Shown here piece by piece: positions 1-64,000 of a stretch of DNA of 64,000 nt (its first letter is position 1; the number at the start of each line of letters is the position of its first letter). Made by a program: the position numbers and the translations under genes. Source of the stretch: Eubacteriales bacterium (GTDB lineage: Bacteria; Bacillota; Clostridia; Oscillospirales; JAAYXM01); assembly GCA_045539475.1 (NCBI GenBank), contig JAZQFJ010000045.1, positions 2,024-66,023 on the forward strand, given 5' to 3'. The notes below the pieces were generated by a model. That model was not told the origin of the DNA. It saw nothing but the letters and a program-made list of their open reading frames with translations, and did no database searches.

Positions 1-3000
1 TGGACATTTCTTATTTCTGTTCCTTCGCTGCTTGTGTTGTAACGTCCGGTGTCATAACCGAAGCCGTCATCAACGCCCCAGAAATATCCCTCATTCGGAA
101 CGCCGCTGTCTCCTCCGGTTTCGTAATTTTCAAGCCAACCCTGAGTTATCTTATCGCCGTAAAACGGATCCACCGCATCTGCGGCATAAAGTTCGCTGTA
201 TGTTTCGTTATAAAGATTGCCCTTCGGGTCGCCGTAGCCGTACGGGTTGTCCTTCGCCCATTCAAACACCACATACTCGCCTTTTTCATTTCTCTCGCCG
301 CGTCCGCAGAGAATACCGTTTTCTTCTCTTGCAAGCGTGTAGTCAAACTCGCCATGTTCATCCAATCCAAGCTCATAGTATGCACCAAAGTCGTTTGACG
401 GGAACAGGCGCTTACAATCCGGGCACTGAATCTTCCACGGGCGGTTTATCGCATCTATCTTCCATGCGTATTTGCCGTACTTGTAGTTAAGGTCAACTCC
501 GCAGTAGAAGCAGCGCCAGACAAGCGGGTCTTTCGTTTCTACAAGATCGAATGCACGCGGCAGCGTATGCGCGGTTATCATATTATATATGTAATCATAA
601 TGCGGCAGATACTTATCCGCTTCTTCAACTGCCGCTTCTGCAGTATCCTTTGCCCAATCGTAAAGCTCAATGTTCTCACGTGCGGCTTTGATTTTCTTCT
701 CCGTATAATACGTCCGGTCAGTCTTTCCGTCACGCACGGAAATTATTATACTTTCGCTTCGTGAAACCCCATCAATTGTTACCGTTGCCTCGATTTCTGC
801 AACGCCGGTATCAACCGGAGTTACGAAGCCTTTTTCATCAACGGTAACTACGCTTTCATCCGACGATACATAGCTTAAGGCACCGTCCGGAACGGTAAGC
901 GCCGCTCCGTTGTTGTCGTATGCACAGACAGAAAGCTTTATTCCTTCACTGCTCTTCTTCAGAACCTGCGTTGCAGAGGTAAGCTCAAGGCTTGCAAAGC
1001 CTTCGCTGAGAACATTGAGCGGGATATAGTCTGAATAATAAGTGGCTCCTCCAAAGGTTACCTTTGCCCTTACCGTTGTAGAGGCAGCCTTCACGCCTGT
1101 TATCTTTTCTTCTGAACTTACCGCAATTTCCGTATCAGCAACCTCAAACTCAACAGAAATATCCTCTGCCTTGATTTCGCTTCCGTTTGTAAGATATGCT
1201 TTTACGACAGGAGAAACAGATCCTGAAACAAAGATGTCATACTGTGGTTCTGTAAATTCTATTCTGTCAAGCGTTTGCTCATTTACGGTAATCTCAATGC
1301 TTTTGCTTACCGCCTCGGCACCTTTTACATATGCCGTTGCCGTTATTGTTGCCGTTCCCGGTGCCACGGCAACAAGCTTTTCACCGGATATTTTTACGAT
1401 GCTGTCATCCGAGCTTTCAAGAGCAAGGTTATTTTCCGCATCCTTCACGGTTTCCTTATCTCCGTGCTTTGCGCCGAAGACATAGCTTCGTCCGCCTGCC
1501 ATAACCACACCCGGGGTAAGAGAGGTGCTTTCACCTGCCGCAATAGAAGCCTTTTCGGCGAAAAGCTCTATAGACTCTATTCCGCCAAGCCCCTCAACAT
1601 ATGAAAGCGAGAGGTATGCAGGAATCATATAAGCATAGCTTCCCTCAGGGCTTAAGCTCATTGCTCGCATCGTGAAGGTATGCACACCTTCTGTAAGATA
1701 CACGGTGTTAAGTGATTTGAGCGTATTGTAGTTTCTGTTTGTGGACATATCCGTCCAGAAGCAGAAATCACCCATAAACGCACCGTCCATATAGAGGTTT
1801 GCGTTGTTTGCACCTCGGTAGTACTGAGTTCCGAGGAAATCGAGCTCATACCATCCGTCATAATCTACCTGAATATCTATCGCAAGGTCTGCATTTTGCG
1901 TCTGTCCGACTTTCGTAATCTGAGCCTGCGTTCCCTGCGTGAAGCAGCGAAGCTTTGAATTTGCCGGTCCGGAGAGGATGTTTGCGCTCTCATCAAAGTT
2001 TACTTTCCAGCCGTATTGCTCTATCGTTACATTCGATGCAAAGCCGGTTCCGGGCTTTCTGAAATCAACAAGCTTGCTCTTCGGGGATTTCGGCTCTACC
2101 TTTACCGAAAACGGCTCGCTATTTATTGAGCTTCCGCCGCAAGTCACCGTTGCGATAACGTTTACCTTATCCTTTGCTGCAACACCGGTGATAACTCCGG
2201 TCTCAGCATTGATTGCGAGATACTGCTCATCCTCAGGATTTGCAAGTGCATAGGTCACCGTATATCTGTCGGCATTTGCAAGATCCGCCTCATTTCCGCT
2301 TTCATGCCATGCACGGACGGTAAGTGCCGTTGAGAAATCAACCTCAACGTTGTCTGCACCGATAATCGCTGCATATTCAAACGGAGTATCATCCGCAACG
2401 GCAATATGCAGCGTTCCCTTTATCTGCACACCGTCTGCCTCAACCCACACAGCAATATCTGCATTTCCCGGCCCACGGGCGGTAATGATACCGTCCTGCG
2501 AAACTGTTGCAACAGCGGTGTCGGAGCTTTCATACCAGTAAACAGAGCTTTCGCCGGTATACTCCTCTCCGTCATTGTAGAAAAGCTTATATTCCGATGT
2601 TGCGGTTTCCCCGCGGATAAACGCCGTCTTGTCAGCTGTTACCTCTGCACGGGAAAGAACCTTCTCAACTCCGCTGAATGTAACCAAAGCCGATGCCTCG
2701 CGCGTTACTCCGTTTATCGTAACCGTTGCGGTTATCTCTGCTTCTCCGTTTGATACAACGGATATAACGCCGGTTGTTTCGTCAACTGTCGCAACATTCT
2801 CATTCGATGAAGTATATTTAACCTCTTCACTGTCAAGCGCCGCGCCTATGGTTATGGGCGTTCCGGTATTTGAATAAAGAGTAAGCTTTGTTGAAAGTGT
2901 GTCGCCGTATTTCGGAGCATCAAGCTCACTTGTAAGTGAAAGCTCTGCACAGTCAAGCGCAACCTCGTGAACGGAAATATGGGACACAAATATATCCGCA

Positions 3001-4580
3001 CCCTTGCACTCTGCCGCGTTGAAGTCCATACGTGTTTCCAGACCGTAAACATCTGCATAGCCATAGTTTAAGTAAAGAGCTCCAACGTTAAATTTTGTCC
3101 AATCCTGATCGCCGGTCTTTCCTGCCCACTGGGAATCGGCGATGCTCTTTACCGTCACGCCACTTGAGGTAAGGTCATTGTAATAATAAGCTCTCATAAT
3201 TGCCGACGGCAGTGTGTTTGTGTTCTCGCTCTTTATGTAACCGCTGTATTCATAAAGCTTTCCCGCCTCTGCCTGCACAATGTTTCGCTGGTCGCTCGAG
3301 CTGTTTGCTTTGCGCTGATAGCTCTGAATTCTTATGTTGTTTGAGTTTCCCGTCGGAGCAAGCGAGAATTTCGCAATATTGGTTGTCTTGCCCGTTATCT
3401 CGGAAACAACGTCGCGCAGAAGCGTATATTCATAATTATACGTTGTAGCGTTCTTCGTTGCTTTCCAATACGAAAGCTTAGGATCAGTTATACCCGACCT
3501 ATCTGTAAGGTAAATGTCCCGTTCAAACTCACCGTGGAGTACATTCACCCATTTGTTACTTCCTTCCGGCTTTACTTGGCGTGAATTTAAGATATTTGCA
3601 CCGATTACGTTTACCTCGCACTCCGTCGATATTTCATTCTCGCCAAGGCTTGCTGTGACGGTGATTTTTGTTCTACCCGGTGCAAGCGGCTTGAGTATTC
3701 CGTTTTTATCTACCGTTGCGATATCTTCATCATCTGATTTATAAGAAAGCTCGATATCTTCCCCAAGCGTTTTTCCGTTATCATCAGTCACGGAAATCGG
3801 ATACGTGTTGCCTACACTGAGAATTTCCGCGCCGATATCAGCTATCATGCCGGCGGGAAGGCGCACAATCTCGTCCTCAGAAACCTGCTGTCCCTCCGGA
3901 ACGATTCTCATTCCGGAAAGATACATTTCCTGACGGTACGCGGCATTCAGAGAGTCATTTACTCCGGTCGCATCAGTGGCTACTGAACCATCCACCACAT
4001 TTATTACTTTAGAATTAAGTGTAACAGAATTTAATGTTGCTGCAAAAAGAATGCAGTAATCCCCCGTTTCAAGCTCTACTGCGATTTTTTCCCCATCGGC
4101 ACTTCCATCCACCGTAACCGGCGTGTATTCCCCTGCAGTTGCCGCAGAAAAGTTGAAATAGCCGAGAAGATTGTTGTCCGTTCCGATAATCGCATTGGTG
4201 TTTGTTGCACTGTCCATTGCTGAATTATATTTTGCAATCGCAATTGCGGGTGCAATTGATGTTTCTGTTGGATTGTCCGTTTTGAAGTAGACATTATATT
4301 TGCCCGGTGTTGCCACGCTTACCTTCAGCGCAACGAACTGGCGATGCCCTGTGTTTCCGCCGGCACTATACCTCCGCACCTGTATTCCTGTCCATGAGAG
4401 AGCGAACTTGGTAGCCTCAACAGATTCCGAAGCACTGCTGCCTGTGGTTTTTGCTATAATTTGGGATATTTCAAACTTCTGCTCAACTCCCTCTGCAAAT
4501 ACAGACATTGCAGGCATGAGCGACAGCATAATCGCAAAGCTGAGCAGTAATGATAACATTCTGTTCATTTTAGTTCTCAT
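1..4580 (-). CDS. Giant secreted multidomain protein, N-terminal ~1526 codons only (3' end lies beyond window start). Contains a signal peptide, an N-terminal module shared with the 542-aa neighbour, Ig-like repeats and the start of a heparinase II/III-like lyase region. Paralog of 47945..56395.
   Basis: Absent from the ORF track because it runs off the window. My minus-strand translation from ATG 4580 (RBS GGAAGGAG) begins MRTKMNRMLSLLLSFAIMLSLMPAMSVFAEG. The frame was stop-free where I spot-checked it (about 3000-3120, 1740-1800, 600-660, 1-20). Near 380-480 it encodes RPWKIQCPDCKRLFPSNDFGAYYELG, matching RPWKVQCPDCKRLFPSNDFGSFYKLG in the 2827-aa ORF. All track ORFs inside 1..4580 are short shadow frames. 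Confidence 0.8.
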   Translation of the reverse strand, partial: MRTKMNRMLSLLLSFAIMLSLMPAMSVFAEGVEQKFEISQIIAKTTGSSASESVEATKFALSWTGIQVRRYSAGGNTGHRQFVALKVSVATPGKYNVYFKTDNPTETSIAPAIAIAKYNSAMDSATNTNAIIGTDNNLLGYFNFSAATAGEYTPVTVDGSADGEKIAVELETGDYCILFAATLNSVTLNSKVINVVDGSVATDATGVNDSLNAAYRQEMYLSGMRIVPEGQQVSEDEIVRLPAGMIADIGAEILSVGNTYPISVTDDNGKTLGEDIELSYKSDDEDIATVDKNGILKPLAPGRTKITVTASLGENEISTECEVNVIGANILNSRQVKPEGSNKWVNVLHGEFERDIYLTDRSGITDPKLSYWKATKNATTYNYEYTLLRDVVSEITGKTTNIAKFSLAPTGNSNNIRIQSYQRKANSSSDQRNIVQAEAGKLYEYSGYIKSENTNTLPSAIMRAYYYNDLTSSGVTVKSIADSQWAGKTGDQDWTKFNVGALYLNYGYADVYGLETRMDFNAAECKGADIFVSHISVHEVALDCAELSLTSELDAPKYGDTLSTKLTLYSNTGTPITIGAALDSEEVKYTSSNENVATVDETTGVISVVSNGEAEITATVTINGVTREASALVTFSGVEKVLSRAEVTADKTAFIRGETATSEYKLFYNDGEEYTGESSVYWYESSDTAVATVSQDGIITARGPGNADIAVWVEADGVQIKGTLHIAVADDTPFEYAAIIGADNVEVDFSTALTVRAWHESGNEADLANADRYTVTYALANPEDEQYLAINAETGVITGVAAKDKVNVIATVTCGGSSINSEPFSVKVEPKSPKSKLVDFRKPGTGFASNVTIEQYGWKVNFDESANILSGPANSKLRCFTQGTQAQITKVGQTQNADLAIDIQVDYDGWYELDFLGTQYYRGANNANLYMDGAFMGDFCFWTDMSTNRNYNTLKSLNTVYLTEGVHTFTMRAMSLSPEGSYAYMIPAYLSLSYVEGLGGIESIELFAEKASIAAGESTSLTPGVVMAGGRSYVFGAKHGDKETVKDAENNLALESSDDSIVKISGEKLVAVAPGTATITATAYVKGAEAVSKSIEITVNEQTLDRIEFTEPQYDIFVSGSVSPVVKAYLTNGSEIKAEDISVEFEVADTEIAVSSEEKITGVKAASTTVRAKVTFGGATYYSDYIPLNVLSEGFASLELTSATQVLKKSSEGIKLSVCAYDNNGAALTVPDGALSYVSSDESVVTVDEKGFVTPVDTGVAEIEATVTIDGVSRSESIIISVRDGKTDRTYYTEKKIKAARENIELYDWAKDTAEAAVEEADKYLPHYDYIYNMITAHTLPRAFDLVETKDPLVWRCFYCGVDLNYKYGKYAWKIDAINRPWKIQCPDCKRLFPSNDFGAYYELGLDEHGEFDYTLAREENGILCGRGERNEKGEYVVFEWAKDNPYGYGDPKGNLYNETYSELYAADAVDPFYGDKITQGWLENYETGGDSGVPNEGYFWGVDDGFGYDTGRYNTSSEGTEIRNV
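3910..4500 (-). repeat. Copy 1 of a ~600-nt direct repeat (approximate ends) encoding the shared N-terminal module of the two tandem paralogs
   Basis: Long near-identical runs are visible by eye against 5617-6205, for example ggaaagatacatttcctg...cattcagagagtcatttactccggtcgcatcagtggctactgaaccatccaccacatttattactttagaattaagtgtaacagaatttaatgttgctgcaaaaagaatgcagta. Confidence 0.85.
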
Positions 4581-4645
4581 ACGCAATTCTCCTTCCTGGA
4601 TTATAAAAGGGAGGGTGAACACCGTCCATCCTCCCCTGGTGTGTG

Positions 4646-6274
4646 TTAGTTATTCTTTTCGTATTCGCCGTCGGTGATTAGGGTATACGCACTTTCGTTT
4701 CTCAAAATTGCATAACCGACATATGTTCCTTTTTCATCCGCAATAACGCTGAACTGTGTGCCCGGCTTTGTCATAGCAATTCTCGTTGTGTTACTTTCAC
4801 TGTCTGTAAACATAATGCCCTTTTCAACTGCATCTTCAAGACCGATAAACTCTGCCATAACACCGGTTACGCCTGCAGCTACATCAAATGCGTCGATGAT
4901 TATCTTCATCTTGCTGCCGGTGTAATAGTGGTCTTCGTATTCTGCAGTTACTGTGCACTCTTCCCACGCCTTGAAGCTGTATGTTGAATCACAGCTTACA
5001 ATTTCTGTCTCACCGTTTATACCGGTCTTTGTCCAGCACTTGAATACACCTGTGGCGTTTGCTGTGCAGATAACTGTGTCACCGTAAGCATACAAACCTG
5101 TGCCGGTACCACCGGTTACGGTTATACCGATATTCTTTTCCGGTTCATCAAGGTCATAATGTGCAACATAGATGTTTGTTTCGCCGTAGCGGTCCCAGCC
5201 AGTTGATGTGCCGTAGCCTGCCATCGAAACTCTTGTTTCCTGATTTGCCCCGGGAATAAGCTGACCGTTTGCATTGTAGTATTCCGTTCCGGAAACTTCA
5301 TCAGCATATACCGGGATAAGATAATTTGCATACTTTGAATCCGGAGCATAGTTTTTAAGCTCGTTGGTCTCGCCGATAAGAATTCTCTTCTGTGTGGTAA
5401 GCCCCTTTGCCCAATAGAGGAATTTTGCACCGTTTTTATTTATTTCCGGAGCTGTGATGTTATGCGTTCCGTCAGCGTTCTTAACTGATTTAATCTCGCT
5501 GCCGTCTTTTGAAATAGTTATTACGGCCGGTTCGTTGTAGTTTTCCTCCGGAACACTGCCGTCAAGCTCAAATGCCGCGACGAGCTCTTCATCTTCCTCT
5601 ACCGGAACAAGCTTTATTCCGGAAAGATACATTTCCTGCTGATACGCGGCATTCAGAGAGTCATTTACTCCGGTCGCATCAGTGGCTACTGAACCATCCA
5701 CCACATTTATTACTTTAGAATTAAGTGTAACAGAATTTAATGTTGCTGCAAAAAGAATGCAGTATTCTCCCACTTCAAGGTCTGCTACGATTTTTTCTCC
5801 ATCAGCACTTCCATTCTTCGTGACCGGAGCATATTCCCCTGCAGGTGCCGCAGAAAAGTTGAAGTAACCGAGAAGCTTGTCGTCCGTTCCGATAATCGCA
5901 TTGGTGTTTGTTGCACTGTCCATTGCTGAATTATATTTTGCAATCGCAATTGCGGGTGCAATTGATGTTGCCTCAGGATTGTCGGTCTTAAAGTAGACAT
6001 TATATATGCCCGGTGTTGCCACGCTTGCCTTCAGCGCAACGAACTGGCGATGTGATGAGTTTCCGCCGGCACTATATCTCCGCACCTGTATGCCTGTCCA
6101 TGAGAGAACGGAATCGGTAATCTCAACAGATTCCGAAGCACTGCTGCCTGTGGTTTTTGCTATAATTTGGGATATCACAAGCTCCTGCTCGGTTGCCTCT
6201 CCCGTTGCGAAGACTGACGGGATGAGAGAGAGCATAATCGCCGCCGCAAGGATAATTGATAATATTTTTTTCAT
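4646..6274 (-). CDS. Secreted 542-aa protein. Its N-terminal module is shared with the 1..4580 product, and its C-terminal repeats are of the Listeria/Bacteroides (YxFxGW-like) kind.
   Basis: ORF track, with an AGGAGG RBS and signal peptide MKKILSIILAAAIMLSLIPSVFA. Nucleotide repeat 5617-6205 matches 3910-4500. C-terminal motifs are AKFLYWAKG and GVFKCWTKTG. Confidence 0.8.
   Translation of the reverse strand: MKKILSIILAAAIMLSLIPSVFATGEATEQELVISQIIAKTTGSSASESVEITDSVLSWTGIQVRRYSAGGNSSHRQFVALKASVATPGIYNVYFKTDNPEATSIAPAIAIAKYNSAMDSATNTNAIIGTDDKLLGYFNFSAAPAGEYAPVTKNGSADGEKIVADLEVGEYCILFAATLNSVTLNSKVINVVDGSVATDATGVNDSLNAAYQQEMYLSGIKLVPVEEDEELVAAFELDGSVPEENYNEPAVITISKDGSEIKSVKNADGTHNITAPEINKNGAKFLYWAKGLTTQKRILIGETNELKNYAPDSKYANYLIPVYADEVSGTEYYNANGQLIPGANQETRVSMAGYGTSTGWDRYGETNIYVAHYDLDEPEKNIGITVTGGTGTGLYAYGDTVICTANATGVFKCWTKTGINGETEIVSCDSTYSFKAWEECTVTAEYEDHYYTGSKMKIIIDAFDVAAGVTGVMAEFIGLEDAVEKGIMFTDSESNTTRIAMTKPGTQFSVIADEKGTYVGYAILRNESAYTLITDGEYEKNN
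5617..6205 (-). repeat. Copy 2 of the ~600-nt direct repeat (approximate ends)
   Basis: See 3910-4500. The antisense shadow ORFs 4300..4677 and 6006..6302 also have near-identical translations (MPGVATL.FSATNWRC...). Confidence 0.85.
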
Positions 6275-6503
6275 TCTGTTTTTCCTCCTAAAAATACATT
6301 AAAAATTTTATCTATATAAAACAACCCGAGGGTTGCACAATACAATCATAACATTGCGGATAAAATATCACCCGGAAAGTTTGATTTTACTGTAATTATA
6401 CACTTAACTGAAAGCAAAATAAATACACAAATATGCGAGTTTTATACTTTTTGGTACTAAAACGCAAAATGCACACAATACACAAAGAAGTCCTGATAAA
6501 GCA

Positions 6504-6539
6504 AAAAGCAGTGAGTGGACCCGTTGTCTGCTCACTGCT
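6504..6539 (-). terminator. Hairpin plus T-run downstream of the AraC gene
   Basis: agcagtgag...ctcactgct stem, followed on the minus strand by TTTTTGC. Confidence 0.5.
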
Positions 6540-6563
6540 TTCCTATGATGAACCGTCTGTATT

Positions 6564-7367
6564 TTACTTTGAAGACTTATACCGTTGCATAAAGAGTGTC
6601 GGCGAAGTTCCAACATACTCCTTAAACTGACGACTGAAATAATATACGTTGTCGTATCCGCACATCTCAGCCACCTCGGATATTGAGTAGCGTTCGGAGC
6701 TGAGAAGATCGCAAGCGTAATTTATTTTCATCTGAATTACGTATTTTACCGGAGTTACCCCAAACTTTTTGACAAACAGCTTTTTGAGATATGACTCACT
6801 TATTCTGCACTTTTCAGCGAGCAATGGTACGGATATCTTTTTCTCCAGAAAGTTGTTCTCAATATAATTTATAGCCGGTTTTATTGCGTCATACTGGCTT
6901 TGCCTTATGTAGTTTGTTTTCTGCATTTCTGCGAAAATTTTGTAAAGCAAGGATATACACTCAAAATAGTAGCCGTCATTTTTGGAAACCCATACTGTAA
7001 AAAGCTTTTTAAATAAATTCCCAACTTTTTCCGAATTGTTGCACTTCATGACAAATGCTTCGTCGGTTACCGGAGAATCCGTATCAAAAAATATATCTAT
7101 GCACTCCGGACCGTGACCTATCTTTTGGTTTTTAACAATATACTCCCGATTTTCTCCTTTCGGCAAAAAACGAATCATATTTTCCTCAACATTCATGATT
7201 TTTCCGTTGAAACAAACCGTATTCTTTCCCGTAAAATTGTATATAAGTTCATTATGTGTGACCTGATTCTTAAAAACCACTCTTTCCTGAGGATATTCAT
7301 TTTTTCCTACAAAAACAGCTCTGGTAATTCCCGTTATAAGAAAATTATTTTTAAAATTATCACTCAT
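6564..7367 (-). CDS. AraC-family transcriptional regulator
   Basis: C-terminal double HTH: ISVPLLAEKCRISESYLKKLFVKKFGVTPVKYVIQMKINYACDLL...ISEVAEMCGYDNVYYFSRQFKEYVGTSP. I place the start at the internal ATG 7367 (MSDNFKNN) rather than the ORF-track start 7472. Divergent from the GRE gene. Confidence 0.85.
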   Translation of the reverse strand: MSDNFKNNFLITGITRAVFVGKNEYPQERVVFKNQVTHNELIYNFTGKNTVCFNGKIMNVEENMIRFLPKGENREYIVKNQKIGHGPECIDIFFDTDSPVTDEAFVMKCNNSEKVGNLFKKLFTVWVSKNDGYYFECISLLYKIFAEMQKTNYIRQSQYDAIKPAINYIENNFLEKKISVPLLAEKCRISESYLKKLFVKKFGVTPVKYVIQMKINYACDLLSSERYSISEVAEMCGYDNVYYFSRQFKEYVGTSPTLFMQRYKSSK

Positions 7368-7524
7368 AAATAACACCGCCTCAGCTATTATAATACATAA
7401 AAAGCGGCGCTGTGTCAACACACTAAAACTATTTTTTTGTACCAAAATATGCAAGTATTGTCTTTTGTGCATTTACTTCTTCTGCTATTTAAATGTATAA
7501 TCGCAACGAAAGGTGGAATACGCA

Positions 7525-9645
7525 ATGACAGAAAGAATAAAAGAGCTTACAAAATTAACGCTTGAGGGAAAAATGTATGCAAATCCCATCAAGACCGAAT
7601 TTAATAAGGAAGATATACTGTTGCCGAAGCAACAGAAAGAAGCAAAGCAGCTTTGTGAATATATTTTAAATCAGGAGCCAGTACTTACCCCATATTCAAT
7701 GATGACCGGATTCTTTAACTGCAGCAATTCCGTTGTCGGCGATGTTTTCCGCCGTATGGGACATAAAACATTCGCGGAGCTTTTCACCAGTCTTTACTTA
7801 AAGCCAATCGACAATCTCTCAACCTTTGAATGGCAGCATGCAACGGCTGATTATAAAAAAGTCCTCGAAAAAGGAATTTCTGGAATAATCGGTGAGATAG
7901 ATGATTCTCTTAAGGTACATACGGATCCGAATGAGACAGAATTCTTAAATGCACTGAAATCCGTCGCCCACGCGCTCATCAGCTGGGCACACAAATGTGC
8001 AGACCGCGCGCTCGCGCTTTCGAAAACGGTTGGTAATTGCGAATACAAAGAAAATCTTGAAAAGCTTTCAGAAACGTTATACAGAGTTCCCGAAAACGCA
8101 CCTTCTTCCTTTTACGAAGCCGTGCTTACAATATATCTCTGCTTTTCCGCAGATCCGGACAGCATTGGAACACCTGACCGTTATCTTACGCCATTTTATG
8201 AAAGCGACATAAAAAACGGAGTGATAACAAGAGACGGTGCTAAAGAAATACTTCAGGAGCTGTTTTTAATGCTTCAGGCAGCAACCCACGTGACATCAGC
8301 GTGGTTTACAAGAGGCGGCGAATCCCACTTCTGCATCGGCGGATACCTCCCGAATGGCGAGGATGGGTTCAATGACCTTTCACGCCTTATTCTCGAAGGC
8401 TTAATGGAGCTTCCCACATGGATACCACAGGTAACTCTTCGCTGGACAAAAAAGATGCCGAAGGAAGACTTCCGATTCGTACTTAACTGCGAACGGAATG
8501 ACCCCAACAAGAGAATTGCTTTCCAAAACGACGAAAAGCGCATAAAATGCTATACCGAAATATGCGGCTTCCCGTTTGAAAAAGCGGTAGGATATACTAC
8601 CGTAGGATGTAACGAACCGGCATTTCAGGGCGCAGTTACCGGCAGCACCTCAGCGGTAAATTTTGCCCGTTCAACAGAAACCGTTTTCTACAAAAAGAGC
8701 GATGAAATCCTGAATGCAAAAACGTTTGATGATTTCTATAATGTTTTTATTACTGAATTGCTTTCGGATATTGACGTTGCCTGCGACTATGATGATAAAT
8801 ACAACCTCAAGCGCGCGGAGGATATCAACTATTTATCCTCTCTTTTCTTTGACGGCTGTATCGAAAAGGCAAAAAGTGCAACGCAAGGCCCCGGCACTTT
8901 CGCTATCGCATCCATTTTTTATATCGGAATAACAAATGTAATAGATTCACTTATCATAACAAAGCAGTTCGTATTCGATGAAAAGCTTGTTACGATGCAA
9001 GAGCTTGTTTCCGCACTCCGCGCTGACTGGCAAGGATATGAAGAGCTTCACGCCACTATTCTGAAAAAGGGTGACTTTTTCGGCAATGACACCGAACGCT
9101 CAAATTATATTGCACAAAAGCTTTTCCAAAACCTTTACGAGCATCTGAAAGATAAAACAAATCTTTTCGGTTACCACTGGCTTATCGGCGATCTTACAGG
9201 ATATCGCGATCATCCGAAATTGTTCGGTAAAAAAACAAAAGCCACGCCGGACGGAAGATATTCAGGCGATTCTCTCAAATTCGGCTTCGGTCAGAGCGAG
9301 GGCAAAGATCGGAACGGGCTCTCCGCGCTTTTAAATTCAATTGCAAAAGCCGATCCCAATGCAATCGGCTGCGGTTCAACTGTCACCAACATAATGATAG
9401 ATGAGCAGTTGATAAAAAATGACGAGTATTTTGAGAAAACCGTTGATATGCTTGAAACGTACTTCAAAAACGGCGGTGTACATTTTCAGCTTACTTATGT
9501 ATCAAAAGAGGACCTTCTCAACGCAAAAGTTACACCGGATAATTACAAAAACCTGCGCGTTCGCGTTTCTGGCTTTGCCGATTACTTCGTAAAGCTGAGC
9601 GATACTCTGCAAGACGATATCATCGAAAGAACAATGCAAAAATGA
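7525..9645 (+). CDS. Glycyl radical enzyme (PFL2/dehydratase-like class), unusually short at about 706 aa
   Basis: C-terminal glycyl-radical fingerprint NLRVRVSGFADYFVKL. Cys-loop TTVGCNEPAFQG (GC-x-E-P as in GRE 1,2-eliminases). RBS AAAGGTGGA sits before ATG 7525; the ORF track starts at GTG 7513. Confidence 0.9.
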   Translation: MTERIKELTKLTLEGKMYANPIKTEFNKEDILLPKQQKEAKQLCEYILNQEPVLTPYSMMTGFFNCSNSVVGDVFRRMGHKTFAELFTSLYLKPIDNLSTFEWQHATADYKKVLEKGISGIIGEIDDSLKVHTDPNETEFLNALKSVAHALISWAHKCADRALALSKTVGNCEYKENLEKLSETLYRVPENAPSSFYEAVLTIYLCFSADPDSIGTPDRYLTPFYESDIKNGVITRDGAKEILQELFLMLQAATHVTSAWFTRGGESHFCIGGYLPNGEDGFNDLSRLILEGLMELPTWIPQVTLRWTKKMPKEDFRFVLNCERNDPNKRIAFQNDEKRIKCYTEICGFPFEKAVGYTTVGCNEPAFQGAVTGSTSAVNFARSTETVFYKKSDEILNAKTFDDFYNVFITELLSDIDVACDYDDKYNLKRAEDINYLSSLFFDGCIEKAKSATQGPGTFAIASIFYIGITNVIDSLIITKQFVFDEKLVTMQELVSALRADWQGYEELHATILKKGDFFGNDTERSNYIAQKLFQNLYEHLKDKTNLFGYHWLIGDLTGYRDHPKLFGKKTKATPDGRYSGDSLKFGFGQSEGKDRNGLSALLNSIAKADPNAIGCGSTVTNIMIDEQLIKNDEYFEKTVDMLETYFKNGGVHFQLTYVSKEDLLNAKVTPDNYKNLRVRVSGFADYFVKLSDTLQDDIIERTMQK

Positions 9646-10385
9646 AACTGAGAAATGATAAAATAATTGTTTTCGGTGGCGGAGGAGGCATTGGTTCTGC
9701 CATTGCAAAACGCTTTTGCGATGCCGGAGCAAAAGTTTTGATTGCAGGCAGAAGTGAAGCTTCGCTTAAAAAGGTTGCCGATGAAATCGACAGCAGGAAT
9801 TTGTTTTACAAGACATTCGACATCTCAAAGGTTGATGAACATATTTCTTTTTTCGACGAAGCTGAAGCTCTTCTTGGCGAGATTAGCGGATTTGTAAACT
9901 CTGCCGCTCTCGGAAGCAAGAGAGGATATGAACCGTGGGATATAACGAGCGCTGAATGGGATGCCATGTCAGACATAAACTTCAAAGCAGCATTCTTTTT
10001 AATGCGCAATGAGGTTGACTATATGCTTAAAAAAGGCATACGGGGAAATATCCTGAATCTTTCTTCCAATGCCGCATGTATGGATATCACAGGTAGCTAC
10101 GGTGCATCAAAGGAAGCAATCGTCAAATGGACAAGAGCGTTCGGGAAAAGATTCGGTCACAAAGGAATTATCATAAACGGAATTGCTCCGGGTGCGACGT
10201 TCACTCCCATGATTTTCGATTATGCACACGATATCAACCAAAAGTATGAACGCCACGCGATTGAGCGCTTTATCCGCCCCGACGAGATCGCAGAGCTTGC
10301 TTTTTATCTCATGAGCGACTATGGCGAAATAATCTGCGGTCATACGGTTGTTGCTGATGGCGGCGATAATGTGGCGACATTATAA
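9642..10385 (+). CDS. Short-chain dehydrogenase/reductase (SDR)
   Basis: Gly-rich NAD(P) motif VFGGGGGIGSAIA and catalytic S...YGASK (YxxxK). ATGA overlap with the GRE stop suggests translational coupling. Confidence 0.9.
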   Translation: MKLRNDKIIVFGGGGGIGSAIAKRFCDAGAKVLIAGRSEASLKKVADEIDSRNLFYKTFDISKVDEHISFFDEAEALLGEISGFVNSAALGSKRGYEPWDITSAEWDAMSDINFKAAFFLMRNEVDYMLKKGIRGNILNLSSNAACMDITGSYGASKEAIVKWTRAFGKRFGHKGIIINGIAPGATFTPMIFDYAHDINQKYERHAIERFIRPDEIAELAFYLMSDYGEIICGHTVVADGGDNVATL

Positions 10386-10452
10386 AAAACCTAATTTGTA
10401 TCTGTATAACTCACGAATTATAAAATAAATTTTCCTTTTAGGAGCTACATTT

Positions 10453-11592
10453 ATGTTTGAAAATTTAAAAAAGTTTTGCGACTCATTTTTAGAAATTGAT
10501 GTTCCCGGGTTTGATTTGGCGGTTTATAAAGACGGTGAGTGTATCCTACGGCATATGAACGGCTACAGCGACCTTGAAAACAAAATCAAAATGAACGGAA
10601 AAGAAAAATACAATATTTATTCCTGCTCAAAGGTTATAACCTGTACTGCAGCCTTGCAGTTATGGGAAAAAGGATTGTTTTCACTTGAGGACAAGCTTTC
10701 CGACTATATGCCCGAGTTTAAGGAAATGACGATCAAAACAGAGGGTGGCATCAAAAAAGCCGAGAACCCGATTTTAATAAAACACTTGTTCGAAATGACA
10801 GCAGGCTTTTCCTACAACTGTTCTTCACCGCAATTAAAGAAGGCTTTTGACGAAACGGCCGGTAGGTGCCCTACCCGTGAAGTAATGAAATATTTGGCAA
10901 AAGAGCCGTTGCTTTTTGAACCGGGCGACAGGTGGTTGTATAGCTTATGCCACGATGTTTTGGCAGCTTTTGTCGAAGTGGTTTCGGGTGAGAAATTTGA
11001 AGCCTATGTCAAAAAGAATATTTTTGATGTTTTGGGAATGAATGATTCTACGTTTATGCTACCCGAATCGGAAATTGAAACAATTGCACCGCAATACAAA
11101 TTTAAAGACGGTAAAGCGATCAATATCGGAAGACCTATATCTAACTATAAAATAGGCACTGAATACGCGTCAGGCGGCGCAGGTGGAATTTCTACCGTAG
11201 ACGATTATATGAAATTTTTGGAAGCGATTCGTACCCATAAACTGATAAAGTCTGAAACGCTGAAATTGATGATGACTGACCGTTTAAGCTCTCATCAAAA
11301 ACGCACCTATGAGGCAAAAAACACCCACGGCTACGGCTTGGGCGTGCGTTGTCCAATGGGTGACAAACGGTATATTGATTTCGGTTGGGGCGGTGCTGCA
11401 GGCGCATTTTGGGCTATTGATGTTGAAAATGCCATTTCCCTTTATTTCGGTATGCATTTATTGTCTTCTCCCTCCCAGGGGTTGCGTTCCATGCTTTATC
11501 TCTTCGTAAGAACAGAGCTGTTTGATAACAGCGAGTTTGATGATTTGTATAAAGATTTAAAAGAATTACACGATTATAATTTAACCTATTAA
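10453..11592 (+). CDS. Serine hydrolase of the beta-lactamase/transpeptidase-like fold
   Basis: SxxK motif in YNIYSCSKVIT, size 379 aa, no signal peptide, AGGAG RBS. Confidence 0.8.
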   Translation: MFENLKKFCDSFLEIDVPGFDLAVYKDGECILRHMNGYSDLENKIKMNGKEKYNIYSCSKVITCTAALQLWEKGLFSLEDKLSDYMPEFKEMTIKTEGGIKKAENPILIKHLFEMTAGFSYNCSSPQLKKAFDETAGRCPTREVMKYLAKEPLLFEPGDRWLYSLCHDVLAAFVEVVSGEKFEAYVKKNIFDVLGMNDSTFMLPESEIETIAPQYKFKDGKAINIGRPISNYKIGTEYASGGAGGISTVDDYMKFLEAIRTHKLIKSETLKLMMTDRLSSHQKRTYEAKNTHGYGLGVRCPMGDKRYIDFGWGGAAGAFWAIDVENAISLYFGMHLLSSPSQGLRSMLYLFVRTELFDNSEFDDLYKDLKELHDYNLTY

Positions 11593-11604
11593 CGGAGAGA
11601 AACT

Positions 11605-12429
11605 ATGTCTGTTTCCACAATATTTGATATACAAAGAAATTCATTTGTTGACGGGCCCGGCATCCGCACGACTGTGTTTTTCAAAGGTTGTAACTTAAGA
11701 TGCAGATGGTGTCACAATCCCGAAAGCCGGAATTTTGAAAAAGAAATATTGTTTTATCAAAACAAATGTACCGGTTGCGGAAGATGCAAGGAGATAACTG
11801 CCGACAACATAGACTTTATTTGCTTTAGCGATGCAAAGGAAATCTGTGGAAAAGAATATACCGTTGACGAAGTTTTCGGCGAAATAATCAAAGATAAAAC
11901 TTTTTATGAAACATCAGGCGGCGGTGTAACATTTTCCGGTGGAGAATGTATGCTGCAGATTGATTTTCTCACCGAAATACTCAAAAAATGCAAGGATACC
12001 GGCATCCATACGGCTATTGATACTGCAGGGCATATATCTTGGGAAAGCTTTGAAAAAATTCTTCCGTACACCGACTTGTTTTTATATGACATCAAAACTA
12101 TGGATGAAAAAAAACACAAGGAATATACAGGCGTCACAAACAGGCTTATACTTGAAAACATCAAAAATCTTCTCAAAACCGGAGCGGATATATGGGTAAG
12201 AGTCCCGGTAATTCCCGGTTTCAATGATAACGAAGAAGAAATGAGAAGCATCCGTTCTTTCTTTGAAAAGAACGGATATCCGAAAAAAATCGAGCTTCTT
12301 CCCTACCACGCGATGGGCGAACACAAATATACGGCACTGGGCGAAGAAGTTCATCACTTCGCCGTTCCAAACAAAGAAAAGATCGATGAACTGAATGCTG
12401 TTTTCTATGCCCATCGGCATAATTCATAA
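11605..12429 (+). CDS. Glycyl-radical-enzyme activating enzyme (radical SAM)
   Basis: CNLRCRWCHNPE (Cx3Cx2C), ferredoxin-like CTGCGRC, and GGVTFSGGE SAM-binding motif. Confidence 0.9.
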   Translation: MSVSTIFDIQRNSFVDGPGIRTTVFFKGCNLRCRWCHNPESRNFEKEILFYQNKCTGCGRCKEITADNIDFICFSDAKEICGKEYTVDEVFGEIIKDKTFYETSGGGVTFSGGECMLQIDFLTEILKKCKDTGIHTAIDTAGHISWESFEKILPYTDLFLYDIKTMDEKKHKEYTGVTNRLILENIKNLLKTGADIWVRVPVIPGFNDNEEEMRSIRSFFEKNGYPKKIELLPYHAMGEHKYTALGEEVHHFAVPNKEKIDELNAVFYAHRHNS

Positions 12430-12515
12430 AATACATCCGCACAGCTCCGGACAAAGGTGAGAACCCTTGCCCGGAGAAAATTGTATTTTGCAACTTTCAA
12501 GCAAATTAAAACATC

Positions 12516-12544
12516 TTGCAAAATATGGGGATTTTTGGTACAAT
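12516..12544 (+). promoter_or_regulatory. Sigma-A-type promoter upstream of prmA
   Basis: TTGCAA, 17 nt, TACAAT. Preceded by an imperfect hairpin (ctccggacaaagg...cccttgcccggag) that probably terminates the GRE cluster. Confidence 0.5.
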
Positions 12545-12574
12545 ATATAGTAGCAAATGTTTGGAGGTTTTTTT

Positions 12575-13534
12575 GTGGAGTGGATTCAGGTAAGTATATC
12601 TACAGCTCACGAGGGCATTGAAGCGCTAACCTCAGCTCTTGAGGATATCGGCATCCGCGGTTTTGAAATTGAAGATCCGGCAGATTTCTGTGAGTTTATG
12701 CAGGCAGAATTTCCGTACCGCGACTATGTGGACGATGACCTTGTGAAAGAAAAAACGGAAGAAAGCGTGAAAGTGAAGATTTATGTCAGCGCAAACGCCG
12801 CAGGCCACGAACAGCTCGCCGCCGTGCGTGAGCTTCTCTCATCCCTTTCATCCGATGTCTCTTTCGGAAGCCTTGAGCTTTCGTTTGAAACAATGAACGA
12901 AGAGGATTGGTCCGAAAACTGGAAGCAGTTTTTCCATCCTTTGAAAATAGGAAAGCGCGTTCTTGTCCGCCCCGAATGGGAGGAATGCGAAAACACCGAT
13001 GGCAGAGTGGTGTTTACTATAAACCCGGGCATGAGCTTCGGCACAGGCTCACACGCCACAACTCAGCTGTGCCTTGAAGCGATTGAGGAATACACAAAAG
13101 ACGGCGACACCATCCTTGATCTCGGTTGCGGAAGCGGTATTCTCTCAATTACCGCATGCCTTCTCGGCGCAAAAAGTGCAGTCGCATGTGACATTGACAA
13201 AAACGCAGTGGATATAGCAGTAAGAAATGCAGAGCTCAATGGCGTAAGTCAGGATAAATTTGAGGCTCTTGCCGGAAATATTCTGGATGACGAAGGTCTG
13301 CGCCGCCGTTTTGAAAACGAGAAGTATGACATCGTTGCGGCAAATATCGTGGCAGACGTCATTATCGGCATAAGCCCGTTTGCATCGGGTTTTGTAAAGC
13401 CCGGCGGAATATTCATTGCATCCGGCATAATAACAGAGCGCCTTGACGAGGTTCTGTCGCATCTTGAAAAAAGTTTTAAAATTATTAAAATTTGTGATAA
13501 AAACGGCTGGGCGTCTGTGATTGCAACGGTTTGA
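12575..13534 (+). CDS. prmA: Ribosomal protein L11 methyltransferase
   Basis: EWIQVSI...GIRGFEIED N-terminus, SAM motif LDLGCGSGILSI, and ANIVADVI. GGAGG lies 7 nt before GTG 12575; the ORF track uses ATG 12557, in frame. Confidence 0.85.
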   Translation: MEWIQVSISTAHEGIEALTSALEDIGIRGFEIEDPADFCEFMQAEFPYRDYVDDDLVKEKTEESVKVKIYVSANAAGHEQLAAVRELLSSLSSDVSFGSLELSFETMNEEDWSENWKQFFHPLKIGKRVLVRPEWEECENTDGRVVFTINPGMSFGTGSHATTQLCLEAIEEYTKDGDTILDLGCGSGILSITACLLGAKSAVACDIDKNAVDIAVRNAELNGVSQDKFEALAGNILDDEGLRRRFENEKYDIVAANIVADVIIGISPFASGFVKPGGIFIASGIITERLDEVLSHLEKSFKIIKICDKNGWASVIATV

Positions 13535-13659
13535 GGAAAATATTTTTCCTGATATCGGGCAAACTTAATAAAACAGTACTGGACAAATGGTATTTTTTTT
13601 GGTAAAATATAATGTATGGCATATATGTTGCCTTATGAGTGATTTGGGAGTGAACCGGT

Positions 13660-14439
13660 TTGAAAGAGAATAAATCGCCGAAGGATGCGGCAATGTACAG
13701 AAAAAAAGATTATGTGACTAACAAGCTCCTTCTTGTTTTCACGCTTGCATTTGCGCTTTTGCTTTTACTTATGAACGTAGGGCGCATGATGAAGAGCACA
13801 GCAACGTTTATGTCCGCGTATACCGTGGTTAAGGTTGTTGCAGTTGCCGCCGTGGTACTCGTTGCCGCGGGAATCGTTATGATGATTGTTGAGCATTCTA
13901 AAAAGAAAGATATGAGCTACCGACTTCTCTCGGGCAAGAACGTGACAGTTGCGGCTTTGTTCGTTGCAATCTGTGCTATCGCCCTTTCCCTCGTCTTTTC
14001 GCAGAGTATGCTTATGCTTCTTTACATCTTCGTTCCTGCAGTTGTTGTTTTGTATATCATCTACTATTCATATCAGCGCGAATTTTTCCTTATCGCCCTT
14101 TCCTGTATCGTCGGCGGTATCGGAATCTGGCTTTTGGGTTCTGACCTTGTGAACACTAAAGATGTTCTCGCAATTGCAGGCGCTGCTGCACTCGTTATTC
14201 TCACTGCAGGCTTTGCACTGTGGGCACAGCTCGGAAAAGGGAAGATAAAGCTTTTCGGACGTGAGCTTGCGGTTTTCAAGGCAGATGCACGTTACGGAAT
14301 CATCTACCTCACCTGTCTTTTGGTTCTTATGCTTCTTGCCGCAGCTTTCCTCGCTCCGGACCTTGCAATGTACTTTGTTTTCGCACTCATTGCATACATC
14401 GTTCTTACCGGTGTGTATTATACCGTAAAGCTTATTTAA
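13660..14439 (+). CDS. Polytopic membrane protein of unknown function
   Basis: The ORF-track translation shows about 7 hydrophobic segments. The start is uncertain: TTG 13660 or ATG 13693. Confidence 0.65.
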   Translation: MKENKSPKDAAMYRKKDYVTNKLLLVFTLAFALLLLLMNVGRMMKSTATFMSAYTVVKVVAVAAVVLVAAGIVMMIVEHSKKKDMSYRLLSGKNVTVAALFVAICAIALSLVFSQSMLMLLYIFVPAVVVLYIIYYSYQREFFLIALSCIVGGIGIWLLGSDLVNTKDVLAIAGAAALVILTAGFALWAQLGKGKIKLFGRELAVFKADARYGIIYLTCLLVLMLLAAAFLAPDLAMYFVFALIAYIVLTGVYYTVKLI

Positions 14440-14468
14440 ATTTTATTTGAACTTTTGCAAAAAAAGGC

Positions 14469-14497
14469 TTGACGTAAACACATTTTTCATTTATAAT
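14469..14497 (+). promoter_or_regulatory. Promoter for tRNA-Ser
   Basis: TTGACG, 17 nt, TATAAT. A perfect 12-bp hairpin (gtcggtattcgg/ccgaataccgac) lies between the promoter and the tRNA. Confidence 0.55.
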
Positions 14498-14560
14498 ATA
14501 TCAAGTAAGTCGGTATTCGGCTTACACAAAACCGAATACCGACGACTTTATTTTCGACTT

Positions 14561-14652
14561 GGAGAAGTACTCAAGCTGGTCGAAGAGGCGCCCCTGCTAA
14601 GGGCGTAGGTCGCGAAAGCGGTGCGGGAGTTCGAATCTCCCCTTCTCCGCCA
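14561..14652 (+). tRNA. tRNA-Ser (anticodon GCU), CCA encoded
   Basis: Manual fold: acceptor GGAGAAG/CTTCTCC, anticodon stem CGCCC/GGGCG with loop CTGCTAA, long variable arm, T-arm GGGAG-TTCGAATC-CTCCC, then GCCA. Confidence 0.9.
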
Positions 14653-14657
14653 GAAAA

Positions 14658-14684
14658 AAGACATCCTTTAGGGTGTCTTTTTTC
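14658..14684 (+). terminator. Rho-independent terminator after tRNA-Ser
   Basis: aagacatcc-ttta-gggtgtctt followed by a T-run. Confidence 0.8.
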
Positions 14685-14823
14685 AGTTATATTTGCCTTA
14701 TGGCAAGTTATGAATTGACTTTGTCAACGCTTGTCTTATTAAAGGTAAATATATCATAACAGCAAACGAAGTTTGCTTCATAACTATAAACTCTAAACTT
14801 TCAACTTCCCTCTAAACCATTCA

Positions 14824-15356
14824 TCTCCGCCAGAAAAACCTCATCATTCTCTCATGAAAAAACGGCAAAAACCGGCGAAAATTTGGCAGAAACTTGGCAA
14901 CACAAAAAATAAATTCTGTGTTATAATTTATGGCAATGATGCTTTCGGAGTGAACATCTGTGAATTTGTGCGCGATTCATGAAGGATGCTCCGTGTGCGC
15001 AAAGCGTCAGGTTTGTATTGAAAAAACAATACAAATAAATTATAATAGAAAGGAAAACAACAATGTTAACACAAAATTTATTTAACAAAAAGCCAAAAAC
15101 TTTCATGGACTATGAGCCTGGTAAGTTGCCAAACAACAAAGATTGGGACACGCAGACGAAATCCGAAACCAAAAATTATGCCCCTTTTGCATCAAATGTG
15201 AAAATAGTCGGAAACAATGTAACAAAAAAGGACTACGATGATTTCTTTGAAGGGTTCAATGACCCGTACGGAGAAAAAAGAGAGCAAGAACAACAACGAA
15301 AAGAAAGGCTTGCTAACATTCGTGCAAACGCGGATAAGCAAAACCGGTATTCTCAG
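14824..15356 (+). repeat. Cassette repeat copy 1: tRNA-3'-end-like core, 239-nt leader and first 98 codons
   Basis: Near-identical to 17053..17586. Homology starts exactly at tctccgccagaaaaacc and ends after codon 98. Confidence 0.9.
14919..14927 (+). promoter_or_regulatory. Extended -10 promoter element (TGtTATAAT) in the cassette 1 leader
   Basis: ctgTGtTATAATtt. There is no good -35. Four phased GGC(A/G)(A/G)AA repeats sit upstream. Confidence 0.45.
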
Positions 15357-16208
15357 AGTGCATCCACTTTACAAACAGATGCGTTTGTTAAAGGATTTAA
15401 TAAAGAAAAAACAACCGGCATATTAAATCCACATCCTCCCTATGATACCGACCGTGCTTTTGGATTACTCGGTACAGAAGAGAGCGAATTAAAATCGACG
15501 CTGCAAAAACTCAACGCTTCTCCTGCGATAACAAATGCTATCAATCGCAATCCCAATGCCAAAAGCGAATACAAACCCATCGGCACACATGATCCGAATG
15601 AAGAACCTGTTATAACACAATTGTCAAATGATGAGAAAACTTCGGATTTTACTGAGGTATTAGGTAATACATTAAAAAGATCATTTTTTGAAGCTTTTGC
15701 TCCGGATTATTTAAAACCATCCAGACATACTGCACTATGGTTTGTCGGTGCTGAAACCTACTTGAAGCATAAAGGTTATGATACTTCTGCATGGTTACTA
15801 AAACACTCTTTGCAACCAAATCCCGAAGATGTTTATAGGGATGATAATTCAAGAATTGCACAGCTTATCAAAAATGATCCGGCGTTTGTGAAAGAACTCG
15901 ACATAGCAATTGCCAATAGCGATGGGAAAACATTGGATAAAACAATTTCTGTTTCATTTAAGCAGGGAGATTTATATTATTCCATACATAAAAACGATAT
16001 AAAACTAACCGGATATAAAGATGAAAATGGAAAATGGAAAATTTCCGCAAGGTTGTCTGATGAATATAATTTCTCGGAACTTACTTCATGGATGGATGGT
16101 GAAGATGCTACATTGGGTACATTGGCTAATGATGTAGCGTATTTTTCTGAAAAGATTGGTGCGATAACTCCATACAATATTTATGTCGATTTTAATATTG
16201 AAAGGTAG
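15063..16208 (+). CDS. Cassette 1 large protein (381 aa): conserved 98-aa N-terminus plus a unique C-terminal domain. Polymorphic-toxin-like architecture; function unknown.
   Basis: ORF track, RBS AAAGGA. No signal peptide or TM segment. The first 98 residues differ at 2 positions from 17293..18498; the remainder is unrelated. Confidence 0.6.
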   Translation: MLTQNLFNKKPKTFMDYEPGKLPNNKDWDTQTKSETKNYAPFASNVKIVGNNVTKKDYDDFFEGFNDPYGEKREQEQQRKERLANIRANADKQNRYSQSASTLQTDAFVKGFNKEKTTGILNPHPPYDTDRAFGLLGTEESELKSTLQKLNASPAITNAINRNPNAKSEYKPIGTHDPNEEPVITQLSNDEKTSDFTEVLGNTLKRSFFEAFAPDYLKPSRHTALWFVGAETYLKHKGYDTSAWLLKHSLQPNPEDVYRDDNSRIAQLIKNDPAFVKELDIAIANSDGKTLDKTISVSFKQGDLYYSIHKNDIKLTGYKDENGKWKISARLSDEYNFSELTSWMDGEDATLGTLANDVAYFSEKIGAITPYNIYVDFNIER

Positions 16209-16214
16209 AGTTTT

Positions 16215-16820
16215 ATGAAAAAAATCTTTTTGCTCGTTTTGACACTTTTACTTTTAACATCCTGTAGTAGCAGTGTGGAATTAAATCCCGAATGGTATCC
16301 TCACGGATGGGCAGGTAAAGATACTATTTTTGTCTCCCGACCAAATGGAAAATTCAGTATCGGGCAATATTCTAAAAGTCAAGCTCTCGCTGTAAACACC
16401 GATGACGAAAGGCATGACATCCTTCTTTCTTCAGTAACTGACCATAAACGAATCGAAGATAAAGTGTATGTATATTCCGATGAAGGATATTGCGTTATTG
16501 ATGAAACTGCCAACACCGCAGAAGTTTTGGTTATCGTGGAAGATCAGTATGCGTTATCGGGTACGGATGATCCTGCCGTCACATATCTAAAATCATTTGA
16601 CGATTTTTCAGACAAGGCAAAAAAGATTTTTACAGAGATGGGGCAATACTGGTCTGACAAAGAATATCGTAGATACGGTTCAAATGACAAAATATATCCT
16701 GACGGGACCATTGAATATTCGGATGGTGGTTTATATCAGATGGTAGTAATTTATGTTATACTTCAACTACTTGTTGCTACTGTCCTTGTAATTATTAGAT
16801 TGCGTGCGCGAAAAAAATAA
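16215..16820 (+). CDS. Lipoprotein with C-terminal TM anchor (201 aa). Candidate immunity or partner protein of cassette 1.
   Basis: Lipobox MKKIFLLVLTLLLLTSCSS and C-terminal hydrophobic VVIYVILQLLVATVLVIIRL. Starts 7 nt after the upstream stop. Confidence 0.6.
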   Translation: MKKIFLLVLTLLLLTSCSSSVELNPEWYPHGWAGKDTIFVSRPNGKFSIGQYSKSQALAVNTDDERHDILLSSVTDHKRIEDKVYVYSDEGYCVIDETANTAEVLVIVEDQYALSGTDDPAVTYLKSFDDFSDKAKKIFTEMGQYWSDKEYRRYGSNDKIYPDGTIEYSDGGLYQMVVIYVILQLLVATVLVIIRLRARKK

Positions 16821-16943
16821 TTTCTTTTGCGTTTCGCTTGTAATTTTATCCACCTACGGTTAATTTAGCAGTGAGTGGATTTTTTCTCTAAAGCTACTAT
16901 TTATACAACTTCAGAATATATTGTGCATATGGGTGGCAGAGCT

Positions 16944-16955
16944 CCTTCTCCGCCA
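16944..16955 (+). repeat. Copy of the tRNA-Ser 3' end (ccttctccgcca)
   Basis: A 12/12 match to 14641-14652, closing cassette 1. It sits within a ~36-nt stretch homologous to 18903-18938. Confidence 0.75.
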
Positions 16956-16987
16956 AAAACTGACAAGTTTCAACTTGTCAGTTTTTT
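16955..16987 (+). terminator. Rho-independent terminator directly after the tRNA-end copy
   Basis: ctgacaagt-ttca-acttgtcag followed by a T-run. Confidence 0.75.
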
Positions 16988-17052
16988 ACTTTTCACTATT
17001 CTCTTTTATCTATTCTCTCTTCACAAAAAGTGTATTTACATAAAACTTAAGT

Positions 17053-17586
17053 TCTCCGCCAGAAAAACCTCATCATTCTCTCATGAAAAAACGGCAAAAA
17101 GTTGGCGGAATTTTGGCAGAAACTTGGCAACACAAAAAATAAATTCTGTGTTATAATTTATGGCAATGATGCTTTTGGAGTGAACGTCTGTGAATTTGTG
17201 CGCGATTCATGAAGGATGCTCCGTGTGCGCAAAGTATCAGGTTTGTATTGAAAAAACAATACAAATAAATTATAATAGAAAGGTAAACAACAATGTTAAC
17301 ACAAAATTTATTTAACAAAAAGCCAAAAACTTTTATGGACTATGAGCCTGGTAAGTTGCCAAGCAACAAAGATTGGGACACGCAGACGAAATCCGAAACC
17401 AAAAATTATGCCCCTTTTGCATCAAATGTGAAAATAGTCGGAGACAATGTAACAAAAAAGGACTACGATGATTTCTTTGAAGGGTTCAATGACCCGTACG
17501 GAGAAAAAAGAGAGCAAGAACAGCAACGAAAAGAAAGGCTTGCTAACATTCGTGCAAACGCTGATAAGCAAAACCGGTATTCTCAA
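17053..17586 (+). repeat. Cassette repeat copy 2
   Basis: See 14824..15356. ttctccgccagaaaaa at 17052-17067 matches the tRNA end plus flank for 16 nt. Confidence 0.9.
17149..17157 (+). promoter_or_regulatory. Extended -10 promoter element in the cassette 2 leader
   Basis: Same TGtTATAAT as in cassette 1. Confidence 0.45.
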
Positions 17587-18498
17587 AATAACTCATTTCT
17601 CGAAGGTTTCAATTCTGCTGGAATTACGAAAAAAAGCAGAAAAGGAAACGGCATGTTTCAAAAAACAAAACCGGAGATTACAAAACTTCCCTTTAACCCA
17701 TCACAAGAAGTGAAAATTGAGAAAATGCCAGGCGGTCCAAATAAACCATTATCCTTTATTCAATATGTAAATGGAGAAACAAATGACCCGTGGGGGTCTT
17801 CTCTCGGTGGTGATTTGAAGTCCAACGAAGACAAGGCTCTTTTTCTTGAAGGTTTTGCGGGAGAGTCTAAACAACCACAAAACAAAACCCAAGATAAAGA
17901 TGCCATAGAGTTTGGAGTAGATTCCGAAACCTATAAAATTCTTCAGGATCTCAGTAAACGATGGTATGCAACTTCTGATTCTGCAGAAAAAGACAGACTG
18001 CACGAGGTAGCAGAGAAAGTAAGGATGTATCATCGTCAAGGAACTCCAATTTTTGATAAGCACGATGCGATAATGAATCTTTTGCACGAAAATAAAAAAA
18101 GGGCTCAAGATTATCAGAAAACGATGACAGAAGGTTTTCCAGGCTTTCTTTATCGAATGTCTGACGGAAACTATATGTTAGATTCCTCAACATATCTTAT
18201 CGGAATGGTCGATGAAGGTGAATGGGACTACAAGTACAATAAAGATTGGCAAGTGCCACACGATCACTTCGATGGCAAATATATGGATACCCCCGGAAGT
18301 AATTATAGAAATTGGTTGCCATGGATGTATTTTGATGGTCGATTGATTTCAGCTGATAAACTTGGCAATATGAATATGGCGTATGTTGGCAAAAATATGG
18401 GATTACCCGAGTGGGTGTACAAAAACATTACTACCACAGATAAAGATGATGCGGAGTGGGTTCAGTACGGCATTGACCTTGCAAATTCAGGGAGGTAA
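17293..18498 (+). CDS. Cassette 2 large protein (401 aa): the same 98-aa N-terminus with a different C-terminal domain (possibly toxin-44-like)
   Basis: ORF track. The C-terminal stretch GEWDYKYN...ADKLGNMNMAYVGKNMGLPEW recalls, from memory, the WDYK / GNxxYG pattern of polymorphic toxin type 44 domains. This is unverified. Confidence 0.6.
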   Translation: MLTQNLFNKKPKTFMDYEPGKLPSNKDWDTQTKSETKNYAPFASNVKIVGDNVTKKDYDDFFEGFNDPYGEKREQEQQRKERLANIRANADKQNRYSQNNSFLEGFNSAGITKKSRKGNGMFQKTKPEITKLPFNPSQEVKIEKMPGGPNKPLSFIQYVNGETNDPWGSSLGGDLKSNEDKALFLEGFAGESKQPQNKTQDKDAIEFGVDSETYKILQDLSKRWYATSDSAEKDRLHEVAEKVRMYHRQGTPIFDKHDAIMNLLHENKKRAQDYQKTMTEGFPGFLYRMSDGNYMLDSSTYLIGMVDEGEWDYKYNKDWQVPHDHFDGKYMDTPGSNYRNWLPWMYFDGRLISADKLGNMNMAYVGKNMGLPEWVYKNITTTDKDDAEWVQYGIDLANSGR

Positions 18499-18502
18499 AC
18501 TC

Positions 18503-18823
18503 ATGAAGAAACATTTTCTCGTTAATACATTGTTTTCTCTTGCTTTCATTATTTTCGACCCATTTTTAATCTGGTGCAGTGATTTAGCTGATGTGTATAG
18601 CTTGGGCGCAGAAATGGTTTTAGGAATGTTAATACCTTTTGTTTTCTTCCTTTTTATTCTCTTTGCCATTTTCTCTGTATCACTTTCTTTGTACAAAGCC
18701 ATTGCTACGAAAGACATAAAGCAAACTATACCAACTTTGGTGCTCATTGCATTTGTAACACTGTATATTACTTTGTCAACACAAGACAGTCTATGGGTTC
18801 GTGTCATTGAATATTGTAAATAA
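18503..18823 (+). CDS. Small 3-TM membrane protein (106 aa). Candidate immunity or partner protein of cassette 2.
   Basis: GGAGG RBS then ATG 18503 (MKKHFLVNTLFSLAFIIF...), 4 nt after the upstream stop. The ORF track shows a longer in-frame version starting at 18383. Confidence 0.6.
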   Translation: MKKHFLVNTLFSLAFIIFDPFLIWCSDLADVYSLGAEMVLGMLIPFVFFLFILFAIFSVSLSLYKAIATKDIKQTIPTLVLIAFVTLYITLSTQDSLWVRVIEYCK

Positions 18824-18926
18824 TGCGACGCAAAGTAAAAACAACATACCTAACCACCTCACAAAATCAATAATGAGATGAAATCCCAAAATAGAACAAG
18901 GCATTGTACACACTCGTGGCAACGCT

Positions 18927-18938
18927 CCTTCTCCGCCA
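18927..18938 (+). repeat. Copy of the tRNA-Ser 3' end (ccttctccgcca)
   Basis: A 12/12 match, closing cassette 2. Confidence 0.75.
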
Positions 18939-18940
18939 AC

Positions 18941-18982
18941 AAAAAAGTCACTTTTGTCTATCAAGACAAAGGTGACTTTTTT
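18941..18982 (+). terminator. Rho-independent terminator after the distal tRNA-end copy
   Basis: aaaagtcacttttgtct-atca-agacaaaggtgactttt followed by a T-run. Confidence 0.75.
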
Positions 18983-19086
18983 AAATGTTGTTTGCCTGCG
19001 GCAAATGATGTTGGCGTTGCCAATGATGTTCGATTCGCGAATGATGTGTGCCTTGCGGCAGGATTTTGCATATTTTACTGTTATTC

Positions 19087-20451
19087 TTATATCTTAAATA
19101 TTCCGAATGCATCAAGAACAGACGATACAAGGATGAGAACGATGCATATAGGTGCAACGTACTTTATAATCACCTCAAAAAGTCTCCTCTTCTTGAACTT
19201 AGAATTAAGCTCAACTTCTTCAATAACTGTTTTCGGCTTAATTACATAACCTACAAAGATGCAGGTAAGGAAAGCAACTATCGGCATAAGCACGCTGTTG
19301 CTTATGAAATCGAAGAAGTCAAGGAACTGAAGACCGATGATCGTGACATTTCCGAGCGGTCCGTAGCCGAGCGAGGAAAGAAGCCCGAGCGCAACGGAGA
19401 AGACGAACACGACAAGGCATGAAAGCTTGCGGGAAAGCTTCGTCTTATCACAAACTATGGAAACAACTGTTTCAAACAATGAAATGGACGATGTGAGCGC
19501 CGCAAAAAGAACGAGAAGGAAGAACGCAATGCCGACAACCGTTCCGGCAGGCATCGTCTCAAAGACCTTCGGAAGTGTTACGAACATAAGGCTCGGACCC
19601 TTACCGAGAGCCTCGGGGGTTCCGCCGGAGAATACGAACACAGCCGGGATAATCATAAGACCTGCAAGAACCGCGATGCCCGTATCGAAAATCTCTATCT
19701 GGGAAACGGAGGATTCGAGGTTAACATCCTTCTTCATATATGAGCCGTAGGTTATCATAATTCCCATCGCAAGAGACATTGAGTAGAAAAGCTGCCCCAT
19801 AGCGGCAAGAACCGTTGTTGCGGAGAATTTTGAAAGGTCCGGAAGGAGATAGTACTTAACGCCTTCTAGTGCGCCCGGCATACATACCGAATAAACCGCA
19901 ATAACAATTGAGAGTACAACAAGAATCGGCATCATAACCTTTGATACCTTCTCTATGCCCTTTTCAACGCCGCAGAGAACAACAATCGCAGTTATTCCGA
20001 TAAAGGCAAGGAACCAAAAAATCGGTTCTCCGGTCTGTGAGATAAAGCCGGTAAAATAAGAATCACCTGCAGCTGCACCGGCGCCGCCGCTTGCAAACGC
20101 ATAAAGATACTTCGTTACCCAGCCGCCTATTACGGAATAATACGGCAGAATAATCGCCGGAATAATCGCCGCGATGTATCCGATGAATGAATACTTTTTG
20201 TTAAGCGCGCGGTATGCACCAATTGCTGAAAGACCCGTTTTTCTTCCGATTGCAATTTCTGCCGTCATCAGCGCAAAGCCGAAGGTAATCGCAAGAAGGA
20301 TGTATACAAGGAGAAAAATGCCGCCGCCGTATTTCGCAGCGAGATACGGGAATCTCCATATATTACCAAGCCCGACTGCCGAGCCCGCAGCAGCAAGAAC
20401 AAAGCCTATCTTGCCGGTAAAGCTGCTTCTGTTTTCGTTTGACATACTCAT
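19087..20451 (-). CDS. Sodium-dependent transporter, neurotransmitter:sodium symporter (NSS/SNF) family
   Basis: Signature GLGNIWRFPYLAAKYGGG. Polytopic, 454 aa. Confidence 0.9.
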   Translation of the reverse strand: MSMSNENRSSFTGKIGFVLAAAGSAVGLGNIWRFPYLAAKYGGGIFLLVYILLAITFGFALMTAEIAIGRKTGLSAIGAYRALNKKYSFIGYIAAIIPAIILPYYSVIGGWVTKYLYAFASGGAGAAAGDSYFTGFISQTGEPIFWFLAFIGITAIVVLCGVEKGIEKVSKVMMPILVVLSIVIAVYSVCMPGALEGVKYYLLPDLSKFSATTVLAAMGQLFYSMSLAMGIMITYGSYMKKDVNLESSVSQIEIFDTGIAVLAGLMIIPAVFVFSGGTPEALGKGPSLMFVTLPKVFETMPAGTVVGIAFFLLVLFAALTSSISLFETVVSIVCDKTKLSRKLSCLVVFVFSVALGLLSSLGYGPLGNVTIIGLQFLDFFDFISNSVLMPIVAFLTCIFVGYVIKPKTVIEEVELNSKFKKRRLFEVIIKYVAPICIVLILVSSVLDAFGIFKI

Positions 20452-20531
20452 CTATCCTTTTCTGTAATATGATACTATATTCTACCATATTCTCTGCCAT
20501 AATACAAGCATTTTCTTGTTTTTAACGAGTT

Positions 20532-20562
20532 AAAACTCCCTGTGCAAAAGCACAGGGAGTTT
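20532..20562 (-). terminator. Hairpin terminator downstream of tRNA-Arg
   Basis: aaaactccctgtgc-aaaa-gcacagggagtttt, a perfect 14-bp stem flanked by A/T runs (potentially bidirectional). Confidence 0.8.
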
Positions 20563-20637
20563 TGGCACCCGCAACAGGAATCGAACCTGTAACTAACCCT
20601 TAGGAGGGGTTTATTATATCCATTTAACTATGCAGGC
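20563..20637 (-). tRNA. tRNA-Arg (anticodon CCU), CCA encoded
   Basis: The reverse complement GCCTGCATAGTTAAATGGATATAATAAACCCCTCCTAAGGGTTAGTTACAGGTTCGATTCCTGTTGCGGGTGCCA folds as a cloverleaf. Anticodon loop CTCCTAA, T-arm ACAGG-TTCGATT-CCTGT. Confidence 0.85.
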
Positions 20638-20711
20638 AATTACCTATATAATTTTAATACACATCAGCCAACTTGTCAAGTAAGTCGGCTGATGTTTTTT
20701 GTATTCAGCGT

Positions 20712-22103
20712 TCAGTTTTCTTTTTTTTGATTTTTGAGCAAAAGCCCAAGCGTCATAAACACGGCAAATACGATGAGATACCACACGCACGCAAGCTTAT
20801 GTGCGCGCACCGTTGCATAAATCATAAACGCAGATGCGCAAACCGCAAGCGCCGGAACAACAAATCTCCGCAGCGCGTTTTCGTCTTTTGCCTTTCTCAT
20901 CCACGCAATGAATATTGGAATATACAGTGCATACATCGTAAGAATCGGAAGCTCCGTCGGGTCAAACACCAAAAATCCTACGCCGTCACCCGCAATGTTT
21001 GTGAAATAAAAATAAGCATACCACAGAACAACGCAGATAAGACCGAACACGGACGAATTTGTTGCCATATTCGTGTCCTCGTCAATTGTTTTGAATATGT
21101 GCGGTGCCGGACCCTCTTCGCGCACCGCAAGAGAATACGCTCCGCGGCTGCAGCCGAGCATAAGTCCGTTAAGCGTACCTATGCACGATATTGCGATAAA
21201 CAGATTGAGAATATTACCGAAAACGTTCCCGAAAAGATTTGTAAATGCAACTGTTGCGCCATGGTCGATCAGCTCGCGGTTTGTCGCACCTCCCGCAACT
21301 CCCACAAAATACAAAACATAAACACTGATTATAATAATACACCCTGCAATCAGCGCAATAGGAAGGTTTCTCTTTGAATTTTTAAGCTCGGAATTGATTG
21401 ATGTAGCAATTATCCAGCCTTCATATGCAAACGCCGTGGCGCACACCGATGCAAGCAGCGGATTATCAACAACCGAAACGCCCGCAGCGGGTGTTGTGAA
21501 GTTATGTGCAAGCCCGCCGGTTGCAATGCCGTATATTATTCCGCCAACCGCCATAACGCCGAGCGGCACGAGCTTTATAAGCGTTGTGCTCACCTGCAGC
21601 TTTCCGGCAAGGCGCGGAGAAAGCGCATTTACGGAAAAGGCAAGAATCATAAATAACATAGCAAGCACCATGCATTCCGGTCCCACGGCACAGCCACCCT
21701 CTGCCGCCGGAATCAGAAGCGGGAAATCCGGATTTACGGAGGTTATGAAAACAAGCGTATATCGCGCCGAAAGCCATGCAAGTGCCATTGTGAGGGTGGG
21801 ATAGTAAAACGTTGCGAGAAACCACCCGATGAAATATGCATAATTTTTTCCGAGCGTTGCCTCGGCATAGTCTACAATACCGTTTACCTTTTCATATTTC
21901 TGCGCCATAGATGAAAAAGCGAGTACACAAAAAAGCATTACAAAGCCGCCGATTATCCACGCAATTATGCCCAGCGGCATATTTCCGCCCGTCTTTTCCA
22001 GAATTTCCTGTGCTTTAAAGAATACACCGCTGCCGATAACTATTCCGACAACAAGACAAATCGCCGTGAACAGCCCGTAGCGTCTCTCAAACTGATTGCT
22101 CAT
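20712..22103 (-). CDS. Amino acid permease (APC superfamily)
   Basis: N-terminus YGLFTAICLVVGIVIGSGVFFKA. 463 aa, about 12 TM segments. Confidence 0.85.
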   Translation of the reverse strand: MSNQFERRYGLFTAICLVVGIVIGSGVFFKAQEILEKTGGNMPLGIIAWIIGGFVMLFCVLAFSSMAQKYEKVNGIVDYAEATLGKNYAYFIGWFLATFYYPTLTMALAWLSARYTLVFITSVNPDFPLLIPAAEGGCAVGPECMVLAMLFMILAFSVNALSPRLAGKLQVSTTLIKLVPLGVMAVGGIIYGIATGGLAHNFTTPAAGVSVVDNPLLASVCATAFAYEGWIIATSINSELKNSKRNLPIALIAGCIIIISVYVLYFVGVAGGATNRELIDHGATVAFTNLFGNVFGNILNLFIAISCIGTLNGLMLGCSRGAYSLAVREEGPAPHIFKTIDEDTNMATNSSVFGLICVVLWYAYFYFTNIAGDGVGFLVFDPTELPILTMYALYIPIFIAWMRKAKDENALRRFVVPALAVCASAFMIYATVRAHKLACVWYLIVFAVFMTLGLLLKNQKKEN

Positions 22104-22123
22104 ATTTTATACCCATTCCTGAA

Positions 22124-22966
22124 TTATTTTTTAGGGAGCGCAAATTTCCGCTCTGCAGAAGCTTTTATAACTATCTCTTTTCCCGTTACGGGGTGAACAA
22201 AGCCCAGTGCCGATGCGTGAAGCCCGAGCCTTCCGACAGGATTTGAAGACGAGCCGTATTTCTTATCCCCGACAACAGGGTTCCCAAGCTCCTTCATATG
22301 CACACGGATCTGATTTTTGCGCCCGGTCTGTAACCTTACGCGCACAAGCGAAAATCCCGCCCGCTCGCTTATCACTTCATAATCTGTTATTGCTCGCTTA
22401 CCCTCACGCGCGGAGTACATAACGTGCGCACGGTTTTCCGCAATAAAGCTGTCACATCTCCCCTTCTTCTTATCAAAGCTTCCCTCACATATTGCAAGAT
22501 ATTCACGAAGGCTTATGCGCTCATTCCAATCCTCCTGCAGTGCATCACGAATCTTCGCGCTCTTCGCAAAAAGAAGGACACCCGACGTGTCACGGTCAAG
22601 ACGGTGAACAACGAAAATATCCCCGCGCCGCATTTCGGAAAGCGCGACGTACGCCGTGCGGATTTTCTCTCCGTCGGTTGCAACGGTAAGCAGCCCAGCC
22701 GGCTTGTTTACCGCGAGAAGATATTCATCCTCGTATATTATCTGAAGTCCGCGCTTTGTCTGCGTTCCCTCTCCAAGCAGTATTTTGACGCTATCTCCCT
22801 CTCTTAACGGATGGTTGAATTTCGTCGTGACAACACCGTTTACAAGCACCTGCCGGTGTTCAAGATAGGATTTCACTTTTCCCCGCGGAAGATTTTTCAG
22901 TTCTTCATACAAAAGCTTTAAAAGCTCACCGTCGGATGATATATTAATTATAATGTCCCTTTTCAC
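22124..22966 (-). CDS. RluA-family pseudouridine synthase with N-terminal S4 domain
   Basis: Catalytic motif HRLDRDTSGVLLFAKS and KNQIRVH. Confidence 0.85.
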   Translation of the reverse strand: MKRDIIINISSDGELLKLLYEELKNLPRGKVKSYLEHRQVLVNGVVTTKFNHPLREGDSVKILLGEGTQTKRGLQIIYEDEYLLAVNKPAGLLTVATDGEKIRTAYVALSEMRRGDIFVVHRLDRDTSGVLLFAKSAKIRDALQEDWNERISLREYLAICEGSFDKKKGRCDSFIAENRAHVMYSAREGKRAITDYEVISERAGFSLVRVRLQTGRKNQIRVHMKELGNPVVGDKKYGSSSNPVGRLGLHASALGFVHPVTGKEIVIKASAERKFALPKK

Positions 22967-22972
22967 TTTCTC

Positions 22973-23341
22973 TTACTCCTCAATATGCTCCATACCCATT
23001 TTTATAATTGTACGCACATGGTCATCTGCAAGCGAATAAAAAACGCTTTTCCCCTCCCTGCGGCTCTTTACAAGCTTTGCCCGCTTAAGTGCATTTAACT
23101 GATGCGATACGGCAGAGCTTGTCATGCCCAGTGCTTCGGCGAGGTCGCAAGTGCACACCTCTGCCTCGAAGAGTACGAATAGAATTTTCATACGGGTAGA
23201 GTCACCGAACATTTTAAAGAGCTCGGCGAGGTCAAAAAGCTTTTCATCGGCAGGCATTTCTTTTGCTATAACCGCAAGAAGCTCGCTGTGGACCTCCGAA
23301 ACCTCGCACCTCTCATTTTCAAAATCATTGTTCATTTGCAT
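22973..23341 (-). CDS. ArsR/SmtB-family metal-sensing repressor
   Basis: FGDSTRMKILFVLFEAEVCTCDLAEALGMTSSAVSHQLNALKRAKLVKSRREGKSVFYSL. Confidence 0.85.
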   Translation of the reverse strand: MQMNNDFENERCEVSEVHSELLAVIAKEMPADEKLFDLAELFKMFGDSTRMKILFVLFEAEVCTCDLAEALGMTSSAVSHQLNALKRAKLVKSRREGKSVFYSLADDHVRTIIKMGMEHIEE

Positions 23342-23359
23342 TTTTCCACCCTTTCTTGC

Positions 23360-24925
23360 TTAAATATTCTTCACATACAGCGCCCGCACGGCATTAAGCA
23401 CAGCAAGCACCATAACTCCAACATCCGCAAATATTGCAAGCCACATATTCGCGATACCGAACACGCCGAGAATAAGGCATAATGCCTTTATACCTATCGA
23501 AAAATATATATTCTGATAAACTATTCCCATGCACTTGCGGGAAATTCTTATAGCCTTCGCTATCTTTTCGGGGTTGTCGTCCATAAGAACAACATCCGCC
23601 GCCTCAATCGCCGCATCTGAGCCAAGCGCACCCATAGCTATGCCTGCATCAACACGCGCAAGGACCGGCGCATCGTTTATCCCATCACCGACAAATGCAA
23701 CCGCTTCTCCTTTTTTCTTTTCTGCAAGAAGCTTTTCACATATGCTGACCTTATCCGCAGGAAGAAGCTCGCTGTACGCCTCGTCAATACCTATTTCAGA
23801 AGCGACCTTCACGACAACGCTCTTTTTATCTCCGCTGAGCATAACTGTTTTCTTGACGCCGGATGCTTTAAGTGCAGATATCGCCGATTTTGCTTCCGGC
23901 TTTATCTCTTCAAAAACTTCATCCGAAAACTTTTTTCCGGTAAGCGTTCCTGTTTTATCAAAGGCAATATATTTTACCTTTGCAAGCGTTTCAAGATAAT
24001 CTGATCCCTTGATAAGCACTCCGGTACGGCTTGCTCCACCAATACCTGCAAAAAAGCTAAGAGGTATGCTTATAACAAGCGCACACGGACACGATATTAC
24101 AAGAAACGTAAGCGCGCGGTATATCCACACACCGGTCTCCGCCGGAAGATTCAATACAAAACTCCTGAAAAGCGGCGGAATAATGCACAGCGCAAGCGCC
24201 GAAAAACAAACTGCGGGTGTATAATACTTTGCAAATCTCGTAATAAACCGTTCCGAACGTGCCTTGCTCATCCCTGCATTTTCCGCAAGCTCTGAGATTT
24301 TCGCCGCAGTGCAGCTGTGAAATTCGCACGTTGTCTGCACATATAAATCACCCGAAAGATTTACACAACCGCTCAGGACGCTGTCTCCGGATGCCACACT
24401 GCGCGGCGCACTCTCGCCGGTAAGCGCGGCGGCATCAAGCGAGGACTGCCCGCTTACAACAACGCCGTCTATCGGGATTTTCTCTCCTGCGCGGACAAGA
24501 ATAACCGTTCCGGTTTCCACCTCATCCGGCGAAACCGTAATAATTTCTCCGTTTTCGTTCTTAATGTTTGCAGAATCCGGCCGTATATCCATAAGAGAAG
24601 AAATGCTCCTGCGGCTTTTCCCGACGGCATAGCTCTGAAAGAGCTCTCCGATCTGATAAAAAAGCATAACCGCAACGCCCTCGGCATATTCCCCGAGAGC
24701 TATCGCGCCGACGGTTGCAACCGCCATAAGAAAATTCTCATCAAACGGCTCACGGTTTTTCACACCGCGGACCGCTCCCAAAAGTATATCGTAGCCTGCA
24801 ACCGTGTACGGTATTAAGAATATCACAAGTCTGCCCCATCCGTCAAGCGGAATGATGTGTGCTGCAATAAGAAGCGCCGACGCGCATATTATGCGTGCCA
24901 GTCTCTTTTTCTGTTTTCTGTTCAT
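23360..24925 (-). CDS. P1B-type heavy-metal ATPase lacking the nucleotide-binding (N) domain; possibly degenerate
   Basis: CPC motif (SCPCALVIS), phosphorylation site FDKTGTLT, and hinge VGDGINDAP. Only about 13 residues separate DKTGTLT from the region that normally follows the ~120-aa N-domain. ATG 24925 is my preferred start; the ORF track starts at TTG 24940. Confidence 0.7.
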   Translation of the reverse strand: MNRKQKKRLARIICASALLIAAHIIPLDGWGRLVIFLIPYTVAGYDILLGAVRGVKNREPFDENFLMAVATVGAIALGEYAEGVAVMLFYQIGELFQSYAVGKSRRSISSLMDIRPDSANIKNENGEIITVSPDEVETGTVILVRAGEKIPIDGVVVSGQSSLDAAALTGESAPRSVASGDSVLSGCVNLSGDLYVQTTCEFHSCTAAKISELAENAGMSKARSERFITRFAKYYTPAVCFSALALCIIPPLFRSFVLNLPAETGVWIYRALTFLVISCPCALVISIPLSFFAGIGGASRTGVLIKGSDYLETLAKVKYIAFDKTGTLTGKKFSDEVFEEIKPEAKSAISALKASGVKKTVMLSGDKKSVVVKVASEIGIDEAYSELLPADKVSICEKLLAEKKKGEAVAFVGDGINDAPVLARVDAGIAMGALGSDAAIEAADVVLMDDNPEKIAKAIRISRKCMGIVYQNIYFSIGIKALCLILGVFGIANMWLAIFADVGVMVLAVLNAVRALYVKNI

Positions 24926-24936
24926 GCTGTGAACCC

Positions 24937-25155
24937 TCAAAAATAAATTTCGCAGTCACGCTCTATCTTGCGGCAAGCTGAGAGCACGTTTTTCATAACG
25001 ACACTGACCTCTGCACCGTCGTCAAATTCCACCTGCATCTTCAATGCCATAAAATTGACAACTGCGCTCTTTACTCCTTCTGTCTTATTTGCCGCTTCCT
25101 CCATTTTGTTCGCGCAGTTTGCGCAGTCAACCTCAATTTTATAAGTCTTTGTCAT
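24937..25155 (-). CDS. Stand-alone heavy-metal-associated (HMA) domain protein
   Basis: MTKTYKIEVDCANCANKMEEAA... (CxxC). GGAGG RBS before ATG 25155. Its stop overlaps the ATPase ORF in a different frame at a T5 run. Confidence 0.75.
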   Translation of the reverse strand: MTKTYKIEVDCANCANKMEEAANKTEGVKSAVVNFMALKMQVEFDDGAEVSVVMKNVLSACRKIERDCEIYF

Positions 25156-25182
25156 ATCATATAACCTCCACGAATGTTTTAT

Positions 25183-25202
25183 GATTGAACAATTATTCAA
25201 TC
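25183..25202 (-). promoter_or_regulatory. Candidate ArsR-type operator
   Basis: Inverted repeat GATTGAA-caatta-TTCAATC, immediately downstream of the -10 of the HMA/ATPase promoter. Confidence 0.5.
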
Positions 25203-25212
25203 GTTTTATTAT

Positions 25213-25241
25213 ATGATATCACGCCTGTCGAATATTGTCAA
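25213..25241 (-). promoter_or_regulatory. Promoter of the HMA-ATPase-ArsR operon
   Basis: Minus strand: TTGACA, 17 nt, TATCAT. Confidence 0.55.
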
Positions 25242-25320
25242 GTAAAAAAATACTGTCTCAACGACCGCATAATCTCATTTACTAAGGTATGCTCATTGAA
25301 ACAGTATTTTAAATAATATT

Positions 25321-26328
25321 TTACAGTATAATAGCGTTGCTCTCAAGTGCACGGACAAGAAGCTTTGCCGCCGTTTCCGCATCCTCAAGGTCAGCAACCT
25401 CATTCGGTGAATGCATATAACGAACGGGAACGCTGATTCCACCCGTCGGAATTCCGTTTCTCGTAAGGTGGATGCTTCCCGCATCCGTACCGCCGACTGT
25501 TATGACATCGCGCTGATACGAAATCTTGTTTTCCTCGGCACACCGGATAAGTGCGGAAACTATAGCAGGATGCGCAATTGCCGCCTTGTCCATTATCTTT
25601 ATCGCGGCACCACCGCCCATTTTTACTTCGCTGTATCCGTCAAAGCCCGGGGTGTCGCAAGCATCGGTAACGTCAAGCACAATTGCAAAATCGACATCCG
25701 TCGCATACGCCGCTGTTTTCGCACCGCGGCAACCCACCTCTTCCTGCACAGAAAATGATGCATACACATCAAGGTCACAATCCGAAAGCGATATTATCGT
25801 ATAAAGCGCAACAGCACAGCCTATACGATTATCAAGATACGGAGCCGCAATTTTTTTGCCCGGAAGCTCGCGCAAGCCTCCTGCAAATACCGCAGCATCG
25901 CCCGGGAGAACATATTTTCTCGCCTGCGCTTCGTCTTTTGCACCGATATCAATGAAAAACGAGCTCATTTTTCTGTCCTTGAGCGCTATTTTCTGCTCAT
26001 ATGAAATCGTTCCCGGCGTTCCGTCAAGAAACTCTACCGGCGTATTGTGAAGCTCGGGAACAGGCACACCGCCGAGTGCATCAAAACGTATAAATCCCTT
26101 TTCGTCAACATATGTTGCAAGAAATCCGGTCGTGTCCATATGCGCGTCCAAAAGCACACGCTTTCCTACACCGGAGCGGCGCACAACGAGGTTTCCGAGC
26201 GCATCGGTGCAATGTGTAAGCCCGGCTTCCTCTGCCATTTCTGCAATAACACGTGCCATTTCCCCTTCAAAGCCTGATGGTGATTTGACCGTGTACATCT
26301 TTTTCAGAATATCCGTTATACTAAGCAT
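25321..26328 (-). CDS. M42-family metallopeptidase (glutamyl aminopeptidase / FrvX-like), paralog 3
   Basis: LDAHMDTTGF, DNRIGCAV, VQEEVGCRGA. I prefer ATG 26328 (GAGGAGG RBS; ATG overlaps the upstream TAG). The ORF track starts at 26346. Confidence 0.85.
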   Translation of the reverse strand: MLSITDILKKMYTVKSPSGFEGEMARVIAEMAEEAGLTHCTDALGNLVVRRSGVGKRVLLDAHMDTTGFLATYVDEKGFIRFDALGGVPVPELHNTPVEFLDGTPGTISYEQKIALKDRKMSSFFIDIGAKDEAQARKYVLPGDAAVFAGGLRELPGKKIAAPYLDNRIGCAVALYTIISLSDCDLDVYASFSVQEEVGCRGAKTAAYATDVDFAIVLDVTDACDTPGFDGYSEVKMGGGAAIKIMDKAAIAHPAIVSALIRCAEENKISYQRDVITVGGTDAGSIHLTRNGIPTGGISVPVRYMHSPNEVADLEDAETAAKLLVRALESNAIIL

Positions 26329-27352
26329 TAAGCATTTCCTCCTCACAGTTTATAAGCTCACGCGAAAGCTTAAGCACCGCTTCCATATCCCGCACATCCG
26401 CAACGCTTGACGGCGAATGGATGTACCTTGTTGCAAGAGAAAGCGATGTTGTTCTCACTCCTCCGCGCGATACGTGGATACGGCTTGCATCCGTTCCTCC
26501 CGCAACGCGGGATTTCATCTGCCACTTTATCCCTTTTTCCTCTGCTATGCCGCGCAGAAGCGAAAACATCTTTTTGTCATAAATTGTTCCGCCGTCCATA
26601 CAGCCTATTACAGCACCCTCTCCCGGTGCGCATACGCGCATTGCGCCTTCCGATGACGGAATATCCGCAGCAGTTGTCCCCTCAAGCACAAGTGCAAAAG
26701 CCGGAGACAGAGAATACGCCGCAACGGTTGCACCGCGGCAGCCCACCTCTTCCTGAACGGTGAATACAAACCACGTATCGTATAGAAGCTCTTCCTTTAT
26801 AAGCTGAATCATAACCGCACAGCCAAAGCGGTCATCAAGCGCGCGCGCCTTGATTTTATGCTCGCCAAGCATTTTGACATCGCTGTCAAACACGCCATAA
26901 TCCCCGGGGCGTACTATCCGCTCTGCCTTTGCCTTTTTCTCGCATCCGATATCAATGCAAAGCTCCGAAAGCTTCGGCGCCTTTTTTCTCTCTTCGCGAG
27001 TGGTAAGGTGAACCGCACGCATTCCTATAACGCCCGGAATACCTTTTTCCCCCACAAAAACACGCTTACCGATAACCACGCGGCGGTCAACTCCGCCCAC
27101 AAAGTCAAATTTGAGATATCCGTCCGAGGTGATCTCCTTTATTATAATTCCCACCTCATCCATATGCGCACACACCATAAAAGGCTTTTTGCGTCTCTTT
27201 TGTCCTTTTTTCAGAACAAACAGGTTTCCGATTGAATCCTCGCGGATTTCGTCGGCGCACTCTGCAACACACTCGCGCACAAATTCACGCACCTTTTCCT
27301 CATCGCCGGAAGCGCCGGGTATTGTGCACAGCTTCTTCAATGTCTCAATCAC
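26321..27352 (-). CDS. M42-family metallopeptidase, paralog 2
   Basis: CAHMDEVG, DDRFGCAV, VQEEVGCRGA. GTG start in a GTGA overlap with the upstream stop. Confidence 0.85.
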   Translation of the reverse strand: MIETLKKLCTIPGASGDEEKVREFVRECVAECADEIREDSIGNLFVLKKGQKRRKKPFMVCAHMDEVGIIIKEITSDGYLKFDFVGGVDRRVVIGKRVFVGEKGIPGVIGMRAVHLTTREERKKAPKLSELCIDIGCEKKAKAERIVRPGDYGVFDSDVKMLGEHKIKARALDDRFGCAVMIQLIKEELLYDTWFVFTVQEEVGCRGATVAAYSLSPAFALVLEGTTAADIPSSEGAMRVCAPGEGAVIGCMDGGTIYDKKMFSLLRGIAEEKGIKWQMKSRVAGGTDASRIHVSRGGVRTTSLSLATRYIHSPSSVADVRDMEAVLKLSRELINCEEEMLNA

Positions 27353-28377
27353 AGCTTCGCACCTCCTGCAGAAAGATAAAGCACAAACTCATATATGAGC
27401 TTCGCCGTAGCCTCAATGTCATTTTTCTTAATCGTCTCAACAGGGGTGTGCATATATTTAAGCGGGATTGAGATAAGTCCCGTCGCAATTCCCTCTCGTA
27501 CCGTCTGCAGTGTCCACGCGTTTGTTCCGGAATGGCCGGAGCAAACCTCAACGGTATGCGGAATTTTTTTATCCTTTGCAACAGAGATAAGCGCGTCTGA
27601 CATTTTCTTCGTCATATTCGGTCCCACGCCTATCGCCGCGCCGCTTCCCGCATCGAACGTTGATGACTTGTCCGCACCGGGAGTTGTGGCATGCGTAACG
27701 TCTACCGCTATCGCCCAATCAGGATTTACTTTATACCCCGCAACAGTTGCACCGCGGCATCCAAGCTCTTCCTGAACACTTGCAACTGCAACAATATCAA
27801 AGCAGAGCTTTTTGCCCTTCAGCATATCCAAGGCAAGAAGAATTGCGGCAAGGCTTGCGCGGTCATCAAGAGCACGTGCGGAGATATATCCTTCGCGCAG
27901 GCGCACAGGCTCTGAATTAAACACAACAGGTGTTCCGACCGCAACTCCGCTTGCTTTCTCCGCACCGATATCAATGAACAAATCCGAAATATCAAGCGCG
28001 CTATCCATCTCCTCACGCGTGAGAAGATGCGGCGGGCACACCGTTATAACTCCGCTTTTCGGCGGATTCGTAAGAACGGTCACCTCGCACGCCGGAAGTA
28101 TGCGGGGATCCACTCCGCCGAGAGTGTCAAACCGCAAAAATCCGTTTTCTTCTCCCGTCACGATAAGACCTATCTCATCAATATGCGCATCAAGAAGCAG
28201 GCATTTTGCATTCTTTTTTCTGCATTTTCTTATACCGTAAACATTGCCTGATTTATCTGTTTCGGTTTTGTCAAAAAAGCGTGCCATCATTGCCTCGGCA
28301 CACTTTGACGCCGAGTGCTCAAAACCCGAGGGCGACGGATGCGCCGACAGCTTATTTATTATTGAAAGTATATCCAA
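27349..28377 (-). CDS. M42-family metallopeptidase, paralog 1
   Basis: LDAHIDEIG, DDRASLAA, VQEELGCRGA. Confidence 0.85.
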   Translation of the reverse strand: MDILSIINKLSAHPSPSGFEHSASKCAEAMMARFFDKTETDKSGNVYGIRKCRKKNAKCLLLDAHIDEIGLIVTGEENGFLRFDTLGGVDPRILPACEVTVLTNPPKSGVITVCPPHLLTREEMDSALDISDLFIDIGAEKASGVAVGTPVVFNSEPVRLREGYISARALDDRASLAAILLALDMLKGKKLCFDIVAVASVQEELGCRGATVAGYKVNPDWAIAVDVTHATTPGADKSSTFDAGSGAAIGVGPNMTKKMSDALISVAKDKKIPHTVEVCSGHSGTNAWTLQTVREGIATGLISIPLKYMHTPVETIKKNDIEATAKLIYEFVLYLSAGGAKL

Positions 28378-28439
28378 GAGCGCACTTCCTTTCTAATGTC
28401 CCATTCCAATAATAATAAGTATAGCACACTTTCCTTCAT

Positions 28440-29444
28440 TTATGAAGAGGCTTTTTCCTGAATTTTCCCTAAGGTAACCCCGCTGTAATAGCTTTTGAGT
28501 ATCTCGTCGTATTTCTTTCCTTCAAGCGCCATTGCCCGCGCGCCGTATTGGCTCATTCCCACGCCGTGTCCGTAGCCGCGCGTTTTTATTTTTAACTCAC
28601 CGTCTGCATATGATACCGTGAAATTTGTGGAATTTAATCCGAACACCGAGCGAAAATCGCTCCCCTTTACCGCAACACCCGCAACGGATAGCGACTTAAC
28701 GCCTCCGGCAGAGGAGCGGGATATCTTACTTATCCAGTTTTCGGGGTTTTCATCATATACAGCATCCGGATATTTTTCCGAAAATTTCTTTTTAAATTCA
28801 TCCGGCAAAAGCACCTTTTCCTCTTCGTATCGCGGAGATTCTTTATCCCCCGGGCTTTCAACGCTCACAAGATACGGAACATTCCCGCCCCAGACATCAA
28901 CGGCATTTTCGGTCTTTCCGGATGACGTGGAATGAAACACCGCCGTTATCGGCTCTCCGTCATACAAAAGTATCTCTCCGTCCGTTTCTTCAACTGCACG
29001 GAGGATTTTTTCCGTATATTTTTCTGCATCACCGCTCCATCCCGCCGCCGTTTCCGAAAGCGGCGCATATGCCTTGCAGTGAGATGGATTTGCACACACC
29101 GCCGCACCGTTATGCTCCGCCGCGGGAGCTGCCGCAATTTTTTTCATTGTATATGTCCTTGCCGCAACCGCCTGAGCCTTGAGCGCTTCTTCGGGAAACA
29201 GTGCCGGCATCTCGGCGGCAACCACTCCGGCAAGATACTCATCAAGAGGAAGCTTCTCCACACTTCCGTTTCTTGAAAGCGTCACGGTAACACCTGAATC
29301 GGAAAGCTCTTTTGCTTCGTTTTTCTCTGCCGTAGGCACGGGAAGCGTCGGCACATCATTCGCCGAGTTTTTTCCTACGGTTATGAGCGGAGCAACAAAC
29401 AAAAATACCCAAAGACAAACACAAAGCAACAGAAAACGTCTCAT
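28440..29444 (-). CDS. spoIID: Stage II sporulation protein D (SpoIID/LytB domain)
   Basis: N-terminal TM segment, AQAVAARTY, FHSTSSGKTE, YGHGVGMSQYGA. Confidence 0.85.
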   Translation of the reverse strand: MRRFLLLCVCLWVFLFVAPLITVGKNSANDVPTLPVPTAEKNEAKELSDSGVTVTLSRNGSVEKLPLDEYLAGVVAAEMPALFPEEALKAQAVAARTYTMKKIAAAPAAEHNGAAVCANPSHCKAYAPLSETAAGWSGDAEKYTEKILRAVEETDGEILLYDGEPITAVFHSTSSGKTENAVDVWGGNVPYLVSVESPGDKESPRYEEEKVLLPDEFKKKFSEKYPDAVYDENPENWISKISRSSAGGVKSLSVAGVAVKGSDFRSVFGLNSTNFTVSYADGELKIKTRGYGHGVGMSQYGARAMALEGKKYDEILKSYYSGVTLGKIQEKASS

Positions 29445-29543
29445 AATCTACACATCCTTAATCTTTTAATAACAAATAAACCATTGACTATTCCGCCTAA
29501 ATATTATAAAATAATATATTATATCAATTCAGGAGGCACAGAC

Positions 29544-30908
29544 ATGTCCGAAATAAAAGTCCGTGACAGCGAAGGCTTTATTAAAAGAGTATGCGATACG
29601 GTCCGAAATAATAACCTCGTCAGTCCCGAGCTTGTGAAAAATCCGCATGTAAAGCGCGGTCTCAGAAACCAAGACGGTACAGGTGTTCTCGCAGGCGTCA
29701 CGTCCATAGGTAACGTCCGCGGATATACGGTTATAGATAATGAAAAAATGCCGATGGACGGTGTTCTCACCTACCGCGGCATAAGTATTGAAGATATTGT
29801 GAACGGAATAACGGAGGATAACCGCTTCGGTTTTGAAGAGGTTGCATATCTTCTTATGCTCGGCAAGCTTCCGTCTAAGGATGAGCTTGCTGAATTCAAC
29901 GATATTCTTGCACATCACAGAACCCTTCCTCACAACTTCACGGAGGATATGATTATCAAAGCGCCAAGCGCAAACGTTATGAATAAGCTCGCGCGCTCGG
30001 TTCTCGCGCTGTATTCCTTTGACGAAAACGCCGATGATACATCTCTTGAGAATATGATGCGTCAATCGTTTGACCTTGTGGCACGTCTTCCTATAATCGC
30101 CGCTCAGGCTTATCAGGTAAAGCGCCACTACTATGAAAATAAAAGTATGTATCTCCATGTTCCGCCGGATAATCTCTCTGCGGCAGAGATTCTGCTGTAC
30201 TGCATCCGCTCCGACCGCAAGTATACCGACGAAGAGGCAAAGCTTCTTGATAAGTGCCTCATTCTCCACGCAGAGCACGGCGGCGGTAACAACTCCGCAT
30301 TTACCTGCCGCGTTCTTTCCTCTTCTGGAACGGACACATATTCGGCAATCGCATCTGCAATCTGCTCCCTTAAAGGTCCGCTCCACGGCGGCGCGAACAA
30401 GCAGGTTGTAGATATGATGAAGGATATCGAAGCAAACGTAAAAAACTGGAAGAATGATGATGAAGTCTCCGAATATCTTGCAAAAATCATCCGCCGTGAG
30501 GTTGGTGACAGGAGCGGAAAAATCTACGGCATGGGGCACGCTATTTACACAAAATCCGATCCGCGTGCCGTCATCCTCAAGAAGCACGCAAAATCACTTT
30601 GCGAAAAGCAGGGCTATCTTGACAGATTCGAGCTTATTGAATCTGTTGAGCGCCTTACTCCGGAGGTCTTCCGCACTGTTAAAAACAACGACAAGCCGCT
30701 TTGTGCAAACGTCGATATGTATTCAGGCTTGATTTATGAAATGCTGGGCATACCGCAGGATCTCTTTACTCCTATTTTCGCCATTTCCCGCGTTGCCGGT
30801 CTCTGCGCCCACCGAATAGAAGAGGCACTTACCGGCGGAAGAATTATGCGTCCGGCATACAAGTGTGTATCCCGAAATACCGAATATACTGCATTAAATA
30901 ACAGATAA
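29544..30908 (+). CDS. Citrate synthase (citrate/2-methylcitrate synthase family)
   Basis: ILHAEHGGGNNSAF and YGMGHAIYTKSDPRA. AGGAGG RBS before ATG 29544; the ORF track starts at 29484. Confidence 0.85.
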   Translation: MSEIKVRDSEGFIKRVCDTVRNNNLVSPELVKNPHVKRGLRNQDGTGVLAGVTSIGNVRGYTVIDNEKMPMDGVLTYRGISIEDIVNGITEDNRFGFEEVAYLLMLGKLPSKDELAEFNDILAHHRTLPHNFTEDMIIKAPSANVMNKLARSVLALYSFDENADDTSLENMMRQSFDLVARLPIIAAQAYQVKRHYYENKSMYLHVPPDNLSAAEILLYCIRSDRKYTDEEAKLLDKCLILHAEHGGGNNSAFTCRVLSSSGTDTYSAIASAICSLKGPLHGGANKQVVDMMKDIEANVKNWKNDDEVSEYLAKIIRREVGDRSGKIYGMGHAIYTKSDPRAVILKKHAKSLCEKQGYLDRFELIESVERLTPEVFRTVKNNDKPLCANVDMYSGLIYEMLGIPQDLFTPIFAISRVAGLCAHRIEEALTGGRIMRPAYKCVSRNTEYTALNNR

Positions 30909-30920
30909 GGGTGATATCTG

Positions 30921-31697
30921 ATGAAAAACAAGCTGTTTCCATCTTTGTTCGCGCTCCCCGTTGTCACCGGGATATGCGGCGCATTTCTCCGCGCATCTCA
31001 GATTAAACATGCGTATGATCTTGAAACCGGCATCCTGCGCAGCGGAGAGCCCTCTACATACGGCCTTGTTGCAGTGTGCGTCATTGCATCGCTCATTGCA
31101 ATTCTTGCTGCGTTTCTCTTAAAAAACGGTTTTGAAATCAAATCAGAAAAGCTCGGAAAAAGCCTTTTTCTCTCCACGGTTACGGCATCGGCTTTCATTC
31201 TTGTTTATGCCGCAATGACGCTCTATTCGCTGCTTGATGAATTCAGCGTCCCCACGCTTATCCTTGGTCTCATTTCAGTTTATTGCGCAGTCGCATTCCT
31301 TGTTCTTGCAAAATATTCTTTTGCGGAGCGGGATGACGTTACCTACTGCGTCTTTTCTGCCGTGCCTTCTTTTTGGGCGTGCTTTATGCTTATTCTCGCT
31401 TTCCGTGATAAAATCTCGGATCCGATAATCGCAAACTACGCTCCTATGATATTTTCATATCTGTCCATTCTTATGTTCTGTTACTCGGTTGCGGCACATA
31501 TCCTCGGTAAAAACAAGAAACACGTTGCTGTTTTCACGTGTTTCTTCGGAATATTCTTTATTCTTACCGAGGTTTTATCTCCCATTTTCGCCGGAGGTCT
31601 TATTGAAATCAACGCTGTAAACATAAGATATCTTCTCCCCCAGCTTGCATTTTTGATTCTTATGCCGGCTGTTACAGCCGGGATTATTAAAAAATAA
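30921..31697 (+). CDS. Polytopic membrane protein of unknown function
   Basis: The ORF-track translation has about 8 hydrophobic segments. RBS AAGGGTGA. Confidence 0.65.
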   Translation: MKNKLFPSLFALPVVTGICGAFLRASQIKHAYDLETGILRSGEPSTYGLVAVCVIASLIAILAAFLLKNGFEIKSEKLGKSLFLSTVTASAFILVYAAMTLYSLLDEFSVPTLILGLISVYCAVAFLVLAKYSFAERDDVTYCVFSAVPSFWACFMLILAFRDKISDPIIANYAPMIFSYLSILMFCYSVAAHILGKNKKHVAVFTCFFGIFFILTEVLSPIFAGGLIEINAVNIRYLLPQLAFLILMPAVTAGIIKK

Positions 31698-31720
31698 CTT
31701 TTCCGAAAGGGTGCTTAAAT

Positions 31721-32407
31721 TTGGCAGACGGACACCGCGGAAGAATTCGCGATCGCTTTGAAGAAGAGAATATTGACACAATACCCGAAATTTATGTTGT
31801 TGAAAGAATCATTCACAACGTTGTGCCACGCCGTGATGCCGGCAAGGTCTCGCGGGCGCTTCTTGAAACATTCGGAAGCTTTGCCAAGATCATAGACGCA
31901 CCAAAGAGCGAGCTTCTTAAGGTCGACGGGATCGGTGAAGCTTCGGCAACCTTTCTGAAAACAGTCCCATCTTTTTACAGAAAGTATAAGCTCAGCAAAT
32001 GGAATGACAGCAAATTTTTCACTGATGCCGACACAATTATGGAATATCTATCAGACAAGCTTGCCGGATATAAAGATGAAGTTTTTGCAGCTATGTGTCT
32101 TGATTCGAAGTTCCGGCTGATAGCCTGCAAAACGTTGTTTGAAGGCGGCGTTCGTTCCATTGATGTAAATATGAGAAAGCTTCTTGATTTTGTGATGAAC
32201 AGCGGAGCAGAGCGCGTTGTTATTGCACACAATCATCCAAACAGCGATCTTATCCCCTCTTCCGATGATATTCACACAACTAAAATTATATACAATGTAT
32301 TGCATTATGCCGGAATCCATCTTGATGACCACATAATAGTAAACGACAGCGGTGCGGTTTCTCTTGTACAGCTCGGGGAATTTCCCGGCAGCCCCACAAT
32401 GATATAA
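31721..32407 (+). CDS. RadC-like JAB/MPN domain protein
   Basis: JAMM motif AHNHPNSDLIPSSDD with HhH-like LLKVDGIGEASA. TTG start. Confidence 0.8.
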   Translation: MADGHRGRIRDRFEEENIDTIPEIYVVERIIHNVVPRRDAGKVSRALLETFGSFAKIIDAPKSELLKVDGIGEASATFLKTVPSFYRKYKLSKWNDSKFFTDADTIMEYLSDKLAGYKDEVFAAMCLDSKFRLIACKTLFEGGVRSIDVNMRKLLDFVMNSGAERVVIAHNHPNSDLIPSSDDIHTTKIIYNVLHYAGIHLDDHIIVNDSGAVSLVQLGEFPGSPTMI

Positions 32408-32421
32408 CATTTATAAACAAC

Positions 32422-32458
32422 GGACGGTAAAAAAGCCTGATTGACTTTTTTACCGTCC
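32422..32458. terminator. Bidirectional terminator between convergent genes
   Basis: Perfect 14-bp stem ggacggtaaaaaag / cttttttaccgtcc. Confidence 0.8.
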
Positions 32459-32468
32459 CGGTTTTTAT

Positions 32469-32912
32469 TCATCCTCTTATTATTTCCGTAAGCTTTTTTT
32501 CAAAGCGGAGATTTTGCTCAGGTGTGCGTTTCGGAGGACCTTTAAGCCTTCCCCCGCTGTTTCGTATTTTCTTCGCGGTGTGGCGTGCAAGTAAAAGCGC
32601 GTCTATGTTATCATCGGTGTATTCATCACCATCCTGATTGATGCACAATGCTCCGCGGGAGAGTGCCATTGACGCGAGACCGTAATCTTGAGTTATAACT
32701 ATATCCCCGCGCCGGGCAAAATTGACAAGCGCAAAATCCGCACTGTCAGCACCCTTGGGCAGGATGTGAGTTTCTGCTCCTTCTTTGTCAAAAACATGAG
32801 CAGTATCGCAAAATATATGGCATGACACAGAAAACCTCCGCGCAACTGCAACCGCGATGTCCACCACCGGACATCCGTCCGCATCTATAAGTATCCGCAT
32901 TCTCATAATCAT
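32469..32912 (-). CDS. YaiI/YqxD-family protein (UPF0178/DUF188)
   Basis: MRILIDADGCPVV N-terminus, typical of the family. Three closely spaced ATGs make the exact start uncertain. Confidence 0.7.
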   Translation of the reverse strand: MIMRMRILIDADGCPVVDIAVAVARRFSVSCHIFCDTAHVFDKEGAETHILPKGADSADFALVNFARRGDIVITQDYGLASMALSRGALCINQDGDEYTDDNIDALLLARHTAKKIRNSGGRLKGPPKRTPEQNLRFEKKLTEIIRG

Positions 32913-32939
32913 TCCTTACCTGTCCGAATTCATTTCAAT

Positions 32940-33779
32940 CTATCCGCGTATATCATCTGCTGACGGAATTACTCCGTATTTTTTGGTATACGCGCGGTAA
33001 AATGACGAATAGTCTCCAAATCCACAGGCAGTTGCCGCCTCGGTCACTCTTATTCCGTCAGCAATATACGAACGCGCCATATGAAGCCTTTTTGTCAGAA
33101 TATAGTCCCATACGGTTGAGCCTGTAGCCGAACGGAAGCTCCTGTAAAGCTGGCCGCGGCTTATAAAAAACTTCTCGCACAGCGAGTCCACCGAAATATC
33201 ATCTGTAAGGTTTCTGTTTACATACTCGATAACGGCACGTATCTGTTCCGTTTTCTCTGCCGGAGTGATATAAAGCTTTGCATCAAACAGCTTCTTTATT
33301 TCTGCGAGAATCGAAAGAAGCACGACGCGTGTGTTAAGCTCAGTTTCATATTCGCTTGCTTTTTTCTCGTGAAGTCTTGCAAACATCTCATAAATTCCCG
33401 TCGGTGCAGCAACCGAACGGTCATAAACATTGCACTGCCCAAGCGGACGGTCGAAAAACGGCGTGAGAAGCCGCCTTTCCGGATCAACCCCATCAACAAC
33501 AGAAGCCGGAAAATGGTGAGTTATCCGGTCATATGGCTCATCCCCCGTAAGGTCTGCCTTGTGTGATTCACCGGGTCTCATAAGAAAAATTCTTCCATGC
33601 TCAAACTTATGCCTTGCCCCTTCAGTTATATAATATCCGTCACCGCGAAAAACACAAAAAACCTCGCACCATTCGTGAACATGCATGTGTTGAGGGGAAA
33701 ACGGCGGATATGATACCGAACCGCCGTAAGACGGAAACTTCCCCCCTATTGCAGAAGTCTTGTTGTGTTGTGCCATCAT
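32940..33779 (-). CDS. AraC-family regulator (cupin sensor plus HTH)
   Basis: C-terminal TEAATACGFGDYSSFYRAYTKKYGVIPS. GGAGGTGAGG RBS before ATG ATG; the ORF track starts at 33791. Confidence 0.8.
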   Translation of the reverse strand: MMAQHNKTSAIGGKFPSYGGSVSYPPFSPQHMHVHEWCEVFCVFRGDGYYITEGARHKFEHGRIFLMRPGESHKADLTGDEPYDRITHHFPASVVDGVDPERRLLTPFFDRPLGQCNVYDRSVAAPTGIYEMFARLHEKKASEYETELNTRVVLLSILAEIKKLFDAKLYITPAEKTEQIRAVIEYVNRNLTDDISVDSLCEKFFISRGQLYRSFRSATGSTVWDYILTKRLHMARSYIADGIRVTEAATACGFGDYSSFYRAYTKKYGVIPSADDIRG

Positions 33780-33911
33780 CCTCACCTCCATATATGGATA
33801 GTATACACCATTCCGGAACGATTTGCAATATAAAAGTGTAATTATATGCTATTGACTTGCAATGCGTATTGTTGTAAAATTAACACATCACACTGAGAAA
33901 GTGGTGCTGCT

Positions 33912-35099
33912 ATGACTCTTGAAGCAATGCGCGATGAGTTGGGGCTTTCAAAGCTTCCGGAAAGTTTTTACGGAATTTATGAGGGAATCAAGAGCACATA
34001 TGAACCTTATGCCACGCTCATCCTTTCTGATGAATACATAACCAAAACTCTTTCAGACTGCTTTGCGCTCTCTTCTTTCACGCAGGAAATTCTCGCATCC
34101 GCAGCTGAGGTAAGAAAAAATCCTGCCTTGCGTCTGCTAGTCTGCATTATGGCAGAGTGGATACGCCATGGTGCGGAAGATATCGCAGATTACGAAGCAC
34201 CACATGGAAAAGGTACGGCATTTGATTTTCTGCATCTCTTCCCGATGATTCCGACAATGCCGGATACCGTGGCGCATCTTCGCGAAAGAAATATTCCCGA
34301 AGATATAATTATAGCCACTATGCAGGAATATGACTTCTGCGTAGATATGCTTTTGCGCAACACCGGTCGTCCTGCCTTTGATAAAGGAAGATTTAATTGG
34401 GTGCGCAGAGTTGCCAAAAATGAAATGATAAGAATCGGCAGATTTAAATATGATTTGCCCGCAAAAAGGGTTTCGGACATCCGTGCATACAAAAACGAAT
34501 CCGGCGATATCTGCGTGCTTGCAGATGGAGTTGATGTTCATCACAGCGGCAAGGTGCTCGGTTCTGCAGGGTGTGAGGATACAGCAGGCAGCTTCCGCGC
34601 CGAAATTGAAGAAACGAAAGATAAAATCATCGGTTACACGATAGTTGACGGACTTATTACGAATAAAAAATGTGAGCTTGAAAAATCGGAATGGTCGCTC
34701 TGCCTTTCGGAAGATGATAACGTTGTTTTCGTGCATATTCCCCCGAGAGAAAGCTTTGACGTTGCCGCTATGGAAAGCTCATATGCGCGCGCAAGAGAAA
34801 TCCTTACAAAGCACTATCCCGACCGCCCTTACAGCGCTTTCTTCTGCCGCTCGTGGCTTATGTCCCGCGATTTACGTAAGGTGCTAAAGCCGACGTCGAA
34901 TATTCTTGCGTTTCAGGATAAATACATACATTACCCGTGTCTGTGCAACGGCACACAAGTCTTTAACAACGTCTTTCCCGGAATTGCTGTTTCTGAGGAC
35001 TACACCGCGCTTCCCGAAGAAACCAGCCTTCAGAGAAACGTAAAAAACCTGTATATCAATGGTGGACATATTCTCAACGACTGCGGATTTTTCTTTTAA
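33912..35099 (+). CDS. Hypothetical 395-aa cytoplasmic protein, first gene of the divergent sugar cluster
   Basis: ORF track only. I recognise no diagnostic motif. Confidence 0.6.
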   Translation: MTLEAMRDELGLSKLPESFYGIYEGIKSTYEPYATLILSDEYITKTLSDCFALSSFTQEILASAAEVRKNPALRLLVCIMAEWIRHGAEDIADYEAPHGKGTAFDFLHLFPMIPTMPDTVAHLRERNIPEDIIIATMQEYDFCVDMLLRNTGRPAFDKGRFNWVRRVAKNEMIRIGRFKYDLPAKRVSDIRAYKNESGDICVLADGVDVHHSGKVLGSAGCEDTAGSFRAEIEETKDKIIGYTIVDGLITNKKCELEKSEWSLCLSEDDNVVFVHIPPRESFDVAAMESSYARAREILTKHYPDRPYSAFFCRSWLMSRDLRKVLKPTSNILAFQDKYIHYPCLCNGTQVFNNVFPGIAVSEDYTALPEETSLQRNVKNLYINGGHILNDCGFFF

Positions 35100-35191
35100 A
35101 TAAGAATTTACCTTGTGAAAACTTTCGCATTAAGTTACAATAAAAAATAATTTTTATAATACACATTACAATGAATGAGGAGAGAGAAAAA

Positions 35192-36025
35192 ATGAGTATT
35201 TTTAAACTTTGCGCTTTCGCAGACGAAGCAGACCCGGCGGTAAGCGGTCAGATTGATGCGCTTCACGGCAACGGCATTGAGCTTATCGAGCTCCGCGGTG
35301 TTGACGGCAAGAACGTAACAGAGCTTACCTGTGATGAAATGCTTAAGCTCCGCCGCCGTCTTGATGATGAAGGCATCAAGGTCTGGTCAATCGGTTCACC
35401 GATAGGCAAGATTGATATCAACGGCGATTTTGATGCTCACGTTGAGCTTTTCCGCCACACCCTTGAGCTTGCAAACATTGCGGGAGCAGGAAAGCTTCGT
35501 ATGTTCAGCTTCTTTATGAATCCGGAGGATGCTCCGAAATACAAGAACAAGGTTATCGAGCAGCTCGGCGTGTTAGTCGATGTTGCAAAGGGCAGCGGCG
35601 TCACTCTCTGCCACGAAAACGAAAAAGACATCTATGGCGATATTGCATCACGTTGCGTTGATATTCACAAGGCTCTTCCCGAGCTTCGTGCGGTTTATGA
35701 CCCGGCAAACTTCGTACAGTGCGGTCAGGACACGCTTGAAGCATGGGATCTTCTCGCTCCGTATATCGACTATATGCATATGAAGGATGCCCGTCCGGAC
35801 AAGGTCATTGTCCCCGCAGGCAAAGGCGCAGGAAATGTTCCGAAGCTTCTTGAAAATTATGCGGCAATCGGCGGCGGTGTAATAACGCTTGAACCTCATC
35901 TTTATGAGTTCGTTGGTCTTGCGGGTCTTGAGCGTGAGGGATCAACCTCTGTTATCGGCAATAATTATTCTACAAAACGTGAAGCGTTTGATGCAGGCGT
36001 AAACGCACTTAAAGCTCTTATATAA
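35192..36025 (+). CDS. Xylose-isomerase-like TIM-barrel protein (sugar phosphate isomerase/epimerase family)
   Basis: Family-typical CHENE and H.KD motifs (TLCHENEKDIYG, YMHMKD). RBS GAGGAGAG before ATG 35192. Confidence 0.75.
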   Translation: MSIFKLCAFADEADPAVSGQIDALHGNGIELIELRGVDGKNVTELTCDEMLKLRRRLDDEGIKVWSIGSPIGKIDINGDFDAHVELFRHTLELANIAGAGKLRMFSFFMNPEDAPKYKNKVIEQLGVLVDVAKGSGVTLCHENEKDIYGDIASRCVDIHKALPELRAVYDPANFVQCGQDTLEAWDLLAPYIDYMHMKDARPDKVIVPAGKGAGNVPKLLENYAAIGGGVITLEPHLYEFVGLAGLEREGSTSVIGNNYSTKREAFDAGVNALKALI

Positions 36026-36060
36026 AGATAATTAAATTCACATAAAAGGAGAGAAATATC

Positions 36061-36846
36061 ATGCAGATCGGTGCACAGCTTTACACGGTCCACAACCACA
36101 CAAAAACACTTGAGGATTTTTCTGCAGCTCTTAAAAAGGTAGCCGACATCGGTTACCGCTCGGTTCAGGTTTCCGGCACCTGCGCCTACGAGCCGGAATG
36201 GCTCCGCGACGAACTTGCAAAGAACAACCTCGTCTGCGCAATGACACATATCGCTCCCAAGCGCATTATTGAAGAGACAGCGGATGTTGTCCGTCAGCAC
36301 ACTGTTTTTGGCTGCAAGCACATCGGTATCGGCGGTATGCCGGTGGATATGCGCGGCACACTTGATGGATATAACGAATTCAAGAAGGTTTACCTTCCTG
36401 CCGCTGAAAAAATGCGCGACCTCGGCGCAAAACTTCTTTACCACAACCACTGGTTTGAGTTTGATAAGTTAGACGGCAAAGACGTTATCGAGCGCATCCT
36501 TGAAGACTTCCCTGAAGACAGCATTGACTTTACTCTTGACCTTGGCTGGGCTGCATTTGCCGACAAGGATGTTTTGGCGCTTATTGATATGCTCAAGGGC
36601 CGCCTTTCCCGCATCCATCTTAAGGACTTTGCAGACAAGCCGGCAGACGGAAGCATCGAAACCCCCGCATATCTCCGCCCGATTTTTGAGGGCAAGCTCC
36701 CGTATGAAGACTACATAAACGCTCTTTCAAAGGTAGGCTGCGAATATATGCTCGTCGAGCAGGATTGGTGCTACGATGAGGATGAGTTCGAGTGCCTCAA
36801 GAGAAGCTTTGAGAACGTAACATCCCGTTTCCCGAACGTAAAGTAA
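36061..36846 (+). CDS. Second xylose-isomerase-like TIM-barrel protein
   Basis: LYHNHWFEF and RIHLKD motifs. AAGGAGAG RBS. Confidence 0.75.
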   Translation: MQIGAQLYTVHNHTKTLEDFSAALKKVADIGYRSVQVSGTCAYEPEWLRDELAKNNLVCAMTHIAPKRIIEETADVVRQHTVFGCKHIGIGGMPVDMRGTLDGYNEFKKVYLPAAEKMRDLGAKLLYHNHWFEFDKLDGKDVIERILEDFPEDSIDFTLDLGWAAFADKDVLALIDMLKGRLSRIHLKDFADKPADGSIETPAYLRPIFEGKLPYEDYINALSKVGCEYMLVEQDWCYDEDEFECLKRSFENVTSRFPNVK

Positions 36847-36882
36847 AAAAATTCAAATTAATTTATAAGGAGAGTTTTAAAA

Positions 36883-38037
36883 ATGGATAAGGTAAGACTT
36901 GGTATTATCGGTTATGGTAATATGGGCAACCCTGTTACAAAATGGGTTGTCAAGGATAAGAACTGCCCTGAGATTGAAGTCACTGCTATCTGCGATTGGG
37001 ATGAAAAGCGCATCGAGACCGCAAAGAAGGATTACGCAGACTATGATTTCAAGTATTTCTCCGATGCAGAAGAAATGATGAAGGCAGGCGTTGTAGATGC
37101 AGTTTACATCGCGGTTCCCCACTACGACCATCCGGTTCTTGCACAGAAGGCATTCGCTCTCGGCATTCACGTCATGCTTGAAAAGCCCGCCGGTGTTTAC
37201 ACTAAGGCTATCCGCGAAATGAATGCTGCAGCGGAGCGCGCAGGCGTTAAGTTTGGTATGATGTTCCAGCAGAGAACACGTCCGATGTACCAGAAGGCAA
37301 AGGAAATCCTTTCTTCCGGTGTTTACGGTCAGATCAGAAGCGTAAACTGGCTTATCACGACCTGGTTCCGTTCACAGCAGTATTATAATTCCGGTTCATG
37401 GCGTGCAACCTGGGCAGGCGAAGGCGGCGGCGTTCTCCTCAACCAGTGCCCGCATCAGCTTGACCTTCTCGCATGGCTCTGCGGTATGCCGGAAGAAATT
37501 TACGCAAAGTGCTCTGTTGCCCAATGGCACGATGTTGAGATTGAAGACGATGTTATTGCAACCCTTAAATACAAGAATGGCGCAATGGGAAGCTTTATCA
37601 CATCAACAGGTATCAATCCGGGTACTAACCGCCTTGAAATTGCACTTGACAAAGGCACTATGATTGTTGAAAACGATAAGGTTACCATCAACGAGCTCAG
37701 TATGAGCCTTGCTGATTACACAGGCATCAACCAACCGCCGCTTCAGATAACAAAAATCAACTATGAATTCCCCGAAAACAAAGCTCCGGGGCATGCAATT
37801 ATGCTTAATTCCTTCGCAGGCGCAATTCTCCGTGGCGAGGAAATGTATGCGGGTGCCGAGGACGGTCTCAATGAGCTTACTCTCTCCAACGCAATGTATC
37901 TCTCCTCCTGGACTGATTCCACAATCAAGCTTCCGATGAATGAGGATCTCTTCTATGAAGAGCTTAAAAAGCGCATTGCAACATCTAAGCACAAGACTGT
38001 TGAGGCTCAGGCAATCGACGCATCAAGCATGTTCTAA
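36883..38037 (+). CDS. Gfo/Idh/MocA-family NAD(P)-dependent oxidoreductase
   Basis: Rossmann N-terminus VRLGIIGYGNMG and EKP motif (MLEKPAG). Confidence 0.85.
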   Translation: MDKVRLGIIGYGNMGNPVTKWVVKDKNCPEIEVTAICDWDEKRIETAKKDYADYDFKYFSDAEEMMKAGVVDAVYIAVPHYDHPVLAQKAFALGIHVMLEKPAGVYTKAIREMNAAAERAGVKFGMMFQQRTRPMYQKAKEILSSGVYGQIRSVNWLITTWFRSQQYYNSGSWRATWAGEGGGVLLNQCPHQLDLLAWLCGMPEEIYAKCSVAQWHDVEIEDDVIATLKYKNGAMGSFITSTGINPGTNRLEIALDKGTMIVENDKVTINELSMSLADYTGINQPPLQITKINYEFPENKAPGHAIMLNSFAGAILRGEEMYAGAEDGLNELTLSNAMYLSSWTDSTIKLPMNEDLFYEELKKRIATSKHKTVEAQAIDASSMF

Positions 38038-38216
38038 TCCAAATCGGATAATTTTAATAAGCTTTCTCATCATTCACCATAAGAAGAGGGCGTGCGGATC
38101 CATTCCGTGCGCTCTCTTCGCAATTTTTGCCGTAATTTTGTTGATATTGCTCACAACCATCTTGAAAACCAACTCTTTGTATGATACAATATTTTTATAA
38201 GGAGATGTATAATAAA

Positions 38217-38762
38217 ATGTATGAAGATGTAAAAAACGCTCTGCACACTGCGGCACAAGAGCTTATTGAAAATGCAGAGCTTTCCCATGGCGATATTGTT
38301 GCCGTAGGCTGTTCCACCAGCGAGGTTATGGGTGAGAAAATCGGCACATCGAGCGTTGCCGAGCTTGGCAAGCTTATCTACGATTCCCTTGCAGAGGTAT
38401 TCTCCCCTGCCGGGATTTACATTGCGGCACAGTGCTGTGAGCATTTAAACCGCGCTATTATTATAGAGCGCGAAGCGGCAAAAGGCGCATACATATGCAA
38501 TGCCGTTCCTCAGCCGAAGGCAGGCGGCTCTTTTGCAACCGCGGCATACGGCGCAATGCGCGATCCGGTCGCACTTGAGAGCATATCCGCCGATGCGGGT
38601 ATGGATATCGGCGACACGCTTATCGGTATGCATATACGTCCCGTTGTTGTTCCCTGCCGTCTGTCGGTCAAAAATATCGGCGCGGCACACCTTGTCTGCG
38701 CGCGAAGCCGTGCGAAATTTATCGGCGGTGAGCGAGCACATTACGACGACAATCTTAAATAA
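38217..38762 (+). CDS. TIGR01440/UPF0340-family protein (YwlG-like)
   Basis: VAVGCSTSEVMGEKIGT and AAQCCEHLNRAII match what I remember of the family. Confidence 0.6.
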   Translation: MYEDVKNALHTAAQELIENAELSHGDIVAVGCSTSEVMGEKIGTSSVAELGKLIYDSLAEVFSPAGIYIAAQCCEHLNRAIIIEREAAKGAYICNAVPQPKAGGSFATAAYGAMRDPVALESISADAGMDIGDTLIGMHIRPVVVPCRLSVKNIGAAHLVCARSRAKFIGGERAHYDDNLK

Positions 38763-38870
38763 CTTTATTTTACAAAAAAGGAATGTAAAAATTTATCTCC
38801 ACGTTTTTCCTTACATAAAAATCCCTTGAATGTAAACAATAGTGTTATAACATCAAAACAAAAAGGGGAT

Positions 38871-40721
38871 TTATATAATGAAAGCTACAGGTATTGTACG
38901 CCGTATAGACGATCTCGGGCGTGTCGTTATTCCGAAGGAAATCCGTCGCACAATGCGTATTCGTGAGGGCGACCCCTTGCTGACAACATTGACAGTATAA
39001 GCCTTTGCCCTCCGGTTACGCACCTTTTGAGCATATTCGGCGTTATATGAGATACCTATACTGTCAAACTGAAAATTTACAAGCGCCTCACGGTTCGGGA
39101 GCTTTCCGGTTTTCAAGAGGCTATCTATATCTGCTTTTAACCGGATATCAACCGTGCCGTTTTCAAACACTTCGATTTTGTCTACGATTAAAGATATATC
39201 CATCTTGGAAAGCTTTTCCTTATTGAGGATATCCTCAAATACATCAAAAACGGTTTTTGAAACACGTGCAATCTCAACGATAGAGCTTCTCTTTTCGATA
39301 TTGTCGCGAAGCTGTGCTTGATAGCCGTAAATTCGATGTGTAATTTCATCCTCAAGCTCTGAGTATGTTTCCTCCAGTATATCCGCATCACCGGGATTTT
39401 TTGCAATATCGCGGATTTTCTGTTTCTTAATTGCTTTTAATTCTTCTTTGGCACCTGTAAGCTGTTTCTCCAAAAGCTTTATTACTGCTTCGCTGTCTTT
39501 TACAGTTTCTGCTTCGCTTGCGATTGTTTTCTCAAGCTCTTCTATCATATCGCTGCAATTCATTTTTACCAGCCTGATATAGTCCTTTAAAACCGAATCA
39601 AGAAAGTCTACTCTTATATGATGTGCAGTGCATGCTTTAAGACCTCGCTTATGATATGTTCCGCAAATATATGAAGGAGCGAGATTCGGACGGCTTCTGC
39701 TGAACATAGGTTCTCCGCAGTCACCGCAAAAAAGATATCCGGTGTACGGAGTTTCGTATTTTTTCACTCCGCGGTAATGGGATTTGGTCCGCTTTTCAAG
39801 CAGTTCCTGCGTATACATAAAAAGCTTGTCATCTATTATTGCCTTATGATGCTTCTCAATTACAATATGCTCGTTCTCATCAACTCTTGTATCTTTACCT
39901 TTAATTGATTTGCGCGTGTACTTGTGTCCTCTGAAGGTTCCTATATAGTAATCGTTGCGTAAGATAGTCTGAACAGAAACAATGCTCCACGCTTTTTTCA
40001 CCGTTCTGTTATAATCCCGCTCAGATTCCTCCGCACGCTCTTTTTCTTTCATCCTCGGCGTGGGGATTTTCTTATCTGTGAGATAGTTTGCTATCTTCAT
40101 ATAACCCCAGCCTTCTTCAGAATAAAGGCGGAAAATTTCTTTTATAACCTCAACCTCATCGGCAACGGGTTCAACAAGATTTTTCTTCTGGTTTTTGATT
40201 ATATATCCATACGGTACGGCGCAAAGCCACTCCCCCGCCTGTTGTTTCATATCAATAACGCCACGGACCTTTTTACTCGTTTCCGTAACCGGCATTTCAT
40301 TGAACAAAAAGCGTATGGCAATGTTCGTCCATTCATCGTTTGTCGGATAGTCAATGCTGTCCATTATGCTGATAATACGGACGTCCCTATCCCTCATTTT
40401 TTCAAGCTCGTGAAGGCCAAGGCTCGTTCTTCTCGAAAAACGAGAAAAATCCTTGACGATCAAAATTTTTGACTTGCCGCTAAGAAGCCTTTCCCGCAGC
40501 ACCATATAATTCTCACGTTCTTCAAAGGTATATCCCGAGCGGTCTCGGTCAACATATTCTCTTACTGTGCACTTAGGAAAACGCTGTTGTATGAATGTGT
40601 TTATTATTTTAAGCTGGTTTTCAATGGATGTATTGGAATCGCTCTCGCGCTCTGTATCAACCGAAATTCGCGCATATACGGATATCTCCTCCGTAAGCTC
40701 ACAATCGGGAGTTTTGACCAT
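38871..40721 (-). CDS. Large serine recombinase (resolvase/invertase N-domain, recombinase domain, zinc ribbon, coiled coil)
   Basis: VYARISVD...IENQ...DRDRSGYTFEER...LIVKDFSRFSRR, zinc ribbon CGDCGEPM...C, and a long helical region. ATG 40721 follows AAGGCGGTG. The last ~35 codons are antisense to the spoVT fragment. Confidence 0.9.
   Translation of the reverse strand: MVKTPDCELTEEISVYARISVDTERESDSNTSIENQLKIINTFIQQRFPKCTVREYVDRDRSGYTFEERENYMVLRERLLSGKSKILIVKDFSRFSRRTSLGLHELEKMRDRDVRIISIMDSIDYPTNDEWTNIAIRFLFNEMPVTETSKKVRGVIDMKQQAGEWLCAVPYGYIIKNQKKNLVEPVADEVEVIKEIFRLYSEEGWGYMKIANYLTDKKIPTPRMKEKERAEESERDYNRTVKKAWSIVSVQTILRNDYYIGTFRGHKYTRKSIKGKDTRVDENEHIVIEKHHKAIIDDKLFMYTQELLEKRTKSHYRGVKKYETPYTGYLFCGDCGEPMFSRSRPNLAPSYICGTYHKRGLKACTAHHIRVDFLDSVLKDYIRLVKMNCSDMIEELEKTIASEAETVKDSEAVIKLLEKQLTGAKEELKAIKKQKIRDIAKNPGDADILEETYSELEDEITHRIYGYQAQLRDNIEKRSSIVEIARVSKTVFDVFEDILNKEKLSKMDISLIVDKIEVFENGTVDIRLKADIDSLLKTGKLPNREALVNFQFDSIGISYNAEYAQKVRNRRAKAYTVNVVSKGSPSRIRIVRRISFGITTRPRSSIRRTIPVAFII
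38878..38979 (+). pseudogene. spoVT: 5' fragment (34 codons) of a spoVT-type AbrB-fold regulator gene, interrupted
   Basis: Too short for the ORF track. RBS aaaagggga then ATG, encoding MKATGIVRRIDDLGRVVIPKEIRRTMRIREGDPL. The family continuation (EIF...) is replaced by LTTLTV-stop (TAA 38998-39000). Confidence 0.75.
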
Positions 40722-40783
40722 ATTATCACACCGCCTTTTAGACTTTCTTATAACATTGTAACACATTTAACCGCCAAGGTCAA
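38980..40783 (-). mobile_element. Left-end module of an integrated element (junction in spoVT, recombinase and its promoter). The right boundary is not identified within the window.
   Basis: spoVT homology is lost abruptly at 38979/38980. The recombinase gene abuts the junction, and this segment is visibly AT-richer than the flanks. Confidence 0.55.
40755..40783 (-). promoter_or_regulatory. Promoter of the serine recombinase gene
   Basis: Minus strand: TTGACC, 17 nt, TACAAT, about 30 nt before the RBS. Confidence 0.55.
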
Positions 40784-41032
40784 GAAAATCTGTTGTAACT
40801 AATCCTTAGGAGTATGTTGCACAGCTTTTGGGTTAAATTTAACTACGAATGAACAATCCCCGTAACCCTTGATATTCCAAGGTTTTATCGGGGATTGTCT
40901 TGTTAATTTGTACTTTTTGTTTTTAGGCTGTTTTACCGCTTCAATTATTGGTTTTATAAATCCACTTTGCCAGCAAGCATTGCGAAAATGCATAAAGCTA
41001 CGCTCTTCACGGAAGTTTACATATGCTTAAAA

Positions 41033-42610
41033 TCACTTCTTAAAGCAGCGATCTGCAATGCGTCTCATATTTCCGCCAAGAATTTTCTTTTTATCCTCAA
41101 CAGATACGTTTGCAAAAGCAACCCATCCAAGCTGCGGACGAGGATCGCGCATCGGAGCATCCGTTCCATACAGCGTTTTGCTTGCAAGACCTTCCTCGCA
41201 AAGATACTCTATGACGCCTTCCGGAACGCTTGTAAACGTAAGTTGGAGATACACATTGTCATACTTCTTGGCAAGCACAGCATAGCTCTCTGCGCAAGCA
41301 AAGCTTCGTCCTGCATGGTCAAGGAAGAATGAAATATTCGGATACTTCTCGGCGAGTTCTTCCATGTCTGAAAGGTATGTGGGATATCCACCGCTGTCCA
41401 TAAGCGCAAAAAGGTGATTTTCATTTGCAATCTTAAGCCATGGTTCATACACTGGGTCGTTATATCTTACCCCTGTTCTTGAATAGAACATCTTCATTGC
41501 CGGCATCTTCTCTTCAATATGGTAGTGGTATGCCTCTTTCTCTATATCCTCCACATAGTTCGGATCAATGAGGACATACGGATAAACTCGCTTATCTCGT
41601 TTTGCCATATCTGAAACGAGAAGATTTCCCGCTTCGCTGTCTGTCCATATACCAAGCCACGGTGCCACGCAGTATTCATCAACACCCATTATATCGGAAA
41701 GCATTGACATGTGCTGAAGGTCTCCGTCAACCATAGAAAATCCTCCGCCACAGTTTCCGCCATTCTCAAGAAAATGTGCGTGTGAGTCAAACACAGGTGC
41801 GCTTATCGGCTTGCCCTCTGATGCTTCAACTGCAATTTCATCATTCTGCACCTCAACCTCGGTAGGTAAAGGAATGTTACAAAGCCTTGCAAGGTTTCCA
41901 CCTGCCATAAGTTGCTTTTCCTCATCGCTTATTTGAGCATAATCGATAAACGCACGTGCAGCACCCGGACACATCAGCGGAAGCCCGCTTCCCATACACA
42001 CACGCTCTGCTCCAAATTCCTTTGCTATGATTTCTACCGCAAAATTTGCCTGCATACTCGAAAGGTCAGTATACAGGTTGGGGTATTTTCTGAGATATGC
42101 AGCAAGGTTATGGAAATCAGACCACGCCGTTCCCTGAAGCAGAACATTAAGTTGCTTATGATTTGAAAGAATTGCAGAAAGCTCATCCCAGCTAATCTGT
42201 AGCTTGTCAATGAGAAGCGGTATTCCATCCTCTTCAAGTACACTGTAATATTCTCCCATCACATCCTCACACGGAGAGAAAATATGCGTTTTCGGGAACA
42301 TTTTTACCGCAACCATATTCTTACTTTTCATATCAGAAACAAATTCATCCGGCTTTAAGAAACTTCCTGTATATCCCGGGGCAATTACATAGCAACCATA
42401 GAAGCGACTGTGCTTTGAAAGCTCCTCCGCAAGGCGCTCGTTTCCGTAGGCGGGCGCGTAGTCGCGCGCCCATCCCGAATACACAAGCGCTCCAGCTATC
42501 CCTGCTCTATCCATTGCGGCAAGTATATCCTCGCTCTTCCATATTTCCCGATGGTCTTTAAGCCCACGTTTCCCTATACATACGTTTGAATCGAAATATA
42601 TCAGTGACAT
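41033..42610 (-). CDS. Amidohydrolase-fold protein with two metal-dependent hydrolase-like halves
   Basis: Two half-repeats start IYFDSNVCIG and VFDSHAHFLE. GAGGTG RBS before ATG 42610; the ORF track starts at GTG 42622. Confidence 0.55.
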   Translation of the reverse strand: MSLIYFDSNVCIGKRGLKDHREIWKSEDILAAMDRAGIAGALVYSGWARDYAPAYGNERLAEELSKHSRFYGCYVIAPGYTGSFLKPDEFVSDMKSKNMVAVKMFPKTHIFSPCEDVMGEYYSVLEEDGIPLLIDKLQISWDELSAILSNHKQLNVLLQGTAWSDFHNLAAYLRKYPNLYTDLSSMQANFAVEIIAKEFGAERVCMGSGLPLMCPGAARAFIDYAQISDEEKQLMAGGNLARLCNIPLPTEVEVQNDEIAVEASEGKPISAPVFDSHAHFLENGGNCGGGFSMVDGDLQHMSMLSDIMGVDEYCVAPWLGIWTDSEAGNLLVSDMAKRDKRVYPYVLIDPNYVEDIEKEAYHYHIEEKMPAMKMFYSRTGVRYNDPVYEPWLKIANENHLFALMDSGGYPTYLSDMEELAEKYPNISFFLDHAGRSFACAESYAVLAKKYDNVYLQLTFTSVPEGVIEYLCEEGLASKTLYGTDAPMRDPRPQLGWVAFANVSVEDKKKILGGNMRRIADRCFKK

Positions 42611-42618
42611 TTTAGTTT

Positions 42619-43335
42619 TCACCTCATCATTGTTTCAACAAGAGATGTTGCAAAAAGGTTATGCAGTTCCCTCGTCGGGTGATTTAATTTGTTTGACAAA
42701 AGCTCCGTCACATTGACACCGAGTTCTGCCATTCTCTTCCACTTTGCATAAACATCGCATACGGGAACATTCTCCTCCTCGCAGAGCGTTCTTGCCGCAT
42801 CCATATAGCGATCGAGCACACCGCGCCTTTGCCGGTCAGAAAGCTTTTCCGCAAGCTCAATAAAATCGGGGTGAATCGTTTCACTCACATTTTCCGCAAG
42901 CATACACGGCGTCATAAAGATTATCTCACTTTCCACTTCACGAAGACAACGGAAAATCTCGCGAAGGCTCTCTACATATTCAGCAAGTCCCTCGTCCTCT
43001 TTTCCGCAATCATTTAAGCCGAAGCAGACGACTGTGAGATCCGGATTTTTTGAAAGGACATCACGTTCTATACGAGAAAGTCCATATGCTGCCCCCGTTC
43101 CCGCAACGCCTGCATTGATGATATTAAGCGGCACTGTCGGAAAAAGAACACCGAGGATTTCCGAAACCTTTTTGTGATAGACGCTTTCGCGGTCAAAAAC
43201 ATTGTCATGTCCGCCGCTTCTTCTCGGAATAAGCTCAAAGCAACCTTCAGTCACGCTGTCACCGAAAAAAGCTATCGTCGGACGGGGATTGTTTGCATCC
43301 TGCGCCTTTTTTGCAATTTTTCCTATTATTTTCAT
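42619..43335 (-). CDS. SGNH/GDSL-family hydrolase (esterase)
   Basis: Block I IAFFGDSVTEG and block III GLNDCG. ATGA overlap with the upstream gene. Confidence 0.8.
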   Translation of the reverse strand: MKIIGKIAKKAQDANNPRPTIAFFGDSVTEGCFELIPRRSGGHDNVFDRESVYHKKVSEILGVLFPTVPLNIINAGVAGTGAAYGLSRIERDVLSKNPDLTVVCFGLNDCGKEDEGLAEYVESLREIFRCLREVESEIIFMTPCMLAENVSETIHPDFIELAEKLSDRQRRGVLDRYMDAARTLCEEENVPVCDVYAKWKRMAELGVNVTELLSNKLNHPTRELHNLFATSLVETMMR

Positions 43336-44189
43336 TTTATTATCTCTCCCAAAAACTTATCGGCAAACCATTCCTGCACCTTAGCTACATAATGCGCACG
43401 GTCGGACGCGAGAACACCATAGCACAAATTGTCGTTTTCATCCCAATAGAGGCAGTCGCGCGGATCAACGAGCTTTGCACCAATGCGTTTTGCCTGACGT
43501 ACAATTTCTTCGTTTATGATATCCTCGCTCTCAAGCGGGAGATTAAAACGTTCAAGTCCACCGCGAACAACTATCTTATAAAGATATGTCGGAACATCTC
43601 CGCCCATAGACTCACGCATAACATCGAAGTGATAATCATAACGCTCTTGAAAATCATCCCGGAGGTATGCTTCATGCCAAACCTCCTGTTCGCAACCGAG
43701 CCAGTGCCATCCGATAACCTCGGGATTCTTGCCTGCATCGGTCAGGTTCTTCATAACAAGGCGGTTTATATGCAGTGCGAGCGGGAGAAGCGAAATATCC
43801 GCTTCTCCGAGTATACCGGGCTTTATTACCGGTTCTTTGTCGCGGTTCCACATTCCGTTGATTATACCCTGACTTCCGATTGAAATCTGAACGATATAGA
43901 GGTCGGGCAACTTCTTTCCGGAATCAATCGCCGCCTGCCACTTCTTTGCGATGAAATATGCAAGACTTGCCGTGTGGTCCTGGCTTTCACCGAGATTCTT
44001 GCCCATACTTGTCCACCCGCTCCACGTAACGTCCGTTATATCAAGCGACTGGTTAGGATTTCTGTCAAGGCCGAATACATTTCTCATCGGTGTAAGCACC
44101 TTGTCCTCTTCGGAAAGAAACTGCTGGTGCGCCGTTGCATTAGACTGACCGTTTATAAAAAGCACGGCAGCTTTTGTGTTTTTGTTCAC
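43332..44189 (-). CDS. SASA/DUF303-like carbohydrate esterase (sialate O-acetylesterase-like)
   Basis: N-terminal LFINGQSNA (GQSN motif). GTG start 7 nt after AAGGAG. Confidence 0.5.
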   Translation of the reverse strand: MNKNTKAAVLFINGQSNATAHQQFLSEEDKVLTPMRNVFGLDRNPNQSLDITDVTWSGWTSMGKNLGESQDHTASLAYFIAKKWQAAIDSGKKLPDLYIVQISIGSQGIINGMWNRDKEPVIKPGILGEADISLLPLALHINRLVMKNLTDAGKNPEVIGWHWLGCEQEVWHEAYLRDDFQERYDYHFDVMRESMGGDVPTYLYKIVVRGGLERFNLPLESEDIINEEIVRQAKRIGAKLVDPRDCLYWDENDNLCYGVLASDRAHYVAKVQEWFADKFLGEIIK

Positions 44190-44200
44190 ACTGATACTCC

Positions 44201-44773
44201 TTATTCGGGCTTGGTTTCAAGCTTTAACGGGAAATCGCCGAGCTTATTTACCTTGAAGCCGTTTTTCTTATACTCTTCATAGTCAAATGCCTCAAGCTCG
44301 TCAATTGCAAGCTTATGGAACTCATAAAAATTCTTCCACCATTCATAGCCTGAGCCAAGTTCTGCATTAAGATATGCATCTGCAATATCACAGCCCATTG
44401 CCGGAGCAACATAAAAAGCACCCATAGCAAGAACGTTTACGCCGTTGCCCGTGATTGCGCGCAGTGCTGCAGGAACGCTCTCAACAACGCCTGCATGAAC
44501 GTGCGGGCATTTGCTTGCAGCGATATGGATACCCATACCTGTGCCGCAGAAGAGCAGTGCACGCTCAAACTCGCCCTCGCTTATCATTGAGCCGACGCGA
44601 AGACCGACTCTATGGAACATAAGGTCTGTATCATTCGGGTCGGAATCTTCTCTTACGCCTACGTCAGTTATCTTCCAGCCCTTTGCCTTAAGATGCGCAA
44701 CAACCGCTTCTTTAAGCGGGAATCCTGCAAAGTCTGCGCCCACAACAAGATATTTGTCTTTAACCAGTTTCAT
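44201..44773 (-). CDS. RpiB/LacA/LacB-family sugar-phosphate isomerase with C-terminal extension
   Basis: LFCGTGMGIHIAASKCPHVHAGV. GAGGAG RBS. Confidence 0.7.
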   Translation of the reverse strand: MKLVKDKYLVVGADFAGFPLKEAVVAHLKAKGWKITDVGVREDSDPNDTDLMFHRVGLRVGSMISEGEFERALLFCGTGMGIHIAASKCPHVHAGVVESVPAALRAITGNGVNVLAMGAFYVAPAMGCDIADAYLNAELGSGYEWWKNFYEFHKLAIDELEAFDYEEYKKNGFKVNKLGDFPLKLETKPE

Positions 44774-44798
44774 AATTCATTACTCCTCTATAAAAATT

Positions 44799-46250
44799 TT
44801 AATGTGCACATTTTCCGAATACCGTAAAGCTGATAACCCCCGGCTCTATCCCTTCCGGCGCACCGAGAACCGTTAGACGGACTTTTCTTGCTGTTACCGT
44901 CTCAAACGTGCGATAATCCACGCAATAGTCAATCTTATTTTCTGATGCGTCGACAAGCATTTTCCATTCGTCCGAATCCGGAGCTGAGTATTCAACTTTA
45001 TACTGAAAAGCACCAGGGTTGATTCCATCGAGTGTTTCCATCCCGACATCGCGCCAGATTATGCGGCAAGACTCGATGTGATAGCCCTTTTCCGCGGCGA
45101 GGTCAATTTCTAAAGTTTTCTCCTTATCCTCGGGAGTCGGTTGCCACCATGTAAGTGCGCAATCATCCGTTGCGTAAATCGGCTCACGTCCCGGCATATG
45201 GCTTGATGCCTCAACCGGCTGGAAAAACGTAAGTGGCAAAAGTCCTGCATCGTTGCCACACTCGGGTTCTTTCATAACTCCCGGTGCAAACTGCGGTGTT
45301 TCTGTGAGTGCAGGGCAGAAAAGCTCTCCATTTTCGTCAATACCGAGAGGATCCATACCGACTCTTCTTTCAAATTTATAGTGGTGACCAAAGAAATATG
45401 TATAGAATATCCAGTATGTATTGTCGGGCCCTTCTGCTATACTTCCGTGCCCTGCACCGCGGAGAAGTCCGGTAGGCTTACGTGTAAGCGGATCGTGCTT
45501 CTCCTGACGGCGAAATCCGGAAAGCGGACCTTCATCAGAATAGAGGATTCCACAAGCATAGGAAGAATACTGTGTGCCGCTTCCCGAATAGAGAAGATAA
45601 TAGCGCGAACCTATTTTTATCATCCACTGGCCTTCCGTCCATCCGATGCGCTCATTCTGATTATATTCACCGTGGCGCTCCCACTCTTTGTCGGGTGAGA
45701 ATGTGTTTATCCACACCGGTTCCGAGATAAGCTTCCACGGCTCATTCGGGTCGCATTCCGCACCAACGGTTCCGGTAACGCATTCAACATCCTCCCCTTC
45801 CTCAGGCTCTCTTATTTCACACCAGTAAAAATATAGCCGGTCATTCTCTGTAAAATAACAGCCGTCGGGAACTTTCATTTCATTCCCGTGCATATCAGTG
45901 AGGTTGCCGCAATGTTTGAAGGGACCTAAAGGACTATCCGCAACATACATTTCAGGCAGGCTGTGACCGCTTAAATACCACTTTCCGCGAAACTGTACCA
46001 CCGCAGGACTGTAACGCAGATTGTCAATCCCGATATCAACCTTTTTCCAATGAACAAAATCCTCAGTTACATGTGCAAGGCTGTAGCTTGCATACATAAT
46101 CCATTTTCCGTCGTGATATATAACGCTCGGGTCTGAAATAGAGCGGTAATCCTCAAAATTTCTTATATCAATCCCCGTGTGCTCTACATCCAGCCATCTT
46201 CCGCTGGCAACCTTCTCAACGCACAAGGGATTACAATATGTTCTTTCCAT
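44799..46250 (-). CDS. Beta-propeller glycoside hydrolase-like protein (GH43-like) with C-terminal discoidin/F5-8-type-C domain
   Basis: Blade-like DPSVIYHDGKWIMYAS, SPAVVQFRGKWYLSG, GAGHGSIAEGPDNTYWIFY. C-terminal ...IIWRDVG...KVRLTVLG. ATG 46250 (MERTYCNP) is preferred over the ORF-track start 46307. Confidence 0.55.
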   Translation of the reverse strand: MERTYCNPLCVEKVASGRWLDVEHTGIDIRNFEDYRSISDPSVIYHDGKWIMYASYSLAHVTEDFVHWKKVDIGIDNLRYSPAVVQFRGKWYLSGHSLPEMYVADSPLGPFKHCGNLTDMHGNEMKVPDGCYFTENDRLYFYWCEIREPEEGEDVECVTGTVGAECDPNEPWKLISEPVWINTFSPDKEWERHGEYNQNERIGWTEGQWMIKIGSRYYLLYSGSGTQYSSYACGILYSDEGPLSGFRRQEKHDPLTRKPTGLLRGAGHGSIAEGPDNTYWIFYTYFFGHHYKFERRVGMDPLGIDENGELFCPALTETPQFAPGVMKEPECGNDAGLLPLTFFQPVEASSHMPGREPIYATDDCALTWWQPTPEDKEKTLEIDLAAEKGYHIESCRIIWRDVGMETLDGINPGAFQYKVEYSAPDSDEWKMLVDASENKIDYCVDYRTFETVTARKVRLTVLGAPEGIEPGVISFTVFGKCAH

Positions 46251-46325
46251 TTTATTTTCCTTCTTTTGTATGTCTTTGCCCGCAAATGAAGCTTCATCTG
46301 CGGGCATATTTTTCTTACAAGGTGT

Positions 46326-47879
46326 TTACTTTACGCGATTATATGCAGATGTATATGCTGCAATGACTTCATCAACACCCATTGACTTTACAGTCTCAAC
46401 AAATGTATCAAAGTTAGAGAGCGGCTCCTGACCGAGAATGAACTTGATAAGCATTTCTTCTGTATATGTATAAAGTCCGGTCCTGTATGTTTCGATCACT
46501 TTCTGCTCTTCATCATTGAAGTCTAGCCACAATGTTACCGGATATTCAGGAAGCGTATGCTCAATGATGAGGTCTTCACTTTCAAGAGTTGTCTCGGACT
46601 GCATTGCCTCTGCAGCAAGCGGATCAAGGCGGCAGAATGTACCATAGGTCTGGAAGCCATACATTGTATCCGGAAGAGTTCCCGCTTCATCAGTAATGAA
46701 CTTCTTCTTTCCGTCAACAACTTCGTATGTCTCTCCTTCCTTACCCCATGAGACAAGCTCCATAGCCTCGTCGGTATACATCCAGTCAATGAACTTCGCC
46801 GCATTGCCTATTCCCTTTGTGTTTCCTGTGTCTGTAATCGAAAAGCCTATCATTTCAAGGTCGCCGCGTTCGATCATGGAAACTCCCTTTTCGGGGTTTG
46901 CAACAGGAGGTGCAAGTGCCTGAAGCTTATAGTCTGTTTTTCCGCCCTTCTTTGCGAGCTGGTTGAAATAATCTATGCGAAGCTGAAGGTGCGGCAAGAT
47001 AAAGCCGCGATCTGTAAGCATAAGCTCTTCCCATGTAGCATTGTTGAGATTATACGCATCTGCTGGCATAAGCTTTTCTTCAATCATCTTCTTATAGAAT
47101 GATACAATCTCAAGAGCCGTATCTTCGATTGCACCCCAACGCCACTCGTCATCGTCAAAATCATAGTAGATACCATATTCCCACCATTTATCAAATGATG
47201 AACCGGCAATGTTGAACATATATGACATAGAGCGTGTGCAGAACGGGTAAGAATCCGGATAAAGCTCCTTAAGCTCCTTACATACTGAATAAAGCTCCTC
47301 ATAAGTTTCCGGAACCTTGAGGTTATGCTTTTCGAAAATATCCTCACGATAGAGCCATGCACGCATACGGGTTTTTCCCTCGCGACCCGAACCCGGAGTG
47401 TAGTAAACCTTTCCGTCAGCGCGCTTTCTCGGCTTGACTGCTACATTGTATTCCTCTTCAGAAAGGGACTCGAGCCATGCATTGTAGTTAGGCATATACT
47501 CTTTTAAATCATCAAAAGCAATAAGCCCTTCTCCTGCATATTGGGAATGTGTTCCCGCAACGCTGAATGCAATAATATCCGGAAGCTCTTCGCGGGCTGC
47601 AAACATAATCGGAAACTTTGTGGCTGCATCTGACGCAGGAACGGCAATAATGTTGAGCGTTGCGCCGGAGCCTTCCTGCATATATTCCCAAATCTTCCAG
47701 TCTTCGCGAACAGGCCAGCTTGCAGATGACTCAACCATAAAGTTAATAACATCATCTTTTGTGAGCGGCTCTGCTGCATCCGTACCGTCAAGCTGCGTTG
47801 CTCCACCACTGACACCGCCGCAAGCGCAAAGTGCAAGCATCATAATTGCGGCAAGGATTAATGCGATAAGTCTTTTCAT
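46326..47879 (-). CDS. Extracellular solute-binding lipoprotein (ABC family-1 type, large ~517 aa); no permease genes adjacent
   Basis: MKRLIALILAAIMMLALCACGG lipobox. AAGGAGG RBS before ATG 47879. Confidence 0.75.
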   Translation of the reverse strand: MKRLIALILAAIMMLALCACGGVSGGATQLDGTDAAEPLTKDDVINFMVESSASWPVREDWKIWEYMQEGSGATLNIIAVPASDAATKFPIMFAAREELPDIIAFSVAGTHSQYAGEGLIAFDDLKEYMPNYNAWLESLSEEEYNVAVKPRKRADGKVYYTPGSGREGKTRMRAWLYREDIFEKHNLKVPETYEELYSVCKELKELYPDSYPFCTRSMSYMFNIAGSSFDKWWEYGIYYDFDDDEWRWGAIEDTALEIVSFYKKMIEEKLMPADAYNLNNATWEELMLTDRGFILPHLQLRIDYFNQLAKKGGKTDYKLQALAPPVANPEKGVSMIERGDLEMIGFSITDTGNTKGIGNAAKFIDWMYTDEAMELVSWGKEGETYEVVDGKKKFITDEAGTLPDTMYGFQTYGTFCRLDPLAAEAMQSETTLESEDLIIEHTLPEYPVTLWLDFNDEEQKVIETYRTGLYTYTEEMLIKFILGQEPLSNFDTFVETVKSMGVDEVIAAYTSAYNRVK

Positions 47880-47944
47880 TTTATTTCCTCCTTGTTTTTT
47901 CATGGTCCGGTGGGAGAAAATCTCCCACCGACCGTTTTTTACTG

Positions 47945-50900
47945 CTACGCGATATAGTCGAGAATTCTCTTGATGAGAACTGCAACCTCTGCACGGGTGG
48001 TGTTAGCAAGCGGGTCAATAAGACCGTTCTTACCGTTGACAAGCTCTGCCTTGACAAGCGCAGAAACCGCTTCCTTTGCATAATCTGCAACTTCATTGAA
48101 ATCAGCCGCCTGAGGCTCATCTTCCGCTGCGGTGATTTTCTCCATCGAATACAGTGCACGATAAACTATAACCATCATATCCTGACGGGTTATTGTGTTT
48201 CTCGGTGCGTATTTATTGTCACCGATGCCGTTTACAATACCTGCATTGCGTGCTATTGCAAGCTCTGATGCGAAGTAGTCATTTTCATTTACGTCTGCAA
48301 AGTTTTCGGTATTGTCCGATGCGAGCTTGAATGCACGGACAAGCAGGAGCGCGAAGTCTGCGCGCGTTATATTCGCGGATGGACTAAACGTACTTGCAGA
48401 CGTGCCCTTTATTATTCCATCCTCTGCAAGATAGTTTATCGCGCTCTCTGCCCATGCGTGATTAGAAAGGTCTGTGAAACGGATAGTATCCGTTTCACCC
48501 GACGCGTCGGGTGCGGTGTTCGCATCATCTGCAGTTTCGCCGTTTTCTGTGCCATCGGGGGCTTCCTGCTTATCGGTAGGTGCGGCATCTCCGCCACCAC
48601 CGCCGCCTCCGCCACCGCCGGACGGTGTGGTGGTATCATCGGTGCTTCCGGAATTGTCGGTTGACTGGTTATCATCTGCCGATGGCTTACTTGTCGTCGA
48701 ACCGTAGACCGTTACCGTAAAGTGAACAGTTGTTTCCGTAATCCCGTCAGTCACGGTTATTGCAAAGTGATTGTCGCCAACCTGCGAGCTATCCGGTTTC
48801 CATGTGACGGTCATATCATTTGCGCTTACGGTTGCTCCTCGCGGAAGCGATGTTCCAACAGCCCAAATTGCTCTTCCCGCAGGGCTGTATGCGCTTATCG
48901 GAATTGATATAGAGCTTCCTGCCGAGGTTGTATAGTTCTTGGGTTGAACAACATTCGGTGCACTGTCATAAATGCTTGAAACCGGAATTCTGAGCGTTTG
49001 CCCCTCATCAATATTATAAACATATCCGCGAGCTGTGTTATTTACGTCAACATAGCTTCTGATTAGGGAAACATCACCTATATTAAGCTTAATATTTCCG
49101 TCTTCGACAGATGCAGACTCGATTCTGTATGCGCCGTTCCGGACTCCGTCGTTCTCGACATATACAAACTTACCTGCGAGAGCCTCATTAGCAGCCTTCG
49201 TATCGTTAAGAGCAATCTCATTATCGGGCTTGTAAACGATATAGTTCTCCTTTGAAAGATCTTCTGTGAAGCTCTGAACCTTTCCTGTGTATGCCGCGAT
49301 TGCTTCTTCGGTTTCAGTATCACCAACGAGTTTTAAAACCTCACCGTCGTTGAGATATGAGTGGATGATTTTTCCTTCCTTATCAAAAGAAATTACACCT
49401 GCAAAGCCACGGAAGTTTATTTTATCCTCTATAACATAATCAACCGAATTATTGGTTGAATACATTATATAATCAACTCTTCCGTTCTTAAGAGTTACCT
49501 TGACTGCACTGTAAGCGTCAAGAACACCCGGCTTTGAATCTTCCTCACGGACCATCGGAACCTTTTCAATTTTTTCAATATACTTATTCGTTACATCATA
49601 CGGTTCAAAAACGGTCGTGAATACCGTGTCAAGATTTGTTCCGCGATTTCTGACAAGCATATATTCAAGGTTTCCTGCATGAGCGTTGCTCTTATTCTGC
49701 GGAGGCAGCGCCTTTGCAAAGGATACTTCAGAAACAGGACTGTCATTCAGCATCGTGACTCTCAGGCGGACATCACGTTTCTTATCCATAACCTTTTTCC
49801 AGTCCTTGACATTGAACTCAACAGTGAAATCCTTTTCAACAGAGTTATAGGTACGTACATCACGAAGCCATGTATATCCTTTCGGGTAAACTTCAGAACC
49901 GGCACCACCCGGGTCCGGACCGTATTTTACATCGGGACCTGCATATGTACCGTAAAGGTTTCCTTTATCATCCGTATACATCGGTGTCGCTTCCATATCT
50001 CCAAGACCGGAAATAGCCGTATGCTCATCGGACTGGCTGTGGAAGCTGTAGAGATGGTCGTCGCCGCCCTTGATATGGAAGAAGTCAACACCATAAGAAA
50101 TTTCATCATCGACATCAACCATAACTACCGATCTTCTGTATTCCTCAGTATTGCTGTACACATCGGCGCTTATATCCATAAGCTTGACGCGTCCGGAATC
50201 ATCGAAGTGTATCGGAGTCTGAGTAGCCTTAATTGTCTCCTGCTCATTCTCATCAACGACAACCGTGTTGTGAGAAATCGTTGTGCTTACCCACTGAACG
50301 CGGTTCGGCTGCTGACCAGTTTGCTCCGGATATCCGATATCGGGAGCGATATTGAGACCATATGCATCTGCAAAGAGGTTCAATGTATCGCGGTGACCGT
50401 GCATATCATTTTTTCCGAAATAGATTGCAAAGTCGCGATGCGTGTTGTTATAGCTTGATGTGCTTGCGGAGTCATGTTCTCCGCCGGCGCGAAGCGCGGC
50501 AAAACCGTAGCCTGCAAGCATATCACTGGGAAGAGCAAGCTTTCCTTCCGTTTCAATTACCTCTTCAATATCCTTTGTAAGCTGCTCGGGATCGTCATCA
50601 AGGATACTGCCGCGAAGCTCGATTCCACGCGTCTCATGCAAGAAGTAAAGCGCCTGAGCAAGAATCGGCTGCTTCGTGTTCTTATATGCCAGAAGAATAT
50701 CATCCTCTACAACTGCAAGACCCGTTCCTCCGATTGCACCGAAGTCGCCTGTGTGCGAGGTGTAGTAACCGCCGAGAAGCAGACGGATCTGAGCCGCAAA
50801 CATCTTTGTAAACTTCGGGTTTTCATAAAGGTCAGCCTGCGGATAAAGCTCAAATCCACGCAAAAGCTCTGCAACGCCCTGGAAGTGCGTAATCAATTCG

Positions 50901-53900
50901 CGGTTATATCCCGGAGAATTTTCCTTTCCGTTTCCGTCGCGGTCAATATCACCGATAAGTGACCCCATAAACATGCCACCGGCAGCAGGAATAGTTCTCG
51001 GAATCTTACCTGTGTTTATACCGGAAGTTCCAGCAACCGGACCCGGAGCGAATATCCAATCAATCATCTCGATTGATTCAGGTGCTCTGTTGAGAGAAAC
51101 CGCTGCAGCTGCAACAGATTTCTGGTGCATACCGAAGTTACCCCAGTTTTTGCCGTATTTTGTTCGTTCGAATATTTTAAGAATAAGGTTTTCTTCGACA
51201 TTCTTTCTTACTGCGCCGGGGCTGTCTTTAAGGTTAACCGGAATAAGCTCTCCACTTTCATCCTTAACCCAGTTGCCAAATTCATCCTTTTCATATTGCG
51301 GCGCTCTCTCGGAGAGATATTCAATTACCGCAGGGTCATTGTAAATCGGCTTAAACGCATCGTATGCCATTGCAAAATCATAGGTCATAAATGTGGACCA
51401 GACAGGGTCAACGATTGTACCATAGTAATCGTCGCCGCGCCAGGTATGCCACTGGAACCAGTCATAGCCGGGGAAGAAGTCGGCAACTCTGTCGAGAAGA
51501 ATTGCGCCCGCTCTTCCGTATTTCGCTTCACCCGTGTACACAAAAGCCGTGGCAAGAGAATTTATTGCCTTTCTGATTATCTCATCTCCTGCATACCACA
51601 AGCCGTTGTGGATGAAGTATCCAATATAGGTATACTGTACCGGACCTTTATATGCTCCGTCTGTATACCACGCATAACCTTCGTTATCATAGTAGCGTGG
51701 GTCATATCCCGGAACCTTTGTTACGTCTCCGCCCTCGCCGACAATTTCTTTTGCCTTTTCAATCGAAATATAGGGCATTTTATATCCGAAGCCGTCGTCA
51801 ACACCCCATCCCGCGATACCGAGCTTCGTGTCAAGCTCAGGATAAAGATCGTTTGTGAGATATCCACCCTTGACATTATATCCGTAGTGGTCCTTCCACT
51901 CCTGGCTTTCGCGAGCCTCGTTCCAGGCATCAAGCTCTGCTGTCCACTCTGCCGTTCCGGGTGTCTTTGTTGTATAGCTCGGGAATTTGCCGATGTGCGA
52001 ACACTCATTTCCCGCCTTTACATCCTCACAGACAAACTTTTCATGATGCTTCTGAAGTGCTCTGTCAATTGAGAATGTTCCATCGTCTGCAAGACCAAGC
52101 TTATAGAAGGAGCCAAAGTCGTTTGACGGGAACAGACGCTTACAATCCGGACACTGAACCTTCCACGGTCTGTTTATAGGATCTGTATCAAATACCGCAT
52201 TGTATTTCGTTCCGATATCCGCTCCGCAGTAACGGCAGAAGTTCTGCAACGGGTCGTACTTATGGCCGATATGGTAAAAACGCGGCAGACCTTCGGACAC
52301 GACAAGCTCATACAGCAAATCAAGCTTTTCAACGTATTTCTCTGCTTCTGACTTAACAGCCTTTACCTCATCGCGAGCCCATGAATATCGCTGTGCGTTT
52401 TTCTTTGCGTTTTCGCGCTCCTCTAATGTGTATATCGTCGGGTCAACGGTTGCATCCCAAGTAACCTGGAGCGCAAGCGGCTTAATTACAATTCCTTCTG
52501 CCGCACCGTTTTTATAATCCGCGCTGACAGTTGCGGATATTACCGCAGTACCAACGCCGATACCGTAGACACTTCCGTCTTCTGAAAGCTCAACATATTC
52601 GGAGCCTTCAACGAGTTCCCATGTAATGAACTCGCCAGGAACTGTGAGTATATTTCCGCTGTTCATACGCGCGCTTACACCAAGCTTTGACCCTCCGTAA
52701 ACGTAAATAGACTCAGGAGCGGTAATCTTGATTCCGTTTTCAGCGATACCTGAATTGTCGGAAACCGAAACAGTAAATTCGGCTTTCTTCGTTATGCCGT
52801 CATATGTTACTGTTGCGGTTATTTTTGCTTTACCTTCGCTGATACCGGTGATTGCACCGTTTTCATCAACCGTTGCAATATCGGGATTTTCAGATTTGTA
52901 TACGACAGCTGTAATATCGCCGTCTGCATATCCGATATCCTCACCCTTGACGGTTTTGAGCTTAAGCGTGGTGTTTACCGTTTCACCAAGACCTAAAACA
53001 TCGCTTCCGCTCTCCGTCACAATTTCTGCACTGCCTAAAGCGTTTTCGTCTGCAAACGTAAACGAATTCATATAAGCGGCATCACCGCCTGCCTTTGCTT
53101 CTCCGCTTTCGCTTACACGATAGACAACAAGATGCTCGCCTTCTGTAATTTCCTTTATGCCAAAGGGCTTTACGCAGCCGTCATTGTCTTCAACCTCAGA
53201 ATAGAAATCCGCCGTTCCGACATAATATTCACTTGTCGGTACTGCATATTTGAGGATGTTGTTTTCAAACTCCTCTGTTGCAGGCATAACGTAAAGGTCG
53301 AGCGCCGCATTTCTCCAACGGCTTCTGAACATATCGCCTTCTGCAAGATATGTGCTGGTTTTAGGGAACTTAACCTTAAATGCAACGTATGAATTATAGA
53401 GATTTGTTCCCTGCCAGACTATCTGTGCAGATGTTTTCGGACCGTTAAGCAGTATATCGGGATATCTCGGATCAATGTTTTCCACACTGTGGAATATCCA
53501 CGGGCGGAAATCCGTATATGATTTAATATCATTTACCCTGCTGTAGTTATCGGCGGGGTATGCACCCTGATTAAAGTTAATTGCAACAACGGATGAGGGT
53601 GGCACGTCTTCGCTGAAAACAACAATTTTTTCGGGTACACTCTCAATGATATTTCCGCGAATGTTGATTTTCGCCTTTACTTCAAAGGTTCCGGCCTTCG
53701 CCGCGCGGACACCATCTTCTGTCAGAGTTGCAACACCGTCTTCAGACTGATTCTGAATCTCAAGGCTTTCGATTGTTCCGCCGGGCAGAACCTTTCTGTT
53801 TACAAGCTCATAACCGGTTGTGAAGAGAAGCTCTTCGCCAAGCATAATCCTGTTGTTTGTGTAAAGATACGTTTTTGCTATTTTGTAATCATTATCAACG

Positions 53901-56395
53901 GTCAACTCGGTTTCACAATGGCTGACCGTTCCGTTGAGGATGACGCAGGTCTTAATTGTTCCTACGCCTTCGGAAAGAGCGATGAACTCTCCCTTCTCGG
54001 CGTCGTACTTAATGATATCCTTATCTTCCTCCGCAATCTCATAGATGAACTGCGCCCCTGCAAAGTCAACCATACCGCCACCGTCAAGCTTTCCCGTTAC
54101 GGACTTGACGGTTACCGCTTCTCCCACACCTATTTCGTTCTCCGAAAGAGTTGTCGTTACCTGAATCTCTCTCGGCGTACCAACAAGGTTAATACTTCTG
54201 AGAATCGCATATTCCTGCACGGTATTTTTTCTGCTGTAGTGCTCTTTAACTATCATAAGATATTCTGCATATCCGGCGCTGTAGTCTAGTTCCTCTGATG
54301 CGACGAACTGTCCTGCAAAAGCGCGCCAGCCAACACCGCCGCTTGTGCCATACAAGTCAGCATCTCCCACAAGGTTCTCCGGTACGCAGTATGAACTGAG
54401 GTTGTTTGTTATGTCCGAGAAGGTCATATCTGAGGTATAGGGAAGCATATAAAGCTCCATACGTCCTGCGCTTGTATACTCACGACCTCTGACATCAACA
54501 TTATATTTTCCGGGTGCCGGAACCTTCACCTTATATGCAACCCAGTCTCCGTTACGACCGGAAAGATCTGTCCAGCTGGCATTTGCTCCGAGATATGTTC
54601 CCGATGAGTCAGGTCTTGTTAGCCTTGCGGCAACCATACCCCACGGACGGTCTGTTCCGTAATCGCGCATAGCATATGCTGAGAACTGCTCTTCCGTTAA
54701 TGGAGTTCCTTTTACAGCTCCTTCGATTGCTAGCCCCGGAGAAAAATCTTCATACACACCGCTGTAGAAGAAGTAGTCCTGATTTACTCCGGAAAGGGGC
54801 GCCGGCGGTAAAACATTGATTGTAACATCAACAGACTTTGTTACGCCATCAAGTGTTCCGCTTACCGTTAGCGTCGCTTCACCCTCGGCAATGGCATAGA
54901 TTTCTCCATCGCTTGGCTCAATAAGGGCGCCATTCTCATTGTCTGTAACTTCTACCGTAAACGAGCCCTTCACATCGGTGGTTTCCTCGTCATTTACAAA
55001 CCATTTTATTTCAGGCGAAAGCTTGTCGCCTACGCACACCTCACCAAAATCCGCTTCGATTGCCGTAAGCTCGGGCGGTGCGATGTACGGTGTGAGAGTG
55101 AGTCCTTTTGTTTTAAAATATGTTGCCCAGCCATGAGTTGATGCCCCGGCTCCCTGAACAAGGCTTATAATGACATAATATTCTCCCGAATCGAGATAAA
55201 CATTGTCGTATTCACCTTGTACATTTACAGAGCTTCCGCTTGCTACCCAACCATCCTGAGAAGCAACGAGCTTCACGCCTGAGTCTGCAAAAATCTCCGG
55301 AAGATTCAGTGTTGCTGATTTCATTGTCCATTTGCTGTCCGCATAGGAAACGGGAACAAAATAAACATTGAGCTTTCCGTACTGTGCATACGTTGCATAT
55401 ACCATAGACGGTGTATATGTGCCCGAATTTTCAACTTTTGCCTTTAAAATGACCGCGTTATTATTTTCTCCAAGGGTAGTAGATACCGCACGGAAAGTCG
55501 TACCGTGGTCTTTTTCAGCATACATCAGCTGGGCATCCATGCCTATCTTGCTGTAATACATCCATTCGCCCGTCGATACCTTTTTATTGAGAGCGGCATA
55601 AGCGGTCATAGTAGTCATATCCACACTGCCGCTTGTATAACCCGCCTTTGCCTCTGCATTGAAGGAATATACAATGGGTGCTGATGCATCCGGTGCTATG
55701 TAAGGAGTGAGAGTAAATCCCTTTGTTCTGAAATAAGCATTTGATGCGTGTGAAGACTCTCCACTTCCTTCAAAAAGGCTTATAAGAACATAGTATTCTC
55801 CCGACTCCAGATGAACTCTATCATATTCACCTACTATATTTGCAGAACTTCCGCTTTTCACCCATCCATCCTGTGAAGCAACGAGCTTTACTCCGGAATC
55901 TGCAAACACTTCCGCAAGATTCAAGTCCGATGCACTCATTGTCCACTTGCTGTCTGCATAGGATACAGGAACAAAATAAATGTTGAGTTTACCATACTGA
56001 GCGTATGTTGTATAAACCATAGACGGAGTATATGTTCCCGAATTTTCAACCTTTGCCTTCAGTATAAATGCATTGTTTCCGAGGTTTGTTTTTGCAGCTC
56101 TGAAGGTCGTACCACCATCTTTATCTGCGTACATCATGTATCCGTCCATTCTGTGGCAAATGCCCGAATACATCCATGCACCCGTTGATATTGTACTGTC
56201 AAGCTGAGTATAATTCTTCATAAGTCGCATATCGACATTGGCAGCACTTGTATTTCCCGCCACTGCTTCTGCAATGAAGGAATACACAATAGGTGCAAGC
56301 TCCTCGCTGTCTTCCGCTCCGGCTGTCAGCACAACGCCCGGCAAAAGACCGATAAGCATTGAGAGCGCAAGAATAACAGATAATATTCTTTTCAT
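47945..56395 (-). CDS. Giant (2816-aa) SLH-anchored surface enzyme. Contains tandem N-terminal modules, Ig-like domains, an alginate-lyase/heparinase II/III-like core with a Cys4 motif, a Gly-rich linker and three SLH domains.
   Basis: Signal peptide MKRILSVILALSMLIGLLPGVVLTAGA. Heparinase II/III-like block MHGHRDTLNLFADAYGLNIAPDIGY...TISHNTVVVDENEQ. CRYCG...CPDCKRLFPSNDFG. A GGGGGGGGGG linker, then three repeats of the type FTDLSNHAWAESAINYLAEDGIIKG. AAGGAGG RBS before ATG 56395. Confidence 0.85.
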   Translation of the reverse strand: MKRILSVILALSMLIGLLPGVVLTAGAEDSEELAPIVYSFIAEAVAGNTSAANVDMRLMKNYTQLDSTISTGAWMYSGICHRMDGYMMYADKDGGTTFRAAKTNLGNNAFILKAKVENSGTYTPSMVYTTYAQYGKLNIYFVPVSYADSKWTMSASDLNLAEVFADSGVKLVASQDGWVKSGSSANIVGEYDRVHLESGEYYVLISLFEGSGESSHASNAYFRTKGFTLTPYIAPDASAPIVYSFNAEAKAGYTSGSVDMTTMTAYAALNKKVSTGEWMYYSKIGMDAQLMYAEKDHGTTFRAVSTTLGENNNAVILKAKVENSGTYTPSMVYATYAQYGKLNVYFVPVSYADSKWTMKSATLNLPEIFADSGVKLVASQDGWVASGSSVNVQGEYDNVYLDSGEYYVIISLVQGAGASTHGWATYFKTKGLTLTPYIAPPELTAIEADFGEVCVGDKLSPEIKWFVNDEETTDVKGSFTVEVTDNENGALIEPSDGEIYAIAEGEATLTVSGTLDGVTKSVDVTINVLPPAPLSGVNQDYFFYSGVYEDFSPGLAIEGAVKGTPLTEEQFSAYAMRDYGTDRPWGMVAARLTRPDSSGTYLGANASWTDLSGRNGDWVAYKVKVPAPGKYNVDVRGREYTSAGRMELYMLPYTSDMTFSDITNNLSSYCVPENLVGDADLYGTSGGVGWRAFAGQFVASEELDYSAGYAEYLMIVKEHYSRKNTVQEYAILRSINLVGTPREIQVTTTLSENEIGVGEAVTVKSVTGKLDGGGMVDFAGAQFIYEIAEEDKDIIKYDAEKGEFIALSEGVGTIKTCVILNGTVSHCETELTVDNDYKIAKTYLYTNNRIMLGEELLFTTGYELVNRKVLPGGTIESLEIQNQSEDGVATLTEDGVRAAKAGTFEVKAKINIRGNIIESVPEKIVVFSEDVPPSSVVAINFNQGAYPADNYSRVNDIKSYTDFRPWIFHSVENIDPRYPDILLNGPKTSAQIVWQGTNLYNSYVAFKVKFPKTSTYLAEGDMFRSRWRNAALDLYVMPATEEFENNILKYAVPTSEYYVGTADFYSEVEDNDGCVKPFGIKEITEGEHLVVYRVSESGEAKAGGDAAYMNSFTFADENALGSAEIVTESGSDVLGLGETVNTTLKLKTVKGEDIGYADGDITAVVYKSENPDIATVDENGAITGISEGKAKITATVTYDGITKKAEFTVSVSDNSGIAENGIKITAPESIYVYGGSKLGVSARMNSGNILTVPGEFITWELVEGSEYVELSEDGSVYGIGVGTAVISATVSADYKNGAAEGIVIKPLALQVTWDATVDPTIYTLEERENAKKNAQRYSWARDEVKAVKSEAEKYVEKLDLLYELVVSEGLPRFYHIGHKYDPLQNFCRYCGADIGTKYNAVFDTDPINRPWKVQCPDCKRLFPSNDFGSFYKLGLADDGTFSIDRALQKHHEKFVCEDVKAGNECSHIGKFPSYTTKTPGTAEWTAELDAWNEARESQEWKDHYGYNVKGGYLTNDLYPELDTKLGIAGWGVDDGFGYKMPYISIEKAKEIVGEGGDVTKVPGYDPRYYDNEGYAWYTDGAYKGPVQYTYIGYFIHNGLWYAGDEIIRKAINSLATAFVYTGEAKYGRAGAILLDRVADFFPGYDWFQWHTWRGDDYYGTIVDPVWSTFMTYDFAMAYDAFKPIYNDPAVIEYLSERAPQYEKDEFGNWVKDESGELIPVNLKDSPGAVRKNVEENLILKIFERTKYGKNWGNFGMHQKSVAAAAVSLNRAPESIEMIDWIFAPGPVAGTSGINTGKIPRTIPAAGGMFMGSLIGDIDRDGNGKENSPGYNRELITHFQGVAELLRGFELYPQADLYENPKFTKMFAAQIRLLLGGYYTSHTGDFGAIGGTGLAVVEDDILLAYKNTKQPILAQALYFLHETRGIELRGSILDDDPEQLTKDIEEVIETEGKLALPSDMLAGYGFAALRAGGEHDSASTSSYNNTHRDFAIYFGKNDMHGHRDTLNLFADAYGLNIAPDIGYPEQTGQQPNRVQWVSTTISHNTVVVDENEQETIKATQTPIHFDDSGRVKLMDISADVYSNTEEYRRSVVMVDVDDEISYGVDFFHIKGGDDHLYSFHSQSDEHTAISGLGDMEATPMYTDDKGNLYGTYAGPDVKYGPDPGGAGSEVYPKGYTWLRDVRTYNSVEKDFTVEFNVKDWKKVMDKKRDVRLRVTMLNDSPVSEVSFAKALPPQNKSNAHAGNLEYMLVRNRGTNLDTVFTTVFEPYDVTNKYIEKIEKVPMVREEDSKPGVLDAYSAVKVTLKNGRVDYIMYSTNNSVDYVIEDKINFRGFAGVISFDKEGKIIHSYLNDGEVLKLVGDTETEEAIAAYTGKVQSFTEDLSKENYIVYKPDNEIALNDTKAANEALAGKFVYVENDGVRNGAYRIESASVEDGNIKLNIGDVSLIRSYVDVNNTARGYVYNIDEGQTLRIPVSSIYDSAPNVVQPKNYTTSAGSSISIPISAYSPAGRAIWAVGTSLPRGATVSANDMTVTWKPDSSQVGDNHFAITVTDGITETTVHFTVTVYGSTTSKPSADDNQSTDNSGSTDDTTTPSGGGGGGGGGGDAAPTDKQEAPDGTENGETADDANTAPDASGETDTIRFTDLSNHAWAESAINYLAEDGIIKGTSASTFSPSANITRADFALLLVRAFKLASDNTENFADVNENDYFASELAIARNAGIVNGIGDNKYAPRNTITRQDMMVIVYRALYSMEKITAAEDEPQAADFNEVADYAKEAVSALVKAELVNGKNGLIDPLANTTRAEVAVLIKRILDYIA
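55085..55681 (-). repeat. Module copy B in the giant protein
   Basis: APIVYSFNAEAK...ILKAKVENSGTYTPSMVYATYAQYGKLNVYFVPVSYADSKWTM...GEYYVIISLVQG...LTLTPY. Confidence 0.85.
55700..56296 (-). repeat. Module copy A (~200 aa) in the giant protein
   Basis: APIVYSFIAEAV...ILKAKVENSGTYTPSMVYTTYAQYGKLNIYFVPVSYADSKWTM...GEYYVLISLFEG...TLTPY. Repeated at 55085-55681 and 58216-58806. Confidence 0.85.
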
Positions 56396-56466
56396 TTTTT
56401 CCTCCTTGTGGAAATGTGTAAGGGGCAAGCAAGCCTCCCTCCGTGTGTGAAGGGAGGCTTGTTTTT

Positions 56467-59400
56467 TTAGTCGCTGTATACTACTTTGTATTCACTGCCA
56501 TCCTGATAAATCATATATCCGCGTGCTGCTGTCTGCGTGCTGTTTGCAGGCTTTGCGGTAAACTGACCGTGGCCGGTAGTTCCGCCCTTTTCCTGTGAAA
56601 CTGCCTTATATTCGCAGCTGTCAACCGTTCCGCCTTCGCTGCCACCAAAGAGTATACCGACTTCGACAATTGTCTTTCCGCCTGCATCGTATTCTATCAT
56701 GTATGCATTTGTGCCGGTTGAGTCTGTCTTGACCGCCTTGTCAAGCACAACAAGCGGCTGTGCCGTGCCTTCAACATAAGTAATTTTTTCTACGTTGTCC
56801 CATACATAATATTCGTATGTTGTGCCGAAGCCTACGCGTACATCGTCACGATACCAGACAACAGAATCCTTATCATTGTAGGTTCTTGTAATCTTTGTGT
56901 CGTATTTGAGATCTTCTACACCGTCAACGGTAAATCTGTCGCCTGTGTCTTCGAACACCGCAACTGCACGGGTAACCGGTGCTGTAAGAACTGTTTCGGA
57001 AAGTTTTGTATCCTTTGCCGTGAACCAGTCAAGGAACTTAAATCCCGTAAGGCTCGGTGCGGCAGGAGCCTCTACTTTATCGTCAACAACATTGACAGTT
57101 GTAATATATTCGCGGTTTCCGTTGAAGAACTCAACTATCTTTGCATCCTCTTCTACATTCGGTGTGTAAACCGCTGTAAGGTAAGTGTTTGTGATAAGCT
57201 TATAGGTAAAGCTTGGCTCTGTTGAAACAAGCTCACCTTGTTCTTCCGTTCCGCGTACCCAACGGCGGAAGGTATAACCTTCTATCTCCGGAGCTTCGAT
57301 TTCAACCTCGTCGCCGCGTCTGTACTGACTACCCTCAACCGTAATTTCCTTGTTGACATTGTCTGTAAGCGCAAGGGAAACATACTGATTTTCTACGTCT
57401 TCGCTGAGCGCCGACACCCAATCAAGCTCAAGGCTCTCTAACATTGCAAAAGCTTTGCCCTCGGAATCGTTACCGTTTCCTAACTCGGATATGAGGACGA
57501 TAACGTAATATTCATCATCAGAAAGCTTAATGGGGTTTCCAGATTTCTTCTCGTCCGAGGTGCTCATATCTGCAGAAACAACGAGCTTTACACCGGCGGT
57601 GTCAGCAGCAATATCCGCCAAGTTTGTACCATTCGCCATTGACCATCTTGCATTGGCATACGCAGCAGGTACGATGTATGTGTTTACGATTGAATTGTTG
57701 GTTCTTGCATCCCAAGTCACAGCCGGTGTGTATATGCCGGGGTTTTCAACGGGAATTTTCAGAACATATCCGCCGTTTCCGATATATGTGCCATTAACTC
57801 TGAAATTCAATCCGTAATCAGTCACACTGCCTGTCTCGATGTTCGTTTTGCACATATATCTCCACGGAGCGGAAACTGCTGAATCAATATTTGTATATCT
57901 CATAAGCTCTAATAATGTTCCGTCGGTGGCTTGCTTTGTGAATACATACTTTACATCTCTTGAAACGGTTATATCAATAGTGCTTGTAAATTCAACACCG
58001 CATGAGGATGCCGTTACCTGAATGGTTGCTGTGCCTTCTTCAACGCCGGTGACAACACCGCTGTTATCTACTGTTGCAACGGAAGGGGCAAGGCTCTTAT
58101 ATGTAACACTGCTTGTAGGAGCAGTATTTCCTGCCTCATTCTTAAGAGCCACAGAAACAGTTGCCGTCTCGCGGACTTTTACGGTATCCTTAGAAGCTGT
58201 GAGAGCAACCGCGGACTGAGGTGTGAGAGTAAGACCTTTTGTTTTGAAATAAGCATTTGACACGTGAGTTGATACCCCATTTCCTTCAAAAAGGCTTATA
58301 AGAACATAATATTCTCCCGAACCGAGATACACATCGCCGTATTCACCTGTTATATTCGCAGTGCTTCCACTACTTACCCAACCGTTCTGGGAAGCGACAA
58401 GCTTTACCCCCTCGTCACCGAACACCTCTGCAAGATTTAAGTTTGTATCGCTCATTGTCCATTTGCTGTCCGCATAGGAAACAGGAACAAAGTAAATATT
58501 CAATTTTCCGTACTGAGAATACGTCGTGTAAACCATAGACGGCGTATATGTTCCCGAATTTTCAACCTTTGCCTTTAAGATAAACGCGTTATTTCCGAGA
58601 TTGCCCTTTGCAGCACGGAAGGTTGCACCACCATCTGCATCAGGATACATTGTATATCCGTCCATTCTGTGACAGAAACCCGAGTACATCCATGCACCTG
58701 TTGAAATGCTGCTGTCAAGCTGAGTATAATCTTTCATAAATCTCATATCCTGACTGGCAACACCAGCCTTTACTGCCTCTGCAACAAAAGAATATACAAC
58801 AGGTGCAGCTTCAACTGCATCCTCAGATGTGAGAGTAAGCTTTGTAAGCATACCCCAGATGTTGCTGGCATCTTCCGTTCCGGGGGACGGGTCAGTAGTG
58901 CTGTCGCTTGCAACTACAAACATATAATAATCTCCGGCAAAGAGATATACATTTTCTGCAAGCTCATCATCAGCCCCCGTTGCATTGTAACATGCATCGT
59001 AAGAAGCGATATGCTTTACAGAAGCTGCAGGATCATTCATTGACGATACTGCTATTGCTGCCTGAATGCCGCCGATTGTCGCTACATTCCAGCCCTTTGC
59101 TGTCACAACATCCTTGCTTACAAGATATATATCAGTCCACTCATTGTTGTAATAGTTTTTATAGCCCGAAACCGACGCAGTATATGATCCGGATGCCGGA
59201 ACATTTATGGTAAATACCACTGCATTGTTATTAGGAGTTATCCCGGCGCGAGCGGTCTTGAAGTAGAGACCGTTATCCTGGAATGGGGCATTGTCTACGT
59301 TTATCAGGCGCTCAAACTTCCAGTAGTTTGACTTTTCTTCGTTAACGGTATAATTGTTGACATCTGAGTATTTTACAGTATCCGTGCCGTGAGGCGTACC

Positions 59401-59544
59401 GTCAGGCTCTAAAAGAGCTGTGCATCTAAAATCATACTCGAGAGTGGTTGTGGTCGCCTCACCCTCTGCCGCAAATACCGTCGGAAGCATACCTCCTATC
59501 ATGCATATTGTGAGTAGAAATGCTAAAAGTCTTTTGCTTTTCAT
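56467..59544 (-). CDS. Secreted 1025-aa protein made of three module copies, an Ig-like domain and C-terminal Listeria/Bacteroides-type repeats
   Basis: Signal peptide MKSKRLLAFLLTICMIGGMLPTVFA. AAGGAGGAG RBS before ATG 59544. Motifs GYTFRRWVRG...LTAVY and GFKFLDWFTAKD. Confidence 0.85.
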   Translation of the reverse strand: MKSKRLLAFLLTICMIGGMLPTVFAAEGEATTTTLEYDFRCTALLEPDGTPHGTDTVKYSDVNNYTVNEEKSNYWKFERLINVDNAPFQDNGLYFKTARAGITPNNNAVVFTINVPASGSYTASVSGYKNYYNNEWTDIYLVSKDVVTAKGWNVATIGGIQAAIAVSSMNDPAASVKHIASYDACYNATGADDELAENVYLFAGDYYMFVVASDSTTDPSPGTEDASNIWGMLTKLTLTSEDAVEAAPVVYSFVAEAVKAGVASQDMRFMKDYTQLDSSISTGAWMYSGFCHRMDGYTMYPDADGGATFRAAKGNLGNNAFILKAKVENSGTYTPSMVYTTYSQYGKLNIYFVPVSYADSKWTMSDTNLNLAEVFGDEGVKLVASQNGWVSSGSTANITGEYGDVYLGSGEYYVLISLFEGNGVSTHVSNAYFKTKGLTLTPQSAVALTASKDTVKVRETATVSVALKNEAGNTAPTSSVTYKSLAPSVATVDNSGVVTGVEEGTATIQVTASSCGVEFTSTIDITVSRDVKYVFTKQATDGTLLELMRYTNIDSAVSAPWRYMCKTNIETGSVTDYGLNFRVNGTYIGNGGYVLKIPVENPGIYTPAVTWDARTNNSIVNTYIVPAAYANARWSMANGTNLADIAADTAGVKLVVSADMSTSDEKKSGNPIKLSDDEYYVIVLISELGNGNDSEGKAFAMLESLELDWVSALSEDVENQYVSLALTDNVNKEITVEGSQYRRGDEVEIEAPEIEGYTFRRWVRGTEEQGELVSTEPSFTYKLITNTYLTAVYTPNVEEDAKIVEFFNGNREYITTVNVVDDKVEAPAAPSLTGFKFLDWFTAKDTKLSETVLTAPVTRAVAVFEDTGDRFTVDGVEDLKYDTKITRTYNDKDSVVWYRDDVRVGFGTTYEYYVWDNVEKITYVEGTAQPLVVLDKAVKTDSTGTNAYMIEYDAGGKTIVEVGILFGGSEGGTVDSCEYKAVSQEKGGTTGHGQFTAKPANSTQTAARGYMIYQDGSEYKVVYSD
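58216..58806 (-). repeat. Module copy C (in the 1025-aa protein), closest to copy A
   Basis: APVVYSFVAEAV...ILKAKVENSGTYTPSMVYTTYSQYGKLNIYFVPVSYADSKWTM...GEYYVLISLFEG...LTLTPQ. Long nucleotide identities to 55700-56296 are visible. Confidence 0.85.
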
Positions 59545-59780
59545 TTTAAACTCCTCCTTGTAATTTAAAGGCATAATTGCCCTTTGATACAATAATACTA
59601 TTTTTCTTGTGCCCATTCAACCGATACCCTTTACACATCGGGCAAATATAATCTTTGACACTTCCGAAAACATATGCCGTACCCCAAGCGAAAAGCCCGG
59701 GGTATAGCAAATGTTTTACGAAAAGGTCAAGGTGCAAACAAACGCAGAAACTATCGAAAAACAATAAATAAATATTTATT

Positions 59781-61157
59781 TTACAGGTTGAATTTTTCTT
59801 TTGCTGCGGCTAATGCCAAATCGAATGTTGCCATCATTTCGTCAACATTTTCCTTTGTGAATACAATGGGAGGTGCAACAACGATTAAATCGTCATTGTT
59901 TCTCATAATAAGTCCGTGGTCATAGCAGAAATCGTTAATAAATGTACCAACATGATAATCGGGATTAAGCGGAACAAGCTCATCTCCCTTGGTGTATGCA
60001 AGCTCAATACAGAGCATAAGCCCAAGCCCCTCATATCCGGATACAAAGTTGTATTTAGCCATGAGCTTTTCTATTCCTTCTTTTATGTAAGCGCTGAGCA
60101 TATTACATCTTTCAACAAGCTTGTTTTCCTCTATATAATCAAGAGTTGCGATAGCTGCTGCGCATGCAAGGTTGTGAGCACCGAAGGTGTTACCGCTTAC
60201 GAACTCGTTGCCCGGCTTTTCGCGGAAAGAATCCATGATTTTCTGCTTCATTGCGCACATACCCATCGGCATCATACCGTTAGTAAGAGATTTTGCAGTA
60301 GTTAAAATATCGGGAGTTACACCATAAAGCTCGGACACGAACATAGCACCGCTCTTTGCAATACCGACCTGAACTTCATCGAAAATGAGAAGAATTCCAT
60401 ATTCGTCGCAAAGCTCTCTTACCTTCTGCAAATAGCCATCAGGAGGAACGGGATAGCCTGAATTGGAGCCGGGAAGCGGATCCATTATAAGGCAGGAAAT
60501 TGTCTCAGGGTCATTGTCGATAATTGTCTGACGCAAAGACTCGATACAATCCATATTGCAGGTTGCCTTTTTCTTTCCCAGATGGCAGTGCTTGCAGTTA
60601 GCACCGAAGGTTCTTATAACAAACGGATTTACCATCGGCTCATAATTTTTTCTGAAGTAATCAAGGCAGGTAAGAGACATGGTTGTAACGGTTGTTCCGT
60701 GGTAGGAAGCCTGTCTTGCTATTACCTTATACCTCTTATCGTCCCCTCTGTTTACGTGGTAGGAACGAGCCATCTTGACTGCTGCATCGTTAGCTTCCGA
60801 ACCGCTTGATACAAAGAAGTAAGAAGAAAGACCCTCAGGCATAATCTTATCAAGTCTCTTTGCAAGCTCAATTGCGGGCATGCAATAGTCATCACCGAAG
60901 TTAGGGAAGAAATCTATCTTCTTAAACTGTTCGTTCATTGCATCCATAATAGCCTGGTTATTGTGTCCGCAAATAGTTGTTAAAAGCGAACCAAAGGTGT
61001 CAAGATAACGAGTTCCGTGAATGTCATAAACATAAACGCCTTCGCTTCTGTCATAAATTTTGGGGTGCTTGTCAATATCAGCATTTACCGCATAGTGAGT
61101 ACAAACGTGCTTCGCCGCATACTCTTTTATTTCTTTGATTTCCTTATCTGTATACAT
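59781..61157 (-). CDS. Class-III (omega) pyridoxal-phosphate aminotransferase
   Basis: SGSEANDAAVKMAR, DEVQVGIAKSG, and DILTTAKSLTNG (PLP lysine). AGGAGG RBS. Confidence 0.85.
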   Translation of the reverse strand: MYTDKEIKEIKEYAAKHVCTHYAVNADIDKHPKIYDRSEGVYVYDIHGTRYLDTFGSLLTTICGHNNQAIMDAMNEQFKKIDFFPNFGDDYCMPAIELAKRLDKIMPEGLSSYFFVSSGSEANDAAVKMARSYHVNRGDDKRYKVIARQASYHGTTVTTMSLTCLDYFRKNYEPMVNPFVIRTFGANCKHCHLGKKKATCNMDCIESLRQTIIDNDPETISCLIMDPLPGSNSGYPVPPDGYLQKVRELCDEYGILLIFDEVQVGIAKSGAMFVSELYGVTPDILTTAKSLTNGMMPMGMCAMKQKIMDSFREKPGNEFVSGNTFGAHNLACAAAIATLDYIEENKLVERCNMLSAYIKEGIEKLMAKYNFVSGYEGLGLMLCIELAYTKGDELVPLNPDYHVGTFINDFCYDHGLIMRNNDDLIVVAPPIVFTKENVDEMMATFDLALAAAKEKFNL

Positions 61158-61178
61158 AATTTGCCTCCTAAATATAAA

Positions 61179-62201
61179 TTATTTCAAAATACCCATTCTG
61201 GACTCGATGTACGAGATGCTGTCAAGCACCCAGCCTGAGAAGCAAGCTGCGTGGTCGATATAAATAAGCAGAATATCCGGCTCATCGTCATACCAGAGGC
61301 CGCCTGCATACTTACCGTCCTTATCCTTAACCTTAACCTGTGTTTCCACAACAAAGTCGATAAACTTAACTGCTGCTTCCATAGCTCTTTCATCGCCTGT
61401 AAAGGAGTAGTACATAGCGCAGCCGAGTGCTGCTTTTCCGCTTCCCCAGTAGCTCCATGTGTCTTCTGCACAGGTAAACAAAAATTCCATATAACGCTTT
61501 GTATATCCAAGATATTTTTCATCCTTGGTAATCTGATACAAGCGATTCATAAGAATCATGGCAAAACCACATTCCCAATAGCACTGCTTAAGCTTTTTAT
61601 TATCAATGAATTCGCCGCCGTCAGCCTCTAATGCGAGCTTACCGTCTGGTGTGGTCATAAAATAAAATCTGTTCTTATCCGGCTGAGCTTCCAAAACGTT
61701 GATGCACCATTCAGCACACTTTAATGCTGTCTCCATATCGTTAAAATACAGGGCTGTTGTTCCAAACCATGCAGTTGTCATCATTCGCGCATTGGGCATT
61801 CCCTTCTGTAACGGGAAACCGCCGCAAGGCATCGCCAAAGTTTTTGTGAAATTATATACAGGATAAGACACATCAAAACGACCTAAACGGTGCGCACCCT
61901 GACAGGTCCATGCGTGCTTGTAAACATCCACGTTGTTTTCAGTATCATTTATATCCTCGGTTAAAATCAAAGAGCCATCAGGACGAAGACGATTATCTCT
62001 GATCCAGGTTAAAAGGCGATGAGCCTCTTCGTTGTTACCGACAAGATTCCATGAATAAGCCTGCTTATGGAAAGCATCGGGAACGTAACCATCCCATATG
62101 TATCCGCCATCCTCCTGCAAGAAGCCAAGCTGAAAGTCAACAGCTTTTCTTATAGCCTTGCGGCCTGCTTCGAATTTAATTTGTAATTCCGCTTTGTTCA
62201 T
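61179..62201 (-). CDS. Hypothetical 340-aa cytoplasmic protein, Trp/Tyr-rich (possibly alpha/alpha-toroid fold)
   Basis: ORF track. AAGGAGG RBS before ATG 62201 (MNKAELQIKF). The fold guess rests on composition only. Confidence 0.6.
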   Translation of the reverse strand: MNKAELQIKFEAGRKAIRKAVDFQLGFLQEDGGYIWDGYVPDAFHKQAYSWNLVGNNEEAHRLLTWIRDNRLRPDGSLILTEDINDTENNVDVYKHAWTCQGAHRLGRFDVSYPVYNFTKTLAMPCGGFPLQKGMPNARMMTTAWFGTTALYFNDMETALKCAEWCINVLEAQPDKNRFYFMTTPDGKLALEADGGEFIDNKKLKQCYWECGFAMILMNRLYQITKDEKYLGYTKRYMEFLFTCAEDTWSYWGSGKAALGCAMYYSFTGDERAMEAAVKFIDFVVETQVKVKDKDGKYAGGLWYDDEPDILLIYIDHAACFSGWVLDSISYIESRMGILK

Positions 62202-62244
62202 CTTAATTTCCTCCTTATGAATTATCGAATACATTATACACTAT

Positions 62245-62260
62245 TGGAAAACGTTTTTCA
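62245..62260. promoter_or_regulatory. LacI-family operator candidate 1
   Basis: TGGAAAACGTTTTTCA contains the perfect palindrome AAAACGTTTT. It lies next to the start of the minus-strand operon. Confidence 0.55.
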
Positions 62261-62401
62261 AGTGTTTTGTAAAAAATTTTTAGCTTTTCTATTTTTGCCA
62301 AAAACCTTGATATTCATAGGCTTTGCGGGATTTTTTCATAATTTTTCCAAAAAAATTCTAAAAAATTTTTTTAAAAACACCAAAGAAATCAGCGTTAATT
62401 T

Positions 62402-62417
62402 TGGAAATCGTTTTCCA
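62402..62417. promoter_or_regulatory. LacI-family operator candidate 2
   Basis: TGGAAATCGTTTTCCA, with 7 of 8 half-site symmetry, 10 nt upstream of the lacI-type gene -35. Confidence 0.55.
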
Positions 62418-62427
62418 TTTTTTGCGT

Positions 62428-62456
62428 TTGACACTGTTTTTAATTTGTGTTATGAT
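62428..62456 (+). promoter_or_regulatory. Promoter of the LacI-family regulator gene
   Basis: TTGACA, 17 nt, TATGAT. Confidence 0.6.
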
Positions 62457-62486
62457 ATACCTACAATATTACAAGGCAGGTAAATC

Positions 62487-63524
62487 ATGGAACAAAAGAG
62501 AGTAACCATAAAAGATATTTCAGAAAAATTAGGAGTATCCAACGGCGTAGTAAGCAAAGCTTTGAACAACAAAAGAGGCGTCAAAAAGGACTTAAGGGAA
62601 AAAATCCTCAAAACCGCTGATGAATTGGGTTATCATATCAACAAGGTTGCTCAGAGCATGGCTCGTAACACCATCGTGATCGGCGTTGTAATCCCTTCAA
62701 CCGCGGAAAACTATTTTTCTTTCCTTGAGAAAGGACTTGATATTGAGTTTGAAAGGCTCCGGGACTATAACGTTGAAAAACGTTACTATGTAATAGAAAA
62801 TCTTTATTCCAGCATCGACACCGTAAACGCGCTGAACCAATGCATTGAGGACGAGATTAACGGAATTATCCTTTGTGATTTCTTCCCGGGCGGTCTTGAA
62901 AAAGTATTTTCTAAGCTCGAAGAAAAAAAGATTCCTATTGTTATAATCGGAGATTCACAGTCCACCACAAACAAGTATTTGTGTTCTGTACAGGTAGATG
63001 CTTACGGTTCAGGGCAGATGGCTGCAGAAATGCTTAGCCTTTGCACCAAAAAGGATGCAAATGTTGCTATTTTTGTCGGTAATAAGGATAATATCGAGCA
63101 TAAGCTTAAAATCCAGGGTTTTATCGACAGTCTTAAGGAGTACGGTTTAAACTCCGTCGGAGTTTATGAAACCCACGATGATGATACCATCGCCCTTCAG
63201 CTTATAAAGAAGATACTTGGCAATAACAAAAACCTTCACGGTCTTTATTCTGCCACCTCAAATTTCGCCTCTATCGGAAAGATAATTGAGGAGGAAAAGC
63301 TTGACCTAAAGGTTGTTTGTACAGACATCGACAGTGTTGTTTGTCATTATCTTAAGTCAGGTATTGTACAGTGCACTATTTTCCAGGACCTGGAGAGGCA
63401 GGCACGTACCGCAGTAAGAGTTTTATACGAGCATATTGCCGAGCACAAGAAAATCGAAAAAACCGTGCATATTTCCCCTATCCTTGTGATAAAAAGCAAT
63501 CTGCATACATATTTAAAAAAGTGA
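62487..63524 (+). CDS. LacI-family transcriptional regulator
   Basis: N-terminal HTH VTIKDISEKLGVSNGVVSKALNNKRGV with a periplasmic-binding-protein-like core. Confidence 0.9.
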   Translation: MEQKRVTIKDISEKLGVSNGVVSKALNNKRGVKKDLREKILKTADELGYHINKVAQSMARNTIVIGVVIPSTAENYFSFLEKGLDIEFERLRDYNVEKRYYVIENLYSSIDTVNALNQCIEDEINGIILCDFFPGGLEKVFSKLEEKKIPIVIIGDSQSTTNKYLCSVQVDAYGSGQMAAEMLSLCTKKDANVAIFVGNKDNIEHKLKIQGFIDSLKEYGLNSVGVYETHDDDTIALQLIKKILGNNKNLHGLYSATSNFASIGKIIEEEKLDLKVVCTDIDSVVCHYLKSGIVQCTIFQDLERQARTAVRVLYEHIAEHKKIEKTVHISPILVIKSNLHTYLKK

Positions 63525-63574
63525 TCCCGCAAAACATCAATATAATAAAGCTTTACCATTCCAAATAATACACA

Positions 63575-63611
63575 CACAAAACAGCACTCTTTAGCAGAGT
63601 GCTGTTTTGTG
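63575..63611. terminator. Bidirectional terminator between convergent genes
   Basis: 16-bp stem cacaaaacagcactct / agagtgctgttttgtg. Confidence 0.8.
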
Positions 63612-63655
63612 TATTATCTAAAGGAGAACTGCAAACATTGCAGAAGAAAACGCTT

Positions 63656-64000
63656 TTAGTTGAGTTTTTGTCCGAGGCGATCTCCCTCTTCGCAGTATGC
63701 TCTTGATTCCGTCCAGTAATTGATATTTTCAACCGGCTCCGCATCAAGCTGCCAATACTGAGTCATCATACGCTCACGCACCGGACCGAGGCCGCTGTTA
63801 TGAAGAAGATGTTCGCGAAGCTCATCTACGCCGATTTCTGCCTCAGGGTTGAATGCATCGCTCTTTGCATAGTTTACAAGTGCTTCAAACATTCCGCAAA
63901 CATCCGGAAGCTGAGTTCCGAGACCTGTAAAGTTCAGCCCCGTAACGATGAGCTTCCCCTTGCCTACCTTCAGCTCACAGATATGTGAAAAACAGCGGAG
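63656..64000 (-). CDS. 3' end of a gene whose 5' part lies beyond the window; product unknown
   Basis: I translated upstream of the ORF-track start (63892). The frame stays open to 64000: LRCFSHICELKVGKGKLIVTGLNFTGLGTQLPDVCGMFEALVNY... Confidence 0.6.
   Translation of the reverse strand, partial: LRCFSHICELKVGKGKLIVTGLNFTGLGTQLPDVCGMFEALVNYAKSDAFNPEAEIGVDELREHLLHNSGLGPVRERMMTQYWQLDAEPVENINYWTESRAYCEEGDRLGQKLN

Follow-up and report, generated by a model that had tools for sequence, protein, structure and literature searches.

The window, by which we mean the whole stretch of 64,000 nucleotides analyzed here, comes from the Eubacteriales bacterium assembly GCA_045539475.1 (contig JAZQFJ010000045.1, positions 2,024 to 66,023, forward strand; GTDB lineage Bacteria; Bacillota; Clostridia; Oscillospirales; JAAYXM01). 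On its minus strand lies a large serine recombinase gene whose reading frame ends antisense to a 5' fragment of spoVT, and its features are the following.

38871 to 38970, minus strand: host-encoded end of the recombinase reading frame, about 32 codons antisense to spoVT codons 1 to 31 and the leader, plus the stop
38871 to 40766, minus strand: large serine recombinase gene, longest open reading frame 631 aa, with Pfam matches to Resolvase, Recombinase, and Zn_ribbon_recom
38878 to 39000, plus strand: spoVT 5' fragment, codons 1 to 34 authentic up to 38979, followed by six element codons (LTTLTV) and a stop
38968 to 38975, no strand: GGCGACCC, the 8 nt common to attL, attR, and the empty site
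38976 to 38994, no strand: element-side half-site of attL, including the arm CTGACAACATTGACA (38980 to 38994); its minus strand encodes TVNVVSKG
40747 to 40761, minus strand: arm-like half-site over the -10 hexamer, TTACAATGTTATAAG in the window and TTACAATGTTGACA in relatives
40755 to 40783, minus strand: near-consensus vegetative-type promoter of the recombinase gene (TTGACC, 17 nt, TG-TACAAT)
40943 to 64000, minus strand: host-type DNA adjoining the recombinase gene (amidohydrolase, GDSL esterase, RpiB, GH43, binding protein, a 2827-aa SLH-anchored enzyme, and others)

The recombinase has matches above the curated cutoffs to PF00239 (residues 30 to 180), PF07508 (203 to 326), and PF13408 (340 to 398), in the order of large serine recombinases, with the resolvase catalytic domain at the N terminus and the recombinase and zinc-ribbon domains behind it. 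The candidate catalytic serine, which we take to be S35 in the invariant YxRxS motif, is present in 21 of 21 aligned recombinases. AlphaFold2 models of the window's integrated form and of one homolog in its free form both contain a predicted coiled-coil insertion in the zinc ribbon, with antiparallel helices at residues 405 to 456 and 458 to 515 in the former and helices at 394 to 445 and 447 to 504 in the latter. Since all homologs begin at Met16 of the longest reading frame and the gene caller predicts a product (P0001) of 616 aa, translation probably starts at the ATG at 40721, which gives a protein of that length.

The promoter of the gene is a strong one, with 10 of 12 consensus matches plus the TG extension, and a vegetative-type layout is kept upstream of the recombinase gene in eight relatives. 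The half-site that covers the -10 hexamer resembles an arm of the attachment site described below, the relatives' version matching that arm at 11 of 14 positions; the recombinase may bind its own promoter there. At the other end of the gene, no convincing terminator was found before the spoVT leader. This layout makes antisense interference with the spoVT promoter, as proposed in the preliminary description, plausible, but the interference would have little consequence as long as spoVT is split.

The minus-strand frame, whose C-terminal end reads ...YTVNVVSKGSPSRIRIVRRISFGITTRPRSSIRRTIPVAFII, stays open through the junction with spoVT and stops at a TAA (38871 to 38873) 5 nt upstream of the spoVT ATG at 38878, as the preliminary description had it. 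Mapping of the junction to 38968 to 38975 also bears out its claim that the tail is the antisense of the spoVT fragment; of its roughly 35 host-derived residues, the host origin stands and the number does not, the correct figure being about 32 codons (38874 to 38970). On the plus strand, 38878 to 38979 encodes MKATGIVRRIDDLGRVVIPKEIRRTMRIREGDPL, with 33 of 34 residues identical to residues 1 to 34 of Bacillus subtilis SpoVT. The remainder of spoVT is absent from the window and is found, from EGDPLEIYTDRDGE on, on another contig of the same assembly (C67). In the closest relative (genome G002), an uninterrupted spoVT stands beside the same DUF436 gene, and similarity to the window ends at 38975. 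When the flanks from the window and C67 were joined in silico, they yielded an intact 180-aa SpoVT that is 97% identical to that of G002. As in skin-like elements, then, the coding sequence of a sporulation gene is split, and precise excision would restore the protein.

The 8-nt stretch GGCGACCC is the only one common to attL, attR, and the empty site of G002, which confines the exchange to 38968 to 38975. At attR, on C67, lies the partner arm TGTCAATGTTATCAG, and the attP rebuilt from both element ends consists of the 15-nt inverted arms TGTCAATGTTATCAG and CTGACAACATTGACA, with one mismatch between them, around an 18-nt spacer with GA at its center. The symmetry of the inverted arms, in the rebuilt attP as well as in the attP sites of free phages, points to the GA at 38971 to 38972 as the probable central crossover dinucleotide. 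Apart from the crossover position, which is read from this symmetry, the sites show directly what is expected of large serine recombinases: an attP of about 50 bp, inverted arms, and a short identity with attB. A palindromic CG crossover, which would permit both orientations from one attP, was considered and rejected, because only GA/TC gives equal arms in both polarity classes and because GA/TC is the symmetry center of the free attP sites. In a search of the whole genome for another complete att site or an inverted copy of attP, nothing turned up beyond a weak arm-like half-site with 3 mismatches, located at the recombinase promoter.

The rebuilt attP lies inside the recombinase reading frame. 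In the excised circle, the gene would end in a different tail, PSLITLTQTEMFSLSLFSFAKRVRDIKK / SLITLTQTEMFSLSLFSFAKRVRDIKK, with the reading frame closing in …GSPSLITLTQTEMFSLSLFSFAKRVRDIKK, in place of the 31 to 32 aa of antisense spoVT found in the integrated state. That the circle encodes another tail had been predicted in the preliminary description, and the reconstruction from both ends agrees with it. The same design is known from phage Goe14, to which we return below.

A recombinase homolog search over 5.8 billion proteins returned thousands of relatives, of which we examined the best 120 proteins; a second sample comprised the best 80 recombinase loci from species-representative genomes. 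Conservation runs up to the crossover (…K[AV]YTVNV[IV]S.G[DS]P) in these approximately 200 relatives, and in none of the intact full-length relatives among them does a stop precede the crossover. Because conservation reaches the crossover and no earlier stop occurs, the position of attP inside the recombinase gene is, judged from these alignments, a family-wide design and not a local accident. The alignment thereby also answers the objection, raised together with the first description of the read-through, that it might be a fortuitous open frame. An antisense frame of such a length is in itself unremarkable; that the frame crosses the crossover in the relatives is, by the same comparison, not chance.

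Beyond the crossover, the relatives take three forms. The most frequent is a sense fusion (about 95 of the best 120 proteins and about 66 of the best 80 loci), in which the recombinase frame runs on in phase into SpoVT, from LEI(Y/F)T to the SpoVT end (residues ~35 to 180), giving products of about 730 aa with Pfam SpoVT_C. Its carriers include the cultured Ruminococcus flavefaciens 007c and ATCC 19208, Eubacterium sp. MSJ-21, Flavonifractor, and Dysosmobacter. At four such loci, the spoVT 5' fragment is found 9 to 11.6 kb upstream on the same strand, which identifies these four as insertions, and SpoVT residues 1 to 33 are fused in frame to the native tail of the recombinase, so that the swap of tails is reciprocal.

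The form seen in the window, with an antisense tail and a core that reads G-S-P, accounts for 5 of the best 120 proteins and 10 of the best 80 loci. Its tails are 1, 31, 34, 37, 41, 42, 51, 60, 62, and 73 aa long. The spoVT 3' half was not found within 10 kb of the antisense-type recombinases of other genomes, where it sits on separate contigs. In the third, free form (about 17 of the best 120 proteins), the frame ends in a tail of 25 to 32 aa. These genes lie mid-genome in phages of 43 to 106 kb, with phage genes on both sides, and the phages, up to the largest of 106 kb, encode their own NrdD, YopX, and DNA polymerase III alpha. Searches of the IMG/VR and GenBank phage collections gave 6 matches each, none of them informative on tails.

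The two insertion orientations go with two kinds of attP. In the coding sense of the recombinase gene, the center of attP reads GA in the sense-fusion form and in some free phages (G-D-P) and TC in the antisense form and in other free phages (G-S-P). Work on Bxb1 reportedly bears on a rule that links the central dinucleotide to integrase polarity. In agreement with the finding that the central dinucleotide sets the insertion orientation of serine integrases (PMC3783163), GA goes with sense and TC with antisense insertion in the spoVT family. Unlike in engineered central-dinucleotide mutants, the reversal is natural, has happened repeatedly, and apparently involves the whole attP. The TC and GA types of attP are reverse complements of each other from end to end; between loci L112 and L111, a hand alignment gives 7 mismatches in 46 positions when one site is inverted and about 12 to 13 in the direct orientation. 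Because the TC attP is an inverted GA attP, TVNV(I/V)S precedes the core and L(T/I)TLT follows it in the translation of either type.

In a FastTree phylogeny of 182 recombinase core sequences, from which the tails had been removed beforehand, polarity changes at least 9 to 10 times. The TC-type enzyme of the window is nested in a well-supported GA-type clade, its nearest relative being 81% identical. The TC type is a minority (22 of 175 rows) confined to shallow clades, an 87:13 excess of sense polarity, and sense fusion may thus be the favored arrangement. As to how the polarity changes, a segment between palindromic attP arms presumably inverts easily, as do hairpin loops between inverted repeats. 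An origin of the antisense form by recombinase-mediated inversion of a sense-form prophage was rejected, since the junction sequence that it predicts does not match the window. What is new here is that polarity has flipped repeatedly in a spoVT-targeting family, apparently by inversion of a near-palindromic attP.

What integration takes away from the recombinase differs in character from what it adds. The 18 free or rebuilt tails fit the pattern [SL][LQ][TI][TM]LT..[ED][KR]...F[IV]..[ILM]..[LF][SA].R[ILM], and the native tail is kept in length and motif among recombinases that are only 50 to 60% identical. Roughly its first 8 residues are fixed by the sequence of the attP arm, and the rest lies outside a typical attP of about 50 bp. 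The conservation of YTVNVIS and LTTLT is uninformative on the protein, since the attP arms force these residues at the DNA level. Between two related phages, the tail codons differ by 6 synonymous and 9 nonsynonymous changes, the synonymous ones falling at the conserved F, S, S, and N. The motif and this single pairwise comparison give weak but real support to protein-level selection on the native tail beyond the arm.

In the AlphaFold2 model of the free-form homolog, a folded core extends to about residue 542 and is followed by a low-confidence linker (543 to 595), which contains the attP-encoded peptide, and by a helix (596 to 615) at pLDDT 65 to 72. The model of the window's integrated form has pLDDT below 50 over residues 554 to 631, with its antisense tail at 28 to 36 and without secondary structure. 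At the distal end of the window's element and of two other antisense-type elements, the native-tail reading frame is intact. We infer that the native tail matters to the protein; what integration removes is conserved, predicted to be helical, and looks functional. The antisense tail itself is a by-product, since it has no conserved length, is predicted to be disordered, and has a sequence that simply mirrors the opposite strand of a strongly conserved gene. The native tail is lost in both insertion orientations, and this is the feature they have in common.

We consider it highly probable that 38871 to 38998 is the attL of a spoVT-targeting integrative element in which the location of attP inside the recombinase gene makes the C terminus of the enzyme depend on the state of the DNA. 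In this scenario, the element would be a phage or mobilizable island of a recombinase family that targets the spoVT codons for E-G-D-P-L, with a near-palindromic attP (15-nt arms, 18-nt spacer, central GA) in the 3' end of the recombinase gene. In the free form, the frame would end in the conserved, predicted-helical tail of about 27 aa. Integration in the common polarity would swap tails reciprocally, the recombinase gaining SpoVT residues 35 to 180 and SpoVT 1 to 33 gaining the recombinase tail. With an attP of reverse polarity (TC in the sense of the gene), the window's element would have inserted in the opposite orientation, sending the frame into antisense spoVT codons 1 to 31. The stop that the frame meets there would be a matter of chance, and the regular consequence of integration would be the loss of the native tail.

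Whether the window's copy is still a complete element is a separate matter. Its attL and attR lie on different contigs, and the recombinase gene borders directly on host-type DNA, so that the element is either of great size and loaded with cargo or rearranged. A rearrangement or deletion may have parted the remaining element from its recombinase gene and attL. In that case spoVT would stay split for good and the read-through frame would be a relic, a reading that we regard as a serious possibility though not the probable one. Similarity to related elements covers the recombinase gene only, with host-type DNA by 40943 at the latest, and this DNA consists, by its Pfam matches, of some 23 to 25 kb of polysaccharide-utilization genes. 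Its amidohydrolase has counterparts at 77 to 93% identity in 6 of 15 same-genus genomes, with other neighbors in each, and the recombinase gene is absent from all 40 related genomes examined. Gene orientation and GC skew both change sign at about 38.8 kb. Sugar genes or an IS256-type transposase lie beside the recombinase gene at other antisense-type loci too (both at L051), and the same genome has a SpoVT-like paralog on contig C59. At another antisense-type locus (L056), an integrative mobilizable element with relaxase and ParB adjoins the recombinase gene. Nevertheless, the recombinase frame, the consensus promoter, both att half-sites, and the distal native-tail frame are all intact, which is not what a stranded remnant would suggest, and cargo-rich elements of more than 100 kb occur in the recombinase family. 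The other element end, on C67, carries an AlbA_2-type regulator gene and terminates in a 141-nt graph branch shared with contig C21.

It is quite improbable that metagenome assembly created the junction of the recombinase gene with the polysaccharide locus as an artefact. The source is a metagenome bin of 105 contigs with 4% estimated contamination and many branching contig ends, which leaves room for a chimera, but the join is internal to a contig assembled at k=141, and a look at 40700 to 41040 revealed no repeat. Even such an artefact would leave attL and the read-through frame, reproduced independently in related genomes, unaffected.

A further question is whether the change of tail does anything. 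Loss of the C-terminal helix, in either polarity, could alter how the recombinase acts, for example, if integration is the work of the long form and the tail-less form serves for excision, has no activity, or differs in stability; the state of the DNA would then be remembered in the enzyme itself. The conservation of the native tail in length and motif at 50 to 60% recombinase identity, its predicted helix after a low-confidence linker of about 50 residues, its intact survival at the distal end of integrated elements, and the crossing of attP by the reading frame in the relatives examined all speak for such an integration-state switch, as does the publication of the same proposal for the Goe14 integrase, which has no SprB-like factor. 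On the other hand, the replacement tails are disparate (1 aa, 31 to 73 aa of antisense sequence, or a 147-aa GAF-type domain), so that only a loss-of-tail mechanism fits all of them, and the folded core ends about 75 residues before the C terminus. On balance, we think a switch unlikely. More speculative, and in our view somewhat less likely again, is the idea that the conserved C-terminal helix is a built-in state sensor, separated from the recombinase core by attP and hence removed by integration and restored by excision, with frequent attP inversion deciding which lineages make a recombinase-SpoVT chimera. If true, directionality, stability, or self-repression would differ by state and not solely via a separate directionality factor, and the 87:13 sense excess would hint that the chimera is favored.

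The preliminary description called a state-dependent switch acting on a serine recombinase itself unusual; the idea does have a precedent. Kohm et al. describe for the SPβ-like phage vB_BsuS-Goe14 an sprA-like integrase with attP in its C-terminal coding region, which loses 131 aa upon integration into spoVK, and offer as a speculation that integration is carried out by the long form and excision by the short one (bioRxiv 10.1101/2021.11.22.469490). The concept of a tail swap is thus already published as speculation. The spoVT family shares with Goe14 a large serine integrase with attP in its own C-terminal coding region, a sporulation gene as target, and large phage genomes as free forms. It differs in exchanging about 27 aa and targeting spoVT, instead of 131 aa and spoVK, and in its two insertion polarities and in-frame SpoVT fusion, neither of which is reported for Goe14. 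No close sequence relationship to Goe14 was detected, only six unannotated metagenomic phage records being found at E <= 1e-30.

Serine-recombinase elements in sporulation genes are well known, with skin/SpoIVCA in sigK, SPβ SprA/SprB in spsM, and gin in gerE, all of which hit mother-cell genes, so that excision spares the germ line (PMC4191935, PMC5595907, PMC5025042). As with these, a large serine recombinase element splits a sporulation gene that is restored by joining the flanks in silico. However, spoVT is a σG/σF-dependent, and thus a forespore, gene (PMC3738446), the sporulation-gene elements described so far being known only from mother-cell genes, and the recombinase genes of skin, SPβ, and gin are not reported to span attP. 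The intervening-element literature that we searched for spoVT makes no mention of it, and neither the spoVT-targeting recombinase family nor its insertion in reversed orientation was found described in the literature searched. Another parallel is the integration-dependent immunity of mycobacteriophages of the BPs type, in which attP lies inside the repressor gene and a tyrosine integrase acts (PMC4557955, PMC3694055). There, too, attP is inside a phage gene and integration changes the C terminus of a protein, but the gene concerned here is that of the serine recombinase itself and not a repressor, and the change in behavior documented for BPs has its counterpart here only at the sequence level.

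The antisense tail is therefore the ordinary fallout of an unusual and widespread design, and it is the design, together with its polarity flips, that is of interest. Since reversed insertions exist and recur, the window shows that the in-frame SpoVT fusion is not obligatory, and the near-palindromic attP lets insertion polarity flip repeatedly in evolution. Serine integrases are valued for the simple control of their direction. An integrase that rewrites its own C terminus with each integration and excision would, if true, be a natural memory of state within the enzyme. Finally, this family splits spoVT, a regulator at work in the forespore, the germ line, which bears on sporulation in lysogens of these gut Clostridia.

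Across the tree of 182 recombinases of the spoVT-targeting family, the polarity of insertion, read as a central GA or TC in the sense of the gene, has changed at least nine times. The attP of one polarity is the reverse complement of that of the other, as was seen when the locus L112 was compared with L111 and L109. In the host lineage of two related loci, L033 and L045, and for the related protein P0067, SpoVT carries the residues R-I-H-E-G-D-P, and the antisense frame therefore meets a TGA one codon past the crossover; the tail of these integrated recombinases is a single amino acid.

The recombinase gene of the window is preceded by a region whose layout is kept in its relatives:

40747-40783, minus strand: recombinase promoter region and arm-like stretch

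Upstream of the recombinase start, TTGAyy is followed after 17 nt by TG-TACAAT and then by GTTGA(C/T)A, an arrangement common to the window and the eight relatives compared (L002, L003, L004, L109, L111, L112, L113, and L114). By sequence comparison, 11 of 14 positions in the promoter stretch TTACAATGTTGACA agree with the attP arm TGTCAATGTTGTCA, and the recombinase may therefore bind across its own -10 hexamer, a candidate binding site.

The gene adjoins a 23-kb host-type polysaccharide-utilization locus (40943-64000), and the neighbor at the amidohydrolase end of this locus differs in each related genome. Between the two lies a hairpin without likeness to the att arms:

40853-40898: nested perfect hairpin ACAATCCCCG…CGGGGATTGT, with the recombinase promoter on one side and, on the other, the point where the amidohydrolase gene ends

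At the spoVT junction (~38800), gene orientation and GC skew change sign.

At the right end of C67, the contig of the window's own genome that bears the 3' part of spoVT, which is an element end, the last 141 nt are common to the left end of contig C21, forming an assembly-graph branch. C21 encodes a further serine recombinase of 493 aa. A repeat of ~65 nt, probably an insertion sequence end, occurs on at least 10 contigs of the same genome, often close to contig ends:

C15:72, C35:72, C53:157127, C63, and C93: examples of the ~65-nt repeat CCATATACTTTTTTCGATGTTATCTGCAAAAAAATATCACTTTTACACTTTATGCGGTCTGGGCTG

This genome also holds a second SpoVT-like gene:

contig C59:15512-16066: SpoVT-like gene with an AbrB-type N terminus and a SpoVT-like C-terminal part

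It shares 32% identity with the split spoVT, for which it might act as a stand-in.

What the first reader, a model, noticed from the sequence alone, without database searches (positions are those of the whole stretch)
41033..62234. A 21-kb single-strand polysaccharide locus begins right behind the recombinase and may be cargo of the spoVT-inserted element
From 62201 down to 41033 ten genes run on the minus strand, under a divergent LacI regulator with two palindromic operators. In order they are:

- an unknown 340-aa protein
- a class-III aminotransferase
- a 1025-aa surface protein
- a 2816-aa surface protein
- a solute-binding lipoprotein
- a GH43-like/discoidin protein
- an RpiB-like isomerase
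- a SASA-like esterase
- a GDSL esterase
- a double amidohydrolase

The spoVT 3' part does not reappear before 64000. If the insertion is a single element, this whole locus lies inside it. A paralogous pair of genes sits outside it at 1-6274, consistent with duplication or horizontal spread of the module family. A glycan-degradation locus carried by a serine-recombinase element inserted in a sporulation gene would be an unusual cargo and target combination.
Basis: inference. Interest (0 to 1): 0.6.

Follow-up and report, generated by a model that had tools for sequence, protein, structure and literature searches.

The report
Glycan-degrading gene block beside spoVT-splitting recombinase
A roughly 26-kb block of sugar-polymer-degrading genes native to this bacterial group sits directly beside the recombinase of the DNA that splits the sporulation gene spoVT, and is probably a captured passenger of that mobile island, though the fragmented assembly cannot prove it.

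Summary
Ten co-directional genes (41033-62201, minus strand) lie under a divergent LacI gene with two palindromic operators, starting 266 nt upstream of the large serine recombinase (LSR) ORF.

I found the second junction on another contig (C67: attR, spoVT 3' part, tagA, tmk). A relative (G002) shows the empty site, DUF436-spoVT-tagA-tmk. The two junctions carry matching inverted-repeat arms and are the only two such sites in the assembly. So the locus lies on the element side of attL, but the MAG cannot be closed between the junctions.

The locus is not foreign. Its composition is typical of the genome and its best homologues are all in the genus. In close relative G010, which has an intact spoVT and no such LSR, the orthologous ~26-kb unit (amidohydrolase to GH2 and AraC) abuts both sides of the DUF378|ackA gap. 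That gap is empty in this genome. One of the two continuations of the contig (C43) ends the unit exactly as in G010 and then enters island-backbone DNA (amidoligase).

Related spoVT elements with both junctions on one contig carry 25-kb surface-polysaccharide biosynthesis clusters, so large glycan cargo has precedent.

Odds: captured passenger inside a mosaic LSR island about 0.52; later rearrangement about 0.27; assembly artefact about 0.08. An earlier scan report covered the spoVT insertion itself.

The parts
38878..38979 (+). spoVT 5' fragment (34 codons, MKATGIV...REGDPL), preceded by its promoter region and the DUF436 gene
   Evidence: It is identical in register to the intact spoVT of G002 (L028).
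38968..38994 (.). attL: shared core GGCGACCC (38968-38975) plus element arm CTGACAACATTGACA (38980-38994)
   Evidence: The partner arm TGTCAATGTTATCAG plus the same core lies on C67:30240-30266, next to the spoVT 3' part.
38871..40721 (-). Large serine recombinase. The likely start is MVKTPD at 40721, and the ORF is open up to 40766. The last ~38 residues are antisense spoVT.
   Evidence: Resolvase, Recombinase, Zn_ribbon_recom domains.
40755..40783 (-). Recombinase promoter TTGACC-17-TGxTACAAT
   Evidence: 10 of 12 consensus matches, extended -10.
40796..40944 (+). 148-nt island-type segment with a hairpin (40853-40898). A 76% identical copy follows Fic/DUF3846 genes on contig C26.
   Evidence: The inner stem differs by compensatory changes (CCTTG/CAAGG versus ACACT/AGTGT).
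41033..42622 (-). Protein with two Amidohydro_2 stretches. This is the last gene of the operon and the left end of the ~26-kb unit.
   Evidence: It is 93% identical to G010:C148. Homology to G010 stops at the stop codon.
42619..43335 (-). GDSL esterase
43332..44189 (-). 285-aa protein with no family match
44201..44773 (-). RpiB/LacA/LacB-type sugar-phosphate isomerase
44799..46307 (-). GH43 domain plus F5/8-type-C (discoidin) domain
46326..47903 (-). Solute-binding lipoprotein (SBP_bac_1). No ABC permease gene is in the unit.
47945..56428 (-). 2827-aa SLH-anchored enzyme with a heparinase II/III-like domain
56467..59616 (-). 1049-aa Ig-domain surface protein. It shares N-terminal modules with the giant enzyme (76% over 220 aa).
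59781..61157 (-). Class-III (omega) aminotransferase
61179..62201 (-). AprG-like atypical transaldolase-family protein (340 aa; RBS AAGGAGG before the ATG at 62201)
   Evidence: (PDB 9c95/9lfi, E 5e-18).
62245..62428 (.). Control region with two LacI-type palindromes (62245-62260 and 62413-62428)
62487..63524 (+). LacI-family regulator
63656..64000 (-). 3' part of a GH2-family gene. It runs off the contig 130 nt later, where the assembly forks to C43 (GH2, AraC, then amidoligase island DNA) or C9 (GH2 paralogue/allele, then more glycan genes).

Best explanation
The stretch is a LacI-controlled glycan-catabolism unit of about 26 kb. It comprises an AprG-like enzyme, an aminotransferase, two SLH/Ig surface proteins including a heparinase-like giant, an SBP, a GH43, an isomerase, esterases, an amidohydrolase, and then GH2 and AraC. 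The unit belongs to this genus's own accessory gene pool.

In this genome it lies physically inside the DNA that separates the two halves of spoVT, directly upstream of the island's recombinase gene. It got there as a block by recombination into a mosaic LSR island. That island's backbone is the LSR, an amidoligase/GATase-type module and an AlbA_2 ATPase. The unit did not arrive together with the recombinase, whose relatives are phage and island integrases from other families.

**Shown:**
- the two att junctions and the empty site;
- the unbroken recombinase-locus join;
- the native composition;
- the different location of the unit in G010, and the empty DUF378|ackA site here.

**Inferred:**
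- that contigs C45, C43 and C67 are parts of one insert;
- that the insert can still excise;
- that the operon, which has no terminator before the recombinase promoter, reads into the recombinase gene.
For: 1. attL and attR share the core GGCGACCC and inverted-repeat arms. They are the only two arm sites in the genome. G002 has the uninterrupted order DUF436-spoVT-tagA-tmk.
2. C45 runs from spoVT 5' through the LSR into the locus. No contig end maps to its interior, and there is no repeat of 80% identity or more at the join.
3. The unit behaves as a discrete, relocatable block.
   - In G010 its amidohydrolase end abuts the DUF378 terminator and its AraC end abuts ackA.
   - Here DUF378-ackA is contiguous, as in 12 other genus members.
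   - G002 and G011 have only 74-81% homologues of parts of it and no match to its AT-LacI end.
4. C43 shares the terminal 141 nt with C45. It carries the GH2 part most like G010's (92.7%, against 88.9% for C9) and the AraC gene as in G010. It then enters Amidoligase_2 island DNA.
5. The closest LSR relative (80% identity) sits in a spoVT element that contains amidoligase C-terminus/GATase/small-resolvase and AlbA_2-HATPase_c_4 genes. These are the same module types as on C43 and on the attR side of C67.
6. There is precedent for large glycan cargo. Elements of 31.7 kb (G317, a one-contig genome) and 29.4 kb (G374), each with both spoVT halves on one contig, carry surface-polysaccharide biosynthesis clusters.
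Against: - The insert is not closed. attR is on another contig with only 2 kb of element DNA. Orientation and distance are unknown.
- The contig end forks. The alternative path (C9) leads into at least 31 kb of further glycan genes with no mobile genes.
- No other genome or metagenome contig shows this recombinase linked to this locus.
- Composition is fully native.
- The module similarities to the closest element are distant: AlbA 24% and GATase 43-45% identity.
- The recombinase lies in the opposite orientation to nearly all of its relatives, so some unusual event did occur at this site.
Confidence: 0.52

Rival explanations
1. Post-insertion rearrangement. A small phage- or island-type element inserted into spoVT. 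Later an inversion or translocation with one break just upstream of the recombinase promoter brought ordinary chromosomal glycan loci next to it. On this reading the locus is chromosome, not cargo, and the two spoVT halves may no longer be in an excisable arrangement.
For: - The recombinase is flipped relative to nearly all homologues, which read in frame into the spoVT 3' part.
- Homology to G010 ends exactly at the amidohydrolase stop, and the operon's terminator is missing.
- The locus is compositionally native.
- The C9 continuation holds only glycan genes.
- Three other flipped recombinases (P0011, P0013, P0018) are also next to glycan or dockerin genes rather than mobile genes. One of those genomes has no SpoVT_C at all.
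- Relative G008 shows a rearranged spoVT region.
Against: - The reciprocal junction was not found.
- The site where the unit sits in G010 is intact and ancestral-like here.
- Both att sites are intact, and the spoVT 3' part is 94-97% identical in protein to relatives.
- The C43 path puts island DNA at the other end of the unit.
- These genomes are so rich in glycan loci that a glycan neighbour is weak evidence either way.
Confidence: 0.27
2. Assembly or binning artefact. C45 is a chimera of two strains or two loci of a mixed population, so the recombinase and the locus are not neighbours in any real genome.
For: - The genome is a 105-contig MAG with 4% contamination.
- Both ends of C45 are graph forks.
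- C9 and C43 are 89%-identical alternatives.
Against: - No contig end (127-, 77- or 55-mers) maps inside C45.
- 38985-41033 has no other copy in the bin except a 76% identical 148-nt segment.
- Both sides of the join belong to the same lineage: the flank is 96% and the amidohydrolase 93% identical to sister genomes.
Confidence: 0.08
3. Fixed relic. The insert is real and contains the locus, but it is an old, immobile remnant. The recombinase no longer excises it, spoVT is permanently split, and the locus is now ordinary chromosome in effect.
For: - No phage genes of the related phages are in the bin.
- No directionality factor was identified.
- The flipped relatives look like relics.
Against: - The recombinase ORF, its promoter, both att sites and the spoVT 3' ORF are all intact.
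- No homologue of this recombinase at E<=1e-80 in 13 genus members searched. The five closest relatives have nothing above 29% identity, and sister genomes have an intact spoVT. The insertion is therefore younger than about 5% core divergence.
Confidence: 0.1

Closest known systems
Gene-intervening elements of sporulation genes excised by large serine recombinases: SPbeta in spsM (SprA/SprB), skin in sigK (SpoIVCA), gin in gerE (PMC4191935, PMC5499854, PMC5595907)
   Same: A large serine recombinase sits at the edge of an insert that splits a sporulation gene at a precise core. Both halves are intact and can be rejoined in frame. The att arms are imperfect inverted repeats.
   Different: - The target is spoVT, a forespore regulator in Bacillus (my knowledge). 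It is not among the targets named in the papers found.
- The DNA next to the recombinase is a catabolic glycan operon, not phage or small-element genes.
- Excision, a directionality factor and closure of the insert are all unshown.
Polysaccharide-utilisation loci carried on integrative conjugative elements in gut Bacteroides, such as the porphyran PUL of B. plebeius
   Same: A complete, regulated glycan-degrading gene set behaves as a transferable block. It has a patchy distribution and different locations among close relatives.
   Different: - This is a Gram-positive locus: SLH-anchored enzymes, an SBP, and LacI and AraC regulators.
- The carrier has a serine recombinase and no conjugation genes were seen.
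- The locus is compositionally native, and co-transfer with the element is not shown.
SCC-type islands moved by Ccr large serine recombinases
   Same: A mosaic island carries a large serine recombinase and variable cargo. The recombinase matches the CcrB/CcrC models.
   Different: The matches are far below the family cut-offs (98 and 84 bits against 900). The target gene is different and there is a single recombinase.
spoVT-inserted elements of other Clostridia found here (G317, G374, G049, L117, L134)
   Same: They belong to the same recombinase family (50-80% identity) and use the same core in spoVT. Two of them carry ~25-kb glycan-related clusters inside closed junctions.
   Different: - In those elements the recombinase is at the spoVT 3' side and reads in frame into it. 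Here it is at the 5' side, antisense.
- Their glycan cargo is biosynthetic (RmlB-like, GT2, ABC-2, Glf, HldE-like), not degradative.

Membership tests
LSR-bounded gene-intervening element in a sporulation gene | Large serine recombinase with Resolvase, Recombinase and Zn-ribbon domains at the edge of the insert | tested here: met
   (E 3.5e-15, 2.6e-23 and 4.6e-13). The gene ends 5-15 nt from the att arm.
LSR-bounded gene-intervening element in a sporulation gene | Target gene split into two halves that rejoin in frame, with an empty site in relatives | tested here: met
   The 5' half is at 38878-38979 and the 3' half on C67. G002 and G010 have an intact spoVT.
LSR-bounded gene-intervening element in a sporulation gene | attL and attR share a core and carry the two arms of one attP | tested here: met
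   The arms match the attP of a related free phage contig (L119).
LSR-bounded gene-intervening element in a sporulation gene | One contiguous insert between the two junctions, in direct orientation | tested here: inconclusive
   The junctions are on C45 and C67. The graph forks at both contig ends and cannot be walked.
LSR-bounded gene-intervening element in a sporulation gene | Excision that restores the gene (during sporulation), with a directionality factor | not testable with these tools
No RDF candidate was examined.
Mobile-element-borne glycan-utilisation locus | The locus lies between the element's two ends | tested here: inconclusive
   It lies on the element side of attL, and island DNA follows the unit on C43. 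The C9 path is the alternative.
Mobile-element-borne glycan-utilisation locus | The same locus and the same element are found together in another host or site | tested here: not met
   None was found in 401 genomes of the order, in genome contigs, in metagenome contigs or in viral contigs. G010 has the unit without the element.
Mobile-element-borne glycan-utilisation locus | Patchy presence and different location among close relatives | tested here: met
Mobile-element-borne glycan-utilisation locus | Composition differs from the host genome | tested here: not met
   The tetranucleotide distance falls at the 37th-54th percentile of random 5-kb genome pieces. GC is 43-47%, against 44.4% for the genome.
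Gram-positive polysaccharide-utilisation locus (regulator + transporter + CAZymes) | Regulator, carbohydrate-active enzymes, and a complete ABC transporter | tested here: inconclusive
   LacI, AraC, GH43, GH2, the heparinase-like domain and the SBP are present. No permease or ATPase gene is in the unit.

The most novel reading that the evidence does not exclude
The 26-kb catabolic unit is a cassette that shuttles between a chromosomal hotspot (DUF378|ackA) and recombinase islands that split spoVT. Because the LacI-controlled operon runs without a terminator into the recombinase gene, availability of the glycan would tune recombinase expression. Excision linked to spore formation would then produce spores that differ in whether they carry the glycan-utilisation island. 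That would be a developmental switch of metabolic gene content.
Probability: 0.1. Interest if true: 0.75.

Novelty: new variant of a known kind. Interest (0 to 1): 0.45.

Why it matters
If the unit is truly inside the insert, elements that interrupt sporulation genes would include carriers of large metabolic cargo, not only prophages or small selfish DNA. Here and in relatives they carry whole glycan-degrading or glycan-synthesising clusters. That ties spore development, or at least the integrity of a spore regulator, to the gain and loss of gut-relevant carbohydrate functions.

The comparison with G010 also gives a concrete case of a complete Gram-positive glycan-utilisation unit relocating as a block between close species. 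This bears on how the two- to three-fold genome-size range in this genus arose. If it is instead a rearrangement, the finding is an ordinary accessory locus next to a stranded recombinase.

Tried and rejected
**Searches that led nowhere.**
- Walking the assembly graph. Only four 127-mer edges exist. The nodes beyond C67/C21 and beyond C43 are not in the bin.
- Exact look-up of the recombinase in public assemblies: not on record.
- Protein-seeded scan of metagenome contigs: nothing.
- Exact-pattern scans for the attR flank in metagenome and viral contigs: nothing.
Coverage, spanning reads and excision junctions could therefore not be examined.
- Earlier scan notes on relatives: none.
- Mapping the borders of the C26 island in relatives: they lack the region.

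**Ideas considered and rejected.**
- A minimal recombinase-only element ending near 41.0 kb. No second att arm exists in the window or elsewhere.
- A hidden second copy of the unit collapsed in assembly. There is no copy of 85% identity or more, and there are no internal forks.
- An SPbeta-like prophage remainder elsewhere in the bin. No homologues of the related phages' genes were found beyond housekeeping paralogues.
- Import of the locus with the recombinase from outside the genus. Composition and best hits are native.
- Using the composition contrast of 41-62 kb against 25-38 kb as a discriminator. Both regions are typical.

Full report
**The locus**

The window is G000:C45:2024-66023 of a 105-contig, 2.98-Mb MAG (97% complete, 4% contamination).

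Ten ORFs run on the minus strand from 62201 to 41033, with gaps of 0-164 nt.
- The '340-aa unknown' matches AprG, the atypical transaldolase of apramycin biosynthesis (PDB 9c95, E 5e-18). A review (PMC13707489) describes AprG as cleaving GlcNAc or GalNAc through a Schiff base.
- The 285-aa 'SASA-like' protein has no match in Pfam, NCBIfam or PDB.
- The giant protein has 3 SLH domains and a heparinase II/III C-terminal domain.

LacI is divergent. The intergenic region holds two LacI-type palindromes, TGGAAAACGTTTTTCA and TGGAAATCGTTTTCCA.

The 'paralogous pair' at 1-6274 is half right. The 1540-aa protein is related to the giant enzyme (31% over 421 aa). The 542-aa protein shares only an N-terminal module with its own neighbour. 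This parallels the way the 1049-aa protein shares N-terminal modules with the giant (76% over 220 aa).

**The junctions**

- The spoVT 5' fragment (34 codons, 38878-38979) ends in the core GGCGACCC, followed by the arm CTGACAACATTGACA and the 3' end of the recombinase gene.
- The SpoVT_C model finds the 3' part on contig C67 (E 5.7e-40). It is preceded by TGTCAATGTTATCAGTGAAGGCGACCC and followed by tagA-like and tmk genes.
- G002 has the uninterrupted order GFO-DUF436-spoVT-tagA-tmk. G010 has an intact spoVT followed by tagA and tmk.
- The two arms are inverted repeats of each other. They match the attP of a related free phage contig (L119). They are the only two such sites in the genome.

So attL and attR belong to one recombination system, and the locus lies on the element side of attL.

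**Why the insert cannot be closed**

- C45 ends 130 nt beyond the window and forks by a 141-nt overlap.
  - One branch is C9 (30.9 kb), by eye only further glycan-type genes.
  - The other is C43 (4.9 kb), 89% identical to C9 for 2 kb.
- C67 carries only 2 kb of element DNA, an AlbA_2/HATPase_c_4 gene. It ends in 141 nt shared with C21, next to another recombinase island.
- No contig end maps inside C45 at k = 127, 77 or 55.
- The segment 38985-41033 is unique, apart from a 76% identical 148-nt stretch on C26.

I therefore rate mis-assembly at the recombinase-locus join as unlikely.

**Origin of the locus**

- Composition is typical. Tetranucleotide distance to the genome falls at the 37th-54th percentile of random 5-kb pieces. 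The recombinase segment has 40% GC and the C67 element end 37%.
- All good homologues are within the genus. Only G010 has an orthologous unit, at 80-93% DNA identity. G008 has just the LacI-AprG-like-aminotransferase block (89%).
- In G010 the amidohydrolase stop is followed after 21 nt by the terminator and 3' end of a DUF378 gene. Here those lie at C27:59165-59307.
- At the other end of the G010 unit, GH2 and AraC are followed by ackA.
- In G000 the DUF378-terminator-ackA stretch is contiguous. The same is true in 12 other genus members.

So the same ~26-kb block occupies different places in two genomes that are about 94-96% identical in flanking core DNA. Its borders fall at the last codons of the amidohydrolase and AraC genes.

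**Which fork is right**

- In the GH2 gene, C43 is 92.7% identical to G010, against 88.9% for C9.
- C43 carries the unit's AraC gene, as G010 does. The next best AraC paralogue in the bin is only 40% identical.
- Right after AraC, C43 runs into multi-copy island DNA that includes an Amidoligase_2 gene.
- The closest relative of the recombinase (P0002, 80%) lies in a spoVT element whose interior holds an amidoligase C-terminus, a GATase, a small resolvase and an AlbA_2/HATPase_c_4 gene.
- These are the same module types as on C43, on the attR side of C67 and in the C85 island. The sequence identities are low (24-52%).

This is why I favour the order attL, LSR, unit, amidoligase module, (unassembled DNA), AlbA_2 gene, attR.

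**The recombinase family**

- Homologues occur in 33 of 400 other genomes of the order searched, but none at E<=1e-80 in the 13 genus members in that search; in the five closest relatives, G002 among them, the best hits are at most 29% identical.
- Among the 120 best database hits, most are about 730 aa and are recombinase fused in frame to SpoVT_C. In those the gene sits at the spoVT 3' side.
- Forms of 615-622 aa are free phage genomes carrying attP.
- A few forms of 626-640 aa are flipped like this one, with an antisense spoVT 5' tail.
- Elements with both junctions on one contig measure 14.3 kb (type I R-M cargo), 29.4 kb and 31.7 kb.
  - The two larger ones carry surface-polysaccharide biosynthesis clusters: RmlB-like dehydratase, GT2, ABC-2 transporter, Glf and HldE-like.
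  - Large glycan-related cargo in spoVT elements is therefore real.

**Points for the rearrangement rival**

- This recombinase is flipped.
- The other flipped examples also have glycan or dockerin genes rather than mobile genes on their 5' side.
- One identical recombinase unit has different upstream DNA in two metagenomes.
- One flipped genome has no SpoVT_C at all.
- The bin contains no phage genes.

Against this, the reciprocal junction is not seen and both att sites and both spoVT halves are intact. Glycan loci are also so numerous in these genomes, with dozens of SBP-giant-enzyme modules per genome, that a glycan neighbour carries little weight.

**Mechanism**

The unit most likely degrades an acetylated polymer containing amino sugars or uronates.
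- At the cell surface: the SLH lyase-like enzyme, the GH43, the esterases and the SBP.
- Downstream, processing the products: the GH2, the AprG-like enzyme, the aminotransferase, the isomerase and the amidohydrolases.

This is inferred from family names only.

The recombinase promoter (TTGACC-17-TGxTACAAT) lies 250-278 nt downstream of the amidohydrolase stop, on the same strand. No predicted terminator lies between them. The strong terminator that follows the gene in G010 stayed with DUF378. Read-through from the induced operon into the recombinase gene is therefore plausible but untested.

**Verdict**

The scan had already reported the spoVT insertion itself (e1-2814186).
- the attR contig;
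- the relocated unit in G010;
- the fork analysis;
- the glycan cargo of related elements.

Noticed in passing
window 38871-40766; loci L112-L117, L120-L123, L133: This recombinase lies antisense at the spoVT 5' half. Nearly all homologues lie at the 3' half and form one ~730-aa ORF, recombinase fused in frame to SpoVT_C. The att core polarity relative to the recombinase gene is flipped here (TC instead of GA read in the gene's direction). The same holds in three other lineage examples (P0011, P0013, P0018).
   Followed up: partly
L027 (G011:C22) 195-407 and 2119-2304: Sister genome G011 has two tandem copies of the spoVT promoter plus the first 34 codons. They are separated by a 1.7-kb DUF3990 + HTH element. 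Each copy is broken about 5 nt further in than here and joined to different arms. A second, unrelated recombination system therefore targets almost the same codon of spoVT.
   Followed up: partly
L026 (G008:C39) 18310-18900 and G008:C39:88039-92908: In G008 spoVT lacks its first ~10 codons, lies inverted relative to DUF436, and abuts three tandem large serine recombinase genes (23-29% identical to this one).
   Followed up: no
G000:C27:59245-59325; L100, L106, L107, L108, L109: The DUF378|ackA intergenic region is an insertion hotspot in the closest relatives. G010 holds the 26-kb glycan unit there. G011 has an insert bounded by ACTACCGGC..GCCGGTAGT hairpins. G002 has other DNA at the site.
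   Followed up: partly
window 40796-40944 and G000:C26:10703-10851: A conserved 148-nt segment with a hairpin whose inner stem differs by compensatory changes. In both places it lies between island genes and the 3' end of a glycan gene. On the + strand it looks like a terminator, but no + strand gene precedes it in the window.
   Followed up: partly
window 59781-62201: The first two genes of the operon are an AprG-like (atypical transaldolase family) protein and a class-III aminotransferase. This hints at C-C cleavage and transamination of an N-acetylhexosamine-type product, which is not part of standard lyase-product pathways. The same three-gene block with LacI is conserved at 89% in small-genome relative G008.
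   Followed up: partly
window 46326-56428 and many contigs of G002, G006, G010, G011: The SBP plus giant SLH enzyme pair is repeated dozens of times per genome in the larger genomes of the genus. The unit has no ABC permease or ATPase, so the SBP may act as a surface glycan binder rather than as a transporter component.
   Followed up: no
L095+L096 (G317:C1:1503500-1543499), L085+L086 (G374:C16): spoVT-inserted elements of 31.7 and 29.4 kb carry complete surface-polysaccharide biosynthesis clusters (RmlB-like, GT2, ABC-2, Glf, HldE-like) between closed att junctions.
   Followed up: partly
window 1-141 (C45:1-141) and C27:1-141, C72 end: The left end of C45 is also a graph fork. C45 and C27 begin with the same 141 nt, and C72 flows into both. 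This is probably a repeat within paralogous giant surface-protein genes.
   Followed up: no
L121 9540 / L122 3586: A recombinase unit that is 100% identical over 2372 nt (P0011, flipped type) has entirely different DNA starting 461 nt upstream of the gene in two metagenomes. The recombinase-proximal border is therefore a recurrent break point.
   Followed up: no
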